DNA from: a virus
IMG/VR virus record: IMGVR_UViG_3300034200_001454
Coordinates: 1-64,000 of that record
Strand: one strand, 5' to 3'
DNA length: 64,000 bases
The notes under the pieces are model-generated. The model made no database searches and was not told the origin of the DNA. It saw only the letters and a list, made by a program, of their open reading frames with translations. The number at the start of each line of letters is the position of its first letter. Position 1 is the stretch's first letter. This document shows, piece after piece, positions 1 through 64,000 of this stretch. The position numbers were made by a program, and so were the translations under genes.

Positions 1-228
1 GGACTAAGCGGGAGGAGCCGGGCTTGGCGTGTGCTCCGCTTACGGTAATCGTATCTCAGCCTGTGGGTCAAATGTGGCTTTTTCCGTATCATGGTGATAC
101 AAAAGCTAAAAAATCTTCACAATTTCTTAAGGATTCATGAGGGCATGGTCGTTTGCTGAAAAATGTATTAAATAATGCATGCACGATTTGTGAGAAGAAC
201 TAGCGTGGTAAAACTACGAGCTATTACA

Positions 229-420
229 ATGCTTGGTTTGCCAGAACGCCAGCCATTTAACTATGGTCCTTATAAGCTTTGGCCATGTTTTAGTAGGCCA
301 GAATTTCAATGGTTTGCAGCGATAGACGGCAAGCCTTGCTATTTCAAAAGCTTGAATGAAGCGAAGCTGTTTATCAAAGATTTGGTCTCAAACGAGGATG
401 CTGAGAATTTGTGCGACTAA
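229..420 (+). CDS. hypothetical phage protein
   Basis: ORF 175..420; the internal ATG at 229 (MLGLPERQPF...) is a plausible start; no recognised motif. Confidence 0.55.
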   Translation: MLGLPERQPFNYGPYKLWPCFSRPEFQWFAAIDGKPCYFKSLNEAKLFIKDLVSNEDAENLCD

Positions 421-504
421 AGGAAGATTTCCCATTTCCATCGCCTTGACTGAGCTAGCCTGCTTTGGTTGATTCTCAGGGGCCATTGGCCCCTTCTTTG
501 TCTT

Positions 505-1956
505 ATGGCGCTCAAGAAAAATGCAAAGTGTGAACCAATTGCTCGTACAGGGCGAGTGCAAGATTGGCTTGATAGCCCCGAGGGGCGCCTCGCGGTGAGC
601 TGCACCACATTTGTAGTGGAAGATTCAATGGAAGGGCCGGATGGAATTGAGGCGTCGTGGCGTTTTGTTTCTCATGCTCTCCGCAATGCCGCTGGCGCTG
701 CTGTTAATTTGTCAAAACTTCGTTCGGAAGGCTCCGAAAATGGACGCGGCCTTACCGCGAGTGGCCCGGTGAGTTTTGCTGGTTTGTATAGCAAACTAAA
801 TGAAGTACTGCGGCGTGGTGGCGCGTTTAAGAATGGCGCCGTTACTTTGCATCTTGATTATGACCATCCAGATGCAATTAAATTTATCAATGCATCGCGG
901 AGCGAGCTGCCGTGGGTGAAGCGTTCTTTAACCATTGATGAGCAATTCTTTGAAAAAGCATCGTCTGAATTAATTAGCGCTTTGCTTAAGGGAATTGGCA
1001 ATGGAGATATGTGGCTAACTAAGAAGCGTTTTGATGCAAAGGGGGAGCGTATTTGGCCGAACGTTTGCGAAGAGATTTGGCTGAAGCATCGTGGCACTTG
1101 CCTACTGCAGCACGTCAATCTTGGCGCCTGTAATTTCGATAATTTGCAAGGCGCTTTTATTGAAGGTATGCAGCAGTTAGTTGATCTCCATCCCAATACT
1201 GGCGTGGGTGACACTGGAGAATATCTTTCTCCCACCATTGATAAACAAATTGGGCTAGGAGTGCTGGGCCTAGCTAATTTCCTTTCCATCCATGGCATTA
1301 GCTATGAAGATTTCGGAAAGGCGCTCGAAGCATATCTGGACAATGATCCTCATCCCTGGGCTCACCATTGGAAAGATATGCCTGCTGGCGAAGCAGTGTG
1401 GCAATTGGATCAAGGCATTCAGAAAGCAGCAGAAATTGCTCGTGAGCATGGCATGGAACGTGCTTTCTGCATCGCCCCCACTGCATCGTGCTCCTATCGC
1501 TACCTTGACACTCGTGGCTTTACCACTGCTCCTGAAATTGCTCCTCCCATTGGTCGTATTGTTGACCGGGATTCTGGTACTTTTGGCGTGGAGAGTTTTG
1601 ACTATGGCGAAGTGGAAATTGCTGCTGAAGTGGGCTGGGGAAATTACAAGCGCGTTGCTGATGGCATTGTTTCTCTTTATCAACGCACTGGTCTTTTCCA
1701 TGGCTATTCTTTTAATAGCTGGTCAGACTTGGTAATTTATGACGAAGCATTCCTGCGTGATTGGTTAGAATCTTCTCAGACGAGCCTCTATTACAGCCTG
1801 CAAGTCCTGCCTGATACTCAGCGCAAGGATGATGCATACGCTGCATTGGACGACGATTTTAAGAGCATGTTTGGCTTAGACGAAGAGTCTGAAGCTGACG
1901 GATCTTCTGCGTCTTGCAATTTAGAGGCAGGTTTCTGCGCTAGCTGCGCCGAATAG
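505..1956 (+). CDS. nrdA: ribonucleotide reductase class I alpha subunit, compact cyanophage type without ATP cone
   Basis: SCT, catalytic PNVCEE (N-x-C-x-E), IAPTASCS, SLYY tyrosine dyad (class I hallmark), C-terminal CASC; ferritin-like beta subunit downstream. Confidence 0.93.
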   Translation: MALKKNAKCEPIARTGRVQDWLDSPEGRLAVSCTTFVVEDSMEGPDGIEASWRFVSHALRNAAGAAVNLSKLRSEGSENGRGLTASGPVSFAGLYSKLNEVLRRGGAFKNGAVTLHLDYDHPDAIKFINASRSELPWVKRSLTIDEQFFEKASSELISALLKGIGNGDMWLTKKRFDAKGERIWPNVCEEIWLKHRGTCLLQHVNLGACNFDNLQGAFIEGMQQLVDLHPNTGVGDTGEYLSPTIDKQIGLGVLGLANFLSIHGISYEDFGKALEAYLDNDPHPWAHHWKDMPAGEAVWQLDQGIQKAAEIAREHGMERAFCIAPTASCSYRYLDTRGFTTAPEIAPPIGRIVDRDSGTFGVESFDYGEVEIAAEVGWGNYKRVADGIVSLYQRTGLFHGYSFNSWSDLVIYDEAFLRDWLESSQTSLYYSLQVLPDTQRKDDAYAALDDDFKSMFGLDEESEADGSSASCNLEAGFCASCAE

Positions 1957-1988
1957 CTATAATTTACTCTCTACAACGGAGAGTAAAT

Positions 1989-2366
1989 TTGACTTCAGAG
2001 GAGGTTGCTTGGTTCGCTGGTTTATTTGAAGGGGAAGGGTGGATTAGCGTCAGCTACCGCCCCAACCACTCAAGTGCAAAGCGAAAGCCGTATTACTTGA
2101 TGATTCGCATGAGCATCAAAATGACTGACCTTGACACCTTGGAAAAGGTTCATAACATGCTCGGTGGCGGGCTTGTTTCAACAAAGGTCCTTGAGAACAG
2201 AAAACCATGCTGGACGTGGACTCTCGGAGACAAGATGAAGTGCTCAACACTTGGTCACTTGATCTTTCCTTACATGAGTCGGCGCAGGCAGTTAAAACTC
2301 TGTTCAATGTTTGATGCCATTAACGATCATCTTGACGAGTACGGATACAGGGCCACCGCCGAATAG
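1989..2366 (+). CDS. free-standing LAGLIDADG homing endonuclease
   Basis: WFAGLFEGEGWI motif; TATAAT at 1958-1963; lies between the two RNR subunit genes. Confidence 0.85.
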   Translation: MTSEEVAWFAGLFEGEGWISVSYRPNHSSAKRKPYYLMIRMSIKMTDLDTLEKVHNMLGGGLVSTKVLENRKPCWTWTLGDKMKCSTLGHLIFPYMSRRRQLKLCSMFDAINDHLDEYGYRATAE

Positions 2367-2369
2367 AAA

Positions 2370-2396
2370 AAGGGGGCTTACGCCCCCTTCGCTTTC
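2370..2396 (+). terminator. hairpin, probable intrinsic terminator
   Basis: AAGGGGGC-TTAC-GCCCCCTT. Confidence 0.6.
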
Positions 2397-2425
2397 CTCA
2401 CACACCATTGAATGATACTACGACC

Positions 2426-3154
2426 ATGACCGTCAAGAGCCCCTATCTGTCCATGATTGCCAAGAAGCGTCCTTGGCAGGCTACTCCCGTGGATAATTCA
2501 CCCGTCAAGGAGGGTGCGGAGGAGACGCTTTACAAGGCTCTGGCTCTTCGCCACATTGAACTTCCCGTGAAAGACTTGCTGGAGCAGGGGCTCGCCAAGG
2601 ATCTTCCGTCAACTCCTGGCGTTATTGAAGCTTTGCGATCCAATCAGGCCGATGAGGAGCGCCACGACGAGGCTTTGAATTATGTCGCTGCTGCTTATGG
2701 CACTGACGAAAAAGCCGAGCGCGAAGTAAAGCAAATTCTAAAAGCTTGGATGGAGCATCCCGCTCATCCAATTCATAAGGTTTCAATCATTGAGCGTAGT
2801 ATTTTCTTTGTTGCGCTTCCCTTCTTTCGCTTCAACGGAAACATTGGCATGCGCACTGTTTCCGCCGATATTAGTCGTGATGAGCAGGTTCACTGCGGGG
2901 TGCATGGATTGGTTGCCAAGGAACTAAACGAGAAAGATTCTCAGAGCCTCAACAAGCTTCGCGCAGCTACTGCTGCTTGGCTTTTTGAGAAGCTTGGCAG
3001 TCATGAGGACAAGTGGCTAGATAAAGATGCTTGGATGAAGCGTTCTGAGCGTCTTTTCTGGGAAGGTAAGACATCTGACATGCAAGAAAGCCGTGCGTCT
3101 AGGATGATCAGTTTCTTTGAAAGTTCAAACGTGAACCTACCTATGTATTCTTAG
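2426..3154 (+). CDS. nrdB: ribonucleotide reductase class I beta subunit (ferritin-like)
   Basis: di-metal ligands in HIELP, DEERH, IERSIF and DEQVH; C-terminal Tyr (LPMYS); next to nrdA. Confidence 0.85.
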   Translation: MTVKSPYLSMIAKKRPWQATPVDNSPVKEGAEETLYKALALRHIELPVKDLLEQGLAKDLPSTPGVIEALRSNQADEERHDEALNYVAAAYGTDEKAEREVKQILKAWMEHPAHPIHKVSIIERSIFFVALPFFRFNGNIGMRTVSADISRDEQVHCGVHGLVAKELNEKDSQSLNKLRAATAAWLFEKLGSHEDKWLDKDAWMKRSERLFWEGKTSDMQESRASRMISFFESSNVNLPMYS

Positions 3155-3227
3155 AGACCTTTCCATCTTTGCCGACTTATCCATGCTATGCGGTAAGCCT
3201 TCCTGCATATGGGCAGGCTTAATGGTC

Positions 3228-3251
3228 AAGGCGCCTTTCGAGGCGCCTTTT
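3228..3251 (+). terminator. intrinsic terminator
   Basis: AAGGCGCCT-TTCG-AGGCGCCTT followed by Ts. Confidence 0.8.
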
Positions 3252-3263
3252 GCTATGCTTGTT

Positions 3264-3434
3264 GAGTTCCCGCTCTGCTTTGCATCGGGCCGATAGAGTC
3301 CAAGCCTCTGTTCGTCCTTGAGGCGCTTTACGCTTGGACCATCCACTCCCCTCCATGCTTAGCTCCTAGACGGAGACTATTTTGTTGGCGCCAACAATAT
3401 GGTTTCTAGGGATGATGCACAAACAGGAGGGGCC
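3264..3434 (+). ncRNA. unassigned structured RNA directly upstream of the CAT tRNA
   Basis: extended -10 TGCTATGCT (3251-3259); helices GTCCAAGC/GCTTGGAC, GCCTC/GAGGC, CCCCTCC/GGAGGGG, CCTAGA/TCTAGG, GAGACTAT/ATGGTTTC; palindrome TTGTTGGCGCCAACAA; no credible ORF. Confidence 0.55.
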
Positions 3435-3436
3435 CT

Positions 3437-3506
3437 GACGGTTAAGTGTTGTGGTACACGCCAAGCTCATAGCTTGGAATACCAGGTTCGATTCCTGGAG
3501 CTGTCC
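3437..3506 (+). tRNA. tRNA with CAT anticodon (Met or Ile2), atypical, no encoded CCA
   Basis: acceptor GACGGTT/AGCTGTC, D arm GTGT/ACAC, anticodon arm CCAAG-CTCATAG-CTTGG, T arm CCAGG-TTCGATT-CCTGG. Confidence 0.8.
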
Positions 3507-3534
3507 TATGATGAGCTTTCTTCTCCATTGAACC

Positions 3535-3738
3535 ATGGCACGGTTTCGCATCGTTCAAAAGCCGTCAGGGCTAGACCCACGGAAGCCCATGTATGAAGTG
3601 CAGGAAAAAGAGTTTTGGTGGTGGACTTTTCGCAACGTGTTTCACGATTTAAATGAAGCCGAAGAATGGACAATCAAATTAATTGAAAGTCTTGAGCGGC
3701 CATTTGTGAAAACTTGCGTGGTAGGTGAATATAAATAA
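3535..3738 (+). CDS. hypothetical protein
   Basis: 67-aa ORF; stop overlaps the next start (TAATG). Confidence 0.7.
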   Translation: MARFRIVQKPSGLDPRKPMYEVQEKEFWWWTFRNVFHDLNEAEEWTIKLIESLERPFVKTCVVGEYK

Positions 3739-4310
3739 TGAGTGCTTTCGTCACGAGCGACACTCACTTCGGTCACGCGAAGATGATTGATTTCTTGAGG
3801 CCCGATGGCAAACCATTGCGTCCATTTGCATCGTGCGAAGAAATGGACGAAACCATTATTGAGCGATGGAACGCAAAAGTAGGAAAGCGTGATACTGTTT
3901 ACCATCTTGGCGATGTAGTCATTCCTCGCGCATCGTTAAAGCTTCTTGCTCGTCTCAATGGAAGAAAGATTCTCATTCGCGGCAATCATGACCAAGGCGC
4001 GTTGAAAGACTATTTGCCATATTTTGAAGACGTGCGGGGAGCGTTTTTCCATCCATGCGACAGTACATTTCCTAGCGGCTTAATTTTTACGCATATTCCT
4101 GTGCATCCATCGTGTCTGTCTGGTCATTACACGGGCAACGTGCATGGCCATTTGCATTGCCATCAAATCTTCACGGATGATGGGAAAGTGGATAAACGCT
4201 ATTTCAACGCTTGCTTAGAAAGGAACGATTTTGCTCCAGTAGCATTTGAAGATATAAAAGACTTTTTCCGTCGTGAGCGAGCGTCGAACGTTCAACACGC
4301 CTCTGCGTGA
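3738..4310 (+). CDS. calcineurin-like metallophosphoesterase
   Basis: SDTHFGH, HLGD, RGNHD, THIP and HGHLH motifs. Confidence 0.92.
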   Translation: MSAFVTSDTHFGHAKMIDFLRPDGKPLRPFASCEEMDETIIERWNAKVGKRDTVYHLGDVVIPRASLKLLARLNGRKILIRGNHDQGALKDYLPYFEDVRGAFFHPCDSTFPSGLIFTHIPVHPSCLSGHYTGNVHGHLHCHQIFTDDGKVDKRYFNACLERNDFAPVAFEDIKDFFRRERASNVQHASA

Positions 4311-4509
4311 ACCGCTCAACCCAATTATTTATCAATCATTGAGAGCCATTGATTGGCACAATGCTCAATTTTTCCTAACCATGGACCATTGGCATCTTGA
4401 AAAAGCTGCCATCATTAGACAATACGTAACAGAACTAAAGGCTTGGATTTATGCGCAGGAAGAAGCTATGGAGAGTGTGGGCAAAGGCTCTAGGGAGCAA
4501 GGAGAGTAA
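4273..4509 (+). CDS. hypothetical protein
   Basis: 78-aa ORF within the operon. Confidence 0.6.
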   Translation: MSERRTFNTPLREPLNPIIYQSLRAIDWHNAQFFLTMDHWHLEKAAIIRQYVTELKAWIYAQEEAMESVGKGSREQGE

Positions 4510-4657
4510 TTGCGACAAGGAAGCAGATATAGTGGCAATTGTCCGCACGTTTATTTTTGCTTCGTATTTGATTACAAATATTGCGATTGTTGCCAATGCC
4601 GTGCGCCACTGGAATGACAATGAATGCACAGTGCGGGCAATAAAGAAAGGGGCCTGA
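4451..4657 (+). CDS. small membrane protein
   Basis: WRVWAKALG motif plus one hydrophobic helix. Confidence 0.6.
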   Translation: MRRKKLWRVWAKALGSKESNCDKEADIVAIVRTFIFASYLITNIAIVANAVRHWNDNECTVRAIKKGA

Positions 4658-4671
4658 CGGCCCCTTTTCTT
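4643..4671. terminator. bidirectional intrinsic terminator
   Basis: AAAGGGGCC-TGAC-GGCCCCTTTT between convergent units. Confidence 0.8.
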
Positions 4672-4760
4672 GCATTAACGCCTTACTAATGTGAACAGCA
4701 AGCAAATGCCGTGATATGGTAAAAGGCGTGTCGGCTTTAGAATGCTACCACAACGGCAGC

Positions 4761-4880
4761 TCAAAACCAATGGGGCTTGGGCACATAAGCAACGCCACGA
4801 TAGACAAGCGAAGCCATTTGAGCTTCACGCAGACGAGCAGCTTTTTCAAGCTGCTGCTTGATCAGAGCAAGAGGGTTCAT
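4761..4880 (-). CDS. DUF4278-like small peptide (39 aa, absent from the ORF track)
   Basis: MNPLALIKQQLEKAARLREAQMASLVYRGVAYVPKPHWF; the L-x-YRGV-x-Y motif is typical of peptides downstream of glutamine riboswitches. Confidence 0.85.
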   Translation of the reverse strand: MNPLALIKQQLEKAARLREAQMASLVYRGVAYVPKPHWF

Positions 4881-4892
4881 GATGGTTCCCGA

Positions 4893-4952
4893 TGATGCGC
4901 AGTCCCGTTCCGTACCGCGCTGTTCATGCGCCCCATCGCTGGGGTGAACGTT
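4893..4952 (-). promoter_or_regulatory. glutamine-II riboswitch (Downstream-peptide RNA motif)
   Basis: minus strand CGTTCA-CCCC-AGCGAT-GGGG-CGCA...GTAC-GGAACG-GGAC-TGCGC; P1 CGTTC/GAACG, P2 CCCC/GGGG, pseudoknot GCGCA/TGCGC; extended -10 TGCTAAGCT at 4966-4958; YRG peptide downstream. Confidence 0.85.
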
Positions 4953-4969
4953 TCTTTAGCTTAGCATGA

Positions 4970-5051
4970 TGCCCCCAGCAGGACTTGAACCTGCAAGCCT
5001 TTCGGCAGCGGAGCTTAAATCCGCTGTGTTTACCAGTTTCACCATGGAGGC
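4970..5051 (-). tRNA. tRNA-Leu(TAA), no encoded CCA
   Basis: GCCTCCA/TGGGGGC acceptor, GCGGA-TTTAAGC-TCCGC anticodon arm, variable arm GCCGAAAGGC, GCAGG-TTCAAGT-CCTGC T arm. Confidence 0.93.
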
Positions 5052-5052
5052 A

Positions 5053-5204
5053 TGAGGAGCGAAGGTGCTGAAGGCGGGGCTTCAATCCGCCGTTCTACAG
5101 CTTTTAACCATGGGTCGGCCCATAGCCTTCGATCCATTGTGGCAACGAACAGCATCCCCCGATACTGTTCTTTGAAACGCTGGCCAGCGTGCTTCGCGAA
5201 AGCT
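5053..5204 (-). ncRNA. unassigned multi-stem RNA directly upstream of tRNA-Leu (possibly manA-like)
   Basis: extended -10 TGTTATGAT at 5218-5210; helices ACGCT/AGCGT, GAACAGTATC/GATGCTGTTC, CGAAGG/CCTTCG, ATGGG/CCCAT, GGCGG/CCGCC; G-U pairs favour the minus strand. Confidence 0.6.
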
Positions 5205-5227
5205 TTGAAATCATAACACGATGATGG

Positions 5228-5491
5228 TCAGGCGTCATATTCTCTTAAGCTTTCACTGCCGTCATGGTCTGGCATGTAGTCGTCGTCAGTGGCGTCCGCT
5301 TCCCAAGAGCGCTCCAACTGCTCTTCCTCCTTTAGGCGCTTGGCATGGGCCTTTAACTTGGGGAGCAATGTAGGAATGTATAGATGTTCTGCAGCAAGAA
5401 GCTGGAGCGAGGTTTGCCTACTAACAGGAGCATTTTCTAATAGCGCAACAAGAAATTTCGTTTCCTGTATGGTTAATTTGCAATAAGTCAC
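5228..5491 (-). CDS. hypothetical protein with acidic C-terminus
   Basis: 87-aa ORF downstream of terL. Confidence 0.6.
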   Translation of the reverse strand: MTYCKLTIQETKFLVALLENAPVSRQTSLQLLAAEHLYIPTLLPKLKAHAKRLKEEEQLERSWEADATDDDYMPDHDGSESLREYDA

Positions 5492-5522
5492 TTCACGACG
5501 GAACTATTGTTTGAAAATCATA

Positions 5523-6893
5523 CTAGGAAATTAAGCTTTCGATCCAGCCAATGTCATCATCTTTACTTGCGGCAAGAATGGCACCAGCCATTGCAAATGC
5601 CAAGTCGTCAATACCAGTGGCTTTACCGCCAGTTACGCTCCATTGTCCACTCGGTTTGTAAACCACAGTCAGATTCTTAAGCTGCATAATTGCTTTTTCG
5701 TGGCGATAGACATTAATTTGCCCTGCATTGAAAAGCTCCCGCATTTTACTGAAAGCCTTCATTTTTGAACTGACGGTCCAAGTTAGTTCCGTAATGGGCA
5801 GGTCACTGGCCAAGCTTTGGATGGTGCCAGCGCTATTGAACTGGTCCATCACAATGGTGTCAAAAACATATAGGCGATGTTGTTCCTTAATCCAATCCTC
5901 CACTGCATTGATATTAACTTCCATCCTTCCATTGATTTCAAAATCAGCTACGAACGAATGGAACTTATCCACGACGAGAGTGCCGTTTTCATAGTGAACA
6001 ATGCAAGCAGTGTAGTCGTCACGGCCAACGCCACCACGGGCGGGGTCAAGGGCAAGGACGTAAGCTCCTTGGAATTCAGGACGTGGTGGCAATGCTGCGC
6101 GGCGATCATCAATGCAGGCATCAATCACATCACTATTCACCAGCGCGGAAAGATTACTGGCGAATTGGGCTCCATATTCAACTTTAAATTTCTCGGGGTC
6201 GCGTTGCCTCTCTGTGTCAAGAAACTCTTGCGAAATACTTGGATTCATCTCCCACGTTGGGAGATTAATCGCTTGCATAAAAGGAAAGCGTCCTGATGAT
6301 GCTTCCTTGAAATGCTGATAGAAGATACCGTCAGTTAGCCATGGTGAGGACAGTTCAAGGATGCGTCCTTTCCCGCCGAACTGAGCAATGGCAGGAGAGA
6401 GTGCGTCATAGATGCCACGACCTCCACTGTTTGCGTCGCCTTCAGTGGCAAAAGCAAGTTCGTCAAACACTGCTCCGGCACAAGCAAGACCACGAGCAGC
6501 ACGGCCTGATGTAGGGATGGCCTTAAACACGCAATTGTTGCTTAGTTCAATGATGTCGGCAGTTTCGCGGACAATTTCTTGAGCAAAAGGGCTTTCAATG
6601 ATTAGTTGACGGATGTTATTGAGGGCGATGCGGGCCTGGTCTTGACTGTTTGCCACTGTCACCACATACCATCGCTCCCCCTTTCGTACCTTACGTCGAT
6701 ATTCTTCTTCAAGGACGAAGCACATATAAATACATGCCACTGCGGCCATTAATGTTTTGCCGCTTCTTCGTCCCAATGCCCACACTGCATGCGATTTTCC
6801 TGGCTGAAAAAAATCATCCAGAATACGAGCTTGAGCTGGATAAAGTTCTAAGCCAAGAGCGTGTTTTGCAAATTGACTACAGGTAAGATTCAT
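5523..6893 (-). CDS. terL: terminase large subunit
   Basis: Walker A GRRSGKT, Walker B AVFDE, motif III LSSP, nuclease LALDPA and GIDDLAFA. Confidence 0.93.
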   Translation of the reverse strand: MNLTCSQFAKHALGLELYPAQARILDDFFQPGKSHAVWALGRRSGKTLMAAVACIYMCFVLEEEYRRKVRKGERWYVVTVANSQDQARIALNNIRQLIIESPFAQEIVRETADIIELSNNCVFKAIPTSGRAARGLACAGAVFDELAFATEGDANSGGRGIYDALSPAIAQFGGKGRILELSSPWLTDGIFYQHFKEASSGRFPFMQAINLPTWEMNPSISQEFLDTERQRDPEKFKVEYGAQFASNLSALVNSDVIDACIDDRRAALPPRPEFQGAYVLALDPARGGVGRDDYTACIVHYENGTLVVDKFHSFVADFEINGRMEVNINAVEDWIKEQHRLYVFDTIVMDQFNSAGTIQSLASDLPITELTWTVSSKMKAFSKMRELFNAGQINVYRHEKAIMQLKNLTVVYKPSGQWSVTGGKATGIDDLAFAMAGAILAASKDDDIGWIESLIS

Positions 6894-7399
6894 TTGTATT
6901 TCAACAGAGACAAAGATGATAGTTCAGTTTTAGGAACGAAATAAGCAGGGCGTCCACCCGCTGGATCTTTCTTCCATTGCTCCTTCATCGCATCGGCAGC
7001 TTTTATCCAGCCATGGATGAGCGTAATGCGGTTTTCAATTGTGACAAGCACCAATATCTTATCTGGACTTTCGTCAAGTTGCACTATCAAATCGTAGTAA
7101 TGCTTAGAGCGAGTTTTAATGTCAATGTTGGGAGGAAGATCAAAAGAGCCGCGCTTTGCTTCTGTTTCCTGATAAAGCTGGTTTTCCATTCCAAGCATGA
7201 CTGCCACTGCCATTTCTCCTGCAGCTCCGAGCATGTGATAGCGAAGAGCTAGTTCCCCCTTTTCCGCTTTTTCCCCACCATTGTTTCGGCTTTTTCTGCA
7301 TTGCTGCTCGTTAATAGCCTGCCTGCGAAAGGCTTCAGCGCGAGCACGCTGTCGTTGATCGGGAGTGAAAGCAAATGTGAGAGGCATTAACCAGTCCAT
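6890..7399 (-). CDS. hypothetical protein, possible PD-(D/E)XK nuclease fold
   Basis: GAAGEMAVA...FDL...IDIKT pattern; ATGA overlap with terL. Confidence 0.5.
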   Translation of the reverse strand: MDWLMPLTFAFTPDQRQRARAEAFRRQAINEQQCRKSRNNGGEKAEKGELALRYHMLGAAGEMAVAVMLGMENQLYQETEAKRGSFDLPPNIDIKTRSKHYYDLIVQLDESPDKILVLVTIENRITLIHGWIKAADAMKEQWKKDPAGGRPAYFVPKTELSSLSLLKYK

Positions 7400-7473
7400 G
7401 ATGGCCAGCTTCTACGACCAATGTATCCAGGAATTAGACTGAAAGCAATACAACATAGCCATCAGCGTTCGTT

Positions 7474-9606
7474 ATGGAAGGCGAAGCAATTGATTTAGGG
7501 CATGCCACTGCTGGTGGCATTCGCGCGGACGGCCTTCAAAACGTGCTGATTGGCATGGGCACTGGTCGGGACAAGGCGCAATACACTAAAACCACTGCCA
7601 CTGTCTTCCTTGCCCAGGAAGAACTGGAAAATCTCTATGGCGAATGGCTTCCCCGCCGCATTGTTGATATCTACGCAGACCAGGCCACGAGAAAGGGCTT
7701 TAAAGTGTTGTTTGGTGGTGATGGTGTAAGAGCCGAGGAAGTACAAGGCATTGAGCAAACGATTGAAGACCTCTACATTCTCGAACACCTCAACCTCGCA
7801 GCCAAGAACTCCCGCCTTTACGGGGGTGCTTGTCTACTTCTTTTTATTGACGATGGGCGTCCCGCTTACATGCCTGTCGATAAACGCAACATACGTCGTA
7901 TCGAAGAAATTGAATGCCTTGATCGCTGGCAAATTGCCCCAGTTATCAACGAAGAAAACTTATACGACTATTCAAAAGCCACTTATTATCAGATCATCTC
8001 TGGAGATTTAATTAACGAGCCGACGCTTTCTTATATTCACAAAGATAGGATTTTGCGGTTTGATGGTGACTGGCTGCCTTATCGCGTGAGGCAGCGTAAC
8101 TATGGCTGGGGCATGAGCAGTTTGCAAACTGTTTATGACAGTTTCCGTCATTATTGGACTGGCCTCAATTCTGCTGCCACTCTCCTCACTGAGTTTGATA
8201 TTTTTGTTCATAAAGTGAGGGGCTTGGCGGCGATGCTTGCCGCTGGCAAAGAAAGCTCCATTCGTGATCGTTTGCAAGTGAACGACATGAGCAAGAGCAT
8301 TTATCGCGGCTATGCGATTGATGCCGAAAAAGAAGAGCTTGAATTTATTAGTCGTAATTTCGGGGGCATTGGAGAAATCCTTGAAAAGCTGCGCGTAGAT
8401 ATTATTGGCGCCAGCAAAATTCCTCACACTGTGTTATTTGGTGAAAGCCCGAGCGGACTTGGTTCTACGGGGCGTAGTGAAGAGCGTGATTTCGCCAAGA
8501 TGCTTTCTGATTATCAAAGCGTCCATTTCAAGCGTCCGATGAAGAAACTGATGGAATACATCATGCTGAGCAAGGAGGGTCCAACAAAAGGAGAAATGCC
8601 CGATTCATGGCGCATCTCCTTTAATCCATTGTTTGAGCTTAATGAGCGCGAAATGGCTGACGTGCGGGCTCGTGTGGCGGCTGTAGACGGCCGTTACATC
8701 CAGTTGGGTGTACTGAGTCCCAAGGAAGTGGCAGATGCCCGTTACGGCGGTTCTGAGTGGAGCATGGAACTCATGCTCGATCCGTCCGTTGTTCGCGAGC
8801 TGCCCCAAACTGCAGGTTCCACTCAAGGTGGGGGTGGTTCCACTCAATCTGGGGGTGGAAAGCTAGCAGTGTCGCCAGGCGGTCGCGATCCAATGAACGA
8901 AGAGAATGGCACGCTTCCCATGGATGGAAGCCGGGAAGTGGAAGACAGCCGGGAAGACAGCCGGGAAGACAGCCGGGAAGACAGCGCTGGTTTATATCTT
9001 CCGCGTGACTTAGAGAAAGTTCGTGGCGACGTAACGTTCACTGACAAAGAGCTGCATTCTCGTGCCGTAAGCGCCGCTAAGGCTAAGTTCAAAGTATGGC
9101 CATCTGCTTATGCAAGTGGCTATGTTGTGCAACAGTACAAGCAAATGTACAAGAAAAAGCATGGTTCATTGAGCGGGGCTTTTAAAAGCGATGAAGGTGA
9201 GTTGCACGCCGATGATCTTGATAAATGGTTCAAGGAAAAATGGGTGAGGATTGGCGCTAACGGCGAAATTCTTGGGCCTTGCGGTGCTCGTGAAGAAAAA
9301 GAAGGCAAGCCCAAATGCCTTCCTCAGGCAAAAGCTCAAGCGATGAGCAAAGAAGAGCGTCAAACCATTGTGCGTCGTAAGCGTGCAGCAGACCCCGATC
9401 CCGAGCGGAAAGGACCAGCAAAAATGGTCAGCAGCAAAACAGACGCAATTGAGCCATTGAAAACCAGCGGGCTCATTCTTGCTGATATCGACGAGGCTTC
9501 TCTGATTGATGAAGAAGACATTTCCGCTGCATTGACTCAATGGAAAGAAGAAGCGCCCGAGCGTTTCAAGGATATTCTGGAGGCAGAGGATGTCCAGCCT
9601 CAATGA
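7474..9606 (+). CDS. portal protein (DUF1073/HI1409 type) with a long C-terminal extension
   Basis: LY...RRIVD, SRLYGGA, IHKDRILRFDG, GWGMSSLQ, IPHTVLFGESPSGL; the extension carries WPSAYASG and KWFKEKWV...PKCLP modules. Confidence 0.88.
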   Translation: MEGEAIDLGHATAGGIRADGLQNVLIGMGTGRDKAQYTKTTATVFLAQEELENLYGEWLPRRIVDIYADQATRKGFKVLFGGDGVRAEEVQGIEQTIEDLYILEHLNLAAKNSRLYGGACLLLFIDDGRPAYMPVDKRNIRRIEEIECLDRWQIAPVINEENLYDYSKATYYQIISGDLINEPTLSYIHKDRILRFDGDWLPYRVRQRNYGWGMSSLQTVYDSFRHYWTGLNSAATLLTEFDIFVHKVRGLAAMLAAGKESSIRDRLQVNDMSKSIYRGYAIDAEKEELEFISRNFGGIGEILEKLRVDIIGASKIPHTVLFGESPSGLGSTGRSEERDFAKMLSDYQSVHFKRPMKKLMEYIMLSKEGPTKGEMPDSWRISFNPLFELNEREMADVRARVAAVDGRYIQLGVLSPKEVADARYGGSEWSMELMLDPSVVRELPQTAGSTQGGGGSTQSGGGKLAVSPGGRDPMNEENGTLPMDGSREVEDSREDSREDSREDSAGLYLPRDLEKVRGDVTFTDKELHSRAVSAAKAKFKVWPSAYASGYVVQQYKQMYKKKHGSLSGAFKSDEGELHADDLDKWFKEKWVRIGANGEILGPCGAREEKEGKPKCLPQAKAQAMSKEERQTIVRRKRAADPDPERKGPAKMVSSKTDAIEPLKTSGLILADIDEASLIDEEDISAALTQWKEEAPERFKDILEAEDVQPQ
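8941..8985 (+). repeat. 12-bp tandem repeat (GAAGACAGCCGG x3.75) encoding repeated EDSR in the portal linker
   Basis: perfect tandem copies visible in the sequence. Confidence 0.95.
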
Positions 9607-10270
9607 TCTCTCTCATTTTTCTGAAGCCATTGTTCGTTTTGACGAATCATCCTGGCGTTATGACCCTATTAGTGGTCGGTATCGCGGCGCTAACGGACGT
9701 TTTCTCAGCGCTCGCGCAGTGGAAGCACTGGTGGATGGTCGAATTAATAAGCTTGGCGCTGAGCTACGGCGTTTTACACGTATGCTTAGCGCTGGTGATA
9801 TTACGCTGGACCAATGGCAAGGAAGCGTGAGGGAAGCGCTTAAGCTTGTCCACGTACAGGCAGCAATCATCGGCAATGGTGGACGAGAAACCATGCGGGC
9901 AAACGATTGGGGACGCATCGGGCAGCGTCTCCGTGTGGAATATGCTTACTTACAGGGCTTTGCTCGCGATCTTTTGGATGGCCGCGTTTCTAGTGCCATG
10001 GCTCTTGCTCGTATCGGGCTGTATGCTCAGAGCGTGCGCGCAAATTACTGGGAAGGAGTTGCGATTCGGACCGAAAAGCAAGGATATAGCTTGATGCGCC
10101 GCATTCTTGACTCTCAAGCAAAACACTGTCAAAGCTGCCTTGATTACGCTGCTCGTGGTGTTGTGGCAATTGGTAGCGTCCCGCTCCCTGGTCAACGCTG
10201 CGAATGCAGAGCAAATTGCAGGTGTAGCGTTAAATACTTTCGCCAGCAAGCACCGTCTATAATTGTGTGA
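9590..10270 (+). CDS. head morphogenesis / MuF-like minor head protein
   Basis: follows the portal; YR...GRFLS, HCQSC and C-terminal PLPGQRCECRANCRC. Confidence 0.75.
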   Translation: MSSLNDLSHFSEAIVRFDESSWRYDPISGRYRGANGRFLSARAVEALVDGRINKLGAELRRFTRMLSAGDITLDQWQGSVREALKLVHVQAAIIGNGGRETMRANDWGRIGQRLRVEYAYLQGFARDLLDGRVSSAMALARIGLYAQSVRANYWEGVAIRTEKQGYSLMRRILDSQAKHCQSCLDYAARGVVAIGSVPLPGQRCECRANCRCSVKYFRQQAPSIIV

Positions 10271-10321
10271 ACCGGCGAGTGCCACCTCCCGGTTCTCGAC
10301 CAACTCACTGGAGATGAGCTG

Positions 10322-10861
10322 ATGACTAAGTATAGGCAATTGCCGTCAATGGAGCGATTGGCGGAAGTGTTCAGAGTCGATGAAGACGGTCGTCTTTACT
10401 GGAAAGCCAAGCCGAATCCAAGTGTTAACGTTTCACGGATTAGCATCGGCCAGCAAATTACAACAACAAATAGCCAAGGATATTTAACTGTTGGCCTTGA
10501 TGGTGGCACATATCGCGTGCATCGCATTGTTTGGGCATTGATTCACAACGAAGATCCGGGGCAGTTTCAAGTAGACCACATTAATGGAGACAGAACTGAC
10601 AATCGTCCTTCAAACTTGCGTTTATGTGACAACGGCCAAAATCAGCTTAATTCAAAAATGCGTATAACCAATACCAGCGGGATCCGAGGAGTCCATCTAG
10701 TCATGTCTCCAAAAGACAGGCCATGGGCTGCATCCTACAGAAGTAAACATTTAGGCTATTTTGCGACAAAAGAAGATGCCGCAAAGGCAGTCATGGATGC
10801 CGTGGGACTATGCGACAACAAGGATTTTTATCAGACACAAGCGTTAGAAATGGTTGATTGA
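10322..10861 (+). CDS. HNH homing endonuclease with AP2-like C-terminal domain
   Basis: RVHRIVW, VDHINGDRTDNRPSNLR, NTSGIRGV, HLGYFATKEDAA. Confidence 0.92.
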   Translation: MTKYRQLPSMERLAEVFRVDEDGRLYWKAKPNPSVNVSRISIGQQITTTNSQGYLTVGLDGGTYRVHRIVWALIHNEDPGQFQVDHINGDRTDNRPSNLRLCDNGQNQLNSKMRITNTSGIRGVHLVMSPKDRPWAASYRSKHLGYFATKEDAAKAVMDAVGLCDNKDFYQTQALEMVD

Positions 10862-10862
10862 A

Positions 10863-11585
10863 ATGGACGTTTTAGTGGGAAGCACTGGCCTTATTGGACA
10901 AGTGTTGCGCGAGGCGCATGGATTTGGCGCCTGCTTCCATTCCAAAAACATTCACGAGGCTCCACTGCTTAAGGAGCCCATTGAAAGGCTGTACTTGGCT
11001 TGCATGCCAGCGGAGAAATGGAAAGCAAACGCAGCGCCGCTGGATGATTTCAACAATATGAACAGCATCATTCAAAACATCCGACATCTCCCAAGCCCAG
11101 CGGAAGTCATTGTTTATTCAACGATTGACGTGCATGGACAAACTGCCTATTATTCAGGCCGCACGCCTGAGATTTTTGCTATTGATTACGGCACTAATCG
11201 CTATATCTTTGAAATGCTTATAAAGGCGACATTCCATGATTCAGTGGTGACAATCATCCGCCTTCCTGCATTGTTTCATCGCCTTATTAAAAAGAATATT
11301 CTGTTTGACCTATTAACGAACAACAACGTGGAGAAGATTAATATCAATTCTGCTTATCAATGGTATTGCTTGGATGATTTATGGAAGGACACAAAAAAGG
11401 CAATCAGTGGTACTACTAATCAATTTTTCCCTGCTCCCATTGAAACCGCTGAAATTATTCGGCGCTTCTTCCCCGAAGCAAATGTAAGCACTGGTCCTCG
11501 TATTGAATACAACATCGGACCACATACGACAACAAGGCATGAGACGATGAAGAAGCTGGAGGCTTTTATCAATGCTTGGAATTAG
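10863..11585 (+). CDS. NAD-dependent epimerase/dehydratase-like protein
   Basis: VLVGSTGLIG Rossmann motif, STIDV, YGTNRY, IIRLPALF. Confidence 0.78.
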   Translation: MDVLVGSTGLIGQVLREAHGFGACFHSKNIHEAPLLKEPIERLYLACMPAEKWKANAAPLDDFNNMNSIIQNIRHLPSPAEVIVYSTIDVHGQTAYYSGRTPEIFAIDYGTNRYIFEMLIKATFHDSVVTIIRLPALFHRLIKKNILFDLLTNNNVEKININSAYQWYCLDDLWKDTKKAISGTTNQFFPAPIETAEIIRRFFPEANVSTGPRIEYNIGPHTTTRHETMKKLEAFINAWN

Positions 11586-12312
11586 TGCTATCGGCTGGAA
11601 GGATGAGGAAGAGGAGCAAATCTTAAGCGCAAATGCTGGGGCGTTTAACGTGCTAGAAATTATTCCTGCACGCATCTTCGCTCAAAACAAAGACTACGCC
11701 GATATCGCGAAAGAATATCGCGAAAGCTATGGGATATGGGCCTATTCGGCGCAGGCTTTATTCTTTCAAAGTAACGTGCAAAGCTTTGAAGACACTGCGG
11801 CAGTGTCTGAGCATTTATTGAAAGTGATCAGCCTTGGCTCCCTCATGGGAATCAAGCGTTTCGTGCTGGGAAGCCCCAGCTTGAGAAAGGGAAGTCCTTC
11901 CTGCTTGATGAACGTCTTGAAGCGTATGGATGCAGTATTGGACGCGAATGGAGCCATTCTTTGCATCGAGCCTGTAGCAAAATGCTACGGAGGGTCCTAT
12001 TTCTTTACAGTTAACGAGATTGTCAATCACATTGATTTCTTTAATCTCAAGAATGTTAAGACAATGCTTGATACTAATAATGCTTGGCTTCAAGGCGATA
12101 GTCCTAAAAAGCTACTGAATCATTATTGGCCGTACATTGCTCATGTGCATATTAGCGACACAGACAATGGACCACTGCTAAATAAATACGAACACAAACA
12201 AATTAAGAGAATGCTTGATGGCATTAACTATGAGGGCGCGATTGTGCGCGAGCTATTCCAGGCTAAAAAGAATATGCGTGACTATCCGCTATTCCGCAGT
12301 ATCTACGCTTGA
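11572..12312 (+). CDS. sugar-phosphate isomerase/epimerase (xylose-isomerase-like TIM barrel)
   Basis: ISAIGW, VLGSP, LCIEP...YG, MLDT and HVHISD metal motifs. Confidence 0.8.
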   Translation: MLGISAIGWKDEEEEQILSANAGAFNVLEIIPARIFAQNKDYADIAKEYRESYGIWAYSAQALFFQSNVQSFEDTAAVSEHLLKVISLGSLMGIKRFVLGSPSLRKGSPSCLMNVLKRMDAVLDANGAILCIEPVAKCYGGSYFFTVNEIVNHIDFFNLKNVKTMLDTNNAWLQGDSPKKLLNHYWPYIAHVHISDTDNGPLLNKYEHKQIKRMLDGINYEGAIVRELFQAKKNMRDYPLFRSIYA

Positions 12313-13280
12313 GACATGGCTTCTTTTGCCATCTCTTCGATGGCATAGATGCCTTGAATTTTGCCAGTGTAAAAAGACAGCAGATTATCCTGTTGCCTAA
12401 AAATGGGAGTGCGTTGAGCGCTAGCATTCTTGCATTTTGCTTTAATTGATACCACGGGAAATGCATATTTAAAATAGTCGTAAAAATCGGGCCAATAGCG
12501 CATCACGTGACCTTCAATTAAGTGGCGTCCATAATTCATTTGACCATAGTTTTTATCAAAGCAATTCATTTCTTTTTGCTCAATAATGCCAAGCTTCACG
12601 TGGCTTAACGAGAACATTGAAGATCCGTACGGATAGATAGAAAACAGTTCCCCATCAATAAAAGTTAGAGCGCCAAATGGGGGCGTTTTGATGGGACGAT
12701 AAACAAACATTGCCACTGCTTCAAAATAGTCTCCATTAAGAATTGGTAACAAGGAATTGTTTGTGCAATCAATGACGAAATCATAATCTCGCTTCAACAA
12801 GGTAAGCGATTTTTCATTGATTTTTTCCTTCCTCACGATGGGAGCCAGTAGTTCGCCAAAATACTTACCAGTGGCAGTTGGAGAAATATATTTTTCAATG
12901 GTATGCAGAAGCAGCGAAGAATAATTAAGAAAACTTGCATCGGCCTCCGCGTGTGGCCAATCTTTAAAAATAAGGCGAATCGTTTCTGCGTCCAACAAGC
13001 TTTCGTCTTCTGACACCGCATAGAAATTATTCTGCACGTTTTCCGTTAGATGGCCATAGTCCATCATGAACTGTTCAAACGTATTCCTGCACAACATGCG
13101 CGTGGCATGGTTCCTGGCATAGTGATAGCCATAGTGCAATCGGTTCTGATTGATTAATGATGCTTCGGAGATGAGCATTTCATTGCGCTCAAACAAAGTC
13201 ACATCGGCTTCGTTCATCAAGCGTGAAGCTAAATGGCACCCCGTCCAGCCACCACCAACAATTGCAATCTTGAGCGCCAT
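12303..13280 (-). CDS. FAD-dependent oxidoreductase
   Basis: IAIVGGGWTG, NQNRLHYGYHYAR, TGKI. Confidence 0.85.
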   Translation of the reverse strand: MALKIAIVGGGWTGCHLASRLMNEADVTLFERNEMLISEASLINQNRLHYGYHYARNHATRMLCRNTFEQFMMDYGHLTENVQNNFYAVSEDESLLDAETIRLIFKDWPHAEADASFLNYSSLLLHTIEKYISPTATGKYFGELLAPIVRKEKINEKSLTLLKRDYDFVIDCTNNSLLPILNGDYFEAVAMFVYRPIKTPPFGALTFIDGELFSIYPYGSSMFSLSHVKLGIIEQKEMNCFDKNYGQMNYGRHLIEGHVMRYWPDFYDYFKYAFPVVSIKAKCKNASAQRTPIFRQQDNLLSFYTGKIQGIYAIEEMAKEAMSQA

Positions 13281-13969
13281 TAAATATCAATGCAAAGTGT
13301 TGGCTGAACTCCCTGCCAATTTGACTTGGCCTTAAACAGGTCCAACTGTGGGAAGTATTCTACGCGGCGAGGCGTGCCGGTTCCATACACATCAGCATGC
13401 CCTTGATAGTTCCATTCATCAGCGCCATGCTTATCGGGGTGGTAAAGGCCAGTTGGCGAGTCCTGCAGCTTCCAGAGCATGTAGTCCTCGTTAGGCACTC
13501 CCCATTGCTTCCATGCTTGCAATGCCTGTGGCGAGCTGTCCATGTTTTTAATCGCCGTGAGGCGGTCTTTGTGGCGCATGAGATAGTCCATGCTGTAAAG
13601 GCCGATGCTCATTGATGGCGTGTGCTTCATTGCCACCTTTTCAAAAGCTTCTGGCGGCTCGTAGACGAGGCTTTTAAATGCTGGTCCCGCAATGCATGTG
13701 TCATGAAGCAGGAACCAAAACGGGCTTGTGAGATTGTGTTCGACAATTTCAATGAGGGGCGTATATTCAAATGAATTCTGAGGGGTGCAAATCATTGGCA
13801 CATCTCCATAGTGATCAATGCGCCAATTTTCTTGTCCACCATTGACAATCAAAATTTCGTTGGTGCCAATCCCAGCGCGAGTTAGGGAAGGGATGATTGT
13901 TTTAAGCGTATGGGCGGCGAACTTGTTACAGGTGCTAATGCAAAAACGCACAGAAGATGGTGGCAGCAT
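13280..13969 (-). CDS. GT-A fold glycosyltransferase-like protein
   Basis: ILIVNGG, NSFEYT, WFLLHDTC, NED; glycan-gene context. Confidence 0.6.
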   Translation of the reverse strand: MLPPSSVRFCISTCNKFAAHTLKTIIPSLTRAGIGTNEILIVNGGQENWRIDHYGDVPMICTPQNSFEYTPLIEIVEHNLTSPFWFLLHDTCIAGPAFKSLVYEPPEAFEKVAMKHTPSMSIGLYSMDYLMRHKDRLTAIKNMDSSPQALQAWKQWGVPNEDYMLWKLQDSPTGLYHPDKHGADEWNYQGHADVYGTGTPRRVEYFPQLDLFKAKSNWQGVQPTLCIDI

Positions 13970-14031
13970 GATTTTCCCCGTGTGCCGTCAGTATAGAAGC
14001 TGTTTATGATGACGAAGATTTATAGGCAGTT

Positions 14032-15255
14032 ATGGCACGTATTCTTTACTGCGGCGACGCGGCGGTGCAAACGGGGTTTGGGAGGGTAGCCGAATACTTG
14101 ATTCCGGCATTGTCGAGAGAGCACGAAGTTCATGTGATGGCAACAAACTGGCACGGAGACTCTTGTGATATGCAGCAGTATTGCAAGATGTATCCAGCCA
14201 TGGCGCATGGCCAGGATCCGTTTGGTTCTCATCGTATTTCGTCCGTTATTCAAGCCGTCAAGCCTGATCTGGTGTGGGTGACAAACGATATTTGGATTGC
14301 TATCAATTTATGGCAGCAGGCGAAGCCGCTCAAGGAGAAGATGGGCTTCAAATGGTTTGTCTACACTCCCATTGATTCTTACGGTCTATTTCCTGAGCTG
14401 AAAGCTCAAATGGAAGATTGGGACGGTCTTGCCACTTATACGCAATTCGCCGAAAAAGAACTGCGCTTGATGGGCTACGACAAGCCTATTGATATTATTG
14501 GCCATGGCACTGACTTCGAGAAATTCTTTCCGCTCGACAAACAACAATGCAGGAAAGAGCTTGGCGTGCCAGAAGACGTATTTATTGTCTTTAATGGCAA
14601 TAGGAATCAGCCACGAAAGCGTATTGACCTCACGCTCAAAGCATTTATCAAATTTGCCAAAGACAAAGACGATGCGCGTCTGTGGCTAAATATGGGCAGC
14701 AAAGACCTGGGATGGGAAGTCATTCCCTTGTTTAAGCGCATTGCTCGCGACGAAGGTTTCGATGCAACAAGCAAGCTTATCTTGACAAGCCCCCATTTCT
14801 CCGTAGACAATTGCCTCACTATTGAACAGCTCAACAAGGTGTATAACGCTGCTGACATTGGCATCAACACTTGCATTGGTGAAGGGTGGGGCCTAGTCAA
14901 TAGCGAGCATGGTTCCGTTGGTGTGGCGCAAGTTGTGCCTGACCATACGAGCTTGGCTGAGATCTTCGATGAGGTGCCTCGTATTCAATGCAATGCTTCC
15001 GAGACTGACCGCAATTATGGTCTTGAGCGTCTGCTTCCTGATCCCGAGAGTGCTGCAGAAATCTTGTCGTATTACTACGAAAACCGCAATGCCCTAAAGA
15101 AAGATGGGCAATGGTGTTACAAGCGTCTGCGCGAAGAACCGTTCACTTGGTCTTATATTCAGCAGCAGCTTCTTGACGTGGTGGAACGCACTCTTAATGT
15201 AAAACCGCCCGCTCCTGAATTTAAAGGTTTTGGCACTCCCGCAAAAATTGTTTGA
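14032..15255 (+). CDS. GT4 family glycosyltransferase
   Basis: TGFGRV, IGHGTD, NRNQPRKRID, YNAAD, GEGWGL..SE. Confidence 0.92.
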   Translation: MARILYCGDAAVQTGFGRVAEYLIPALSREHEVHVMATNWHGDSCDMQQYCKMYPAMAHGQDPFGSHRISSVIQAVKPDLVWVTNDIWIAINLWQQAKPLKEKMGFKWFVYTPIDSYGLFPELKAQMEDWDGLATYTQFAEKELRLMGYDKPIDIIGHGTDFEKFFPLDKQQCRKELGVPEDVFIVFNGNRNQPRKRIDLTLKAFIKFAKDKDDARLWLNMGSKDLGWEVIPLFKRIARDEGFDATSKLILTSPHFSVDNCLTIEQLNKVYNAADIGINTCIGEGWGLVNSEHGSVGVAQVVPDHTSLAEIFDEVPRIQCNASETDRNYGLERLLPDPESAAEILSYYYENRNALKKDGQWCYKRLREEPFTWSYIQQQLLDVVERTLNVKPPAPEFKGFGTPAKIV

Positions 15256-15257
15256 TC

Positions 15258-15974
15258 ATGCACGTCTCTCAAATCTTTCTGTCCAGTGATCCATCGGAAG
15301 AGCTTAGTCCTTTTCTGAAACATGCCACTGGCACCATTGATGCCTGCTTTCCAGATGCAAAGCATAAGATTTATAGCAACGAGGAACTACGTTCTTTCAT
15401 CGCTGATAACTATGGAGAAGAAGTGGTCTGGGCATATGACACGCTTAAGCCTTTTTCTTACAAAGCGGATCTCGGTCGATTCTGTTTGCTGAACAAGCTT
15501 GGTGGCTGGTACTTTGATATTGGCGTGAGGGCTTTTAATGCCGTGGATCTTGGACCACGAATTAAATTCTTGGCATTTCGTGATATTCAGCGCTTCAGTT
15601 ATACAAGCTGGGCATGTGCTACGACAGTGCTTTATTCCCAGCCAGATAACTCTGCATTGCAAACCGCAATTGAAATGATCGTAGCAAATTGCATTGAACA
15701 ATACTATGGCATCACTCCATTGTGCCCCACTGGTCCCACGCTGCTTGGGAAAGCTTTGGCAGCAAATGGCAGTCAAGCCGATTTTATCTATGGCGACTAC
15801 CTTGAGCTAACGCCTACACACGGCCAAAAGAATAGGGCCTTTGTGCTCCCCGATGGCACGATCATGGCGTGGAGTAAGCCTGCTGGCGGTGGCGACTTGA
15901 CTGGGCTTGGCGCCAAGGGCGTCAACAATTACAATGAGCTGTGGCAAGCCCGTAAGGTGTATGGAGATGGCTGA
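15258..15974 (+). CDS. GT32 (OCH1-like) glycosyltransferase
   Basis: YKADLGRFCLL..LGGWYFDI and PTGPTLLG. Confidence 0.85.
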   Translation: MHVSQIFLSSDPSEELSPFLKHATGTIDACFPDAKHKIYSNEELRSFIADNYGEEVVWAYDTLKPFSYKADLGRFCLLNKLGGWYFDIGVRAFNAVDLGPRIKFLAFRDIQRFSYTSWACATTVLYSQPDNSALQTAIEMIVANCIEQYYGITPLCPTGPTLLGKALAANGSQADFIYGDYLELTPTHGQKNRAFVLPDGTIMAWSKPAGGGDLTGLGAKGVNNYNELWQARKVYGDG

Positions 15975-16677
15975 CAGCACCATTTATGCGGTGTGCATCC
16001 CAGGAGAGAAGGTGCGGTACACGGCCAGGTCTCGCATTGTTCCCATCATGGGAGGAAGCTATGCGCTGAGCAAGGAAGAGCGCGAAAGTCTTCGCGCCGA
16101 AGGCTACGTTTTTGATGATGAAAATGCTGCGCTTTCTCCGTTCAACAATCGCTGGGGAGAGCTTTCTTGCGTTCATTGGATGATTAACAATGCAAAAGAG
16201 CCCAATCTTGGTAATGCGCAGTATCGACGCAATTGGCTAGAGCCGGAAGCTGAATGGTACTGCCCAGAAACTTTGTACGTACCAGAACCTGCTCAGTTTT
16301 CTTGCACGCTTGAGCAACAGTTCTATGGTGGTCATTCTGCTTTCAATGCGCCAGCAATCACTCGCAAATTAGCAGACGAGGGTAAATGGATTTTTACGCG
16401 CGAGGAGATTGATAAGATCTGGGCGCAATCTTCCTTTATTGGCTGCAATATGGCACGCGGGCCAAGGCACTCTTATTTGCGCTTGATGACAACATTGTTT
16501 GCTGGGCTTGTCCCAATTTGGCGTGAAAACAAAGAGCATTTTCTTTCCATTGAAGGCTACGACAAGCGTGCAATTGCTTTCATTGCTGAACGCTTAATTA
16601 CTGGCATGGTCTTATGTAGGGATAGAATCTTGCCGGGCGTAAAAATTGCTACGGCTCCGATAGGATTTATTAATTAA
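15961..16677 (+). CDS. DUF4422-like glycosyltransferase-associated protein
   Basis: PIMGG, DDE..LS..N..WGELS..HW, G..QYRR, CNM, RAIAFIAERL. Confidence 0.72.
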   Translation: MEMADSTIYAVCIPGEKVRYTARSRIVPIMGGSYALSKEERESLRAEGYVFDDENAALSPFNNRWGELSCVHWMINNAKEPNLGNAQYRRNWLEPEAEWYCPETLYVPEPAQFSCTLEQQFYGGHSAFNAPAITRKLADEGKWIFTREEIDKIWAQSSFIGCNMARGPRHSYLRLMTTLFAGLVPIWRENKEHFLSIEGYDKRAIAFIAERLITGMVLCRDRILPGVKIATAPIGFIN

Positions 16678-16695
16678 TTGCGCTCAAGTTTAATC

Positions 16696-16968
16696 ATGAC
16701 CACGAAAGAAAAGCAGGCAAAAGTTGCGAAAGTGATGCGTGAATTTAAAGCTGGCACCTTGAAGGGCAGCGATAAAAAGCCTGTGACAAATCGCAAGCAA
16801 GCAATTGCCATTGCTCTTTCGGAAGCTGGCATGAGCCGTCAAGGGAAGAGTGATGCCTACTGGGATAATTATTTCATGACTCTCATTGGAGAAGAGGAGG
16901 AGGAAGAAGAGGAAGAAGAAGAGGGTATGGAAGAGATGGAGGACGGCTCCTGTGGAAAAAAGCGCTAA
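16696..16968 (+). CDS. DUF6496-like small basic domain with poly-Glu tail (zero-frame product of a frameshift gene)
   Basis: KVMREFKAGTLK...NRKQAIAIALSEAG followed by a run of 11 Glu. Confidence 0.75.
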   Translation: MTTKEKQAKVAKVMREFKAGTLKGSDKKPVTNRKQAIAIALSEAGMSRQGKSDAYWDNYFMTLIGEEEEEEEEEEEGMEEMEDGSCGKKR

Positions 16969-16994
16969 GGGGTGATGCCGAAAGCTTTGCCCCT
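16938..16994 (+). promoter_or_regulatory. programmed -1 ribosomal frameshift signal
   Basis: GGAGG 16938-16942; in-frame A_AAA_AAG 16956-16962; hairpin AGGGGTGA/TTGCCCCT 16968-16994. Confidence 0.8.
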
Positions 16995-17315
16995 CCTGCC
17001 GCCGTACGATCTGCTGCCCGTCGTGGCTTGGAACTACGCAAGAAACATGGGAAAGGAGGCTTGACGACGCAGGAAGCGGGCAAGCAGGGCATCGGAAGCG
17101 GCGTTGCTCGTGCAGGCGACTTAGCCGGTGGCAGTAAGATTAGTTTTGCCACAATCAAACGCATGTCTGCATTTTTCTCTCGCCATGAAAAGAATAAAAG
17201 TGGCGGCGAAGATGATGCCGGTTACATTGCTTGGCTTCTGTGGGGCGGCGATGCTGGTAGGGCATGGGCGAATCGCATTATTAAGATGGTGGAAAGTCGC
17301 AAGAAAGACTCATGA
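16962..17315 (+). CDS. conserved phage head-associated domain (AWLLWGGD type), -1 frame extension of the preceding gene
   Basis: open -1 frame ALRGDAESFAPPAAVRSAARRGLELRK...IAWLLWGGDAGRAWA; no ATG, GTG or TTG before 17028. Confidence 0.75.
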   Translation, partial: ALRGDAESFAPPAAVRSAARRGLELRKKHGKGGLTTQEAGKQGIGSGVARAGDLAGGSKISFATIKRMSAFFSRHEKNKSGGEDDAGYIAWLLWGGDAGRAWANRIIKMVESRKKDS

Positions 17316-17623
17316 GCGAATACGTACGTGTCATCGAGGAAGAGGATGAAGGTATTGGCGTAATGAAGGCTCTGGCTATTTTGTCGGCGCACGAACATCG
17401 CAATACTTCCCTCTGGCGACTTGTTGAGCAGCAGCATTTCAAGAATGGCCGCTTAGAGGAAACGCATATTTTCGTGGAGAATCACTACGAAAAGCCAGAT
17501 GAGCATTTTACGCCCATCAAAATGCTTGTCTTTGAGGCTGAAGCCATTGCGAAATCCTACGTGATGAGCGGCATCGAAGACCAGCTTCTCGACTTGCAGG
17601 ACGATGATGATGACGAGGATTGA
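17312..17623 (+). CDS. hypothetical acidic protein
   Basis: ATGA overlap; 103 aa. Confidence 0.7.
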   Translation: MSEYVRVIEEEDEGIGVMKALAILSAHEHRNTSLWRLVEQQHFKNGRLEETHIFVENHYEKPDEHFTPIKMLVFEAEAIAKSYVMSGIEDQLLDLQDDDDDED

Positions 17624-17660
17624 TTATTTGTTTTCCTGATAAATGCCTGTTATCAAGAAT

Positions 17661-17939
17661 TCAACTAATCTTTGCAATAAACGATGGGTAGCCCATTAAC
17701 CACAGCACGCTAATTCCATAGAGACCACTAAGCGTGCGAATTTGCACGCAATCTGGCGGGGCAGTTCCTTTTTCAATGCGGCAATAGGAACTTTGGCTAA
17801 TGTGCAGCTCTTTTGCCACGTCATGTTGAGTGAGCCCGGCATTAAGCCGGGCTTCTTTAATGCGACTTGCAATAAGAATACGTGCTTCCTGGTGGGGAAG
17901 TTTAAGAGCGTCTGTCGTGCTACGTGCCAAGAACATCAC
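17661..17939 (-). CDS. XRE-family HTH transcriptional regulator
   Basis: RIKEARLNAGLTQHDVAKELHISQSSYCRIEKG. Confidence 0.92.
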   Translation of the reverse strand: MMFLARSTTDALKLPHQEARILIASRIKEARLNAGLTQHDVAKELHISQSSYCRIEKGTAPPDCVQIRTLSGLYGISVLWLMGYPSFIAKIS

Positions 17940-18004
17940 AAGAATTTATTCCGTTTTGCATAAGCTCATAAAGTATAACATTTGCTTCTTGATAAAGTAT
18001 GAAT

Positions 18005-19198
18005 ATGAGCACCATTTCCTGCCGATACGATTTCTCTCCTATTGAGAAATACGAACTCACGCCGGAAGGTTATCTTCGGGCATGGGCTTCTATCGCACGC
18101 ACTGGCATCCAACACTACACAGATAGTGATGGTTCCATTCGTCGCGAATATCGTCCTGAAACAGAAGTGGCGTCTCCCGATAGTCTTGCTTCGTTTGCGG
18201 GCAAGGCCATCACTTCAGAACATCCGCCTGTGCTTCTCGATTCCGAGAATACTAAAGACTATCAAGTGGGCTTTAGTGGCACTGAAGTGGTGTACGACAA
18301 TGGTTTCGTCAAAGCAGTGATGACCATCACTGACGAAGACACCATCAAGCGCATCATGAAAGGCGATGCTCGTGAGGTAAGCGCGGGCTATAGGGTGAAT
18401 TATGATCCTACGCCTGGCGTTACAGAAAACGGCGAACATTACGATGGCGTCCAAAAGGAAATCATCGGCAATCACATCGCTGTTGTCCGCCGGGGCCGCG
18501 CCGGCCCGCAAGTGAAGCTCCATCTTGATAGGCAAGATGCTGCCGATCCATCTTTATTTAAAACAACTGAGGAACGTCTTATGACTGCCAAAGTCGTATT
18601 CGACGGCGCCGAGTTCGAGGTGAGTGAGGGCGTTGCTCTTGCTATCACCAAAGAACGGGAAGATGGCCGTATGTCCTACGAGGACATGAAGAAAAAGTAC
18701 GACGAACTGCAAGCCTCCGCTGCTTCCATGAAAGAAGAAATGGATGCAATGGAAAAAGAAATGAAGGGCAAGTGCGATTCCGCTGAGGGTCGCGCTGATG
18801 CTCTGGCTGAGCAGATCGAAGAACTGAAGACCGAACTGGCTGCTGCTCAAGAAATCAACCTTGATTCCATGGTTGAAGAGCGTGTGGCTCTCATCGAGAA
18901 GGCCAAGCCTGTTCTCGATAGTGCCTATGCATTCGCTGGCAAAACTGCTCGCGAAGTGATGGTTGATTCCATCAAGGCAGTGCGTGGTGATGAGCTTGAT
19001 CTTTCTGAGAAGAGCGATGACTACGTGCAGGCAATGTTCGACACTCTCTCTGAGGGTCGTTCTGACTCTGCCACCACTGATGAGCTGCGTAAAGCCGTAG
19101 CTTCCATTGCTTCTCCTGTTTCTGCGCCCTCTGCCTACATGGACATGCTGCAGAATGCTTGGAAGAAGCCCCTTTCCATCTCCAAGGAGGCTAAGTAA
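18005..19198 (+). CDS. DUF2213 prohead protease/scaffold
   Basis: TPEGYL, IARTGIQ.Y, YRPETEV, T.EHP, EVSAGY, NHIAVV..GRAG; coiled-coil C-terminal half. Confidence 0.92.
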   Translation: MSTISCRYDFSPIEKYELTPEGYLRAWASIARTGIQHYTDSDGSIRREYRPETEVASPDSLASFAGKAITSEHPPVLLDSENTKDYQVGFSGTEVVYDNGFVKAVMTITDEDTIKRIMKGDAREVSAGYRVNYDPTPGVTENGEHYDGVQKEIIGNHIAVVRRGRAGPQVKLHLDRQDAADPSLFKTTEERLMTAKVVFDGAEFEVSEGVALAITKEREDGRMSYEDMKKKYDELQASAASMKEEMDAMEKEMKGKCDSAEGRADALAEQIEELKTELAAAQEINLDSMVEERVALIEKAKPVLDSAYAFAGKTAREVMVDSIKAVRGDELDLSEKSDDYVQAMFDTLSEGRSDSATTDELRKAVASIASPVSAPSAYMDMLQNAWKKPLSISKEAK

Positions 19199-19200
19199 TT

Positions 19201-19761
19201 ATGGCCGTAACTTTCTCTGCTTCGGGCACCGCCTCCGCTGGTGGCGTGCAACAGAGCTACGCTCTTGAGCACAATGCACTGCTGGAAGGTCAACTGTCTG
19301 ACATCCGCGACAACACCATTGGCACCTATGTCAATGAAACCGGCGCTGTGCTGCCTTTCGGCAATGTGGTTGTATACAACACCGCTGGCACCGCCGCTAA
19401 TTCTGCTGCTACCATTTCTGGCGCTTCTGACACTGTTCAAGGCGTGAACGTTCTCACCTACGTTGACGAAACTGCCCTTGATTCCAACAGCCGTCCTGGC
19501 GTGAAGAATCAGCAAGTGCTGAACGTTGCCAATGAGGGTGCAGTCGCCGTTTATGTGACTGGCGCCGTTTCGCCCACTTCGCCTGTTCGTGTGCTGTATT
19601 CCGCTAGCGGCACTGGCAAGGCTGGTCAATTCTCTCATGCTTTTGCCTCTGGCAAAACCGTTCGCCTTGCAGGCGCTCGTTTCCTGACTTCGACTACTGG
19701 CAGCGGTCTTGCAATTCTGGAGCTGAATGGCCCCAGCTTTACTCTTTCCGCTGATTCTTGA
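19201..19761 (+). CDS. capsid cement/decoration protein
   Basis: between scaffold and MCP; LPFGNVV, EGAVAV, GARF. Confidence 0.8.
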   Translation: MAVTFSASGTASAGGVQQSYALEHNALLEGQLSDIRDNTIGTYVNETGAVLPFGNVVVYNTAGTAANSAATISGASDTVQGVNVLTYVDETALDSNSRPGVKNQQVLNVANEGAVAVYVTGAVSPTSPVRVLYSASGTGKAGQFSHAFASGKTVRLAGARFLTSTTGSGLAILELNGPSFTLSADS

Positions 19762-19776
19762 TAGGAGGCCCTAACA

Positions 19777-20685
19777 ATGTCTGAATTCCGTATGGATGAC
19801 GCGGGTCTGTTCCTTGAGCGTCAGCTTGAGTACATCCGCCCCCAAGTGTTTGAAGTGCAGTATGCGGATATTAAATATCCGACCATTCTGCCTGTTACTA
19901 GCGAAGCTGGTCCCGGTGCCCAGACCTTCACCTATCGCATCATGGACTCCACTGGTGAGTTCAAGCTGATTGCTGATGCTGCTGATGATCTGCCTCGTGC
20001 CGACATCAGCCAAGTCGAGAAGAGCATCAACATCCGCTCTTTCGGTGGTTCTTTCGGTTATACCGTACAAGAACTGCGTGCTGCTCAAATGGCCAACATC
20101 GCTCTGGAGCAGCGTCGTGCTGCTGCTGTGCGCCGTGCCTATGAGGAGAAAGTGGAAGAAGTGGCTCTGTTCGGTGAGAGCACCGTGGGCCTGTCTGGTT
20201 TCTTCAACAACTCCACCGTGGATGTTGTTGCTGCTGATAAGTGGTTCACCGGTAGCGGCACCACTGCTCAGGAAATGCTTGAGCTGCTGAACTATGGCGT
20301 GACTGCCATTATCAATGGTTCCAAGATGAAGGAGCAGCCCGACACCATCCTCATGTCCTATGAGGACTATAACAAGGTGAGCACCACTCGCAACTCCGAC
20401 TCTTCGGACGTGACCGTGCTGGAATACTTCCTGCGCACCAACCCCTACATCCGTAACGTTGAGCCTATCAACCAACTGGATGCCGATAACAGCGTGCTGA
20501 ATACCAACCGCATGGTTGTGTACAAGCGTGATCCCGAGAAAGTGCAACTGCACATTCCTCAGCCGCTGGAACTCTTCCCGCCCCAACAGCGCGGCCTTGA
20601 GTTCATTGTTCCCGCTCATGCTCGTGTGGGTGGCGTGGCTCTGTACTATCCCAAGAGCGTTATCTACGTTCAAGCTTCTGCCTGA
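19777..20685 (+). CDS. major capsid protein (DUF2184, encapsulin-like HK97 fold)
   Basis: FLERQLEYI, DDLPRAD, YTVQELRAAQ, RVGGVALYYP; strongly biased codon usage. Confidence 0.93.
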   Translation: MSEFRMDDAGLFLERQLEYIRPQVFEVQYADIKYPTILPVTSEAGPGAQTFTYRIMDSTGEFKLIADAADDLPRADISQVEKSINIRSFGGSFGYTVQELRAAQMANIALEQRRAAAVRRAYEEKVEEVALFGESTVGLSGFFNNSTVDVVAADKWFTGSGTTAQEMLELLNYGVTAIINGSKMKEQPDTILMSYEDYNKVSTTRNSDSSDVTVLEYFLRTNPYIRNVEPINQLDADNSVLNTNRMVVYKRDPEKVQLHIPQPLELFPPQQRGLEFIVPAHARVGGVALYYPKSVIYVQASA

Positions 20686-20740
20686 GGATAGTTAATCAAG
20701 AGAAGGGCGTTAAGCTATGGACAATTGTTTCTTTTGAACA

Positions 20741-21127
20741 ATGCTCATTGCTTATCGCCCCGAACTTGAGAACCCGCCCCGTGAAGGCGGGTTTGGCATT
20801 ATTACGCAAACAGGCTTGATTCAGCTCACGCCTGGTCTTAATCAAGATATTCCAGAGCATCAATGGAAAGTGGCCCGCGAAAATAAGGCAGTCAAACGTC
20901 TTATGAACATTGGGGCCATCGAAGAAGTGCGTGAACAGATCATGGTGGAAGACATTCCTCAAGATGTGCAAACGCTTTCTCAAATGCCATTGGTTGAAGC
21001 TATCCGCATGATTGAACTCATTCATGACCCGGATCAGTTGAATGGCTGGAAGAAAATTGAAGGCCGTGTGCGCGTACGTAATGCCATTAATAAGCGCATT
21101 GAAAACATTCGCATTGGGAAGGCCTGA
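20741..21127 (+). CDS. hypothetical virion-associated protein
   Basis: follows the MCP; LTPGLN motif; own -10 box. Confidence 0.7.
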   Translation: MLIAYRPELENPPREGGFGIITQTGLIQLTPGLNQDIPEHQWKVARENKAVKRLMNIGAIEEVREQIMVEDIPQDVQTLSQMPLVEAIRMIELIHDPDQLNGWKKIEGRVRVRNAINKRIENIRIGKA

Positions 21128-21129
21128 TT

Positions 21130-21441
21130 ATGGCCGTCACTTATGCGAGTTTTCTTGAGCGCTTCCCTGAATTCACTCCTCATCCATCGGGCATTGTAAA
21201 CGGCGCCATTTCTGAAGCCACTTACGATGCCTCTGCAGATGTATTTGGAGAGCAAACTGATAGGGCGGTTAAGTTTCTTGCTGCTCATATCATTGCCATT
21301 CAACTTGCGCAGATGGGCATTCAAATTGGTGCCACTGATGGCAAGGTTTATGGTGAGGGGCTAGATGCCACTCAATATGGTCAAGAGTTCAAGCGTATGC
21401 TGAATCTTCTTCCTTCCTCTTCTGTTGGTTTCGTTGTATGA
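21130..21441 (+). CDS. DUF4054-like head-tail adaptor
   Basis: F..RFPEF, LAAHI, TQYGQEF. Confidence 0.85.
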   Translation: MAVTYASFLERFPEFTPHPSGIVNGAISEATYDASADVFGEQTDRAVKFLAAHIIAIQLAQMGIQIGATDGKVYGEGLDATQYGQEFKRMLNLLPSSSVGFVV

Positions 21442-21827
21442 GCAATTTCCTGGAGCCACTTGCCAATTCCACGCTGGTATGGTCAGTGGCTTCGGGCTAT
21501 GCACTTGATAGCGAAACTGGCAATTACGTGGCCGTTGCAACTGGCGTTACTTACTACGCAACGTTGAGACAAAAGCGTAATCCTCAGTATGATTACTTGC
21601 TTGGCGCAGATCAGACGGCCGTTTACATGGAAGGTCGTCTCACTTCTCCACTTACGCTTTCTGGCGTAACGCCTGGTGATTCTGCGCGAGCAACAATCAA
21701 TGGAAGAGAAGGGCGTTTTGAACTGTTGCCAAACGAAGAAATTGCTATTCATTATTGGCAATTCTTGGGCACGCCAATTAGAGGAATTTTTAGACTAATT
21801 GGCAAAGGAAGCGTTGACAATGCTTGA
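21438..21827 (+). CDS. putative head-closure protein
   Basis: position after the adaptor; ATGA overlap. Confidence 0.6.
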   Translation: MSNFLEPLANSTLVWSVASGYALDSETGNYVAVATGVTYYATLRQKRNPQYDYLLGADQTAVYMEGRLTSPLTLSGVTPGDSARATINGREGRFELLPNEEIAIHYWQFLGTPIRGIFRLIGKGSVDNA

Positions 21828-21884
21828 TTAAATCAAGCCTTCGCCGCTTAATCATTCTTTTCTTCCATTGCTGAGGTTTTTCTC

Positions 21885-22463
21885 ATGCTCTACCATCCCA
21901 CTGAACTGGTGAAGAGCCAAGACGTGATTGTGCGCGTTGGCTCGATCAACGGCACTGCACGCCCTGTTATCACCCAGAGCGGCGCTACCTTCACTGTGAG
22001 CGGCGCCCCTACTCTCTACACCCTCCAAGCCGCTACGACGGCTTCTGTTGCCTTTAACGATGGCAACCAAGAATTCTATCTGCTTGGTGGCGGCGGTTTC
22101 GCTGATAGCGTTATCGTTACCAGTCAAGCCACTGCTTCTGTCACTTCCTACTTCCAGAAGGACGTTGATGGCACCACTTTCCTGCCCAATAGCTTTGACG
22201 AAGCGTTCCAAGTGATCAGCTCGGCTCGTTACGACAAGAACGCTGAAGTGTACGTGGAAATCAACAAGCAGCTTGGTGCTTCTGGTGCCACTTACTACTA
22301 TGATCGCGTGGCCTACGTGGGTCGCGTGATGAACTATAACGAGAGCTATCCTGCCGATAACCTCGTAGAATGCACCTTTGATCTGATTAGTCGTGGTCGC
22401 ATTGGCATTCACCAGAATGCTGAGAACACTGGCTCGCTCATCCCTTCGGCTCCCAATAGCTGA
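21885..22463 (+). CDS. major tail tube protein
   Basis: position, high-expression codon bias, ESYPADNLVECTFDLISRG, terminator downstream. Confidence 0.75.
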   Translation: MLYHPTELVKSQDVIVRVGSINGTARPVITQSGATFTVSGAPTLYTLQAATTASVAFNDGNQEFYLLGGGGFADSVIVTSQATASVTSYFQKDVDGTTFLPNSFDEAFQVISSARYDKNAEVYVEINKQLGASGATYYYDRVAYVGRVMNYNESYPADNLVECTFDLISRGRIGIHQNAENTGSLIPSAPNS

Positions 22464-22487
22464 TTCATCTTTCCATTGTTCTTTGCT

Positions 22488-22513
22488 AGCCTCTCCTTAC
22501 GGAGAGGCTTTTT
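22488..22513 (+). terminator. intrinsic terminator
   Basis: AGCCTCTCC-TTAC-GGAGAGGCT-TTTT. Confidence 0.88.
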
Positions 22514-22516
22514 ATT

Positions 22517-22927
22517 GTGAACATTACACAGCTTCGGGAAGTTGTCACTGAACTACTATCTGCATCACCCAATTTAATTGGCACCTATACGTTGCCAAAC
22601 AATTCAACTATTCCTGCTGTGTATGTAGTTGGAAGGCAAAGCGTTCCCAATGAGTGGAAAGTGAAGGGGCTAGAAGTGACAATGCGAGAGTTTCCTCAAT
22701 TGAATCCCCGCTCTCCATTGGGAGGCGCTGTGAAGGTAAACCAGATATGGGAAGTAGTGCTCACGCAGTTCACGCCTAATAGCGGCACGCTTGCCACTGC
22801 CATGGACAGGATGGTTAGACGTTTTCCCGATGCCACGCCACGATATTTTCCCGGAGACGATATTGCCTATGAGCGCTGTCGCTTCATGGTGCCCGATATG
22901 ATTCTGCGCAATCTGATAGCACCATGA
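22517..22927 (+). CDS. putative tail terminator/completion protein
   Basis: position and size. Confidence 0.55.
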   Translation: MNITQLREVVTELLSASPNLIGTYTLPNNSTIPAVYVVGRQSVPNEWKVKGLEVTMREFPQLNPRSPLGGAVKVNQIWEVVLTQFTPNSGTLATAMDRMVRRFPDATPRYFPGDDIAYERCRFMVPDMILRNLIAP

Positions 22928-23391
22928 GCGGAATTATTGTCGGCGGCTCGTTCAGCAATCCAAATAACTTAGCGGCAAAACTCGCGAAGGCTTTTGAGGA
23001 GTGGACAAGAGAGGACATTCAAAAAGAGTATTGGAATGAACAATTTAGAGATATGGACAGATGGCAGTATGGAGGAGAGACGCGCAGAAAAAATGGCGAT
23101 TTAATTAGCGAAGGTCGTCGCGATATTTATGATCTTGGTGCTCTCTATGAAAGCGGACTAGAAAATTTCAATGTAACCCTAGGCAGTTCTGCGATTGTTG
23201 CATCATGGACATGGGATGCGATCAACCCCAAGAATGGCTATCACTATGCAGTTGATGTGCATGAAGGACTGGGAACAAGCGCTGGTTATCCTCGACAATG
23301 GACAGACGAGCTTGCTTCGCCTGCATTGTTTGAAGGAAGCGACGTGCAGTTAGCATTGAAGCGCCGAATTAAATTTGCGTTTAGTGCATGA
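22924..23391 (+). CDS. putative tail completion protein (HK97 gp10-like)
   Basis: RDIYDLGAL..S, YAVDVHEG, PRQW. Confidence 0.6.
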   Translation: MSGIIVGGSFSNPNNLAAKLAKAFEEWTREDIQKEYWNEQFRDMDRWQYGGETRRKNGDLISEGRRDIYDLGALYESGLENFNVTLGSSAIVASWTWDAINPKNGYHYAVDVHEGLGTSAGYPRQWTDELASPALFEGSDVQLALKRRIKFAFSA

Positions 23392-23645
23392 ATATTGACT
23401 ATCTGTGGAGCGAAGACCGCTCTGTTCATGCCATTAATAATCAGCTTGACGGAGCGTCCATGGAGGTGGGCATCCTCTGTCTTATTTCTTGTCGAGACGA
23501 GACCATTAGAATAAGCAACGAAAATCATTCATTGCTTGTTGAAGTGCCTAAAGAATTTCGCTCTAGCAGTGAAAGGGTGAAGGTGTTCAACGCATTGTTA
23601 AACGTTCTTGATCATGAGCAAATACAGCTTCCTTCTGCAGACTAA
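23388..23645 (+). CDS. hypothetical protein
   Basis: ATGA overlap, 85 aa. Confidence 0.55.
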   Translation: MNIDYLWSEDRSVHAINNQLDGASMEVGILCLISCRDETIRISNENHSLLVEVPKEFRSSSERVKVFNALLNVLDHEQIQLPSAD

Positions 23646-24150
23646 AGCCGAAGATTATTTTGAGCTTCTTCCTGAAATTCGCATGAAGAAATATGGTGGC
23701 TGGCTTGTCGCTGAAGCAATTGAACAGGAAGAAATTAGTAAGTTGCAAAGCCAAGCTACTATTAGGGCTGTGCAACTGGCTAAGCGCATTGCCACTGCAA
23801 AGGACATTCCGCTGGACGAAGCTTTTAGTTTGCTTCAGGGAGGCGGTGGTTCCATTACTGAAGCTGAACTTCTCTCGGAATATACCGAGGAAACACTGAG
23901 CATGATCACCAGTGGCTCTTCAGTGGAGAGCACCAACGCCCGCATGGTTACTGCCTTTATTCGCTCTCGCGGTCAAGGTTTGATTGATGGCGAATGGCAA
24001 GATCTTGCGGACTGGGAATTGGATGATACTAAAAACCTTCCCCGTAAAGCCATTGCAAAAGTGGTTGAGTTTATTGCTGAAGAGCAAAATGCTGAGACGC
24101 AGGAGGCAATGGCAGCAAAAAAAGCGACGAAGAGGAATGGTCCTCAGTAG
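23614..24150 (+). CDS. tail assembly chaperone (gpG-like)
   Basis: upstream of the tape measure gene; slippery A_AAA_AAA at 24117-24123. Confidence 0.78.
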   Translation: MSKYSFLLQTKAEDYFELLPEIRMKKYGGWLVAEAIEQEEISKLQSQATIRAVQLAKRIATAKDIPLDEAFSLLQGGGGSITEAELLSEYTEETLSMITSGSSVESTNARMVTAFIRSRGQGLIDGEWQDLADWELDDTKNLPRKAIAKVVEFIAEEQNAETQEAMAAKKATKRNGPQ

Positions 24151-24590
24151 CAGAAATGCTGGAAGCGCGAGCGCGTAACCAGCTTAAAAATTTGACGGAT
24201 TGGAACGAAATCTATTTTCGGCTTTCGGCATCAGATTTTAATGACAGGCGATGGCATGCAGATCAATTTGGTTTGCAGCCATTGTCTGATATTAAGCGTG
24301 CGTTGAAATACCTTGATAAACATGACGTAGCAAAATATAATGTCCAGAGCGTTGCCATCGCCAAGCTTGGCACGATGGCGGCTGGCATGATGGCGGGACG
24401 CAAGTCCAAGGTAAAGCCAGAAGATTTCTTGCCATTTGATACCAAAGCAATTAAGAAAGATACAGGCGTTACGGATGCTAGTTTGATCGTCTTCCAGCGC
24501 TTAATGAAGACAAGGAAGATGGACGGAAGAGTTATTGCTTTACTGGCGGATGATTTGAAAGCTTTTGCTGGGCGTAATCAGGATCAATGA
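24123..24590 (+). CDS. tail assembly chaperone -1 frameshift extension (gpGT-like)
   Basis: -1 frame open from the slippery site (SDEEEWSSVAEMLEAR...) into ORF 24156..24590. Confidence 0.75.
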   Translation, partial: SDEEEWSSVAEMLEARARNQLKNLTDWNEIYFRLSASDFNDRRWHADQFGLQPLSDIKRALKYLDKHDVAKYNVQSVAIAKLGTMAAGMMAGRKSKVKPEDFLPFDTKAIKKDTGVTDASLIVFQRLMKTRKMDGRVIALLADDLKAFAGRNQDQ

Positions 24591-24623
24591 TTATAGAATG
24601 AAGACAATAACGAGCAGTTGAAG

Positions 24624-27600
24624 ATGGCAGGTCAAAATGCTGACATGACCCTTAAGGTGGGTCTTGACCTTAATTTCTTCAGGCAGGAATTACAGAAAGC
24701 ATCGTCTTCTCTTGCAGGGCAGCCGATTGATATTAATGTTCGTTTTAAGAGGAATCAGATTACTAACGAATTGCGACTGCTCAGCAATTCGCTTAGCAGG
24801 AAAACATACGATGTTGAAGTAAAAAGCACAAGCCTCGAAGCCCTGCTAAAACAAGTAAATACTTTCAAGCAAACGCTCAAAAATCTCAAGGATGAAAAGA
24901 TTGAGCTGAGCATTAATGCTTCGGCCAACATTGAAAAATTTAGCAAAGAAAAAATCCGCAAGATACGGGCGCAAATTCGCAGCGATATTGTGTCTGGGGG
25001 AGCTGGAGAAATTCAGCTTCCGACAAAACTTGCTGCGCCAAGCACACCTGCATTTATTAAGGATGTAGCCAAAAAAGTAAAAGAGCAAATTAGCGCATCA
25101 TCTGCAGAAGGCGGTATTCCCATCGCGACAAAGCTTGCATTACCCGGCATTACGGACACGCTAAAAGCTCTGCAAAAAAATCTAAACCAAAAAGATCCAC
25201 TGCGAGTAAAAGTTAGTACAACGCCGTCAATCAAAAAGGCGGATGTAACCGCATTTAAAACTGCCGTCAGTGAAAAATTCAAGAACATCACCGTAAAGGT
25301 TAGGGCTGAGCTTGACACCGCCACTACTGTCGCGCAAGTCGCTACTGCCGGACCTTCTCGTACTTTCTTGCAAGAGCTGAAAGACTTAGACAAGAGCGCT
25401 CTTCAAAATATTTATAAAGCCGCTGGCGAAGATGCGCTACTGGCGTTTGATGAAGGAATTATCAATAACAAAGCAAAAATGGCGCAAGCCTTAAGCAAGG
25501 CGGGGGAAGACGCAAGCGCCGGGTTTATTGCCGCACTTGAAAATAAAAAGAGCGCTTTGTTTAAGGCTGCAGGCGAATACGGCGGCGCCTTGCTCAGCGG
25601 TTTGAAAAAAACTCTCAAAATACAATCTCCTTCGAGGGAGATGTTTGATATTGGCGATGATGCGGGCAAAGGTTTTGAACTCGGCCTGCTGAAAGCAATG
25701 GAGTTAGCGGAGAAGTCCGCTACCAATCAAATGCGGCGGATGTTAGACCGTCTCGCTCGAATGGCGCTCATGATGGGAGGCATGAGTGCGGCGGCAATTA
25801 ACAAACAAGTTGCGCAATCAAGGGCCCTGCCCAGTGTTAATTTTCCAGCGACTGTACCACCTAGTCAGAGCATTCCTATTGGGCCATCTTCTACTGGCAG
25901 GACTCTTCCTGCTAGTCGTGCTGCCGCTGGATTGATTGGAGCTGTACAGGCTCCTGTAGGCTTACTACCAAGCGCAACAAGACAGAGTGGACTTACTACT
26001 GGCCTTGAAGCCTTAATTCAATCACTCGTTTCCCAAAGTCGCGGGAGGGGGCCGGAAGGTCCTAGTTCCATTGTTTCCATGGAGACAGGATTTATTCCTG
26101 CGATGCGCGAACGCTTTGCGAAAGCTGCGGAACGCTATTTGTTTGGCGTTGAAACGCAAGTAATGGATTTGTTCGACGCTGCGTTGAGACAAGTGGAATC
26201 TGCAGTTGATTTGCATATCGCAAAGATTCAAGGGCAGATTTCGCAAAGAATGAGAAACGCTTTTTCCGTAGTGGATCTTGGCGTGCAGGAACGACCAATG
26301 CTTCCTGGTGCCGCTACAGGACAAGAGCCTCTAATGCTGCCTTCTGCAGGCGGAACAACACCGCAAGGACAGATGCGTTTCAACGCAGTTCGCACTGGCG
26401 AAGTTATTCCTTCTACACCATTGATGCTTCCGCCCGCTGGCGGCACCACGCCTCGCAGGGAAATGCGTTTCAATGCAGTGACATCTACTGGTGGACGAGG
26501 CGGCGGTTATGTCCCTCCCGGCGGTTTCCCGGAAGAGGGCATGCTTGGCATGCTTGGTGGGCGCCAAGGTCCAGCTACGTTTATTGGTGCTGGCAGTCAA
26601 ATGGTGAAACTTAAAGCTAATTTAGATGCCACTGTTCAATCAGTAGAGCAGTTCCGCAAGTCTCAGATACCGCTAGCAGGTACCATGCAAGAGCTTGCCG
26701 GAGAATTTGGAAACGCGGCTCAGCAAGTATTGCTTTATGGAACGGCTTACAAAGCGCTTGCATTCTTTGTGGGCCTTCCTGGTCAGGCTTTGAATGCAGC
26801 AAAAAGCTTACAAACATTTAACAACCAATTAAATGCAATCACTGGAAGTTCCGAGAATGCAGATCGGGCATTTGCTTTTGTCGATAATTTAGCTGCTCGT
26901 TTTAATGTGCCACTGGAAAGTGCTCGTCAGGGATTCGTAAAACTTTACGCTTCCATGGCTCCCGCTGGTTTTAGTAGCGGTGAAATTGAAAATCTATTCA
27001 GTGGAATTAGCAAAGCATCTGCAACTCTTGGACTTAGTTCCGATAAAGTTGATCGTGTTACTTATGCCTTCTCTCAAATGGCCAGTAAAGGTCAATTGAT
27101 GAGCGAGGAAGTTAGCGGCCAATTGGGCGACGTAATCCCAGGCGCGTTGTCAATCATGGCAGAAGCTGCTCGCATGGATATTGCCACGTTCAAGAAAGCG
27201 ATGGAAGACGGCGTATTCGTTGGAGAAACCTTCAAGCAGGTAATGAGCAATGTGCCTATTGTTTTGGAAAATCGTTTTGGGAAAGGAGCCGCTAACGCCG
27301 CGAAAACTCTTCAGGGTTCGATGAACGCTCTTGCTATTTCAACGCAAAAGTTTTATGAATCTTTTGAACCCATTGTTTCTATGGGCGCAGCTTCAATTTT
27401 CCCCATCATTGCTGTTGCCATTAATGATGCAACGCAAGCAGTACAGGCATTCACTGCTGCTATGCAGGGCAATACTACTCCCGCTCAAATGCTAGAAGGC
27501 AATGCTGCTCAAATTTATGGCGTATTGCAGCAATTAAGGGAAATCTTTGTAGCCGTCGCAGGAGTTATTCAAGGTATAGCTCCAACATTGATGATCGTCG

Positions 27601-30600
27601 GAAAAACATTTTTAACAACAGCGGAATACGTTGCAAAGCTTATTAATACACCAATCGGAGGTTTCCTTGCTGATCTTGCTGTCAAAGCCGGCATTGCGCT
27701 AATCGCTGTTCAGTTGCTTACAAAAACTGGAATAGTTGGATTGATTTCGCAGTTAATTTTGCTTCAAAGAAGCACTGCAGCGGCAGGCGGCGGTCTTCTC
27801 GCTTTTGCTGGTAATTTAACAAAAACAGGTACGGCTGCTAAACTTTTCAGACTTGCAATAACTGGACTAATTGGCGCTGGCATTTTGTTTGGCATCGAAG
27901 CTTTGGTCAATGCCATTGGCAGAATGGCCAATCGTTTGTCTGATGCAAGGAAAAATGCAATTGCTGCTCGCGATGCAATTAAATCAATGACTGGAGCCGA
28001 ACTTGGAGAGCAAATAATTGTTCAGCAAAACAAACTTCAAGCTTTAAGCAGAACTCAAAAAGCTGGAGGCAGGATAGGTTCTGAAAAAGATCGTCAAGCT
28101 TTAGAGCAAATGGGGATGAAGGTTTCGGCCACAGGCGGGACTTTTGTTGGAGGGCAGTTGATTGGCGGCAAGTATGCAGTTGACAAAAACTTGATTGAGT
28201 CTTTCCGAATTAGGGAGAAAGAGCAGCTAAAAGCAATTCAAGACCAAAGAAAATCGCTTTACGATACCACTCCTCTCCCGTTGAATGAGGTAGAGCTTGG
28301 CGCGGGGACAGGGGACGAAAAAGCAACCAAGAAAGCTCTCAATGACGCAGAGCAATTGGCGAAGCAAGAACAGCAGCGCCGCATTGAGCTTGCAAATTTT
28401 GCGAATGATATGCAAAAGATTGAATTTGACCGCGACGTACAGTTAAGTGACGCAGCTTTTGAGCACAAGAAAAGTCTTATTGATACACTCAATGAATATG
28501 AACTTTCTGGCCTCAATGATATACAGGCTCGCCAAGTTAAATTTGCCCAAGACCTTAAGAAGATTCAATTGAATGCAGTTGATGCTGTCAGGAAGGCATT
28601 GCAAAAATCTCAAGAAGCGCAATTGAACGTAGTCGCTGCGCAACGCACTGCACAAGCTGCCGGAGGAGGAGAGGGTCCATCTGTGGCCGGATTCACTCCA
28701 GCCGAATTATCCACTGCGACAGCCGCAGCGAGCAAGTTTACAGGTATCGCCAATATGTGCTCGGAATCCGTAAAAGCTTTTTACAAGAGCTTGGGAATTT
28801 CGCTGCCCGGCGTGACGGCATGGGCAGATACGGTGCGCAATGCCGGTACAACAATGAGGGATTGGTCCAAATTGACGCCCGGCGACATTGTTGCTACTGG
28901 CAGGCCTGGGGACACTCCTCACGTTGGTGTTTATACTGGCGGACAAAATGTATTCCACCAAAGCAGGAGCAGGGGATTGAAGGCTGGCAATTATCCAGAC
29001 CTTGATTACTTTAAGCAGGGTGGATACTTTGTTCGTCCCAATGGCGGAATGAAGCAATCATCTGCTTCTTTCTCCATGGATACAAAGGTGCAGAAAGAAA
29101 GCTTTGATTTGCAAAAACAGCTTGCTCAATCCACGAATCAGATTGCTTTGCAAAGTTTGGAAATCGAAAGAGCAATTCAACTAGCAAAAGAACAAACAGC
29201 GGCAACAATTAAAGCAAATATTGGCAACATTTTCCCTGTTGAGAAACAAAAGCTTGATCTTCAGTTGCAGCAAATGCGGAATAATTTAATTTTACAAGGC
29301 ATGCCACAAGAGTATATTGACTACGAAGAACAGCGTGCATTGAAGACGGAAGAGGCGGCTGCAGCTTCGTCGAAGATGAAGGACGCGATTAACGAAGCAA
29401 AAGTAGAGCTAAGTAAATACAATACCGAGGCGGCTAAGGGAATAGATTTGGCGCCAGAACAAAAAGCTCGCATGAAGATCCTTGAGGATCAAATTGCAGC
29501 GAATGAAGAAGGGCTTAAAAAATTAACGGACGCCCAGCGACAATCAAACATTGCTTCTCTTGAAAGTGCAATTGCGACGATGAAGCAAGCTGACGCGCTT
29601 AAGGCATTGCAAGAAAGATCAGAACGCATTAATCAATCCGTGGAGGGTGTCACTGGCACTTACAAAGATATGTTCAAGGAGATTGCCAAAGGCGGCGATT
29701 CAGTAGAAGCGCTTAAAAAAGCGCAAGAAGCTTTGGCCGATCAAGCGTTGACTATGTTCTTTGACTTTGCAATGCAGCCAGTTGAAAAGTTCTTCAAGGA
29801 TCAGTTGGGAGCAATTTTTGGAGTGCCAAACGAGGAGCAGCAAAGGCAGAAAACTATTTCTGCAATGGAAGCCCAATTAAAGGAACTACAAGCGCAGAAA
29901 CAAATACAAACAGACATTAAAAACAATACTGACAGAATGGTTGGCGCCGCTCCCGGTAATCAACAGGCTCAAGCTCTTCCTGGAGCGATGCCTTCAGCCA
30001 TTGTCCAAGGCATCGACGTGCCAATTGATCAGATGCCCGCAGGAATGCAATTTGAGGAGTCAATCGGTGCTGCTACTGAAAACCTGAACACTGCTACAGA
30101 AGGTGTCGCCGAAACTGTCAATAAAACGGCAGAAAAAACAAAAGAGGCTAACATTGATTGGCAAAAAGCACTGGGTGCAACGGTACAGGGTATTGGTGTC
30201 GCCGCAGGCTCAATTATGGGCATTGCTGCTGGCATTAACCAAACGAAAGAAGGTGGTTTTGCTAACACTCTTGGTGGCATTGGCATGATAATGAGCAGTG
30301 TCGGTGGTCTATTAGGTGGATTTAGTAATATTGCAGGCATGTTTAGAGGTGGAGGCGGAGCATCTGCCATTGTTCAAGGCGTAGACATTCCAGCATCAGC
30401 ATTGCCTCCCGGTATGGCATTCGCCAATGGTGGTATTGCCCATGGTGGCTTTATTCCCTTCCGTGCCTTCGCCAATGGAGGAGCTGTCTCTGGCCCCACT
30501 CTTGGCCTTGTAGGCGAAGGACGTTACAACGAAGCCATTGTTCCTCTTCCCGATGGCAGAAGCATTCCCGTACAGCTTGGCGGCAAGTCTGCTCGCGATC

Positions 30601-30827
30601 TCATGGGAGGCAATGCTCCTGGCATGCCTGCCGCTCCTTCTCTTAATATGAAATTCGAGACCACAAAGATTAATGGCGTAGAGTATGTAAGCAGGGAGCA
30701 GTTAGAAATGGCTATGGCAGAAACACGTCGTGCTTCCATTTCTGGAGGGGCAAAACAAGGCATGGCAATGACTTTAGATAAAATTAAACAAAGCCCCTCC
30801 ACTCGTTCTCGCATTGGTATGCGCTAA
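24624..30827 (+). CDS. tape measure protein with an embedded NlpC/P60-like peptidase domain
   Basis: AFSQMASKGQLMSEE..GQLGD tape-measure motif; C-terminal FANGG...LVGEG..EAIVPL; internal MCSESV...PGDIV...HVGVY. Confidence 0.93.
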   Translation: MAGQNADMTLKVGLDLNFFRQELQKASSSLAGQPIDINVRFKRNQITNELRLLSNSLSRKTYDVEVKSTSLEALLKQVNTFKQTLKNLKDEKIELSINASANIEKFSKEKIRKIRAQIRSDIVSGGAGEIQLPTKLAAPSTPAFIKDVAKKVKEQISASSAEGGIPIATKLALPGITDTLKALQKNLNQKDPLRVKVSTTPSIKKADVTAFKTAVSEKFKNITVKVRAELDTATTVAQVATAGPSRTFLQELKDLDKSALQNIYKAAGEDALLAFDEGIINNKAKMAQALSKAGEDASAGFIAALENKKSALFKAAGEYGGALLSGLKKTLKIQSPSREMFDIGDDAGKGFELGLLKAMELAEKSATNQMRRMLDRLARMALMMGGMSAAAINKQVAQSRALPSVNFPATVPPSQSIPIGPSSTGRTLPASRAAAGLIGAVQAPVGLLPSATRQSGLTTGLEALIQSLVSQSRGRGPEGPSSIVSMETGFIPAMRERFAKAAERYLFGVETQVMDLFDAALRQVESAVDLHIAKIQGQISQRMRNAFSVVDLGVQERPMLPGAATGQEPLMLPSAGGTTPQGQMRFNAVRTGEVIPSTPLMLPPAGGTTPRREMRFNAVTSTGGRGGGYVPPGGFPEEGMLGMLGGRQGPATFIGAGSQMVKLKANLDATVQSVEQFRKSQIPLAGTMQELAGEFGNAAQQVLLYGTAYKALAFFVGLPGQALNAAKSLQTFNNQLNAITGSSENADRAFAFVDNLAARFNVPLESARQGFVKLYASMAPAGFSSGEIENLFSGISKASATLGLSSDKVDRVTYAFSQMASKGQLMSEEVSGQLGDVIPGALSIMAEAARMDIATFKKAMEDGVFVGETFKQVMSNVPIVLENRFGKGAANAAKTLQGSMNALAISTQKFYESFEPIVSMGAASIFPIIAVAINDATQAVQAFTAAMQGNTTPAQMLEGNAAQIYGVLQQLREIFVAVAGVIQGIAPTLMIVGKTFLTTAEYVAKLINTPIGGFLADLAVKAGIALIAVQLLTKTGIVGLISQLILLQRSTAAAGGGLLAFAGNLTKTGTAAKLFRLAITGLIGAGILFGIEALVNAIGRMANRLSDARKNAIAARDAIKSMTGAELGEQIIVQQNKLQALSRTQKAGGRIGSEKDRQALEQMGMKVSATGGTFVGGQLIGGKYAVDKNLIESFRIREKEQLKAIQDQRKSLYDTTPLPLNEVELGAGTGDEKATKKALNDAEQLAKQEQQRRIELANFANDMQKIEFDRDVQLSDAAFEHKKSLIDTLNEYELSGLNDIQARQVKFAQDLKKIQLNAVDAVRKALQKSQEAQLNVVAAQRTAQAAGGGEGPSVAGFTPAELSTATAAASKFTGIANMCSESVKAFYKSLGISLPGVTAWADTVRNAGTTMRDWSKLTPGDIVATGRPGDTPHVGVYTGGQNVFHQSRSRGLKAGNYPDLDYFKQGGYFVRPNGGMKQSSASFSMDTKVQKESFDLQKQLAQSTNQIALQSLEIERAIQLAKEQTAATIKANIGNIFPVEKQKLDLQLQQMRNNLILQGMPQEYIDYEEQRALKTEEAAAASSKMKDAINEAKVELSKYNTEAAKGIDLAPEQKARMKILEDQIAANEEGLKKLTDAQRQSNIASLESAIATMKQADALKALQERSERINQSVEGVTGTYKDMFKEIAKGGDSVEALKKAQEALADQALTMFFDFAMQPVEKFFKDQLGAIFGVPNEEQQRQKTISAMEAQLKELQAQKQIQTDIKNNTDRMVGAAPGNQQAQALPGAMPSAIVQGIDVPIDQMPAGMQFEESIGAATENLNTATEGVAETVNKTAEKTKEANIDWQKALGATVQGIGVAAGSIMGIAAGINQTKEGGFANTLGGIGMIMSSVGGLLGGFSNIAGMFRGGGGASAIVQGVDIPASALPPGMAFANGGIAHGGFIPFRAFANGGAVSGPTLGLVGEGRYNEAIVPLPDGRSIPVQLGGKSARDLMGGNAPGMPAAPSLNMKFETTKINGVEYVSREQLEMAMAETRRASISGGAKQGMAMTLDKIKQSPSTRSRIGMR

Positions 30828-31222
30828 TGGCAGTTTTCCCTTCTATCAGACCGACTAGGCGCTCTTATACACCTGGACAATTCCCCACGAAAGTTTATCG
30901 AGGTCTTTCTGGTGCCACTGTAAAGCGCATCTTTGGCAATCGTTCATTTGGTCATTCCATCGAACTAGAGTTTGCCAACATCACTGATGCTAATGTGAAG
31001 CTTATTCTCGATCATTACTATGGACAAGCCGGAAACTACACCCGTTTTACTCTGCCCAACGATACATTTTCTGGCATGAGCGATAGTCTTCGCGGCGTTG
31101 TACAGGCTCCAACCAGTATTCTCTGGGAATATGCTCAACCTCCGCAAGTTGAAAGTGTGTTCAATGGAAGAAGCACTGTTACAGTGAGCCTGATTGGCGA
31201 GCTTGATTATTCTGGGGCCTGA
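30827..31222 (+). CDS. distal tail protein-like
   Basis: immediately after the TMP; FPSIRPTRRSYTPG, WEYAQPPQV. Confidence 0.65.
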   Translation: MAVFPSIRPTRRSYTPGQFPTKVYRGLSGATVKRIFGNRSFGHSIELEFANITDANVKLILDHYYGQAGNYTRFTLPNDTFSGMSDSLRGVVQAPTSILWEYAQPPQVESVFNGRSTVTVSLIGELDYSGA

Positions 31223-31227
31223 TTACA

Positions 31228-31737
31228 ATGATGCCAACAATTCGAGTGGCGCATTTTGCATTCATTCAAACAGCAAATGGACGATCGCACTACTATCAGA
31301 ACTATTTCTTTGGCAAGGATTTTACTGCCGTAGCAATTCCTGGTAGCGCTTCTCCTCTGTATCGTCACGCACCATTTCAAGCGCAGGGTTCTACTGCTGC
31401 ATTGGGAGGAGATAATCCTGCTTTGCAGCTTTTGTTTCCACATTCTCCTTTTGCTATTGCAATGGTGGAAGACGGAGAAGGCAATAGGCTTAGCACTTTA
31501 GAACTTAAGACAGTATGGATGGCAAACAGTGGAGACTTGACGAACTATGCAGCTTATACAGTAACCAGTCAATACGTGGAATACTACGTTGGCGTGGGTG
31601 CTGCATTTAGTGATACTACAATTGAACTACGTTTTAGAAGTGCAATGGATAGCGTGGGCGCTGGATTCCCAGGACAGCAATTGTCTAGGCAAAATGCAGG
31701 CATTCTCCCATTGAACTCTGATTTGATCCTGCAATGA
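31228..31737 (+). CDS. minor tail protein (lambda gpL-like position)
   Basis: synteny. Confidence 0.55.
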   Translation: MMPTIRVAHFAFIQTANGRSHYYQNYFFGKDFTAVAIPGSASPLYRHAPFQAQGSTAALGGDNPALQLLFPHSPFAIAMVEDGEGNRLSTLELKTVWMANSGDLTNYAAYTVTSQYVEYYVGVGAAFSDTTIELRFRSAMDSVGAGFPGQQLSRQNAGILPLNSDLILQ

Positions 31738-32129
31738 TCAATGATCTAATTGGTCTGTCTTACGAGCGACGTGCTCGACCCGCAGATGGCAATGGCAGAA
31801 GTGATTGCTTTATGCTCGTTTGTGAAGCACGAAGACGACTAGGGCTGCATGATTACGAACAAGATTTTCAATGGGCGTATGATCAATATGATGCAGGCAA
31901 TCTTCCAATGCCTCGCATTATGCGATGGCTATTGACCAACGGAAAGAAGACTACAGAATTGAATGATGGCAATGTAGCAATAATGAAGAATCTTGGTGGT
32001 GAGTTGGCAGTGGGAGTAGTTTATGATAGGGGGATACTTATCATTGCAAAAGGAGCAAGGTCGTTTTGGGTGGCCGAACCATCTCTTTCTGCGATCAAGC
32101 TATTTGCAATGCTGCCTGATATTAAGTGA
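31734..32129 (+). CDS. NlpC/P60-like tail assembly protein (gpK-like)
   Basis: DLIGLSY...DCFMLV...LG. Confidence 0.7.
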   Translation: MINDLIGLSYERRARPADGNGRSDCFMLVCEARRRLGLHDYEQDFQWAYDQYDAGNLPMPRIMRWLLTNGKKTTELNDGNVAIMKNLGGELAVGVVYDRGILIIAKGARSFWVAEPSLSAIKLFAMLPDIK

Positions 32130-35100
32130 TGAGACGCCTTCTTCCTTACGAACGTGCCTTGATTGATACTCTTGGCATTACAGAAGAAGATTACTTTCGT
32201 TTCATTGCTTATCAAGAGCAATATAAGGACATCAAGGATGGCAGCGTTTTAGATATTCGCAATGGCTTAGAAACTGGCACCGTAGCCTTAATTCTTTCCA
32301 TCGTAGGAACGCTTGCATCAGTAGCGTCTGCGCTATTGATGCCGCGTCCACAGATTCCTCAAGACGCTAGAGCAGGCGTTGGTCGCAGGGAGCGTAGATA
32401 TAGCCCTAGGTTTGGCTTCGATAGCGCTCAAGACTTAGCGCAATATGGCGATCCTGTTAATTTGGTTTACACAGACATTGATACTAATCCCGATGGCGGA
32501 GTGAGAGTGGCTTCGTCGTTGCTATGGTCTGCTGTGCATAGCTATGGCGGCAAGCAATACATGCAGATGCTTGCAACCATCGGCAGTTCTGACATTACAG
32601 AAATTGCCCCTAGTCGCACCGCTTTTGGACAAGTGCCACTCAGGCAATTTGTCAATGCCGGCAATTGGTTATATTTCCGCAATGGCGGCCCCGTCACTTT
32701 TGACAATCTTTTAAGGCCAGCAAGCGACACGTCTGACCCATCTCGTACGGGCAGAGCTGGCGGCGAGCTTGCTTATCGACCCTACATTGTCTCCACTGAA
32801 TCATTTGGTGGTTTTAGCCAAGCATTTTCTCCTTCATCGTTCTCTGAATTTGGGATTACCAGCCCCATCCCAATTAATGTCAATATTTTTGAGCGGGAAG
32901 ATGATGGCTCCCCAAAAGGCAGCCCTAATCGTATTGAGATGGAGGATAAGGGTATTTATTGGCCGGGTACATACGGAAGTGCTCGCACCCCATTTCCCGT
33001 TGGGCAGCAACTGAAGCTGCGCATTGCAAAAACTGATGGCAAAGGAGACTTGGCGGAAAAGGCGGCAGAGGAAGATCGCTTAGTTGCTGCTTCTTCTATT
33101 GATGGTGCCAGTATTTATAAACTTGGCAGTGCTAAGTTTAAAGTGGTTGGCATGAGCGGGAGCGAGGATTTAAACAATTCTGCTCTGAATGTGACATTGC
33201 AATGCACTGAAAGTGGCTTTGGTCCAGAGGAAGACTATAGCACTCGCAGTACGTTGCAGCAGGAAGATGAGCTTAGCTCTGCGATTCCTGCATTAAAAGC
33301 AGAAAGAGAACGACTAACTGCATTGTTTAACCCAACAATTACTGTTACAAATTTAACGGCAAAGCAAAGTGCTCTTTATTCAATGTTTAACGCGAAAACA
33401 TCTGAATTAGACGAATTGATAGATTCCATTAATTATTACGTGAGGGCAGATGTCACCGAGTTGGACGAATATGTTCTAGAACTGAGCGCGAATGAGTCAA
33501 TAAAGCCTGATGGCACGGTAGACAAAGAAAATCCTCGCTGGTTTCCACAGCGCATTGTAAATATAGCTAATACGATTAGAAATCTTGAGAGCGATATTGA
33601 AGACAAGAGGGATCGGATTGAAGAGGAAAAGAAAAAAAATAATCCGAACATTGGTCAAATAGACAGATGGCGCTCGGCAATAGTAACGGCAAAAAACGAC
33701 CTAGAACCACTGAGAAGAAAGCTGCTTAGTTTTATTAAGGACAAAAATTTATCAAACCAAACGTTGTTTAATTTCATTAACGATCTAGATCGAATCGTAA
33801 GAGAAATTGGGGCCGCATTCAACGATCAAGGTCTCAGCAGCGTAATCAATGCAAATGATTTTGGAGACATCGTAAAAGAAAGGCAAAGATTCGGGAAATT
33901 AGGAGCACGGCAAGAATTGCGTATTTTAAGGCGAGTCAAAAGCAGAATTAGTCAAATTGAAAACAGAGTGGCAAGCGTCATTCAAATTGACCAGCCAGCA
34001 ATTGATAGGTTTAACGCTGATATAAATCGGCAAATTCAAGCCATAGATGCACAAATTGCTGCGATTAAAGCCACGCTTGCAAGTCCAGAAGGACTTAATG
34101 ATTTCTTGGTTACAAAATGCCTAACAAAAATCCAAGAGGCTTCATATGAAACTGTGTCTGCTTGCAAAGTAGTAAACTTTGCCATTCGCGGCAAAGTGTT
34201 TATGCGTATACAAGGAAGACAAAAGCAATACGGGGACGTAACAGTCAATAACTATAGGCAGTCCGACAATGGACTAAAGCACCGCAGTGCTTTCTTCTTA
34301 ATGTTTGTAAAAGAAGTTGCTTCTCCTGACTGGTCCTTGGTGCCACGTATTTTTGTTTTACGGCGAGCCGCTGATAACGACTTTTTCTTTCCATTGTATT
34401 TTGAAGCACCTGATTCGTCTAAGCGTTGGGCCTTTAGGTTTGAGCCGGTCTTTGATACGCCTTCTGAAATGAGAAAGCACGGAACTCTTCCTTTCGTCTA
34501 TTTGTCTGCTGGTCAAACAGTAGAAAATATTTCTACGCTTGACATTCCAGGTGGCATTGGAAAGGTGAAATTCTATGGCAGCAATAGACAGCCCGCTGCC
34601 AGTAATCTTCCTCCTCGCAATAAAAGTCCTTTTGCTATTGATGAATGGTGTCTTTATCCTCCATCGTTAATTACTGATAGTGATACAACGACAGGTGCAA
34701 AAGAAGTGATTAAGGCATGTTCATCTGATGCCAATATTTCTTTTTCGTTTGAAAGTGGTCCTGAGTTTGAAATTACGGCAGTAACTGAACAGCAACAAGA
34801 TTTAAATTATGACGTAAATTTTCCTGCCATTTATCAAGACCTCACTCTGATTGGTTTTAATTGCTTTAGCGGCCAAGGCGTGCGCAGTCTGCGCTCACTG
34901 AGCGCATTTGTCCTCAAAGGCAAGCGTGTTAGGAGAATCAATGAAAGCACTGGCGTTTACCCTGCCAGCCCCGATGGTCCCAGCAATTTCGCTTCGGACA
35001 TTTTTCTTGATACTCTTCTTGATCCCAAGAATGGCATTGGCAAGTTTGCAAATATCAATGGAGTGGATCTGCAAAAGCTTGCATTTGCCAAGACAATGAA

Positions 35101-36004
35101 TAAAACGATGGGATACTACATGGATGGAGTGATTGCTGATGTTACATCGTGGCGTGAATTCTGGGCCGAGACAGCTCCTTACTGCATGCTGGAACTAGCG
35201 CGAATTGGCGGACGCGATACGCTTATTCCTGCGTTGCCCACTGACAACACGGGGCGTATTAACAGAGTGGTGACGATTAGTGCATTATTTAATCAGGGCA
35301 ATATTCTGGAAGACAGTTACAAGGAAGAGTTTTTGGACTATGGAGATTCAACACAGGACTTAGTGGCCACTGTCATCTATCGCGCTCCTGAACGAGACGG
35401 TGTGTTCCCTAAAAATACAAGTCTCGTAGTATCACTGTCCGATGTAAATGATGCCGATGCGCGTAGAGCTACGTTTGATTTGTCTCAGTTCGTCACGTCT
35501 CGCACGCAGGCATTGCACTATGGCATGCTGATGTGCATGCAAAGGCGGCATGTTAGAAGGGCTGTGGAATTCCAAACTTTTCCAACAGAAGCACCAGTAC
35601 AGCCCGGCTCCTATATTTACGTGCAAACAGACGAGAATCGCTGGGACAACATTAGCAGTGGCATCATTGAAGCAGGAGGGGTGTTAAATGCGCCCATTTC
35701 GGAAAGCCCTATCAATGGAACATTTTCTGTTCTGGTTTACGATGGTGCATCAACTACTGCTCGTCTCACTTCCATCGCTGTTTCCAATGGTCAAGCGCCT
35801 GCGTTGGCTCAGTATAAAGGATGGCTATTTGTACTAGGTTCATTGCTCACTCAAAAGCGCGTATTTCGCGTGACTGAAGTGGAGATGAGCGAAGAAGGAG
35901 AAGTGACCATCAAGGCAACGGAGCATCCATGCGAAGAATCCAATGGCCAGACCAGATCATTAATTGCACGACAAGATCCAAGCCTATTCAAGATCATCGG
36001 TTAA
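32126..36004 (+). CDS. tail tip / central hub protein (gpI-gpJ-like)
   Basis: LLPYERALIDTLG, QDLAQYG.PV.LVY, ALFNQGNILE, PGSYIYV; 1292 aa. Confidence 0.8.
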   Translation: MMRRLLPYERALIDTLGITEEDYFRFIAYQEQYKDIKDGSVLDIRNGLETGTVALILSIVGTLASVASALLMPRPQIPQDARAGVGRRERRYSPRFGFDSAQDLAQYGDPVNLVYTDIDTNPDGGVRVASSLLWSAVHSYGGKQYMQMLATIGSSDITEIAPSRTAFGQVPLRQFVNAGNWLYFRNGGPVTFDNLLRPASDTSDPSRTGRAGGELAYRPYIVSTESFGGFSQAFSPSSFSEFGITSPIPINVNIFEREDDGSPKGSPNRIEMEDKGIYWPGTYGSARTPFPVGQQLKLRIAKTDGKGDLAEKAAEEDRLVAASSIDGASIYKLGSAKFKVVGMSGSEDLNNSALNVTLQCTESGFGPEEDYSTRSTLQQEDELSSAIPALKAERERLTALFNPTITVTNLTAKQSALYSMFNAKTSELDELIDSINYYVRADVTELDEYVLELSANESIKPDGTVDKENPRWFPQRIVNIANTIRNLESDIEDKRDRIEEEKKKNNPNIGQIDRWRSAIVTAKNDLEPLRRKLLSFIKDKNLSNQTLFNFINDLDRIVREIGAAFNDQGLSSVINANDFGDIVKERQRFGKLGARQELRILRRVKSRISQIENRVASVIQIDQPAIDRFNADINRQIQAIDAQIAAIKATLASPEGLNDFLVTKCLTKIQEASYETVSACKVVNFAIRGKVFMRIQGRQKQYGDVTVNNYRQSDNGLKHRSAFFLMFVKEVASPDWSLVPRIFVLRRAADNDFFFPLYFEAPDSSKRWAFRFEPVFDTPSEMRKHGTLPFVYLSAGQTVENISTLDIPGGIGKVKFYGSNRQPAASNLPPRNKSPFAIDEWCLYPPSLITDSDTTTGAKEVIKACSSDANISFSFESGPEFEITAVTEQQQDLNYDVNFPAIYQDLTLIGFNCFSGQGVRSLRSLSAFVLKGKRVRRINESTGVYPASPDGPSNFASDIFLDTLLDPKNGIGKFANINGVDLQKLAFAKTMNKTMGYYMDGVIADVTSWREFWAETAPYCMLELARIGGRDTLIPALPTDNTGRINRVVTISALFNQGNILEDSYKEEFLDYGDSTQDLVATVIYRAPERDGVFPKNTSLVVSLSDVNDADARRATFDLSQFVTSRTQALHYGMLMCMQRRHVRRAVEFQTFPTEAPVQPGSYIYVQTDENRWDNISSGIIEAGGVLNAPISESPINGTFSVLVYDGASTTARLTSIAVSNGQAPALAQYKGWLFVLGSLLTQKRVFRVTEVEMSEEGEVTIKATEHPCEESNGQTRSLIARQDPSLFKIIG

Positions 36005-36047
36005 GCAATTAGAATTTTGCTAGTATTAAAACAAAAGCTTTAGAACA

Positions 36048-36467
36048 ATGCCTTTTTACACTGGTCGCACTGGCAAGCTTCGCCTTGGTGGTAGCGAGGT
36101 TTCCAAGGTAAAAAATTGGACGCTTGATACGTCCGTCAATATGCTGGATACCACTTCTCTTGGTGATACAGCTAATACTTTCACTCCGGGATTGTTTAGC
36201 GCCACAGGCAGCGCTTCTCTGTCGTATTACAACGGCGACACCACCGATACAACTAATCTTCTTGAGAAGATTGCCAAGACTGGTGCCATTACTGATAGCG
36301 ATGAAGTGAGCCTTACATTTGAAGTGGGTACTGGCCAGACTTTTGCTGCTGATGCTTTTATTAACAGTGCCAGTATCTCTTCTTCCACTGATGAACTGAC
36401 CACTGTTTCATTTAACTTTACGATCAACGGTCCCCTCACCTCTGTTGTGCTCACTGGCACCACCTGA
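36048..36467 (+). CDS. tail-tube-like protein
   Basis: FYTGRTG, VKNWTL, DTTSLGD, GSASL, VSFNFTING. Confidence 0.7.
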   Translation: MPFYTGRTGKLRLGGSEVSKVKNWTLDTSVNMLDTTSLGDTANTFTPGLFSATGSASLSYYNGDTTDTTNLLEKIAKTGAITDSDEVSLTFEVGTGQTFAADAFINSASISSSTDELTTVSFNFTINGPLTSVVLTGTT

Positions 36468-36509
36468 TTTTAGGCATAGATACAATGGAATAATTAAGGC
36501 TGTAGCGAG

Positions 36510-37520
36510 ATGACATTTTTTGTTGGCCATACAGGCGCAATCAAGCTACAGCGTGGTGGTGAAAATACATTCACTGCCATTGTTTCGCCGGATGATGTCA
36601 ATACTGTATTAAATAGATTCAGTTTTGAAGGTGGTGACGACAATTTAATTACTGGAGATCTTCTTGAAATTACGACCGAGGATCCGCGTGGTCTTCTTTT
36701 TCTGCCCCCATCGTTTTGGAGTATTCCAGGGGAGCCAGTAGACGGCTATGACGAAGTGGTATGGGCGTCTGGAGGTACAGCCGGTCTTGCCGGTTGGGAT
36801 GATGATAATATCACAACTAGCTCAGATTTGCCTCCCGACGGATACGACGAATTTCGGCTAGGCGATTACATTTTTTCGGACAACGCACGCGCATATGTCA
36901 ACATTAATGCCGTAGGCGGTGTGCGTCTATTTGAAAATTTTAACGACGCCATAAACAATGAAAGGGCAAACGAATACGAGCTTGCCGCTTTTTACGGAGA
37001 ACCCATTGAAATAACAGTGGGAATTAGGGACACTAGATACAATACGCTTGGCTCAGTCACTTCCTTTGAAATTAATACAGACAGGGCTGCAATGGAGACG
37101 ACTAGCCTGTCAGATAGGTTTAAGCAGCAGTATTCCGCTGGGCTATTAAGTGGCAATGGTAGTATCGAGTGTTTATTTAGTTACGAAACAGTGGGCAATG
37201 AAGAAATCCCCCTGTTCTTATTGCAGGTCATTAATCGGCTGGATGTTGGCAGCAGCTTTAAGGCGCTTCTTTCTCTTTCTTCCATTGATCAATCTGCCTC
37301 TTTCAGGGAGGAAGTTTACTACGACATTGAAGCAGTGGTAACGAGAGCGGGGGTAACTGTCACTGCCGATGCATTAGTGGCATGCTCTGTTGATTTTGTA
37401 ACCACTGGCGAATTCAAACTTCGCGTGGGTATCCCTCCTGAATACATCTTAAAGGAGGATGATGACGCCATCTATCTTGAACAGGGTCTTGATTATCTGC
37501 TCAAGGAAATAACCGACTGA
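36510..37520 (+). CDS. structural protein with a C-terminal tail-tube-like domain
   Basis: VTSFEINTDR...TTSLSD.F...GLLSGNGSIEC, SVDFVTTG. Confidence 0.65.
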   Translation: MTFFVGHTGAIKLQRGGENTFTAIVSPDDVNTVLNRFSFEGGDDNLITGDLLEITTEDPRGLLFLPPSFWSIPGEPVDGYDEVVWASGGTAGLAGWDDDNITTSSDLPPDGYDEFRLGDYIFSDNARAYVNINAVGGVRLFENFNDAINNERANEYELAAFYGEPIEITVGIRDTRYNTLGSVTSFEINTDRAAMETTSLSDRFKQQYSAGLLSGNGSIECLFSYETVGNEEIPLFLLQVINRLDVGSSFKALLSLSSIDQSASFREEVYYDIEAVVTRAGVTVTADALVACSVDFVTTGEFKLRVGIPPEYILKEDDDAIYLEQGLDYLLKEITD

Positions 37521-37574
37521 TAATAGCTAATATCGTTTAAGACTAGACTGTATTGAGACCCGCACCTTCCTGCA

Positions 37575-40500
37575 ATGGCTGATCAAAGAATTACGGAGCT
37601 TGTAGAACTTCCCCAGGGAGGCGTATCGTCTAATGACGTACTGCCTATTGCAGACGTAAGTGCTAGTCAGACAAAGAAAGTGCAAGTGAAGAGCCTGATT
37701 CAAGCAGGTTTTAATCTTGCAGACGCTTCTACGCTGGATATTTCAAAAATTAACCAGGCAAGCGTAGCGAAACTTGGCGCAGCGGCCATTGGAACCAATG
37801 TTCTTACTTACGACAAGATTCAGCAGGTCAGTGCCACCGATCGCTTACTAGGAAGAAGCAGTGCGGGCGCGGGAAATATAGAGGAAATCATTTGCACTTC
37901 ATTTGCTCGCTCTCTGCTAGATGATGCAGATGCCACGACAGTACGTTCAACGCTTTCTCTTGGCGCTGTTGCTACTGGCGATACCATTAACACTTCCCTC
38001 ATCGAAGATCTCGCCATCACAACTGGCAAAATCAATAACAATGCAGTTACCACTGCAAAGATTGCTGATGCCAATATTACTACGGCAAAGATTGCAAGCG
38101 GAGCAATTGATAGTGCTCAATTAGCCGCTAGCGGAGTCGTTCAAGGCAAATTAGCCGCCAACTCTGTTATTACTGTCAACATTGTTGATAGCGGAATTAC
38201 TCAAGCAAAACTCGCTGCCGATGCGGTGGGAACTGTCAATATTATTGGCAGTGGCATCACTCAATCTAAGCTTGCCGCCGATGCTGTTAATACGGTCAAT
38301 ATTATTGATTCGGCAGTAACCCTTGCCAAAATGGCAAGCGGAAGCATTGGCACTGCTCAGCTTATCGCTAGTGGCATTACGCAAGAGAAGCTTGCTGCCG
38401 ACGCAGTGGCGACTATTAACATCATTGCCTCTGGTATTACTCAGTCAAAGCTTGCTGCTAATGCAGTGGCTACTGTCAACGTCATAGATAGTGGCATCAC
38501 TCAAGCCAAGTTGGCCAGTGGCTCTGTTGATACTGTCAATATTATCAATAGTGCGGTGACGCTAGCCAAGATGGCCAGCGGAAGCGTCGATACTGCTCAA
38601 TTAGTCGCCAGTGGCATCACGCAAAGCAAATTAGCGGCCAATGCAGTGGACACTGTTAATGTCGTTGATTCTGGTATTACGCAACAAAAACTTGCCGCCA
38701 ATGCAGTGGCGACAATTAATATTGCTGATTCTGGTATTACGCAAGCAAAGCTTGGAACTAGTTCAGTAGACACTATTAACATCATTGATTCTGCAGTAAC
38801 GCTGGCAAAGATGGCCAGTGGTAGTGTTAATACTGCTCAGCTTATTGCTAGTGGTATCACCCAAGAAAAGCTGGCTGCCGATGCAGTGGCAACAATTAAT
38901 ATTGTTGATTCGGGAATTACACAGGCAAAACTTGCCGCTAATGCAGTCGCCACCATTAACATCATCAGCAGTGGTGTTACACAAGAAAAGCTTGCAAGTA
39001 ATGCAGTGGCTACTGTCAACATTGTTGATAGTGGAGTTACGCAAAGCAAGCTTGCTGCTAATAGTATTGCAGCAATCAACATTGTTGATTCTGGTATTAC
39101 GCAAGCAAAACTTGGAAGTGGAGCAGTTGCTACTGTCAATATTATCGACTCCGCTGTAACGCTTGCAAAAATGGCGAGCAACAGTGTAGATACTGCTCAA
39201 TTAGTCGCCAGTGGCATTACGCAGGAAAAGCTGGCTGCTAACGCAGTGGCAACCATTAACATTACGGATAGTGGTATCACCCAAGAAAAGCTAGCTGCAA
39301 ATGCAGTAAACACGGTCAATGTTGTTGATAGCGGGATTACGCAAGCAAAGCTTTCTTCTAATGCCGTTAACACCATCAACGTGGTGGACAGTGGTATTAC
39401 TCAGGCAAAGCTTGCTGCCAATGCAGTAGCTACAATCAATCTTGTCGATAGTGGAGTGACCACTGCAAAGATTGCTTCTGGCGCAATTACTATCGGCAAG
39501 CTTTCTCTTTCGTCGGGAGAATTAACGGGCTCCGTCATCACTGCTTCTTCCATTCCATCGGGAAGCTACGTGAGTGGATCAATTGTCACCACTGACATTG
39601 CTGACAATGCAGTTACATTTGCAAAAATTCAGCAAGTGGCATCTGGCGTACTGCTTGGACGTGCAAGTGCTGGTAGCGGCAACGTAGAAACTATCACGTT
39701 GACGGAAGCCGGCAGGGCATTGCTTGATGACGCGGACGCCACTGCTCAGCGCACAACGCTTGGCCTTGGCTCTATGGCCATCCAGGCCGCTTCTGGCGTG
39801 CTCATTACGGGCGGCACAGCAGTACTTAGCAGCGGCACGATTGCTTACGCGACAATCAACGGTGGTGTCATCAGTGGAATTACTGACCTTGCCATTGCTG
39901 ATGGCGGCACGGGCGCTTCTACGGCCTCTGGCGCACGAACAAACCTTGGCCTTGCCGTTGGTACTGACGTGCAAGCATATGATGCTGCACTTGCATCAAT
40001 CGCAGGGCTGACGACGGCATCTGGCCAAATCATTTACACCACGGCTTCCGACACTTACGCCACCGCCACAATTACGGCTGCTGGTCGTGCCATTCTTGAT
40101 GATGCAGATGCAAGTGCTCAGCGCACCACTCTTGGACTTGGCTCTTTATCTGTCAAAAATACAGTTGGCAGTGGAGATTATGATTCTTCTTCCATTGTTA
40201 CTGCCAACATTGCCGATTCTGCAATTACCACAGCAAAGATTGCTGACAGCGGCATTACGACTATCAAGATTGCTGATGCAAATGTTACGCAGGCGAAGCT
40301 GGCTAGCGATTCAGTAAGCACTATAAAGATCGTCAATAGTGGCGTGACCACTGCAAAATTGGCTGATAACGCAGTTTCTTATGCAAAGATTCAAGAAACG
40401 ACAACGAGTGATGTCATTCTTGGTCGCTCATCTGCAAGTGGTGGCACTGTAGAAGAAATTGCATGCACTTCGGCGGCACGTTCAATTCTTGACGATGCTT

Positions 40501-42581
40501 CCATCGCTGATATTCGCACAACGCTTGGCCTTGGTACTCTTGCCACTCAGAACGGGAGCTTCTCTGGTACTTCCACTGGTACCAACACTGGCGATCAAAC
40601 AATCACGCTTTCTGGGGATGTCACTGGTACAGGTACTGGAGCATTTGCTGCCACCATTGCCAATAGTGCTGTAACCACAGCCAAGATTCTTGATAGCGCT
40701 ATTACTACTGCCAAAATTGCGGATAGTGGCGTAACAGCCGTAAAATTAGCGGACAATTCTGCTGCCGTAGTAGCTGGTTCTTCACCAATTGGCAATGGAT
40801 CTTTCATTGGTCAACAATGGTTTAATACCAGCGATGGTTATGAATACACCTGGACTGGGAGCGTGTGGCAGCGTCAAACAGGGCTCGTAACAACTGTCGT
40901 TTCTGGAGACACTGTTTATAGCTTTACTACGTCCTATCCTGATTCGTTCAGCGCTTCCATTGTTCCTTCTCTAAATACGCAAGTAGCTTCTCGGTTCTTT
41001 GCTGGTCCCGCAAGCGGAAATAGTGATGCCGCGCCTACATTCCGCGCCATTTCTGCAAGCGATCTTCCTAAGGCAACAACTAGCGCTCTTGGCGTGGCTC
41101 AAGCTGGCACTGGTTTAGTCACTGTCAGTGGCATCTTCAATCATGCCAATAGCGTAGCCTCTGGCATTTATTACAAAGTTACTGTTGACGAACAAGGGCA
41201 CATTAGCGCAGGTGAAACTGCTTTAGTAGCCGACGATATTCCAGAATTATCTGCCTCGAAGATTACCACTGGTACATTTGGCAGTGGTCTCATTGGAGAC
41301 GATGCGGTTCGGGCATCTAGCTTGGCAAACTACAGCGTTAGCCAGTTTGGTGAAGCATTGCCATCTGCAGATTTTATTGGACAATTCTTCTTCAATCCAT
41401 TGGAGAAAGATCTCTATCTATGGGATGGAAACGTTTGGAACCCCGTTGGCATTTCAGTTGGTGAAATTATTTTTGGCGGCACTTACAATGCAAGTGGCAA
41501 TATTATTGCTAGCACAAGTAGCGATGGCGCCGCTGTTGGCTTGTCAATTGGTCAGCCGCTTCCTTCTCCCTCTGCTACGTTTAATCGTTATTACGTGGTG
41601 GTGGAAAGTGGAGGCACTGGCGTGGCTCCTGCTCCTGCCACTACTTTGCAGCCGCCTGATATTCTGCTTTGCAATGGCACTGCATGGACTGAAGTGGATG
41701 TTAGCTCCACTTATACGGCACAAGCTGCAGTTAACGTTGCCTTTACGCCCGCTGCCAATATAGGCAGCACTAATGTTCAGGCTGCATTAGAAGAAGTTAG
41801 CGCTGAATGTCGCAATGCTAGTAATGTTGCAAGTGGCATTTTGGCCGTTGCTTACGGTGGTACTGGCACTGGCACTTATACAAAAGGCGACATTCTTGTT
41901 GCAAGTGGTACCACATTAGTCAAGCAGGCAATTGGCACTAACGGGCAAGTATTGACGGCTAATTCGGCCTTCGGGCCAGGCGTTCATTGGACTACTCCTG
42001 CCAGTGGTACTGTGTTGTCAGTGAGCGTCAATTCTCCACTCACTGTTGTCAGCGGCTCAACTACTCCTGTTATTTCTATCCCCGATGCATCAACCAGCGT
42101 AAGGGGAAGCGTTCAGCTCACTGATAGCACGAGCACAACTAGCTCTTCTCTTGCTGCTACTGCCACTGCAGTGAAGAGTGCTTATGACCTTGCTAATGCT
42201 GCTCTTCCTCGTACTGGTGGCACCATTACTGGTGAAGTGGTTATCGGCAATACTGGCACGCTGTTGTTTGAAGGCGCCACTGACAATGCTTTTGAAATCC
42301 AACTCACTGCTGCCGATGCCACTTCTGACAAAGTGGTGACACTGCCAGATACCACTGGCACTGTCATTACCACTGGAGACACTGGTACTGTTACCAACAC
42401 GATGCTTGCTGGCAGCATTGCTGACACCAAGCTTTCTACGATTTCCACTGCAGGAAAGGTTAGCAACAGCGCCACCACCGCCACCAGTGCAAACACTGCA
42501 AGCGCAATTGTTGCCCGTGACAGTAGTGGTAATTTCTCCGCTGGCACCATTGATGCCACCATTGATGAAGGAACTTTCTAA
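37575..42581 (+). CDS. long repetitive tail fibre protein
   Basis: MADQRITEL N-terminus, 10/20-aa repeats, phage fibre repeat GSVQLTDST...AATATAVKSAYD. Confidence 0.85.
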   Translation: MADQRITELVELPQGGVSSNDVLPIADVSASQTKKVQVKSLIQAGFNLADASTLDISKINQASVAKLGAAAIGTNVLTYDKIQQVSATDRLLGRSSAGAGNIEEIICTSFARSLLDDADATTVRSTLSLGAVATGDTINTSLIEDLAITTGKINNNAVTTAKIADANITTAKIASGAIDSAQLAASGVVQGKLAANSVITVNIVDSGITQAKLAADAVGTVNIIGSGITQSKLAADAVNTVNIIDSAVTLAKMASGSIGTAQLIASGITQEKLAADAVATINIIASGITQSKLAANAVATVNVIDSGITQAKLASGSVDTVNIINSAVTLAKMASGSVDTAQLVASGITQSKLAANAVDTVNVVDSGITQQKLAANAVATINIADSGITQAKLGTSSVDTINIIDSAVTLAKMASGSVNTAQLIASGITQEKLAADAVATINIVDSGITQAKLAANAVATINIISSGVTQEKLASNAVATVNIVDSGVTQSKLAANSIAAINIVDSGITQAKLGSGAVATVNIIDSAVTLAKMASNSVDTAQLVASGITQEKLAANAVATINITDSGITQEKLAANAVNTVNVVDSGITQAKLSSNAVNTINVVDSGITQAKLAANAVATINLVDSGVTTAKIASGAITIGKLSLSSGELTGSVITASSIPSGSYVSGSIVTTDIADNAVTFAKIQQVASGVLLGRASAGSGNVETITLTEAGRALLDDADATAQRTTLGLGSMAIQAASGVLITGGTAVLSSGTIAYATINGGVISGITDLAIADGGTGASTASGARTNLGLAVGTDVQAYDAALASIAGLTTASGQIIYTTASDTYATATITAAGRAILDDADASAQRTTLGLGSLSVKNTVGSGDYDSSSIVTANIADSAITTAKIADSGITTIKIADANVTQAKLASDSVSTIKIVNSGVTTAKLADNAVSYAKIQETTTSDVILGRSSASGGTVEEIACTSAARSILDDASIADIRTTLGLGTLATQNGSFSGTSTGTNTGDQTITLSGDVTGTGTGAFAATIANSAVTTAKILDSAITTAKIADSGVTAVKLADNSAAVVAGSSPIGNGSFIGQQWFNTSDGYEYTWTGSVWQRQTGLVTTVVSGDTVYSFTTSYPDSFSASIVPSLNTQVASRFFAGPASGNSDAAPTFRAISASDLPKATTSALGVAQAGTGLVTVSGIFNHANSVASGIYYKVTVDEQGHISAGETALVADDIPELSASKITTGTFGSGLIGDDAVRASSLANYSVSQFGEALPSADFIGQFFFNPLEKDLYLWDGNVWNPVGISVGEIIFGGTYNASGNIIASTSSDGAAVGLSIGQPLPSPSATFNRYYVVVESGGTGVAPAPATTLQPPDILLCNGTAWTEVDVSSTYTAQAAVNVAFTPAANIGSTNVQAALEEVSAECRNASNVASGILAVAYGGTGTGTYTKGDILVASGTTLVKQAIGTNGQVLTANSAFGPGVHWTTPASGTVLSVSVNSPLTVVSGSTTPVISIPDASTSVRGSVQLTDSTSTTSSSLAATATAVKSAYDLANAALPRTGGTITGEVVIGNTGTLLFEGATDNAFEIQLTAADATSDKVVTLPDTTGTVITTGDTGTVTNTMLAGSIADTKLSTISTAGKVSNSATTATSANTASAIVARDSSGNFSAGTIDATIDEGTF
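38020..39500 (+). repeat. degenerate 60-bp (20-aa) tandem coding repeat with 80- and 120-aa super-repeats
   Basis: units like VDSGITQAKLAANAVATINI; the variant SAVTLAKMASxSxxTAQL recurs at 80, 80 and 120 aa; boundaries approximate. Confidence 0.9.
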
Positions 42582-42653
42582 TCAATGACAAATAAAGCCT
42601 TTTAGAATTGCGAAAGACTTATTAGTCTTCTGTAATTCCGAAAGGCTTTAATC

Positions 42654-44090
42654 ATGGCTGGTGTTCTTCAGCATCTGCGTTCATCGACGCTTAATAAGCG
42701 TCCTAATCCTGCTTCTATGGTTGATGGTCAAGTGGCCATTAACTATGCAAGTGGCGCTCCCGGCATGTTCTTCAAGGACAGCAATGGAAGCTTGGTAAAA
42801 GTGGGGCCTGTGCATGTGGGTAGCGGTGCTCCTAATGCCGTACCTGCGAGTGGTGGCACTGCCGGTAATTCCTTGGGAGAGCAATGGCTTGATACCAGTG
42901 GTGGCACTTACGTGTTTAAGATTTGGGACGGCAGTGCATGGCGTAGTGAAGCTGGTGAATTTGTAAACGTCACTGGCGATACGATGACTGGCGCATTGGG
43001 AATTATCGCAGGCAGCGCTGGGTCTCCATCGCTTTTTATAAGCGGGGACGCAAATACTGGACTGTATTCCCCCGGCGCGGACCAAGTAGCCATCTCGACT
43101 AATGGCACGGGGCGGATAACCGTTCAATCTGACGGAAACGTACTTATTGGCGCAACTGGATTAGCAAATAGGCTTTTAACCGTTAATCAAACAGGAATAA
43201 CTGGCGGGGAATATGGCATCAGTATATCACAAACAAGTGCAACTAGTAATGCACTTGAACTAACTATCGACTCGGCGAATGCACTCTCAAAGCTTTTTCA
43301 AAAAAGCACTATCCCGCTCGTTTTTGGAACTAATGATACCGAGCGGATGCGCCTGGACTCAAATGGCCGCTTAGGTCTGGGGACTAGTAGCCCTGGACAT
43401 GCTTTTGATTGCGTTGCAAGTAGCGCTGGTGTTGTCGCGGCAAGGTTCAGGGGAAATTCTAGTGGAAACAATAATACCCAAATTCGTTTCTATGGAGCCA
43501 ATACCGCAACGGACCAATGGGCGGTTGGTAATGCCGTTGCCACGGATGATGCTACCAGAAACTTTGATATTTATGATCTTGTATCCAATGTAAATAGACT
43601 CAGGATTGATTCCTCAGGCCGCGTAGGGATTGGCACTACTAATCCTAGGTTTGCTGTATCCATTGGATCAACAGCAGGAGCGGGGGTTGTAAACCCAGAT
43701 ACATTAGATCTTGGTGGCACTTACTCAAGCGTGGCCGGAGCTAATGCAAAGCTCCGTGTGTATTGGGACGGGACTGATACTTTTGGTTTTGGTGTGTCGC
43801 CTGGCCAGCTTGAGTACACAGTGCCTTCGTCCTCGTCCCATGTTTTTTACCAAGGTGCAACGCAATCAGCGAAAATCGACAGCTCCGGCAGGTTGTTAGT
43901 TGGCACGTCCTCGCAGTCTGGCGGATCACTCTTACAAGTAAACGACAATCGCATCAGAATTGCGACAGCAAAAACACCGGCATCGGCTACCGATACTGGC
44001 GTAGCTGGCGAGATATGCTGGGATGCTAATTACGTCTATGTCTGCACTGCTACGAACACATGGAAGCGCTCAGCAATCAGCACATGGTGA
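42654..44090 (+). CDS. tail fibre / receptor-binding protein
   Basis: HLRSST..KRP, repeated R.RIDSSGR.GIGT units, GEICWDANYVYVCTATNTWKR end. Confidence 0.85.
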   Translation: MAGVLQHLRSSTLNKRPNPASMVDGQVAINYASGAPGMFFKDSNGSLVKVGPVHVGSGAPNAVPASGGTAGNSLGEQWLDTSGGTYVFKIWDGSAWRSEAGEFVNVTGDTMTGALGIIAGSAGSPSLFISGDANTGLYSPGADQVAISTNGTGRITVQSDGNVLIGATGLANRLLTVNQTGITGGEYGISISQTSATSNALELTIDSANALSKLFQKSTIPLVFGTNDTERMRLDSNGRLGLGTSSPGHAFDCVASSAGVVAARFRGNSSGNNNTQIRFYGANTATDQWAVGNAVATDDATRNFDIYDLVSNVNRLRIDSSGRVGIGTTNPRFAVSIGSTAGAGVVNPDTLDLGGTYSSVAGANAKLRVYWDGTDTFGFGVSPGQLEYTVPSSSSHVFYQGATQSAKIDSSGRLLVGTSSQSGGSLLQVNDNRIRIATAKTPASATDTGVAGEICWDANYVYVCTATNTWKRSAISTW

Positions 44091-44566
44091 TGACGTGTCC
44101 CGCGCTGCGTCAGTGCAACATCTGCAAGGAGCACAAACCGCAGACTGACTTCTACAAAGTCAAGCGGGCAAAGAAGGACATTCTTGGTGTGCCTCGTATT
44201 TCACGCTGCCGTCAGTGCGAGATACAGAAGTACATGGAGCTGGATCCACGGCAGAAGATGGTCTACGCGGCTCGCAATCGGGCTCGCATCGCCGGACTGG
44301 ACTGCACCATCACAAAGGACGACATTGAGATTCCCGAAACCTGTCCGGTGTTGGGCATCCCACTGTTCGCTCGTGTTGGCGCTGGCAGATCAAACCGCGA
44401 TCAAGTGGAGAACTCCCCGAGCCTGGATCGGATCGACAACAGCAAGGGGTATGTGCCCGGCAACATTGCAGTCATCTCGATGCGAGCAAACATGATCAAG
44501 AACAACGCCACGCTTGCTGAACTGAAGGCCATCGTGGCCTACATAGAAGCCAGCCAGAGCCAGTAA
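44090..44566 (+). CDS. His-Me finger (HNH-like) endonuclease
   Basis: CNICKEHKP..DFY, CRQC, CPVLGIPL, SPSLDRIDNSKGYVPGN...AN..K; TGATG overlap with the fibre gene. Confidence 0.8.
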   Translation: MTCPALRQCNICKEHKPQTDFYKVKRAKKDILGVPRISRCRQCEIQKYMELDPRQKMVYAARNRARIAGLDCTITKDDIEIPETCPVLGIPLFARVGAGRSNRDQVENSPSLDRIDNSKGYVPGNIAVISMRANMIKNNATLAELKAIVAYIEASQSQ

Positions 44567-44651
44567 ACCTACTCTCTACTGCCGATCAAGCGTATAGTGG
44601 TGGGGCAGCGAGTTTGCACCTCCTGCCCCTGGCCACAGTTCTCTAGAAACC

Positions 44652-45167
44652 ATGACCCAAGAAGATTACTCCAAAGTGCCACCGCCGCACCTGCTCAAAA
44701 AGTTCTCCGAGCAAGCACGAGAGGACAGCCAGAAGCGGGGCCATGCGGGCTACTGCAAGACCTTCGCCAAGCTCTGCATCGACTGGGCGCTGAACTCCAA
44801 ATCATCTCCTAATAATCTCCAAATTAGGAGTTCCGATCTGGACGTAACGATTGCATTGGTGCAGCAGTGGACTGATGAGATCTACGGCGGTCCCGGTGCA
44901 GTTGTCGGTAGTGACGACATTTGCTTAGCCAAGCTGGCTGCTCAGTACGGCGCCGATCAGGAGCTGGAGGCGTGCTGTGAGTGGCTGAAAGCCAAGCACT
45001 GGATTGAGCCTGAATTTGTTGATGAACTCCGCGCCGCCCGCCGTCCGAAACCCGCAACACTGAAGGAGCAATCCCTGAAGCACTTAGAGGTGATGGAGCG
45101 GGACGGGCATTACCTGCCTGAAATCCTGCAAGATCTTCGTCGTGCAGTAGAGCAGCTCGATGACTAA
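44652..45167 (+). CDS. hypothetical phage protein
   Basis: AAQYGADQELEACC...LRAARRPKP motif. Confidence 0.75.
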   Translation: MTQEDYSKVPPPHLLKKFSEQAREDSQKRGHAGYCKTFAKLCIDWALNSKSSPNNLQIRSSDLDVTIALVQQWTDEIYGGPGAVVGSDDICLAKLAAQYGADQELEACCEWLKAKHWIEPEFVDELRAARRPKPATLKEQSLKHLEVMERDGHYLPEILQDLRRAVEQLDD

Positions 45168-45306
45168 GTGGTTTTCTGTTCGCAAGGCAGACTTCGACAA
45201 AACTTTGTTTTTCGGCGTTGGTATCGGCGGCGACTTGCCAGAGACCACGCTTGCGCTTTTCTTTGTTATTGGCGAACACGTCATTTGCATTGGTCCCCAC
45301 AAGTAG
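45160..45306 (+). CDS. small hypothetical protein (48 aa, absent from the ORF track)
   Basis: MTKWFSVRKADFDKTLFFGVGIGGDLPETTLALFFVIGEHVICIGPHK; start overlaps the previous gene end. Confidence 0.6.
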   Translation: MTKWFSVRKADFDKTLFFGVGIGGDLPETTLALFFVIGEHVICIGPHK

Positions 45307-45320
45307 TCATTACCACTTCT

Positions 45321-45602
45321 ATGTCTGAGCTTTCACTTGCTGCGCAGGCGGTGCTGGATGCTGCTTTCCCCGTCTACGACGAAGAGGAACACCTTTACGT
45401 CGCCACTGGCGAACAACATGCAGGCATGATTGCCGCCGCCGCCCTGCGAGCGGCTGCGGATCAGGTGGTGCCACTTGCCGATGTCGCACCCCAAGAAGAC
45501 CTTGAAAGTCGAAGGGAGGCAATGGCCTGGGGGATGCAACACCAGACACAGCTCACTCGCTACCAACTCCTCGCCATCGCTGATGAGCTTGAAGCCCAGT
45601 AG
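45321..45602 (+). CDS. hypothetical phage protein
   Basis: MSELSLAAQAVLDA...AAALRAAADQVVP...LLAIADELEAQ. Confidence 0.78.
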   Translation: MSELSLAAQAVLDAAFPVYDEEEHLYVATGEQHAGMIAAAALRAAADQVVPLADVAPQEDLESRREAMAWGMQHQTQLTRYQLLAIADELEAQ

Positions 45603-45616
45603 TCACCTTCGTTTCT

Positions 45617-45895
45617 ATGTCTGAATACAAGATGAACTTAATTGCAACATTTAAAGTCCCCGTTACTGTCTCTTTAAGCATTGAACAACAGAAAGAAGCG
45701 CGACAAGCTGTTAATTGCTTTTATCTTGGAGATCCAGAATGTAATGTTTTGAACCCAGAAACAATGCAGTATGAAGCTAAGTATCCACAAAAAGAAACGT
45801 CTGAATTCAAGAAAGCCTGTCGCAATATTGCTCAGGACGCAACAGAATACTTAACTATTGGTCTTGACTCATCTGGCCGGCTTTCCATCCTGTAA
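45617..45895 (+). CDS. hypothetical protein
   Basis: 92-aa ORF. Confidence 0.65.
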   Translation: MSEYKMNLIATFKVPVTVSLSIEQQKEARQAVNCFYLGDPECNVLNPETMQYEAKYPQKETSEFKKACRNIAQDATEYLTIGLDSSGRLSIL

Positions 45896-45966
45896 GGCGC
45901 CCGCAATTCCCGCACCTTGATCTGCCTTTGCATCGTCTAAACTAACAAAGACCATTCTTTTTAACC

Positions 45967-46281
45967 ATGGCAATCACTTACCAATGGGGCGTTGCAAATC
46001 TGGAACGCCACCTTGCTGATGGAATCGTCTACACGGTTCACTATACAATTTCGGCTGATGATGGCACGTATGCTAGTTCGGCGTATGGCAGTCTTGGCCT
46101 TGAAGCGCCTGACGCAGATGATGAAATTCCCTATGCCCAACTCACGCCTGAAATCGTCACTGGCTGGGTGAAGGAAAAGTTTGGCGCTGAAAAAGTAGCA
46201 GAAATCGAAGCGGCATTGGCCGAACAGATTTCTCAACAGCGCACTCCCACTACAGGCAACGGCCTGCCCTGGAATAGCTAA
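45967..46281 (+). CDS. tail-fibre-associated small protein
   Basis: W.VANLER...DG.VYTVHY, IPYAQLT.E.V.GWVK, GLPW end. Confidence 0.72.
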   Translation: MAITYQWGVANLERHLADGIVYTVHYTISADDGTYASSAYGSLGLEAPDADDEIPYAQLTPEIVTGWVKEKFGAEKVAEIEAALAEQISQQRTPTTGNGLPWNS

Positions 46282-46304
46282 GCTTTTGTTTTCATCGTCT
46301 TTCC

Positions 46305-46442
46305 ATGGCGGCAAAAAGCAAAATCGGCATCAGCGGGCAAAAGCTGTTCACGCCTGGTAAACCTAAAACTACAAGGCAGGGTAACGGCAAAAACAGTAAG
46401 GCCAGTCACGGGCGCAAGCTCCGCAAAGGACAAGGCAAATAA
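46305..46442 (+). CDS. small highly basic protein (45 aa, absent from the ORF track)
   Basis: MAAKSKIGISGQKLFTPGKPKTTRQGNGKNSKASHGRKLRKGQGK; own -10 box and terminator. Confidence 0.75.
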   Translation: MAAKSKIGISGQKLFTPGKPKTTRQGNGKNSKASHGRKLRKGQGK

Positions 46443-46444
46443 AC

Positions 46445-46470
46445 AAGGGGCCGAAAGGCCCTTTCTTTTT
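46445..46470 (+). terminator. intrinsic terminator
   Basis: GGGCC-GAAA-GGCCC-TTTCTTTTT. Confidence 0.85.
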
Positions 46471-46501
46471 GCGCTTACAATACAAGAAAGACAAGATTAT
46501 C

Positions 46502-47725
46502 ATGGGCCAAATTATTGCCGGTGGCGAGCAGTTTGAAACTCATATTGAAGCAGATTATCGGGGAAAGATTTTACAAAAAGGACCAGATAGTGGAGCCGTA
46601 GATGCTTTTGGAAGACAGCGGACAAGTGCTCCTTATACGCTTTTTGATAGCACAATGCGCTATGACAAGCGTCCTGATCAATGGTTTGACAGTATTGTTG
46701 GCAGTGGCACTTCCACTTTTTTAACGCATCAAAGCAGTGTGGCAATGAGTACCACCACTGCGTCGGGAGACACGGTTCTTCGTCGTACTAAGCAGAACTT
46801 TCCGTATCAGGCGGGTAAAAGCATGATGCTTTTGCAAAGTTTTGTTGGCGCTCCGCTTGCTTCTGGACTCATTCAAGAAGTGGGAATTTTCAATGACCAG
46901 AATGGTGTGATGCTACGCGCTAGTGGTACTACGGTGCAATTTGTTGTTAGAAGCTATGCATCTGGCACAGTCAATGAAGACGTAGTGAATCAAAGCGATT
47001 GGAATATTGACACGCTTTCTTCACTTAACTTTGCTAAAGCACAAATCTTTACTGCTGATTTGGAATGGCTTGGCGTGGGGCGCGTTAGGTGTGGTTTTGT
47101 TATTGACGGGGAAATAGTTTATTGCCACGAGTTTGAGCATTTCAACGCATTGGATAGCGTCTATATGACAACTGCTATTTTGCCATTGTCCTATCGCATT
47201 CATAATGCTTCCGCTCAAGCGTCTTCGGCGACAATGAAGCATGTGTGTTGCAGCCTGCTAAGCGAAGGCGGCTACGAGCCAGATGGTGCCATTTATTCAG
47301 TGTCGCATAGTCTTTCAACAGTACCCAACACTTCTGGCGAGCGCATCACTGCTGGCATTCGTATGGCCAGTGGTCGCACTGGTAATGTCATTCTTCCCGT
47401 CAGGATTTCTACGACCACTGCTTCTAGCGATGTAGTGCTGTGGCGATTACGGTTGAATCCTACGCTTTCTGGCGTTACTTGGAGCGCAGCCAGCAATGGT
47501 AGGGGCAATGTAGAAGTGACGACAAGCGGCACTGCTACGGGAGGCACTGTAATTGATTCTGGTTTTGTCAGTCAGGGCAGCGCTAATAACTATGCAGTGG
47601 CAGAAGCCATTCGCTTAGCGCTGGGGCAAAATGCCTCTGGCGTTAGCGACACGTTGATTCTTACCGTGGACACTGACGTGAACGCTAAAGCTTTAGGCAT
47701 GATTGGCTGGGTGGAAGTGGTTTGA
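46502..47725 (+). CDS. probable virion structural protein (beta-rich)
   Basis: DAFGRQRTSAPYTLFD, YQAGKS, DLEWLGVGRVRCGF, LPLSY.I. Confidence 0.7.
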   Translation: MGQIIAGGEQFETHIEADYRGKILQKGPDSGAVDAFGRQRTSAPYTLFDSTMRYDKRPDQWFDSIVGSGTSTFLTHQSSVAMSTTTASGDTVLRRTKQNFPYQAGKSMMLLQSFVGAPLASGLIQEVGIFNDQNGVMLRASGTTVQFVVRSYASGTVNEDVVNQSDWNIDTLSSLNFAKAQIFTADLEWLGVGRVRCGFVIDGEIVYCHEFEHFNALDSVYMTTAILPLSYRIHNASAQASSATMKHVCCSLLSEGGYEPDGAIYSVSHSLSTVPNTSGERITAGIRMASGRTGNVILPVRISTTTASSDVVLWRLRLNPTLSGVTWSAASNGRGNVEVTTSGTATGGTVIDSGFVSQGSANNYAVAEAIRLALGQNASGVSDTLILTVDTDVNAKALGMIGWVEVV

Positions 47726-47758
47726 TCAGCTAAGCTAAGAACTCTTGTCTTTCCTTCC

Positions 47759-47962
47759 ATGGACGGCTTTAAAGACCAGTGGTACAAGCAACAAGTGGAT
47801 CACATCTCTGAGGCTCTTCAAGAGCTGCTTACGGACGACGATCCTGCCGTTGCCATCAAGGGACTAAGCGAAGCTATTAGCGAGTGGGAAACCTACCACG
47901 AGAAGGAACTGGCTAAATGGAAGCGCCTTAGGGCGCTTCTGAGCTGGGAAGCTGGTACGTAA
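47759..47962 (+). CDS. hypothetical protein
   Basis: 67 aa, own -10 box. Confidence 0.6.
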   Translation: MDGFKDQWYKQQVDHISEALQELLTDDDPAVAIKGLSEAISEWETYHEKELAKWKRLRALLSWEAGT

Positions 47963-48332
47963 TTCGCAGTTCTCCTCCTAGCGCCTTTACAGCCTCGCTA
48001 GCATCCGCTGGCGGGGCTGTTTCAATGAGGACAGACGGAACGATGGCATCAGGAAGAGGCGTCACCTTTGCTTCGGGGTAGAGGGAGCGAGCTTTCTCCG
48101 CTAATGCATTTGCTTTTGTTTCTTTTTCTTCTTTCTCCCATTGTTTCACCAATACTGCTACCTGCCCGTCTATTTTCTCCATTACGATTTTAGTTTTCCA
48201 TTCTGCCCAGTCTTGACGACAATGCGCCATGAGCAGTTTGAACCATGAATTAAAAGCAAGAGAGGGCCATCGTGAGGCGGCCCAAAGTCCTGCTTCGTAG
48301 CAAAGTGCATTAAACCAGCTTTCGCGGCTCAT
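47928..48332 (-). CDS. hypothetical protein downstream of the lysin
   Basis: MSRESWFNALCYEAG...; start chosen at the internal ATG. Confidence 0.6.
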   Translation of the reverse strand: MSRESWFNALCYEAGLWAASRWPSLAFNSWFKLLMAHCRQDWAEWKTKIVMEKIDGQVAVLVKQWEKEEKETKANALAEKARSLYPEAKVTPLPDAIVPSVLIETAPPADASEAVKALGGELRITYQLPSSEAP

Positions 48333-48413
48333 ATTTCGTTGATCATCGCCTAAGATGAAAGGGCAGCGGAACTGCAATTCCCTGCCCACGGACACCTAAA
48401 GGAGGTAGGCATC

Positions 48414-48941
48414 ATGTCCATGATAGAAGAATGGCGTCCCGTCGTTGGTTACGAAGGGCTTTACGAGGTGAGTAGTCTTGGTCGGGTGCGAAGTTTAGAC
48501 CGATGGGTTCGAGCTAATTCTGGTCGCAGGAGGACTGGAGTTCGCTACTTTACTCCGTCTCCATCGGGGCGCAATGGTAAATACAAGCGAGTTCTTCTGC
48601 GCAACCCGGACAAGCAGCGCCCTGTTCATCACTTGGTGCTCGAGGCATTTGTTGGTCCTCGCCCAGAAAACTGCGAGGTTAGGCATTTAGATGGCGATCC
48701 CAGTAATAACAGGCTTGATAATTTAGCTTGGGGAACTAAAGCAGAAAATCAAGCCGATAAAGTCAGGCATGGTACAGTTCTTCGTGGTACGGCAAACCCA
48801 GCCAGCAAGCTTACCGAAGCTGATGTATTAGCTATACGCGCAAGCAACAAAAGGCAGGTTGATTTAGCTGAAATATACGGAGTAACTCAGCCCATTATTA
48901 GCGCAATTCGCTTGCGCAAGATATGGAAGCACCTCGATTAG
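48414..48941 (+). CDS. NUMOD4-HNH homing endonuclease
   Basis: EEWRPVVGYEGLYEVSSLGRVRS, VHHLVLEAFVGPRP, RHLDGDPSNNRLDNLAW; SD AGGAGG. Confidence 0.93.
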   Translation: MSMIEEWRPVVGYEGLYEVSSLGRVRSLDRWVRANSGRRRTGVRYFTPSPSGRNGKYKRVLLRNPDKQRPVHHLVLEAFVGPRPENCEVRHLDGDPSNNRLDNLAWGTKAENQADKVRHGTVLRGTANPASKLTEADVLAIRASNKRQVDLAEIYGVTQPIISAIRLRKIWKHLD

Positions 48942-49882
48942 CCTTCTTGAAAAACACTTATAAATAAAGCTCCTTTATCTGCTAGCGGTAATACTTTGTC
49001 GCGCAAATCAATATTACGAGCACGACAACAACCCATCGTTGGCATTAGCTTTTGATTCGGAGCCCACGCGCCTGGCCATCCAAGCGCACTAGATCCGCCA
49101 TGCAGCATGATTCCTGCACGCCCATTATCCCTTTCTTGCCCCTCTAGATCAATCATGTCAAAACTGTACCAACCATAAGCCATGAGTGTGCGATCATAAG
49201 CAGGCTTGTCGCCCACCCGATCATAGTCTCGATAAATAGTGCCAACTTTATACAAACCAGGAGGACAATCACTGTTTTGAATGCGCCATTCAAAATCACT
49301 ATATTGTCCACGAGCAAGACAAGGGATTTCCCACAAAAGCTTTCCTTCATAGGAAAAAGCTTTCATGGTTTCCACTGCATCGTTCACAATCAAATGCGAA
49401 TCGCCAGCTTTAAAGCCAAAGTCTTGAGGACGTTTTGTGGGGCCAATCATGGTAAATTGCGTGGTTTCTGGAGTATATTCCTTCATAAGCTTTGAAAGCT
49501 TTGCAGGATATTCTGGATCAGTGGCATACGATTGCTCCTTGAGCATACGTGCCGCTGCATAACGATTTGGCGCATTGTTGACGCCTTTGAACTGACGATA
49601 GTCTTTATACCATCGCGTGATGAGATATTCAATGCAAGCAGAAAGACTTGGAAAGTCAAGGAAGCCTGCTTTAATTGTCACCCATTGACCGTCGTACCAC
49701 TCTTGTGTAGTGGTCCTAGTGCCATCGCCTTTTAGGCCTAAGTAATTATGAGTGCCAGATGTATGCTTCCCGAAACCACTTTCTAGACAACATTGTGCTG
49801 CCACTAATTCTGGGAAACGCGCACCATGCCTTCGAGCAATGGTATAGCAGGTATCCCAGAATGCCCTATTGGAAGCCGTCAT
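48938..49882 (-). CDS. endolysin: glucosaminidase (GH73-like) plus L,D-transpeptidase-like domain
   Basis: AQCCLESGFG, NYLGLKG, YATDPEY; C-terminal GIMLHGG...PTMGCCR. Confidence 0.85.
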   Translation of the reverse strand: MTASNRAFWDTCYTIARRHGARFPELVAAQCCLESGFGKHTSGTHNYLGLKGDGTRTTTQEWYDGQWVTIKAGFLDFPSLSACIEYLITRWYKDYRQFKGVNNAPNRYAAARMLKEQSYATDPEYPAKLSKLMKEYTPETTQFTMIGPTKRPQDFGFKAGDSHLIVNDAVETMKAFSYEGKLLWEIPCLARGQYSDFEWRIQNSDCPPGLYKVGTIYRDYDRVGDKPAYDRTLMAYGWYSFDMIDLEGQERDNGRAGIMLHGGSSALGWPGAWAPNQKLMPTMGCCRARNIDLRDKVLPLADKGALFISVFQEG

Positions 49883-49886
49883 GGCT

Positions 49887-50030
49887 TCAGTCCTTCACGC
49901 GGAAAACAGTCTTCAAACCTTCGAGAAGCAGTTGCAGCACGTTATTGCTTTTCCAGGGTGAACGATCAAGAATTTGGTCGGCAGCAGCAATGATGATGCC
50001 ACCAACAACGAACCATTCTGCACCAGACAT
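49887..50030 (-). CDS. putative holin (47 aa, absent from the ORF track)
   Basis: MSGAEWFVVGGIIIAAADQILDRSPWKSNNVLQLLLEGLKTVFRVKD directly upstream of the lysin. Confidence 0.6.
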   Translation of the reverse strand: MSGAEWFVVGGIIIAAADQILDRSPWKSNNVLQLLLEGLKTVFRVKD

Positions 50031-50060
50031 GGCTAGTCCTCTAAGAGAGTTTCTTAAAGC

Positions 50061-50270
50061 CTAGCGTTTAATCTCAAGGCTGCGCACTCGTGTTTCAATA
50101 TCGCTCATTTTGTCCGTAAGAGCACTAAGTTTTTCAGTGACACTTTCAATTTGCACTGCCACTCTTGCCTGTTGATTGCCGACAGTGATAAGCATTGCTC
50201 CCGTGGAAAGAAGCATGCCAGCCGTGATCGTGGCCACGAAATTGGCCATGCCTTCTTTGAATGAGTCCAT
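50061..50270 (-). CDS. membrane-anchored coiled-coil protein (lysis module)
   Basis: N-terminal hydrophobic helix plus coiled coil. Confidence 0.6.
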   Translation of the reverse strand: MDSFKEGMANFVATITAGMLLSTGAMLITVGNQQARVAVQIESVTEKLSALTDKMSDIETRVRSLEIKR

Positions 50271-50356
50271 GGAGAGTCCTGCAATTTTTATATTAGCAAA
50301 AGCGCATTATTCGCTTGTCGCCGGTTAGATTGTTTGCAGGAAAATTTAATAGCACC

Positions 50357-50839
50357 ATGCTTAGAGCGAATGGTCCCGATGAGCTATTGTATTCCCTCAT
50401 TGAACTTCGCCCCGGAGACGCAAGACGCAGATTTCGCAAGAGTATTTTTGAAGACTATCCGCTAAGAGGCCCGCTTGGACAGTGCGCTTGTGCATATTGT
50501 GGACAATGGAATGAGAAACTAACTATTGACCATATTGTGCCAAAAAGCAAAGGCGGCCCTCATTTTGCAAAATATAATTTAGTGCCAAGTTGCAAGTCCT
50601 GCAATCTTCTAAAAGGAGCGGAGCCTATCTTTGAATGGTGGCGTCCGCAAAAATTCTGGAACGAAAAACGAGAGCAGCTTTTGCTGGCGTGGGTGCATCA
50701 CAATAGCTTCGTCAGCGCCCACACTTCATTGCAGGATATTGAAGCTTTTGCGGAGAAGCGTGATTATTACATTCCACCGTCAAAAGAAGAAGCCCCCATT
50801 TCTGGGGGCTTTTGTTATACGGAATGGCAAGCAGCTTAG
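50357..50839 (+). CDS. HNH endonuclease
   Basis: CAYCG, LTIDHIVPKSKGG, NLVPSCKSCN..KG. Confidence 0.9.
   Translation: MLRANGPDELLYSLIELRPGDARRRFRKSIFEDYPLRGPLGQCACAYCGQWNEKLTIDHIVPKSKGGPHFAKYNLVPSCKSCNLLKGAEPIFEWWRPQKFWNEKREQLLLAWVHHNSFVSAHTSLQDIEAFAEKRDYYIPPSKEEAPISGGFCYTEWQAA
50790..50813. terminator. bidirectional terminator-like hairpin between convergent genes
   Basis: AAGCCCCCA-TTTC-TGGGGGCTTTT, overlapping the HNH 3' end. Confidence 0.65.
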
Positions 50840-51198
50840 GCTTTATCTACTGGCGCGAATAAATCATAACGCGCGCCTGGCATTGGACAGAAGCCATCCT
50901 TGCAGCCATTATCAACATTGTTCTCGATGGCGGCAAGAGCTTCGCTTTCTTGATCTGTTTCTAGAGCAAAGATGAGCTGTCCAAGGTACCACTTTGCCTT
51001 TTCAAGATCTTCAAGACCATTCTTCTTTTCGTAGCGCCAAACGTATTTCAGAATATTGCCTTTAAGGAAACCACGAAACGCTTCTGGCGTCATGCTTGCT
51101 TCCATCGCTTCAATGGCCTCTAAGCCGCCACTGGCGTAGTGAATGGGACGTTCCACGGGATGAAAAGCTTCAGGGGATTGCTCAAAAGGCATTGCCAT
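50836..51198 (-). CDS. DUF3310 protein (T7 gp1.7-like nucleotide kinase family)
   Basis: V.RP.HY..GGLEAI, F.KGNILKYVWRY..KNGLEDLEKAKWYL. Confidence 0.88.
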   Translation of the reverse strand: MAMPFEQSPEAFHPVERPIHYASGGLEAIEAMEASMTPEAFRGFLKGNILKYVWRYEKKNGLEDLEKAKWYLGQLIFALETDQESEALAAIENNVDNGCKDGFCPMPGARYDLFAPVDKA

Positions 51199-51901
51199 TT
51201 TCCTCGAATGTTTGAAACACTTCTTTAAAGAGAGGGCGAGCGAGAGTGCTCAAGGCTTGAGCGTAGCATTGAATTTCGCCTTGGGCATCGGGCTTGTCGC
51301 GCAATGACAGAAAATGCAAGAGGGCCTGCAAGCTACAGGTCCACGTGAACGACGTATATGTGCTCATTGGCATGATGCCACGAGCCTGCTCCTTGCTCAC
51401 GCCTAGCGTCAGAAGAGCCCTGTAAGCCTGCTTAGCCTGCTCTAGTGCCTTGGCGTATTCGATCATCGCCATTTGGTTCATAGAGGGCTCTAGAGGGCCG
51501 GCAGAGGCCTGCTTGTTGCTGGCGCTCTGCTGCCTGAACTCACGAGGCATGTAGTACGTCTCGTCATCCGCTTCGCAATAACGAAAGCTCTTTTCGTTCC
51601 AACCAAGCTGATCATTGGCAAACGTGCCACCAATGACATGTTTCCACCATTGACGAGCAATAAATAACGGAGCTTTCACTTGCCATTTAGTAACAACTCC
51701 CCTAAAGGGACTGGTGTGCTGATGCTTCACCAAATAGTTAAGAAGCTTTTGATCTTGATCAGTCCACTGAAAAGAGGCTTGATCGAAACTTTGCCGCGCA
51801 TCACAAACGATGTCAAGCGAAGTTCCCATCCAATCAATGAGCCTGACAAAGCTAATACCGTCACGGAGGGGATCAATGATTTGAAGAGGAGAGGAAGTCA
51901 T
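51182..51901 (-). CDS. thyX: flavin-dependent thymidylate synthase
   Basis: ARQS, HTSPF, APLFIARQWWKH, WNEKSFRY, EQARGIMP, LLHFLSLR, AQGEI. Confidence 0.93.
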   Translation of the reverse strand: MTSSPLQIIDPLRDGISFVRLIDWMGTSLDIVCDARQSFDQASFQWTDQDQKLLNYLVKHQHTSPFRGVVTKWQVKAPLFIARQWWKHVIGGTFANDQLGWNEKSFRYCEADDETYYMPREFRQQSASNKQASAGPLEPSMNQMAMIEYAKALEQAKQAYRALLTLGVSKEQARGIMPMSTYTSFTWTCSLQALLHFLSLRDKPDAQGEIQCYAQALSTLARPLFKEVFQTFEENGNAF

Positions 51902-52202
51902 GAACCAGTAGGAAAGGGCGGAGCCTCTGGAAGCCAATAATAAGTGCCACCTTCGTTTCAGCGTGCCAAACGATGCGGGCTTTTGTTTGTCTTCCGTCTT
52001 TCACGATGGCAGCGATGGTGCCCAAGAGGCTCGTGGGCATCCAGCCAGCAGCCGTACATTGTACGTACACGACGGTTTGCCCAACTTCCCAAGTGTGGGA
52101 CACTGGCGTTTTCGGGAGGGCTCTGAAGGAAGCCGTACCAAGCTTTTCGGCCTTCCTTCCATCGTCCACTGCGTAAACAAACTGCTTGCCATTTCGCTGC
52201 AT
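51873..52202 (-). CDS. hypothetical protein
   Basis: 109-aa ORF co-oriented with thyX. Confidence 0.5.
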   Translation of the reverse strand: MQRNGKQFVYAVDDGRKAEKLGTASFRALPKTPVSHTWEVGQTVVYVQCTAAGWMPTSLLGTIAAIVKDGRQTKARIVWHAETKVALIIGFQRLRPFLLVHDFLSSSNH

Positions 52203-52232
52203 CGCTAGGCTAAAGCAAACGACGGGAGCCCT

Positions 52233-52610
52233 ATGTCAAGAATGTTTTCCATTCCAGTAGCATTAAGCTACAACGGACGTGACTACATTGCTGAAATGGG
52301 GCCTTTTGAACGGAGCATGGAAAGGGACTTTGCCCTTGTCGCCAATAAGAAAGCACTGGACGAATGTAACGATATTGCAAAAATTAAAGAAGTGGCATGG
52401 AATATGATGCAAGGCTGGAGTAACATGCAAGATGCCACTGCTTCGCTCGTTAAGGAGAATCTTGAGCTGCGTCAAGCCATGCAAATCCAGCAAATGGACT
52501 TAGAAGCAGCAGATGCTTTGCTTGGGGAAGCTGGCGAAGCAATTAAGGCATTCTCAGAACAGCAGCAATCTTCTCAAGCCAGGCGATTTCTTTGGCCGTT
52601 TGGGAAGTAA
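52233..52610 (+). CDS. NblA-like protein with coiled-coil extension
   Basis: SMERDFAL...LDECNDIAKIKE...MQDATASLVK resembles the NblA S-x-E-Q-x-F-x-L two-helix pattern. Confidence 0.45.
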   Translation: MSRMFSIPVALSYNGRDYIAEMGPFERSMERDFALVANKKALDECNDIAKIKEVAWNMMQGWSNMQDATASLVKENLELRQAMQIQQMDLEAADALLGEAGEAIKAFSEQQQSSQARRFLWPFGK

Positions 52611-52905
52611 GCAAAAATACTTTCCAGCCGCATAGCATTGCTAGGTTAAACTTCCTAGCGTCTCGTTCATAGCCAGAGCCAGTAACATGACGGCCACGAT
52701 TAAAAGTGCCGCCTTGTATTTCAATGAGAGAGCGAGAAGGAAGATGTGCAAAATCTGCTCTGTAACGTTTTGAACGCTTGCTTTTTGTATAGCGCTCCTG
52801 AAAATCAGCTTCCCAAGCTTCTACATCGCTAAATTCCCGGATCAATGGAAGGTCGGGATAGTGAGCTTGCCAAAGCCCGAGAAACTGATCTTCGAGAGCG
52901 CTCAC
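52543..52905 (-). CDS. Vsr/DUF559-like PD-(D/E)XK endonuclease
   Basis: SALE..F, YRADFA, LIEIQGG, H....GY.RD..K.N.A...GWKV. Confidence 0.8.
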   Translation of the reverse strand: MSALEDQFLGLWQAHYPDLPLIREFSDVEAWEADFQERYTKSKRSKRYRADFAHLPSRSLIEIQGGTFNRGRHVTGSGYERDARKFNLAMLCGWKVFLLTSQTAKEIAWLEKIAAVLRMP

Positions 52906-52908
52906 AAG

Positions 52909-53496
52909 CTATACGGCAGCAAAAGCCACTTTAGCTTGCTGATTCTGGTATTTGCCATCGCCGTAGGCGCTAGCAACATCACCATCGAGCTTCATAAACA
53001 TAATTTGCACTATCCCTTCATTGGCATAGATGCGGCTTGGAAAAGCCAGGGGATTGACAATACAAATAGTGAGATGGCCAGACCAGCCAGGCTCAATTGG
53101 CGTAACGTTAATGATGGTCCCTTGACGTGCATACGTTGACTTCCCGTCTGTGATGCCCATCACATTGTTAGGCATCGAGATGCGCTCAAGGCTAACGCCA
53201 AGCGCGTAGGAAAAAGGCGGAAGCACGAAAAACGTGCTGCCATTTTCTTGACGAGGCTTCTGCTCTTCCATTAGCTCCGTATCAAAGCTTTTCACGTCAA
53301 GAGGGAAGTCCTTGCTGACGCTGTTGTCGATGACCATAAAACCTTCCGGGGAAAGGCGCAGGTCATATCCAGCATGAGACAGGCCATAAGACAATGCTTT
53401 CGTGCCATTGTCCAGCTCGCGACGCTTCTCTCCAGTGAAAGGAAAGATGATGTCGTTTTCAGCGAGAATGCTAATTTGCTTGTCGTTGAGAAGCAT
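52909..53496 (-). CDS. dcd: dCTP deaminase
   Basis: LSYGLS.AGYDLRL, GKSTYAR.G, TPIEPGWSG, YANEGIVQ, Y..GKYQNQ. Confidence 0.93.
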   Translation of the reverse strand: MLLNDKQISILAENDIIFPFTGEKRRELDNGTKALSYGLSHAGYDLRLSPEGFMVIDNSVSKDFPLDVKSFDTELMEEQKPRQENGSTFFVLPPFSYALGVSLERISMPNNVMGITDGKSTYARQGTIINVTPIEPGWSGHLTICIVNPLAFPSRIYANEGIVQIMFMKLDGDVASAYGDGKYQNQQAKVAFAAV

Positions 53497-53544
53497 GAAA
53501 GAAAAGGGGCGTTGCCGCCCCCAAGAAACAACGATGAAAAAACG

Positions 53545-53958
53545 TTACTTAACGCGTCCTGATTCAGAAATAGGCAGAGGAACAAGACCATCAGTGGGGA
53601 TGTACACAACAGTCTTTTCACCTTGCTTGCCCTCCTGATCTTGAAGCCCTGTGATATACAGATACTTCAAATACTCAGGATTACCTTTAAGGCTATCGCC
53701 AATGATTTTATTGGCTTTAGCCACGCCTTCGGCGCGTGCTACTTCAGCATCAGCTTCTAAAACTGCTGCTTCTTTTTTGGCTTTAGCTTCATACACCCTC
53801 ACTTGGCGAGTGGATTCAGCTTCCTGCAGCATCGCTTTGCCGTTTTGCGTTTTGCTATAGATGTTGTATTGAGGCCCAATCCAGAAGAGACTGGCAAGAC
53901 CAAACAATGCAACAACTAAGACAAGAACAACTTCGGCTGAACCGTTGTCTTTCCGCAT
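53545..53958 (-). CDS. membrane-anchored SPFH/HflC-like protein
   Basis: TM helix, AEVARAEGVAKANKIIGDSL, YLKYL.I, VVYIPT. Confidence 0.75.
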   Translation of the reverse strand: MRKDNGSAEVVLVLVVALFGLASLFWIGPQYNIYSKTQNGKAMLQEAESTRQVRVYEAKAKKEAAVLEADAEVARAEGVAKANKIIGDSLKGNPEYLKYLYITGLQDQEGKQGEKTVVYIPTDGLVPLPISESGRVK

Positions 53959-53967
53959 TGCTCAGGC

Positions 53968-54252
53968 TCAGAACAGATCGTCGTTAGACGAAGACGATGC
54001 GAAGCTGCTGCCTGCACTTTCGCCGTTCTGCCAGAAGGAAGAATAAGCTTTAGGGCTATTCTCCATCTTGTTGACGGTCACTTGTCCCTTGAAATGAGGA
54101 GCAGTGTCCTTGTCGCGCTTGTCGTTGTTCCACAGTGCCACGCGGAAGCTGTAGTTTCCTTGGGCATTGGGACCAGCCTTTTTGGCTGCATTCAGAATGT
54201 CGGGGGTGAGATCGACAGTGCCGCTGAAAACGGGAAGATTGCCAGAGGGCAT
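53968..54252 (-). CDS. putative single-stranded DNA-binding protein
   Basis: APHFKGQV, acidic DDLF C-terminus, next to the exonuclease and annealase. Confidence 0.6.
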   Translation of the reverse strand: MPSGNLPVFSGTVDLTPDILNAAKKAGPNAQGNYSFRVALWNNDKRDKDTAPHFKGQVTVNKMENSPKAYSSFWQNGESAGSSFASSSSNDDLF

Positions 54253-54323
54253 TTAGTGTTCCTCAGAAGGAGAGTGGTCGGCCCTGGAGGGGCTCTAGAA
54301 GCATAGCCGGTATGGACGAGAAG

Positions 54324-55088
54324 TCAAGCTCCGCGATCCATAGAAATGGTTAAGGGGCGTCCACCTGGATAGTGCTCAAGAAAGTACTGCTGCGTTTTCT
54401 GGGCCATGATGCCTGCCTGCATAGCAAGGTCAGTGCCATCAAGACTCACAATTTGAGCTTCCTGCCCTTCGCCCGTATCGGGATCGTAAATGGCGATGGC
54501 GCAATGAGCCTCATTGATTTCGATGCCGTACATTTGTTCAATGGCTTGGGAATAGGCTCCGAGCTGCATGCGGTAGTCGCCTAGCTGCGTATCAGGCTTC
54601 TGCTTGTAGCTTGTCTTCCAATCAAGCAGGGCAATGTTGCCATTGCCCATAGTGGCAAGCATATCAAAGGTGCCTGAATAGCCAGTTTCAGTGGAAGGAC
54701 AGTACCAAGCGATGGCACTTTCCACCAATAGAGGGCTGGCTACGCCAGTTAGGAAGCTAGCAATGCTGTCGAAATAAGGAACGAACGATGGATGGGAATC
54801 AAGGTGGCAGTTGATGTCCTCGCCATTCCAGAAATCCTCCAGCACTCCATGGAGCCAATTGCCACGTTCTACGGCAGAGCGTGTGCGACGATTGGCCTCT
54901 TCATTGCCTACTTTCTTGCGCCAGTTCATGAGCGCTGCAATCTTGCCAGGCGGCGAACACGCGCTCGCAATAGTCGTCACAGAGGGCAAAACAATGCCTT
55001 CTGGCGCATTTGGAAAACCGTTCAAAACGTAATTCCGTTTGCCGTTGAGCTGAATCCGATTGGGCTCGTAGCGGGGCAGAGAAGGCAT
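54324..55088 (-). CDS. PD-(D/E)XK exonuclease (recombination)
   Basis: LPSVTTI, RG..LH, YSGTFDML, LLDWKTS, QLGAY; start uncertain. Confidence 0.88.
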   Translation of the reverse strand: MPSLPRYEPNRIQLNGKRNYVLNGFPNAPEGIVLPSVTTIASACSPPGKIAALMNWRKKVGNEEANRRTRSAVERGNWLHGVLEDFWNGEDINCHLDSHPSFVPYFDSIASFLTGVASPLLVESAIAWYCPSTETGYSGTFDMLATMGNGNIALLDWKTSYKQKPDTQLGDYRMQLGAYSQAIEQMYGIEINEAHCAIAIYDPDTGEGQEAQIVSLDGTDLAMQAGIMAQKTQQYFLEHYPGGRPLTISMDRGA

Positions 55089-55123
55089 CGAAAGGGCGTC
55101 GAGACATAGATCGTAACATGGCA

Positions 55124-55447
55124 CTATTTTTCGTTCATGTCCCAGAAATACTCGCAGCCTTCTTCCGTATAAGGCGGCGTTGCAAAATAACTTTGGAAGC
55201 GATTAGCGGGCGCCATGTAACGCCAGCAATCTTCTTTGATAGGACATTCGTTGCCCTTACACATTGCAATATCAGGCATGAGAATAGTTCGTGCAGTTTG
55301 ATAAAGGAAAGTGCGATCAGCCAGAGGATGTTCAGCAATAGCGTGGAGAACAGCAGCAATACGACGGTCACTGCTAAGCGTATCGTCAGGAAAGCTCCAG
55401 AATGCTTCATGGCAGGCATTAATCAGCGTCCGTCTGTTCGTCAACAT
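55124..55447 (-). CDS. hypothetical protein with Cys-rich C-terminal domain
   Basis: PDIAMC.G..CP.K..CWRY...QSYF...CEYFW. Confidence 0.7.
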   Translation of the reverse strand: MLTNRRTLINACHEAFWSFPDDTLSSDRRIAAVLHAIAEHPLADRTFLYQTARTILMPDIAMCKGNECPIKEDCWRYMAPANRFQSYFATPPYTEEGCEYFWDMNEK

Positions 55448-55670
55448 TTTTCAGCAAATCTGCAAACTCTTCTGCTTGTGCATTGAAAGCATCAACAATA
55501 AGAGAACGTGAATAGCCACAGCCCGTTAAATAACAAGTAAAGTCCTCGACAACTTCGTATATAGTTGCCTTGTAGCTAACCACTTCAATCTCAAAACTTG
55601 GATCGCCATGGCGATTGGTAATTGAATGTTTCCATGAATGTTTCCATGGAGAAAGGGAGGAATCGTTCAT
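55419..55670 (-). CDS. hypothetical protein
   Basis: F..YL.GCGY motif, 83 aa. Confidence 0.65.
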   Translation of the reverse strand: MNDSSLSPWKHSWKHSITNRHGDPSFEIEVVSYKATIYEVVEDFTCYLTGCGYSRSLIVDAFNAQAEEFADLLKNVDEQTDAD

Positions 55671-55798
55671 GGTAGAACTAAGCTTGCAAGGAGCAAAATG
55701 AGCAAGGCCAGTGCCGTAGAGGCAACGGCAATTAATAGAAACAAGCCCAGCGGATCATCAGCCAAAAAGCTTGGGAGGAAGGCAATCAATTGGGGCAT
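55667..55798 (-). CDS. small membrane protein (43 aa, absent from the ORF track)
   Basis: MPQLIAFLPSFLADDPLGLFLLIAVASTALALLILLLASLVLP; ATGA overlap with the next gene. Confidence 0.55.
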   Translation of the reverse strand: MPQLIAFLPSFLADDPLGLFLLIAVASTALALLILLLASLVLP

Positions 55799-55858
55799 GA
55801 TCTTCATCAAGGCAAATAGTTCCAGCGAAGGCCCGTGCAAAACGGGCCGCCGCTAGAT

Positions 55859-56821
55859 CTATGGCTTTTTTGCAACAAAAGCCTTCATGGCTTCCACCAT
55901 TGCTTCTGTTGTATCACAAGCACGCACCAAGTCAATTTCCTTGGTCATTTCTGCTTTAGTGATAACAAGCTGTTCTTCCTTCGCCCATACGGTCATCATG
56001 GCTGCTGCCACATTGCCGAATTGTTGCCAAGTCTTCACTTCAGTGGCACGGGAGAGGCCAATGGCCTCTAGAGCAGCCTTGCCAAGCGCCATGCTTGCTT
56101 TCTCATCGGCATAGCCAAATGGATTGGCCTTGCAAATGGTGGTTAGAGCAGTTTTGGCATCAAATGCTTCATCACTGGCCCCTGTTGCAGCGGCGGGAGC
56201 ATTCCCTCCTTCTCCAGCAGGCTCAGAAGGAGCTTTAGTTCCCGTTGGCGCCTTGCTTGTCCGCGCTGCTTGCTTCGGAGCCTCCTGTTGGAGCGGGAGT
56301 TTGGCCTGTCCTTTTTCATCTTCTTTGGGGATGTCCTCTCCTGCATAGAGACGCAGGCCAAGGCCGGTGAAGGTGGCAATAGCCTTTACAGCAGCACGCT
56401 GGCAGTTGTCAGAAATGGCACGACCATCAAGCTCCTTGATGGAATTGTGCTTCCTGTCCATGATCGGGAAGATCAAAGCAACAGTACGACGGCAGCCATC
56501 AGTGAGGTAGGGACGGAGATAGTAAGCGCCTGGCGTGCCAAACACCACTTCTCCAATGGTCTTCTCTTCAAAGGCCACAAAATAAGTGGGGAAATGCTCC
56601 TTCAGATAGCGATAGGCAAAAGGCCAGGACAAATAGGACAAGCCTTTGTAGTCCTTCTCGATGTGAGGACCAATATCAGGCGTGTCGTAAGCAGCCTTAA
56701 AAGCTTCAGCACTAATCTCCAGCGGAGAGAAGATGCCGTTATAACGATCCATTGTGGCTTGCTTGGCAGGGTCCATGGAAGAAAAATCAGACGGGGAATA
56801 AAGCATAAATGAATGGTTCAT
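55859..56821 (-). CDS. Sak/DUF1071 (Rad52-like) single-strand annealing protein
   Basis: LSYLSW..A, PIMD.K, I....QRA.VKAIA..GLGL.LYAGEDIP. Confidence 0.88.
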   Translation of the reverse strand: MNHSFMLYSPSDFSSMDPAKQATMDRYNGIFSPLEISAEAFKAAYDTPDIGPHIEKDYKGLSYLSWPFAYRYLKEHFPTYFVAFEEKTIGEVVFGTPGAYYLRPYLTDGCRRTVALIFPIMDRKHNSIKELDGRAISDNCQRAAVKAIATFTGLGLRLYAGEDIPKEDEKGQAKLPLQQEAPKQAARTSKAPTGTKAPSEPAGEGGNAPAAATGASDEAFDAKTALTTICKANPFGYADEKASMALGKAALEAIGLSRATEVKTWQQFGNVAAAMMTVWAKEEQLVITKAEMTKEIDLVRACDTTEAMVEAMKAFVAKKP

Positions 56822-57081
56822 TGCTTGGAATGAGGAATGCTCATGTATTCGCCATACATGATTACGAAATCAACTGTCATTTCAGAGCCTTCATTCTTGG
56901 TGACGATGCTCTTACCAGGAAGAGGCCAATCGGCGATTGCACGAATGTCAGTGGGAAGTTCGTAATACTTAAAATTGAAGCCGTCATCAATGACGCCTTG
57001 CTCCCATAGGAGCTTCACTTCCTGATCGCCGTGCTCAAGGATAAATTCCTCGCAGGCAAGTTTAAGCTGAGAAACTTTCAT
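56818..57081 (-). CDS. hypothetical protein
   Basis: MKVSQL...EHGDQEV. Confidence 0.65.
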   Translation of the reverse strand: MKVSQLKLACEEFILEHGDQEVKLLWEQGVIDDGFNFKYYELPTDIRAIADWPLPGKSIVTKNEGSEMTVDFVIMYGEYMSIPHSKQ

Positions 57082-57084
57082 TGA

Positions 57085-57330
57085 TCAGTCGTTGTTGTAA
57101 AACAGGACGGCATAGGCAGATTCTTTTTCGTCTACCTCTTGCTCTTCAATTGGCGTGCCGGGCAGGCCAGCATGCGGGCTGTTCATGATGCGCAAACCAA
57201 TAATTTTGTACAAACTTGCAATACCGTTGATGTCGCCGGCATCGTAAGTGCCTAGCGCTCCAATTTCAATGTCACCATATTTAATGATTGCTTTTTCAAG
57301 CTGCCTCATTAAGTCAGAAAGCTTCATCAT
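57085..57330 (-). CDS. hypothetical protein
   Basis: MMKLSDL...KYGDIEI; N-terminus resembles the neighbouring gene. Confidence 0.6.
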   Translation of the reverse strand: MMKLSDLMRQLEKAIIKYGDIEIGALGTYDAGDINGIASLYKIIGLRIMNSPHAGLPGTPIEEQEVDEKESAYAVLFYNND

Positions 57331-57556
57331 GTTCTGGGGAGTCAATGGAAGATGTGGAATAGTCTTCAATGAGATCAAAGGCACCGTTGGCAAGAGTGGC
57401 ACTGCCCTCCCAAATTGGCGTGGAACGAACAAGGCGTTCTAGGGTTTCGCTGAGGCTCAATCGAGCTTCATGGGCGATGTTGCCAAGATGGGCGTAGGCA
57501 GTGTCAGTTAAGCTGAAATGCCGGCCCTTTTTCAGCTCTTTGTTACCGTTTGTCAT
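57314..57556 (-). CDS. ribbon-helix-helix DNA-binding protein
   Basis: RHFSLTDTAYAHL..IA.EARLSLSETLERLVR. Confidence 0.7.
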   Translation of the reverse strand: MTNGNKELKKGRHFSLTDTAYAHLGNIAHEARLSLSETLERLVRSTPIWEGSATLANGAFDLIEDYSTSSIDSPEHDEAF

Positions 57557-57788
57557 AAAACAGGGGGGCAAGCAGGTAGCCAATTGAAAAGCCGATAAGG
57601 CCGGCTAGCCAGAGTTCCATGAACAAGAGGCATCGGGAACATGGCCAGACTAGCCATAGTTTTGAGCCCTGCCAACCACCTAAGCCATTGCTTTCACTGA
57701 TGGTTTGTTTCGCTTTGTATTGCTTTGGCTTATAGGGCTGCTGCTTCTTGATTTCCTTGCTACAACGGGAGCGATTCCACCACTTTCC

Positions 57789-60700
57789 ATGGCATTCTCC
57801 ATCCTGGACCACATTGAGAAGCTTGAACCAAGTGATCATCCAGGAAAATATATCTGCCCGGCATGCGGCGGCAATGATCTTTCTATCAATGAAAGCAATG
57901 GTGCCTATAACTGTTTCAATGATGATTCAGCCAAACATCGTGCTGAAATTCGTAACATTCTTGCACCATTAGATCGCTGGGAACGCCCTCTTCGTGATGC
58001 ACGTTCCTACACTTTCTCCTACAAAAATAAGCAAGGCGAAACCACGATCAACGTGCATCGTGATGATGCCAGTGGTAAGAAAACAATTCGCCAAGCCTAT
58101 CCTTCAGTACCACAAGGCACGCATCAACGCAAGGCGTACATTGATGAAATAAGAACTACTGTTCTCCCCTATCGCTACGACGAAGCCCTCACTGCTTGTC
58201 AAGTGACGGGACTTCCCATCTTCATTGTTGAAGGCGAACTCACTTGCGACAGGCTCTGGGAAATTGGCCTGCCCTCTGTCACCTTCCTTGGTGGCAGCGG
58301 ACAATATCGTGCTAACGGCGACTATTCGCTGTTGTTTCGCGGCAAGAAAATTGTCCTATGTCCTGATCGCGATGAGCCCGGCATTGCTCTCATGCGAGAA
58401 GTGGCTTCAGATAATCCTGGAGCGCAATGGCTTTATGCCGACCCTGATAATTTTGAATGGGATAGTCTTCCTCAAAATGGCGGCTACGACTTAGCTGACT
58501 GGCTGGACGATGGTGCAGATCAAGAGCTGATTCTCTCCTCCATCGTTTCTAAGGATCGCCATGAAGGTAAAGATGGTCTTCCTTCCTACGAGGAAATCAT
58601 CGGCAGCTTCGAGCGAATGGTCGGCCTTTATGACAATGATGCTCGTGTGGCTTTTCAGGCAGCGCAATGGCTAGAAGCTCATGGCGTGAAGATGAGCCAA
58701 GCCAATATCGACAAGATGATCGACGAGGCGAAGTCTCGTTTGTTTGGCAAGGAAGAAATAGAAACCATTGACGTGCTGCAGCTCATTGATGATGATTCTG
58801 TTCGTGAATGGCTGATTGCTGGCATCGTTCCTCTTGGTAGTGTCACGCTTCTTGCTGCTCAAGGCGGCACTGGTAAAGCTCAGAGCCTGGACAGCAAGAT
58901 TCTCACCCCCGATGGCTGGACAACCATGGGAGAGCTTCACGTGGGCAGTAAGGTCATTGCAATGGATGGGACGGTGGCGAAGGTCACGGGAGTCTTTCCA
59001 CAGGGCGTCAAGCCTCTTTATCGGGTCACTATGAGCGATGGCAGTTCTACCATTTGCTGCGACGAGCATCTGTGGCTCACAAAAACCGAGAACGAGCGCA
59101 ATCTTAAACGCTCATGGAATATCAGGTCTCTTTCGGAAATTCGCTCTTCAATTCGTCGCGGTAATTCCGATAAGCGGAATCACTCAATTCCCACGGTTGG
59201 TCCTGTTCAATTTGAGAAAAAGGATCTTCCCATTCACCCCTATTTACTTGGCGTGATTCTTGGTGACGGAAATATTTCCAGCAATTCTTGCTCTGTAACT
59301 CTTTCGGATGATGAAATTGTTTATCGCATTCAAAAACTGCTTCCTCGTTATCACGATTTGAAGGTTCAAGAGAAAGCGAAAAAATGCACTACTTATGCGA
59401 TTCGCCAAAACTGCTCGACTGCCATCTCGCCTGGTATTCGCGATATGTTGCGCGAAATGGGTTTGTGGGGCAAGCGCTCTTGGGAAAAGCACGTTCCACA
59501 AGAGTATCTTTTTTCCTCCGTTCAAGATCGCATGGACCTGTTACATGGCTTGATGGATACTGATGGAACCACAGGCGGCAGCCATACAACATTCGATTCT
59601 GCATCTAAAGACTTGGCGGAAGCTGTTCAATTCTTGGTTCTTTCCATTGGCGGCAAGGCAAAGCTCACTCAACGCCGCACTTTCTTCACTTATCTAGGAC
59701 AGAAGAAACAAGGACGGATTAGTTATCGTGTTTTCATCTCAATGCCTTCTGGTTTTAAAAGCTTTAGTATTTCAGCCAAGGCAAGCAAGGAAACGCCGCG
59801 CACCAAGTATTTACCCTCTCGCTTAATTGAATCAGTTGAATACATCGGAGATGGAGAAGCACAGTGCATCATGATTGACCATCCTTCGCATGCTTATGTA
59901 ACTGACGATTTTATTGTTACGCACAACACCAGCTTGGTTTACAACTGGGCGCTAGGCGTTGCCACTGGCTCTTCGTGGTCTGGACGCCGCTGTCTCCCCG
60001 GCAAGTGCCTTCTCATCTCTGCTGACGAGCCACTGTCAGACACCAAAGAGAAGCTTTCCATCATTGGTTATCAAGAAGCCAACATTCAACCTGGCATGAT
60101 TTCCTTCTGGGAAACCTGGCGCTTTGCTCATATGCAACAGCTTGAGCGTTTCATTAAAAAGCACCGCCCAGTGTTTGTCGTCATTGACTCGCTCACTGCA
60201 TGTTTCGCTGGCATGAACGTTGATCTCATCAAGAGCAATGCGGGCGATTCTCTCTATGCATTGCGCGACATGGCCAATGTTTACAAATGCTCCATCGTCA
60301 TTCTTCACCACTTAAACCGTCAAGGCGGACTTCGTGATAGCTCTAGCTTTGTTGACAATGTGAGTGAAGTGGTGAAGCTCTATCGCCAAGAGGGCAACTT
60401 TGATCAAAACCAGTTTGTTCTGGAATGGGTGAAGAGCCGCAGTGGCCTAGCTGGCAAGCACGTTCTAAAACGGAATGCCGTGAACTATGGATGGGACTAT
60501 GCTGGTCCGCTTGGTAATTCCATTGCTGAACTTGATCGCGTGGCAAACTATGTGAACATGCGTCCGCATGAGCGTTTCAGCAAGCAGCAGGTTTCGCTGG
60601 GCGCTGGCATGAATGAAAATGTCACTACTGGCAAGCTGCTAGAAATGGCCCGTCGTCAAGGGCTTATTACTAGCAGCTTCATCGTTGGCCCTCACGATGA

Positions 60701-60875
60701 ACGCACACGCATGTACCACTCATGGGACTACCAAGGCCCCGATCTGAATTTTAGTTCTCCCAATGAAGAGCAGAATATTGTTCCCGATAAGGAAGAGCTA
60801 CCAATTATTCCACCTGTTTCCATTGTTTCCAATGAAAATCTTCCCGAAAAGGAAGATCAGGAGGATTGGTTTTAG
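57789..60875 (+). CDS. primase-helicase (Zn finger, TOPRIM, RecA-like helicase) containing an intein
   Basis: CPACGG, IVEGE, CPDRDEPG, Walker A GGTGK/T split by the intein, VVIDSL, ILHH. Confidence 0.9.
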   Translation: MAFSILDHIEKLEPSDHPGKYICPACGGNDLSINESNGAYNCFNDDSAKHRAEIRNILAPLDRWERPLRDARSYTFSYKNKQGETTINVHRDDASGKKTIRQAYPSVPQGTHQRKAYIDEIRTTVLPYRYDEALTACQVTGLPIFIVEGELTCDRLWEIGLPSVTFLGGSGQYRANGDYSLLFRGKKIVLCPDRDEPGIALMREVASDNPGAQWLYADPDNFEWDSLPQNGGYDLADWLDDGADQELILSSIVSKDRHEGKDGLPSYEEIIGSFERMVGLYDNDARVAFQAAQWLEAHGVKMSQANIDKMIDEAKSRLFGKEEIETIDVLQLIDDDSVREWLIAGIVPLGSVTLLAAQGGTGKAQSLDSKILTPDGWTTMGELHVGSKVIAMDGTVAKVTGVFPQGVKPLYRVTMSDGSSTICCDEHLWLTKTENERNLKRSWNIRSLSEIRSSIRRGNSDKRNHSIPTVGPVQFEKKDLPIHPYLLGVILGDGNISSNSCSVTLSDDEIVYRIQKLLPRYHDLKVQEKAKKCTTYAIRQNCSTAISPGIRDMLREMGLWGKRSWEKHVPQEYLFSSVQDRMDLLHGLMDTDGTTGGSHTTFDSASKDLAEAVQFLVLSIGGKAKLTQRRTFFTYLGQKKQGRISYRVFISMPSGFKSFSISAKASKETPRTKYLPSRLIESVEYIGDGEAQCIMIDHPSHAYVTDDFIVTHNTSLVYNWALGVATGSSWSGRRCLPGKCLLISADEPLSDTKEKLSIIGYQEANIQPGMISFWETWRFAHMQQLERFIKKHRPVFVVIDSLTACFAGMNVDLIKSNAGDSLYALRDMANVYKCSIVILHHLNRQGGLRDSSSFVDNVSEVVKLYRQEGNFDQNQFVLEWVKSRSGLAGKHVLKRNAVNYGWDYAGPLGNSIAELDRVANYVNMRPHERFSKQQVSLGAGMNENVTTGKLLEMARRQGLITSSFIVGPHDERTRMYHSWDYQGPDLNFSSPNEEQNIVPDKEELPIIPPVSIVSNENLPEKEDQEDWF
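58878..59927 (+). mobile_element. class 3 intein (350 aa) with LAGLIDADG endonuclease
   Basis: starts AQSLDSKILTPDG, block B CCDEHLW, LLGVILGDG and LLHGLMDTDG, block F AQCIMID, ends VTHN followed by T. Confidence 0.92.
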
Positions 60876-60899
60876 TATGCATTAATTCGCTTAAAAAGC

Positions 60900-61646
60900 A
60901 TGAAAACAATTGCAGTTTGGTTTTCTTGCGGCGCAGCTAGCGCTGTCGCCGCTTATAAGACCATTGAAAAATACGGACACTCTCATCAAGTGCGCGTCAT
61001 CAATAACCCAGTAGCGGAAGAGGATCCCGATAATCGTCGCTTTCTTCTTGACGTAGAAAAATGGCTAGGGCATCCAATTGAATTTGCTACCAATGCAAAA
61101 TATCCATCTTGCTCTTGTGTTGATGTCTGGGCGGACCGTAAATTCATGAGTGGCCCCACTGGAGCGCCTTGCACTATGGAGTTAAAAAAGAAAGCTAGGC
61201 AGCAATGGGAAAAAGAAAATCATGCTGATTGGCATGTTTTGGGTTTTACTTATGACGAGAAAAATAGGCACGAACGATTTGTATTGACAGAGCGTGAAAA
61301 CGTGCTGCCAGTGCTAATTGACGAAAGGATTACGAAAAGAGAATGCTTTGAAATCATTTCTGCCGCTGGTATTGCACTGCCCTCTATCTACTTGCGTGGT
61401 TATCCAAATGCAAATTGCATTGGCTGCGTTAAGGCAACTTCGGCTACTTACTGGAATCACGTTAGGCAGCAGGATCCAGAAGTGTTTCAGCAAAGGGCTG
61501 AGCAATCAAGGCAAATTGGATGCAAGCTTGTGCGATGGAAGGGCAAAAGGATGTTTCTTGACGAACTGCCAGTTGAGGCTAAAGGTAGAAAGATGAAAAA
61601 TATGGATTTTGAATGTGGTATCTTTTGCGAGGAACGTACCTTTTGA
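60900..61646 (+). CDS. PAPS-reductase-like adenine nucleotide alpha-hydrolase
   Basis: WFSCGAASAVAA PP-loop variant, CTMELK, GFT.DE, GYPNANCIGCVKA, CGIFCE. Confidence 0.75.
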   Translation: MKTIAVWFSCGAASAVAAYKTIEKYGHSHQVRVINNPVAEEDPDNRRFLLDVEKWLGHPIEFATNAKYPSCSCVDVWADRKFMSGPTGAPCTMELKKKARQQWEKENHADWHVLGFTYDEKNRHERFVLTERENVLPVLIDERITKRECFEIISAAGIALPSIYLRGYPNANCIGCVKATSATYWNHVRQQDPEVFQQRAEQSRQIGCKLVRWKGKRMFLDELPVEAKGRKMKNMDFECGIFCEERTF

Positions 61647-61755
61647 TGCAATAGTAGGGAGGCTCTATTGCACAGCCTCCCCGCTGCTTACCGTAGCGAG
61701 CAGCTTTCAATAGTTTAGCTTTTTTAGTACGATGGAGGAAAGAAGATCTTGAGCC

Positions 61756-61893
61756 ATGAAAATCATTTGGGACAACAGTGAGAGCGCGGCGCCTGTAGCG
61801 CCGCTTGTGCTTACGACGGAAGCCGAAATTGAACGATTCTTCGCTGAGATGAAAGCAGAGATCGCGGCAGAAGAAGACGAAAACGAAGAATGA
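61756..61893 (+). CDS. small acidic protein (45 aa, absent from the ORF track)
   Basis: MKIIWDNSESAAPVAPLVLTTEAEIERFFAEMKAEIAAEEDENEE followed by a terminator. Confidence 0.55.
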   Translation: MKIIWDNSESAAPVAPLVLTTEAEIERFFAEMKAEIAAEEDENEE

Positions 61894-61923
61894 AAAAGGC
61901 GGCCCTTGAGCCGCCTTTCTTTT
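61894..61923. terminator. bidirectional intrinsic terminator
   Basis: AAAGGCGGC-CCTTGA-GCCGCCTTT between convergent genes. Confidence 0.8.
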
Positions 61924-61933
61924 GCCTTGTTGA

Positions 61934-62728
61934 TTATTGAAGGAGTTGTTTCAAGAAAAACTCCTTAGATATTGGTTTCGTCCCGATAAACATTTGTTTG
62001 CTACGAAAATTTGTACTGGTAATAAGAAAAAGTTTTGGCTCTCCAAAATCTAGGTAAACTTTCTTTTTGGCGCTTAGCCATGTTTTGCACGGCCATTTCC
62101 AATGAAAGTGCATCGAGTGCTGCTGCCTTTGACGAATCCATGCTTCGTATGCATCTTGCTTCTTTTTCACTTGATAATGATTTCTCCATTTTTCCATTGC
62201 TGCTTCATATGCCCGACTTGCTGCTTCGGGATCCTCCAGCAGTTCTATTAGCCCGCCAAATTTAGACCGACACGGCGGATCAGGTGGGAACAATTGCCAT
62301 TCTGGCTTTTTCTTTTCATGCATGTATTCATGCCGCCACTCCATTGGGATTATCGGAAAAAGATTGTCCTTGAATTTTTCCGCATTAACTATCCAAAGCA
62401 TTCGCCCATAAAATTCTTCCCTCTTGTGAATTACTCCAGAGCTTAAAGACGAGTTTTGAAGCTCAATGACGCCACTGGGAGTTTTAACATCGGCACGGTG
62501 GTTGCCAATAGTCACTTCTTGCCATGCTGCTGGAAACTGTTGCTTCCATCGAATATGCCATTCGGATTCAGGCTCATACCAAGGATCGCAATCGCATTTT
62601 TTGTGAGCCCAATGCCAAGAAACAATCTCTCCGCATTTTGCAATAACCTCGCCACCGCAAGTGGGGCAAACGCCTTTTGCAGAGGGTTTGGCAAGTTCTT
62701 TTTGTCCGTCGATAGAAGCCCAAAGCAT
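61934..62728 (-). CDS. CoiA-like nuclease
   Basis: CPTCG..V.AKCG....HWAH, ESEWH..WK, HRADV, VIELQ.S, REEFY..MLWIVN. Confidence 0.85.
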   Translation of the reverse strand: MLWASIDGQKELAKPSAKGVCPTCGGEVIAKCGEIVSWHWAHKKCDCDPWYEPESEWHIRWKQQFPAAWQEVTIGNHRADVKTPSGVIELQNSSLSSGVIHKREEFYGRMLWIVNAEKFKDNLFPIIPMEWRHEYMHEKKKPEWQLFPPDPPCRSKFGGLIELLEDPEAASRAYEAAMEKWRNHYQVKKKQDAYEAWIRQRQQHSMHFHWKWPCKTWLSAKKKVYLDFGEPKLFLITSTNFRSKQMFIGTKPISKEFFLKQLLQ

Positions 62729-62739
62729 TGTCTTTTCTC

Positions 62740-62898
62740 CTATTTGGACGCGCGTTTTCCGTTGAACTGGCGCCGCTCAATAGCTTTGCGTGTGCGCTCA
62801 GTGTCCTTGTCTTTGCCGTAGAGCCAGGCGTCCATGCTTTGCCCAGGCTTGGGTCCGTTGGGAGGCAGCTTAATCACTTTGAAATTGGAAGTGTCCAT
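62740..62898 (-). CDS. small basic hypothetical protein
   Basis: MDTSNFKVIKLPPNGPKPGQS... Confidence 0.55.
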   Translation of the reverse strand: MDTSNFKVIKLPPNGPKPGQSMDAWLYGKDKDTERTRKAIERRQFNGKRASK

Positions 62899-62903
62899 GA
62901 TTA

Positions 62904-63152
62904 TCAAAAGGCTTGACGAGGTGTGCGTAGCAGGCGCGGATCGCTGTGTTTGTTGTACTTGTGGTGCACTACCCATTCCTGCATTGCGAAAGAATCAGTT
63001 TCATGCTTCATGAACCATTCCTGTAGCCATTGGCGATCATGGCCGTTTGCTGCGAGCCATTCGTCAGTAAATGCCGGATTGGCTGCTCCTAAGTCCTGCG
63101 ATGAATCGGAGAAGAGCGGGTGTCCCATAGAGAGGATGGAGAACAAGGTCAT
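62904..63152 (-). CDS. hypothetical protein
   Basis: 82-aa ORF, start uncertain. Confidence 0.45.
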   Translation of the reverse strand: MTLFSILSMGHPLFSDSSQDLGAANPAFTDEWLAANGHDRQWLQEWFMKHETDSFAMQEWVVHHKYNKHSDPRLLRTPRQAF

Positions 63153-63316
63153 ACTGGAGCCGAACGCGGCATCTCGGGGAAAGCATTGTGCCAGTAAGAA
63201 AAGCTGCCCAACCCCGTATTGACTTTTGCCAAAATCCCTTTACCCTAAAGCCAGACAAGCCTTGCTTCACCAGCAAGAGCTTCACCGTTGCCTCACTACG
63301 CTCAGGCATGGCCACC

Positions 63317-63457
63317 AGCCAGAGCGGAGCCCCCCACGGGCGGAGCGTTCAGTCCAGCGGGCCAAGATTCCCTACAAAGAACAAAAGCCTGCACAAGACC
63401 AAACACTCCTGCAATGCCGCTCTAGCCAGAGTGGAGCCCCCACGGGCGAAACGTTCA
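63317..63457. repeat. two imperfect 34-35 bp direct repeats
   Basis: AGCCAGAGCGGAGCCCCCCACGGGCGGAGCGTTCA (63317-63351) and AGCCAGAGTGGAGCCCCCACGGGCGAAACGTTCA (63424-63457). Confidence 0.9.
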
Positions 63458-63526
63458 AGACACAAGGCAATAAAGCCTTCATTGAACAAACAAGCTATTA
63501 GCATTCTCAAGGAATTTTCCTGAACA

Positions 63527-63766
63527 ATGCTTAACGCTCCACGAGTAGTTGATCACTTGCCTCTGCTTGAACATAACGGCACTGAAATTTTGCCTATTGT
63601 TCACTATGGTTTTTCTTCTCCCAAGAAAGGGCCGCAACCAGCGGCCCGTACGCTTTACGGAGCACGTGATAACAATGGAGAGCGCCATTGGCGCTCTAGC
63701 CTGCATGAAATTGAAAAGCTAATTGATAGCGGCTTTACCATTGAACAGGAGGAGAACGATGCCTGA
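63527..63766 (+). CDS. hypothetical protein
   Basis: 79-aa ORF overlapping the next start. Confidence 0.6.
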   Translation: MLNAPRVVDHLPLLEHNGTEILPIVHYGFSSPKKGPQPAARTLYGARDNNGERHWRSSLHEIEKLIDSGFTIEQEENDA

Positions 63767-63989
63767 GACAATCAAGAACGAATATTGCGACAGTCCTAAA
63801 TCTTGCATGGCCGTAGCTTATCGTCGTGAAACTGGTGATGAGCTATTACAAGCAGGATTGGATGCTGCCTATGCGGAAATTATTAGCTCCTTCCATGGAG
63901 AAATGGAGGAGTTTGTAAGGAAGTATTGCCCTAAACGCTTGGTAGAGCTAGATGCCTTGATGGATCAAGCCTTTTGGCAGTATCATTGA
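63759..63989 (+). CDS. hypothetical protein
   Basis: SD AGGAG before the ATG at 63759. Confidence 0.6.
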   Translation: MPETIKNEYCDSPKSCMAVAYRRETGDELLQAGLDAAYAEIISSFHGEMEEFVRKYCPKRLVELDALMDQAFWQYH

Positions 63990-64000
63990 TTTTCTAGAAC

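What the first reader, a model, noticed from the sequence alone, without database searches (positions are those of the whole stretch)
10258..48413. A covarying bulged-C leader hairpin occurs three times, each between a -10 box and an apparently inserted gene
Seen: (1) TATAAT 10258, then GAACCGG-C-GAG-TGCCAC-CTC-CCGGTTC-TCGACCA (10269-10302) before the HNH at 10322. (2) TATAGT 44593, then GGGGCAG-C-GAG-TTTGCAC-CTC-CTGCCCC-TGGCCAC (44602-44636) before the accessory cluster at 44652. (3) TAAGAT 48351, then GGGCAG-C-GGAA-CTGCAA-TTCC-CTGCCC-ACGGACAC (48361-48395) before the HNH at 48414. All share a 6-7 bp stem, a single 5' bulged C, a 3-4 bp stem and a TGC(C/A)-containing loop, with different but fully compensatory stem sequences. 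Inference: a cis-regulatory RNA motif at the transcript 5' end, such as a protein-binding site that times expression of toxic nucleases or a portable expression module.
Basis: partly seen in the sequence, partly recalled or inferred. Interest (0 to 1): 0.75.

Follow-up and report, generated by a model that had tools for sequence, protein, structure and literature searches.

The report
Antisense RNA cassette heading phage nucleases
The three hairpins are real, but each is half of a portable 77-base control cassette in front of selfish nuclease genes and small accessory genes of cyanobacterial viruses, and it most likely makes a small, so far undescribed antisense RNA that holds those genes in check.

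Summary
All three hairpins exist as described. A fourth lies at 76570 of the same 77-kb phage genome, outside the window. The phage is a relative of Synechococcus siphovirus S-CBS4. About 50 distinct copies from uncultured phage contigs, plus one in the cultured podovirus S-CBP1, show strong covariation.

The conserved block is about 77 bp and is bounded by two -10-like hexamers that face each other. One lies 3-6 nt left of the hairpin. The other lies on the opposite strand inside codons 2-6 of the downstream gene.

Three results point to the opposite strand as the one that folds:
- All ~10 independent internal mismatches in the hairpin are A·C on the gene strand, which are G·U on the other strand.
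- A second hairpin (29% G·U) exists only on the opposite strand.
- That second hairpin starts 7 nt after the antisense hexamer in 35 of 36 representatives.

The best reading is a ~60-nt two-hairpin cis-antisense RNA covering the ribosome site and start codon, as in IS10 RNA-OUT/RNA-IN. No transcript has been seen. There is no Rfam match.

Earlier notes of this scan describe analogous cassettes on other phage DNA.

The parts
10258..10263 (+). Copy 1: sense -10-like hexamer TATAAT
   Evidence: Read. TAnnnT sits at a fixed offset in 44-49 of 48 distinct copies.
10269..10295 (-).
   Evidence: dG -14.1 on the + strand and -15.6 on the - strand.
10300..10322 (-). Copy 1: hairpin 1 of the predicted antisense RNA. 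Its loop is complementary to the SD GGAG, and its 5' end is at the start codon.
   Evidence: Fold of window:10262-10322:-, z -3.31. Folds again.
10329..10334 (-). Copy 1: antisense -10-like hexamer TATACT inside codons 3-5 of the HNH gene
10322..10861 (+). HNH_3 homing-endonuclease-type gene
   Evidence: Pfam PF13392, E 6e-14. Absent at this site in S-CBS4.
44593..44598 (+). Copy 2: sense -10-like hexamer TATAGT
   Evidence: Conservation in 62 contexts starts here.
44602..44629 (-). Copy 2: bulged hairpin, hairpin 2 of the predicted antisense RNA
44632..44656 (-). Copy 2: hairpin 1 of the predicted antisense RNA. It pairs the complement of the start codon with the conserved GUGGCC box.
   Evidence: Fold z -2.94, MFE frequency 0.55. 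The sense version has dG 0.
44663..44668 (-). Copy 2: antisense -10-like hexamer TAATCT, formed by the last base of codon 4, codon 5 and the first two bases of codon 6
   Evidence: Codon 6 is TAC and the third base of codon 4 is A almost without exception (one GAC exception, L207); codon 5 is free. Conservation stops here in 62 contexts.
44652..45167 (+). Accessory gene (phrog_32006, function unknown)
   Evidence: The same cassette precedes at least 6 protein clusters.
48351..48356 (+). Copy 3: sense -10-like hexamer TAAGAT
   Evidence: Kept (TAAGAT, TAAAGT, TACAAT) in at least 6 different left contexts.
48361..48387 (-). Copy 3: bulged hairpin, hairpin 2 of the predicted antisense RNA, followed on the minus strand by a U-rich stretch
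48391..48413 (-). Copy 3: hairpin 1 of the predicted antisense RNA. Its loop CCUCCUU is complementary to the SD AAGGAGG.
   Evidence: Fold z -3.70, MFE frequency 0.69.
48420..48425 (-). Copy 3: antisense -10-like hexamer TATCAT (codons 3-4; codon 4 is always ATA)
48414..48941 (+). NUMOD4 + HNH_3 homing-endonuclease-type gene, inserted between the endolysin gene and the gp062-like gene, both on the minus strand
   Evidence: In S-CBS4, gp062 and the endolysin gene are adjacent.

Best explanation
Each hairpin is part of a portable ~77-bp regulatory cassette made of two promoters that face each other.

The left -10 box drives the mRNA of the downstream gene, which is an HNH homing-endonuclease-type gene or a small accessory gene. 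A second -10 box lies on the opposite strand inside codons 2-6 of that gene. It would drive a ~60-nt antisense RNA that starts at the start codon and folds into two hairpins.
- Hairpin 1 carries the complement of the ribosome-binding site in its loop.

This RNA is fully complementary to the first ~50 nt of the mRNA. By pairing with it, it would block ribosome binding and/or trigger decay, and so throttle these selfish or possibly toxic genes. Collisions between the convergent polymerases may add to the effect.

Shown here: the conserved anatomy, the covariation and the strand of folding. Inferred: that both promoters fire, where the antisense RNA ends, and that it represses.
For: 1. Bounds of the cassette. 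In 62 non-redundant contexts of the copy-2 type, conservation starts at the sense TAnnnT and stops exactly at codon 6. Only hexamer positions 1, 2 and 6 are fixed on either side. Codon 6 is TAC and the third base of codon 4 is A (one exception, GAC in L207), while codon 5 codes D, E, P, A, W or S.
2. Position of the antisense hexamer. It lies 30-35 nt from the hairpin in 45 of 48 distinct copies and is almost absent elsewhere. Its distance to the ATG varies.
3. Strand of hairpin 2. All ~10 independent internal non-Watson-Crick pairs are A·C or C·A on the sense strand, and there is no real G·T. The minus strand is more stable in 23 of 29 variants, Wilcoxon p 5e-4, though the variants are related. 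Helix 2 is 93% paired on the minus strand against 88% on the plus strand.
4. Whole-RNA fold. The predicted minus-strand RNA folds into the same two hairpins in all four genomic copies, z -2.9 to -4.6. Sense RNAs from the predicted start give z +0.2 to -1.1.
5. Hairpin 1. In 36 of 36 representatives, hairpin 1 (31 distinct sequences, 29% G·U) has mean dG -8.6 against -2.3 on the sense strand. It begins at the 7th base after the hexamer in 35 of 36.
6. Two-helix model. Covariation is 0.415 against 0.194 in shuffles (0 of 500 reach it) and at most 0.172 for slid partners. The model finds exactly 4 sites in this genome and sites in 28 of 51 related records.
7. Precedent. IS10 RNA-OUT is a 69-nt antisense RNA from a facing promoter. 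It covers the translation start of the transposase mRNA and reaches into the sense promoter (PMC5006887).
Against: - No transcript, transcription start or RNA end has been observed. The only RNA-library data are unstranded contigs.
- The promoters are -10 boxes only. The two-hexamer consensus scan finds nothing.
- Only the copy-3 type has a U-rich tract after hairpin 2 on the minus strand, so termination of the antisense RNA is unexplained.
- The A·C excess could in principle reflect a strand-biased G-to-A mutation pressure.
- In copy-3 contexts the minus-strand transcript would run on into the neighbouring leftward gene, so there it could be an mRNA leader.
- The alignment of hairpin 1 across subtypes is imperfect: 65% of cells are paired in the model alignment.
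- Three copies lack the antisense hexamer: L168, L268 and S-CBP1.
Confidence: 0.55

Rival explanations
1. Sense-strand leader. The hairpin sits at the extreme 5' end of the mRNA. It either protects the mRNA from 5'-end-dependent RNases (RNase E/J) or binds a phage or host protein that times expression.
For: - The hairpin lies 3-6 nt after a well-conserved -10 box and always has the orientation of the downstream gene.
- A hairpin truncated at the predicted start still folds, dG about -7 to -10.
- The bulge and the TGCA-like loop are conserved beyond what pairing needs.
- A sense role can coexist with the antisense RNA.
Against: - The outermost pairs covary although they lie only 4-6 nt from the -10 box, so the usual spacing would leave them untranscribed.
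- All internal mismatches are A·C on this strand, and there is no G·U.
- This reading does not explain the conserved tail, the conserved synonymous positions in codons 4-6, or hairpin 1.
- Sense RNAs fold no better than shuffles.
Confidence: 0.17
2. Outward-facing promoter plus insulator. The cassette's second promoter exists to re-start transcription of backbone genes interrupted by the insertion. The hairpins are merely 5'-UTR or terminator elements of that leftward transcript, and it does not regulate the cassette's own gene.
For: - In nearly all copy-3 contexts, a minus-strand gene starts 20-30 nt left of the cassette.
- Here the HNH gene splits a minus-strand lysis operon that is intact in S-CBS4.
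- The copy-3 type has a U-rich tract after hairpin 2.
Against: In copies 1, 2 and 4 and in most copy-2-type contexts, the left neighbours are plus-strand genes or terminators. There is then nothing to drive. The same two-hairpin RNA is kept there.
Confidence: 0.12
3. DNA-level element. The hairpin would be a cruciform or single-strand recombination site, like PeSL stem-loops or integron attC sites, at which gene cassettes are swapped.
For: One identical ~77-bp block joins at least 8 left contexts to at least 20 different coding continuations, so the joints lie at its edges. An extrahelical base is kept on one strand, as in attC.
Against: - Hairpin 1 has 29% G·U pairs and exists on one strand only.
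- The block is bounded by two promoter-like hexamers with the typical T-A-n-n-n-T conservation.
- No recombinase co-occurs.
- Homologous recombination within any conserved block would give the same joints.
Confidence: 0.08

Closest known systems
IS10/Tn10 RNA-OUT / RNA-IN cis-antisense control of transposase
   Same: - Two facing promoters a few tens of bp apart.
- A ~60-70-nt antisense RNA whose 5' part is complementary to the ribosome site and start codon of a selfish element's nuclease-type gene.
- A stable imperfect stem-loop.
- An antisense RNA that reaches into the sense promoter (PMC5006887).
   Different: - No sequence or Rfam relationship.
- Two hairpins instead of one.
- The antisense promoter lies inside the first codons.
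- The targets are homing-endonuclease-type and accessory genes of phages.
- The cassette is itself a shuffled module.
- Nothing is shown experimentally.
Phage P22 sar RNA / ant, and other phage cis-antisense RNAs such as lambda OOP
   Same: A small phage-encoded antisense RNA from a promoter facing the target's promoter, covering the target's translation start.
   Different: Those are single-locus regulators of lysis-lysogeny genes. This one is a multi-copy portable module present in several phage lineages.
PeSL (promoter-early stem-loop) mobile regulatory cassettes of T4-type phages (PMC2839356, PMC4122927)
   Same: Short conserved promoter-plus-stem-loop modules that flank variable, often orphan genes. 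Their copies mark recombination joints.
   Different: In PeSLs the stem-loop is a terminator for upstream transcription, and the promoter has -35, -10 and an AT-rich element. Here the hairpin is downstream of a -10-only promoter, a second facing promoter exists, and the fold fits the opposite strand.
T4-family translational masks of homing endonuclease genes (I-TevI, mobE of Aeh1; from my own knowledge and earlier scan notes)
   Same: RNA-level restraint of free-standing homing endonuclease genes that carry their own promoter.
   Different: Those masks sequester the ribosome site in a sense-strand hairpin. Here the sense RNA around the ribosome site is essentially unstructured, mean dG -2.3.

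Membership tests
IS10-type cis-antisense control (by mechanism) | Convergent promoters with overlapping 5' transcript ends | tested here: inconclusive
   Two inverted TAnnnT hexamers about 63 bp apart are conserved in 45-49 of 48 copies with a promoter-like conservation pattern. No start site has been mapped.
IS10-type cis-antisense control (by mechanism) | A small antisense RNA complementary to the ribosome site and start codon | tested here: met
   By geometry. The predicted RNA starts at the start codon, and the loop of hairpin 1 is the complement of the SD. This depends on the predicted start.
IS10-type cis-antisense control (by mechanism) | A conserved stem-loop with a bulge or mismatches in the antisense RNA | tested here: met
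   Two covarying hairpins, G·U only on the minus strand, and an invariant bulge.
IS10-type cis-antisense control (by mechanism) | The antisense RNA is detectable and represses the target | not testable with these tools
   Only unstranded contigs of RNA libraries were available.
Any Rfam family, including RNA-OUT (by homology) | A match to a curated covariance model | tested here: not met
   No match at the sites on either strand at gathering score or at E up to 5 on three 3-kb stretches.
PeSL cassettes | The stem-loop acts as a terminator upstream of a full sigma-70 promoter | tested here: not met
   The hairpin is downstream of the -10 box, there is no conserved -35, and there is no T-tract on the sense strand.
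PeSL cassettes | Copies flank variable genes and mark recombination joints | tested here: met
   One cassette precedes at least 6 protein clusters and follows at least 8 left contexts.
T4-type translational mask | A sense-strand hairpin sequesters the ribosome site | tested here: not met
   The sense version of the ribosome-site region folds at mean dG -2.3 and z about 0.
Intrinsic terminator | A GC-rich hairpin directly followed by a U-tract | tested here: inconclusive
   None on the sense strand. On the minus strand only the copy-3 type has a U-rich tail.
Type I toxin-antitoxin | A small toxic peptide gene controlled by an antisense RNA | tested here: not met
   The targets are 150-190-aa HNH_3 proteins, an RHH protein and assorted small ORFs of unknown function.

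The most novel reading that the evidence does not exclude
A previously undescribed family of portable antisense-RNA governor cassettes travels with homing endonuclease genes and other accessory genes across unrelated cyanophage lineages (siphoviruses, T7-like podoviruses, a 125-kb phage). Identical cassettes head different genes in different phages. The small RNA could therefore act in trans, so that one phage's copy silences the cassette genes of a co-infecting phage. That would be a copy-number-sensing or inter-phage competition device, analogous to multicopy inhibition in IS10.
Probability: 0.3. Interest if true: 0.8.

Novelty: new variant of a known kind. Interest (0 to 1): 0.65.

Why it matters
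How free-standing homing endonuclease genes are kept harmless to their phage is known mainly from T4-type sense-strand masks. A compact promoter / antisense-RNA module would be a second, general solution. It moves with such genes and with accessory genes, and it is conserved with rich covariation in hundreds of uncultured cyanophage contigs.

It would also explain three other observations:
- why unrelated proteins share the start MT(Q/N)EDY: those codons carry a promoter on the other strand;
- why mosaic joints fall where they do;
- why the tail motif next to the hairpin is conserved.

The 61-position model gives annotators a way to find the cassette. The cultured phage S-CBP1, which grows on Synechococcus sp. 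CB0101, carries one copy, though without the antisense hexamer, so the idea can be tested directly.

Tried and rejected
- **First models.** A model built from three copies missed the fourth genomic copy, and MAFFT misaligned short hairpins. I replaced it with a descriptor scan and models R2 and R3.
- **Rfam.** No match at the hairpin sites at either threshold.
- **Consensus scans.** Two-hexamer promoter and terminator scans were uninformative.
- **Host element or CRISPR-repeat mimic.** Rejected. One hit in 185,579 prokaryote genomes, on a 4-kb MAG contig that looks like phage DNA.
- **All HNH genes carry it.** Rejected. The HNH_3 gene at 71279-72013 has only a canonical terminator upstream.
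- **S-CBS4 and three other cultured cyanophages.** No copy. blastn of the copy-2 and copy-3 leaders against 50,697 phage records found nothing.
- **Relatives of the copy-1 HNH protein in IMG/VR.** None found.
- **RNA evidence.** Three runs hold small parts of the region, but only as unstranded contigs of relatives. They show no starts, ends or strand. One contig begins at 44605, the predicted sense start, but that is not evidence.
- **tRNA-minihelix, 16S-helix-45 mimic, pseudoknot between loop and tail.** Considered by eye and dropped, because the resemblances were not consistent across variants.
- **RNAalifold on a MAFFT alignment.** It recovered only hairpin 2, because hairpin 1 is out of register between subtypes.
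- I stopped typing and recomputed the same comparison from the stored loci.
Full report
**What the window is**

The window is bases 1-64000 of a 77,476-bp IMG/VR virus record rated 100% complete. Its nearest cultured relative is Synechococcus siphovirus S-CBS4, with patchy DNA identity of 69-74%.

**Checking the observation**

Each hairpin folds as described, dG -14.1 to -16.5 kcal/mol.
- A generic stem / one-base bulge / stem descriptor is not rare: about 37 hits in the window.
- The specific motif is rare. A model built from the three copies finds only those three at E below 0.001.
- A stricter descriptor, and a second model that includes the flanks, reveal a fourth copy at 76570-76598. It lies outside the window, in front of another HNH_3+AP2 gene.
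- The genome has four HNH_3 genes. Three carry the motif. The one at 71279-72013 does not and has only an ordinary terminator upstream.
- The downstream genes are HNH_3 (10322-10861), NUMOD4+HNH_3 (48414-48941) and a phrog_32006 gene of unknown function (44652-45167). An endonuclease-VII-like gene precedes copy 2.
- S-CBS4 has no HNH gene at the sites of copies 1 and 3, and its gp062 and endolysin genes are adjacent. "Inserted" is therefore justified for those two.

**Relatives**

- Homologues of the copy-3 HNH protein in IMG/VR, down to 41% identity, keep the -10 box, hairpin, tail and ribosome site. They do so in at least six unrelated left contexts and show compensatory stem changes.
- The copy-2 leader is nearly identical in many contigs, but it is joined to at least 8 left contexts and at least 20 different coding continuations. 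These fall into at least 6 protein clusters.
- Scans of 50 whole related records find 1-2 copies in 28 of them. These include 42-47-kb genomes with terminal repeats, ~70-kb genomes and one of 125 kb.
- The cultured podovirus S-CBP1 has one copy in front of an unannotated RHH_5 ORF.
- Other downstream genes are HNH_3+AP2, NUMOD4+HNH_3 and assorted small ORFs.
- The motif is absent from Rfam. It is essentially absent from 185,579 prokaryote genomes: the single hit is a 4-kb MAG contig.
- Covariation on 47 distinct copies is strong. Ten of 11 pairs change on both sides, and the score is 0.465 against 0.145 in shuffles (0 of 500 reach it) and at most 0.16 for slid partners.

**Why the sense-leader reading falls short**

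Three observations do not fit it.

1. *Transcribed or not.* In most copies the hairpin starts only 3 nt after the -10 hexamer, and pairs at 4-6 nt from it covary. With the usual 7-nt distance from hexamer to start, these bases would not be in the mRNA. That spacing is established knowledge, not something measured here.
2. *Kind of mismatch.* Every internal non-Watson-Crick pair in the hairpin is A·C or C·A on the gene strand. There are about ten independent cases: the L206 type, L015, L079/L132, L095/L168, L192, L268, L231, L284, L285 and S-CBP1. There is no real G·T. The three G·T cells in the model alignment come from rows that are shifted by one. On the other strand these mismatches are G·U wobbles.
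3. *Where conservation ends.* In 62 non-redundant contexts of the copy-2 type, conservation begins at the sense hexamer and ends exactly at codon 6. Codon 6 is TAC (one exception, GAC in L207), the third base of codon 4 is always A, and codon 5 is free (D, E, P, A, W, S). Read on the minus strand this is TAnnnT, with the same fixed-1-2-6 pattern as the sense hexamer.

Across 48 distinct copies of all subtypes, such a minus-strand hexamer lies 30-35 nt from the hairpin in 45. It is almost absent elsewhere, and its distance to the ATG varies from +4 to +12. By independent N-terminal class, about 11 of 13 have it.

**The predicted antisense RNA**

I took the 7th base after the minus-strand hexamer as the start.

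- *The four genomic copies.* The minus-strand RNA of all four folds into the same two hairpins, z -2.9 to -4.6 and MFE frequency 0.30-0.69. Sense RNAs from the predicted sense start give z +0.2 to -1.1.
- *Representatives of all subtypes.* Nearly all of the 44 folded sequences give the same architecture.
- *Hairpin 1.* It has 31 distinct sequences among 36 representatives, 7-11 bp, and 29% G·U pairs. Mean dG is -8.6 kcal/mol, against -2.3 for the same DNA read on the sense strand. The minus strand is the more stable in 36 of 36. The first paired base is the predicted start in 35 of 36.
On the minus strand the tail reads GUGGYC and pairs with the complement of the start-codon region. The loop carries the complement of the Shine-Dalgarno sequence: CCUCCUU in copy 3 and CUCCA in copy 1.
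It is more stable on the minus strand in 23 of 29 variants, and it is 93% paired there.
- *The two-helix model.* It scores 0.415 in covariation against 0.194 in shuffles (0 of 500 reach it) and at most 0.172 for slid partners. Hairpin 1 is only 65% paired in that alignment, because the subtypes differ in register. The model finds exactly four sites in this genome.

**Mechanism proposed**

The unit is a ~77-bp cassette with two -10-only promoters that face each other. Promoters with only a -10 box are common in cyanobacteria; that statement rests on my own knowledge. The predicted starts are about 50 nt apart.

The antisense RNA would be complementary to the whole 5' UTR and start codon of the mRNA. 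It would act like IS10 RNA-OUT on RNA-IN, by blocking ribosome binding (PMC5006887). Interference between the convergent polymerases may contribute.

- Shown here: anatomy, covariation, strand preference.
- Inferred: that both promoters are active, where the RNA ends, and that it represses.
- Weak points: there is no U-tract after hairpin 2 except in the copy-3 type. In copy-3 contexts the minus-strand transcript would continue into the neighbouring leftward gene. Three copies lack the antisense hexamer. A strand-biased mutation pressure could mimic part of the A·C signal, but not hairpin 1.

**Comparison with known systems**

| System | Agreement | Difference |
|---|---|---|
| IS10 RNA-OUT/RNA-IN; P22 sar/ant | Works like them | No homology |
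| PeSL cassettes of T4-type phages | Portable, and marks recombination joints | Different layout: in PeSL the stem-loop is an upstream terminator and the promoter is a full sigma-70 promoter |
| T4-type translational mask | RNA-level restraint of homing endonuclease genes | The sense ribosome-site region is unstructured |

Literature searches found no description of an antisense RNA heading phage homing endonuclease genes.

Earlier AI notes of this scan report analogous antisense cassettes before homing endonuclease genes in other phages. I reached my reading before seeing them (note), and they are not independent evidence.

**Verdict**

The most likely reading is a new family of portable cis-antisense control cassettes, which is a new variant of a known kind. 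It still needs transcript mapping.

Noticed in passing
window 4897-4953 (-) and 4968-5052 (-); 3437-3506 (+): A Glutamine-II riboswitch aptamer (Rfam RF01704, 42.7 bits) lies directly beside a tRNA-Leu(taa) gene on the minus strand. A tRNA-Met(cat) gene lies nearby.
   Followed up: no
genome 76559-76635 (L242:12559-12635), outside the window: A fourth copy of the cassette precedes an HNH_3+AP2 gene (76624-77202). The ORF list starts that gene too far upstream, at a TTG.
   Followed up: yes
genome 71228-71252 and 71279-72013, outside the window: The only HNH_3 gene without the cassette is preceded by a canonical GC-hairpin plus T-tract terminator.
   Followed up: partly
L278:836-1027 (-) = S-CBP1 NC_025456.1, about 45635-45826, minus strand: An unannotated 63-aa ribbon-helix-helix ORF (Pfam RHH_5, E 2.6e-9) lies on the strand opposite to the annotated genes nearby (thymidylate synthase and gp051) and is headed by a cassette copy.
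   Followed up: partly
window 61656-61720 (+): Two consecutive hairpins followed by T-rich sequence lie after ORF 60900-61646. This looks like a terminator. It is not a member of the family, having no bulge and no -10 box.
   Followed up: partly
copy-2-type loci, e.g. L144, L150, L188: The cassette is often placed directly after an intrinsic terminator (GC hairpin plus T-run within about 12 nt of the sense -10 box). This gives a terminator-promoter-gene layout typical of phage morons, meaning accessory genes with their own promoter and terminator.
   Followed up: no
L186:6566-6592, L118:1195-1221: In two variants a swap of the bulged C and its neighbour (GCGG to GGCG) re-registers the helices to 7+3 bp, so that a single bulged C is kept. 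This suggests selection for the bulge itself.
   Followed up: no

Follow-up and report, generated by a model that had tools for sequence, protein, structure and literature searches.

Predicted programmed −1 ribosomal frameshifting joins a DUF6496 protein to a common helical module in the head gene region of S-CBS4-like phages

A gene in the head module of a lake cyanophage-like virus is predicted to be decoded by genuine programmed −1 ribosomal frameshifting, yielding a 90-aa protein and a 206-aa fusion, and from the comparison of related loci the probability of this reading is put at roughly 85%. The DNA analysed, a stretch of 64,000 nucleotides referred to here as the window, is part of a 77.5-kb IMG/VR virus record rated complete and is contained in 20 sequencing runs, nearly all of them labelled lake-water metagenome and none listed as RNA. 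The nearest isolate is the Synechococcus siphovirus S-CBS4, with 68.5% nucleotide identity over the matched 56% of the locus. In the window the portal gene (7474–9606, with a DUF5872 extension) is followed by genes for a phrog_24776 protein and an HNH endonuclease, a glycosyltransferase cassette (14032–16677), the DUF6496 gene with its −1 extension, a 103-aa gene, and the genes for a DUF2213 protease/scaffold (17999–19198), a cement protein and the major capsid protein (19777–20685); the tape measure gene begins farther downstream at 24618.

All features of the putatively recoded locus lie on the + strand. The 0-frame ORF runs from the ATG at 16696 to 16968 and encodes 90 aa, namely a DUF6496 module, an acidic linker and a terminal ...GSCGKKR before the stop codon TAA. 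The likeness of this protein to DUF6496, proposed in the original prediction, is borne out by a match to PF20106 at 16705–16827 (residues 4–44) with an E-value of 1.7e-9 and 37.5–38.4 bits against a gathering cut-off of 24. The acidic, poly-Glu linker (16891–16944) is seen in the sequence and in the alignment, and its length varies among relatives. The ORF ends GGA (16954–16956) AAA AAG CGC TAA (16966–16968) and thereby contains the slippery heptamer A_AAA_AAG (16956–16962) in the X_XXY_YYZ phase of the 0 frame; the TAA stands one codon past the heptamer, and its last base is the first stem base of a 3′ hairpin (16968–16994). An SD-like GGAGG (16938–16942) precedes the heptamer by 13 nt. No stop interrupts the −1 frame between 16869 and its TGA at 17313–17315; this frame reads ...KK-ALRGDAESFAPPAAVRSAARRGLELRK... 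and has the TTG at 17028 as its first ATG, GTG or TTG. Its coding region from 16962 to 17315 comprises 117 codons and the TGA and encodes the helical 'AWLLWGGD' module (phrog_2859, 8e-17), below called the C-domain. The in-phase heptamer at the gene end, the GGAGG, the 8-bp hairpin beginning 5 nt downstream and the open −1 frame with no canonical start before 17028 had all been claimed beforehand, and each was found in the window as described. The next gene (17312–17623; 103 aa, no family match) begins with an ATG that overlaps the −1-frame stop as ATGA, and the same overlap is present in S-CBS4.

Under the proposed mechanism most ribosomes on the DUF6496 gene would terminate at the TAA at 16966 and give the 90-aa protein. 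A fraction would pause over A_AAA_AAG with the hairpin at the mRNA entrance, the tRNA-Lys in the P- and A-sites would slip back one base in tandem, and translation in the −1 frame would continue to 17315. The 206-aa product would thus have residues 1–89 followed by ALRGDAESF..., that is, DUF6496 and the acidic linker joined to the 117-residue helical module. The 5′ arm of the hairpin shares its first one or two bases with the end of the 0-frame stop codon. Frameshifting would presumably set how much DUF6496 protein is free relative to the amount tethered to the head-associated module, a proportion that lineages with a fused ORF would have fixed at 100% fusion. The only tRNAs encoded in the window are tRNA-Met and tRNA-Leu; a tRNA-Lys(CUU) in the host would lower slippage on AAG.

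Relatives of the gene number more than 420 in IMG/VR, and the comparative set consisted of 91 distinct IMG/VR gene versions, 61 split and 30 with a single in-frame ORF. A canonical slippery heptamer stands in phase in every one of the 61 split versions, as A_AAA_AAG in 56 and as G_GGA_AAG in five, and the use of two different canonical heptamers at one position indicates selection on slipperiness and not on the coding of Lys-Lys. The 0-frame stop lies one codon past the heptamer in 58 of the 61 and directly past it in two, and in the remaining version (L030) it has changed to CGA, the next stop following 43 nt later. The junction of S-CBS4 is AGA AAA AAG GGC TAA, again an in-phase A_AAA_AAG, one codon and TAA followed by the hairpin, and its halves are annotated as two separate genes, gp018 and gp019. 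In a pattern scan the full signature of heptamer phase, stop placement and hairpin was found in at least 117 IMG/VR contigs. Judged from these sequences, the recurrence of the three elements is more than chance. Contigs of four independent lake metagenomes over the site carry strain substitutions, including TAA/TGA (A>G at 16967) and a stem variant GGGGU/GGGGC at 16973, and no indel at the A run.

In the split versions it is the third positions of −1-frame codons that vary, beginning at the slip site and in a pattern matching the rest of the domain, and the positional entropy of the first 14 codons past the heptamer is 0.31/0.18/0.90 in the −1 frame. Over the first 22 codons, the differences between the window and S-CBS4 are synonymous in 11 cases and non-synonymous in 3 when read in the −1 frame, and synonymous in 2 and non-synonymous in 13 when read in the 0 frame. 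The first canonical −1-frame start ranges from −93 to +141 nt from the junction among the split versions. In seven loci (L007, L012, L027, L030, L032, L035 and L068; Dopen_up 6) a −1-frame stop directly adjoins the AAA AAA, and a change of frame is therefore possible there only within the heptamer.

The stem in the window, AGGGGUGA/UUGCCCCU, is of 8 bp and is followed by a bulge, a 2-bp inner stem and a 5-nt loop, as supported by folding and by comparison. Two of its pairs are G-U, and S-CBS4 has G-C at both of them. The 61-nt fold of the window is not more stable than dinucleotide shuffles (z = −0.79), and since the hairpin is energetically unexceptional the case for it rests on comparison. 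Across 40 distinct junctions standard pairing occurs in 90.4% of cells versus 54–64% when the partners are slid by 1–3 columns. One pair, 18–34, covaries between A-U and C-G: it is AU in 19 of the 40 junctions, CG in 15, UG in three, GU in one and unpaired in two, and in 99 versions it is CG in 43, AT in 36, TG in seven, GT in one and unpaired in 12, A never standing opposite G. Column 18 is a synonymous third position of a Gly codon and column 34 toggles the next-but-four codon between Ala and Ser, so that the covariation connects sites across different codons. These sequence patterns argue that a 3′ structure a few nt past the heptamer is evolutionarily maintained. With 4–5 nt, its spacer is among the shortest of known bacterial cassettes. 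An Rfam scan of 16850–17100 returned no frameshift-element family and only two sub-threshold snoRNA-like chance matches.

The alignment of homologous loci, proposed at the outset as a check, thus showed conservation among relatives of the heptamer and its phase, of the −1 offset and of the hairpin. The claimed architecture of SD, heptamer and hairpin, as in dnaX, holds for the heptamer and hairpin only, because the SD-like GGAGG is not conserved: it occurs at 13 nt in only 20 of the 61 unique split loci, and 14 of the 61, S-CBS4 among them, have no SD-like motif. The upstream GGAGG may stimulate in some lineages.

A natural control is given by the 30 versions, about a third of the relatives, in which DUF6496, the acidic linker and the C-domain form a single in-frame ORF. 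The peptide R[GD]D[AS]ESF[SA]PP is common to in-frame and split versions. The in-frame versions are without a slippery heptamer at the junction, and the Arg codon that is AGG in 61 of 61 split versions is varied in them. Over the same 36 nt the mean fold energy is −6.8 kcal/mol (−15.6 to −0.1) for in-frame versus −17.8 kcal/mol (−20.9 to −11.1) for split versions. This contrast has a Mann-Whitney p of 3e-14, uncorrected for phylogeny; as the tree shows only about five changes between the split and fused states, few independent events underlie it. Phylogenetically independent pairs of split/fused state and strong hairpin, only 3–6 in number, gave no significance. With the heptamer gone and the hairpin weak in the fused forms, the signals appear to be retained only where the shift is needed. 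When a fused ORF was used as query against a collection of 5.8 billion proteins, the best 120 of 1004 matches were clusters of 172–218 aa with a coverage of 91–100%. One of the matches, P0274, known at the protein level only, reads ...GSCGKK-T-LRGDAESF and so nearly reproduces the predicted window junction ...GSCGKK-ALRGDAESF; a pattern scan for its guessed DNA junction gave no match. The natural in-frame fusions show that the fusion exists as a protein and is a common one.

Three alternatives to frameshifting, namely a separate start or restart of translation, slippage of RNA polymerase, and a sequence error or pseudogene, are jointly unlikely, each being at odds with several observations. 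The C-domain might be made separately, from an internal or non-canonical start (the CTG at 16950, a CTG/TGA overlap or the TTG at 17028) or by termination-reinitiation, with the heptamer an incidental Lys-Lys. Many relatives do have C-TGA, in which a CTG overlaps the TGA, the annotators of S-CBS4 chose a GTG start 42 nt downstream, and a stand-alone protein of about 115–134 aa exists in other lineages. However, CTA replaces the overlapping CTG in a dozen versions besides the window and S-CBS4, a start codon is conserved nowhere among the split versions, and purifying selection in the −1 frame acts on the 14 codons preceding the earliest shared candidate start. Initiation at the CTG at 16950, which the original prediction had itself named as a way in which it could fail, turned out not to be general, with the −1 frame closed up to the heptamer in seven loci. 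Separate synthesis also leaves aside that two slippery heptamers share one place and are both gone in fused forms, and that one third of the relatives have both modules in one chain; it is considered quite improbable.

Transcriptional slippage, in which RNA polymerase adds or drops an A and produces a subset of in-frame mRNAs, would find an A6 run at the site, A8 in L027, L032 and L068, and one more A in the in-frame L046 and P0084. Productive polymerase slippage usually needs about 8–9 or more identical bases, which counts against it, and the five versions with G_GGA_AAG have just three A's, a run too short for the polymerase to slip. The covarying hairpin 4–5 nt downstream and the fixed phase are in turn ribosomal features that would be superfluous for a polymerase, and this explanation is held to be very improbable indeed. 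An origin of the split in a single wrong base within the A run, introduced in sequencing or assembly, or in the recent breakage of the gene would agree with the error-prone nature of homopolymers and with the third or so of homologues that are in-frame, and in-frame homologues had been named beforehand as a sign of such an error. About one third of the homologues are indeed of this kind, but they are not one A apart from the split forms: the heptamer region is absent altogether, the linkers are different and the hairpin is degraded, so that error does not account for the split. The same frame layout is moreover shared by an isolate phage and 61 distinct versions drawn from many metagenomes, the signature recurs in no fewer than 117 contigs, four independent lake runs are without indels, and purifying selection persists on both halves. 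Artefact or decay is effectively refuted. A programmed −1 frameshift with predicted products of 90 aa and 206 aa, the latter close to the roughly 206 aa first proposed, is the reading supported by the comparative tests, and the change of frame would take place on the ribosome.

The predicted site is like that of E. coli dnaX (tau/gamma), where A_AAA_AAG is read by tRNA-Lys with a stem-loop a few nt downstream and one gene gives two products at a fixed ratio. In dnaX the shifted ribosome soon meets a stop and makes a shorter protein, whereas here the stop would be bypassed and a domain of 117 residues added, and the upstream SD-like stimulator of dnaX is not conserved at the present locus. The locus is also like the orfA-orfAB arrangement of IS3-family elements (IS911, IS150), which have A_AAA_AAG near the end of a short ORF, a close 0-frame stop and a 3′ structure, and in which the shifted product is a fusion that gains a functional domain. 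Unlike in the IS3 family, no transposase or mobile element is involved, the modules being phage head-module or polyvalent-protein domains.

The tail chaperone G/GT pair likewise belongs to a structural module of a phage and gains its C-terminal extension through −1 slippage, and lambda's G_GGA_AAG is the heptamer used by five relatives at the present site. The same genome has a chaperone-type site, A_AAA_AAA at 24117–24123, just before the tape measure gene, and the two sites are separate as predicted. The present site is in contrast located in the head module, between the glycosyltransferase cassette and the protease/scaffold and about 7 kb upstream of the tape measure gene, not immediately upstream of it as for the G/GT pair, and the proteins are unrelated; lambda G/GT is not known to have a strong conserved hairpin like that of the present locus. 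The original prediction regarded frameshifting in a head-accessory gene as unusual, which was overstated, as capsid-gene frameshifts are known, for example in T7 gene 10A/10B, where −1 recoding gives a minority of C-terminally extended head-region protein. Ig-like domains are also appended to structural proteins by frameshifting. The extended protein of the present locus differs in not being the major capsid protein, and the appended domain is helical, not Ig-like.

Both modules are moreover found in multidomain phage proteins of the polyvalent type, together with InPase, ddrB-ParB, 2H phosphoesterase, MuF, portal, ART-PolyVal-type (PF18760) and NUDIX domains. The present protein differs in having two modules only, which would be joined by recoding instead of a continuous ORF. 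Pfam gives no 'LPD'-type assignment for either module. The term 'frameshift' is absent from Iyer et al. (PMC5512222), and in the literature searched no mention of DUF6496 was found, nor anything tying S-CBS4 or cyanophages to a frameshift between DUF6496 and the C-domain, nor a proteome of S-CBS4. The putative mechanism is a textbook one, a cassette of the dnaX/IS3 type, and the gene family is new to −1 recoding; the recoding site itself is well supported by the sequence comparison.

The C-domain is a very common and promiscuous component of phage head-associated and 'polyvalent' cargo proteins. A Pfam search with the −1-frame domain gave no match even at an E-value of 10, and the domain is present in 3,739 clusters at 50% identity (1,632 at E ≤ 1e-10), at the N-terminus, at the C-terminus or in the middle of proteins of 115–1,588 aa; in other lineages it also occurs as a protein of its own. 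In 90 representatives its partners are DUF5824 (12), 2H/LigT phosphoesterases (12 + 5), XkdF-type prohead protease (8), InPase (4) and portal (2), and the single cases include capsid, ddrB-ParB, Mu protease I, DUF2213, MuF and an Acb1-like protein. PHROG partners include several head-maturation-protease families, DNA methyltransferase, DarB-like protein, minor head protein and portal. The enzymes to which the domain is fused include anti-defence-type and nucleotide-processing ones. Limnohabitans phage DC31 has the C-domain as the N-terminal half of an XkdF protease whose gene directly precedes those for scaffold, cement and capsid, and a Vibrio phage carries it at the syntenic position. In a BLASTP comparison neither half matched the C-terminal extension of the window portal.

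DUF6496 for its part occurs in long phage proteins with InPase, ParB, NUDIX and PF18760 domains. Both modules thus recur beside recognised polyvalent-protein domains, and the C-domain also beside head-morphogenesis domains. Polyvalent proteins are predicted to be packaged in the head and then injected (Iyer et al., PMC5512222). A tentative and rather doubtful proposal is that the C-domain could be a capsid-targeting or ligand-binding unit and that the frameshift could dose capsid cargo, only the shifted fraction of DUF6496 being head-loaded or activated and lineages with the fused ORF loading all of it. If this were true, the C-domain would define a phage domain family that is both new and very widespread and that acts specifically in packaging or as an effector, and recoding would tune the stoichiometry of virion cargo.

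The recoding site, if genuine, has escaped annotation although S-CBS4-like phages of fresh and marine waters carry it in abundance, in no fewer than 117 IMG/VR contigs. On this reading gp018 and gp019 of S-CBS4 should be annotated together as a single recoded gene, as should many gene calls from metagenomes, and the 'orphan' C-terminal ORFs lack a separate start. Close relatives either would frameshift, with heptamer and strong hairpin, or are fused, which indicates that the stimulator is kept by selection solely in genes that make use of it. The locus also offers a small and tractable two-module protein in a culturable phage for the study of a very common all-helical domain.

The AlphaFold model of the C-domain is a confident eight-helix fold (pLDDT 91, pTM 0.82). 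Against the PDB, Foldseek found nothing at E ≤ 0.001 and VIA-align wide gave generic helical bundles only, with a best Z of 4.6, negative results that give no fold assignment and do not prove the fold new. Matches to the C-domain model were numerous among predicted viral structures, with prohead proteases, portals, ParB and HAD proteins among them. The domain has invariant Arg/His/Trp residues together with Gly-rich loops. In the predicted structure of a natural fused homologue the two modules are independent folded parts (pTM 0.54), and the acidic linker between them is predicted to be disordered, with a pLDDT of about 50.

The ORF read in the zero frame, which encodes the DUF6496 protein, is longer in some relatives (IMG/VR locus L075:2257-2998; relative proteins P0273, P0275-P0281 and P0284), where either a Cys-rich domain (about 140 aa, MECP...CSNCEHYI...) or an N-terminal stretch some 400 aa long stands before DUF6496. 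Since the N-terminal parts differ while P0277, P0278 and P0284 retain an end at the slippery heptamer that reads ...GSCGKKR or ...SSCGKKR, the predicted frameshift junction is, judged from sequence, reused behind different N-terminal modules. In one further relative (L030:2995-3046) the zero-frame stop after the heptamer is replaced by CGA, so that the non-shifted product is 13 codons longer, and both heptamer and hairpin are intact.

The versions at loci L046 and L114, both on one contig, and the relative proteins P0084 and P0274 are in-frame and yet near the two-frame type. In L046 the A run is A7 (...AGA AAA AAA GTA GAT AGG...) and the hairpin is still fairly strong at -14.0 kcal/mol, and the protein sequence of P0274 reads GSCGKK-T-LRGD across the junction. 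These versions may be recent fusions or else assembly variants. Lake metagenome runs X9, X11 and X12 showed variant sites at window positions 16967, 16973, 16976 and 16979, comprising co-occurring strain variants in which TAA is changed to TGA and GGGGU to GGGGC. These variants are stronger-hairpin alleles also known from IMG/VR, here found together inside the same lake samples.

The stop of the -1-frame ORF and the start of the next gene, encoding 103 aa (17312-17623), share the ATGA at 17312-17315, an overlap also present in Synechococcus phage S-CBS4. Because of this overlap, translation of the 103-aa gene, for which Pfam and PHROG searches returned no match, may be coupled to frameshifted ribosomes.

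The helical module that the -1 frame encodes was also found as the N-terminal half of proteins of about 260 aa at the head-module protease position in Limnohabitans phage DC31 (L002:1329-2123) and Vibrio phage 382E49-1 (L164:4998-5774). The C-terminal half is Peptidase_S78_2 (XkdF) in DC31; the Vibrio phage protein had no match in a Pfam search despite its annotation as 'ParB N-terminal domain-containing'.

Immediately 5′ of the recoded gene, and within the head module, lie three co-oriented glycosyltransferase-type genes (14032-16677; GT4/Glycos_transf_1, DXD Gly_transf_sug-like and DUF4422-like), and the corresponding place in S-CBS4 is occupied by a GT group I gene. The portal (7474-9606, Phage_portal_3) is extended at its C-terminus by about 250 residues, in which there are several small PHROG modules and, at residues 523-622, a match to DUF5872; BLASTP detected no relationship between this extension and either half of the recoded protein.

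A second, canonical-looking candidate -1 site, A_AAA_AAA at 24117-24123, is in phase near the 3′ end of the ORF at 23608-24150, from where the -1 frame continues into the ORF at 24156-24590. Neither ORF had a PHROG match. The first of them is positioned just before the gene for the tape measure protein (24618-30827, identified by PHROG matches), and the arrangement looks like the G/GT layout of tail assembly chaperones.
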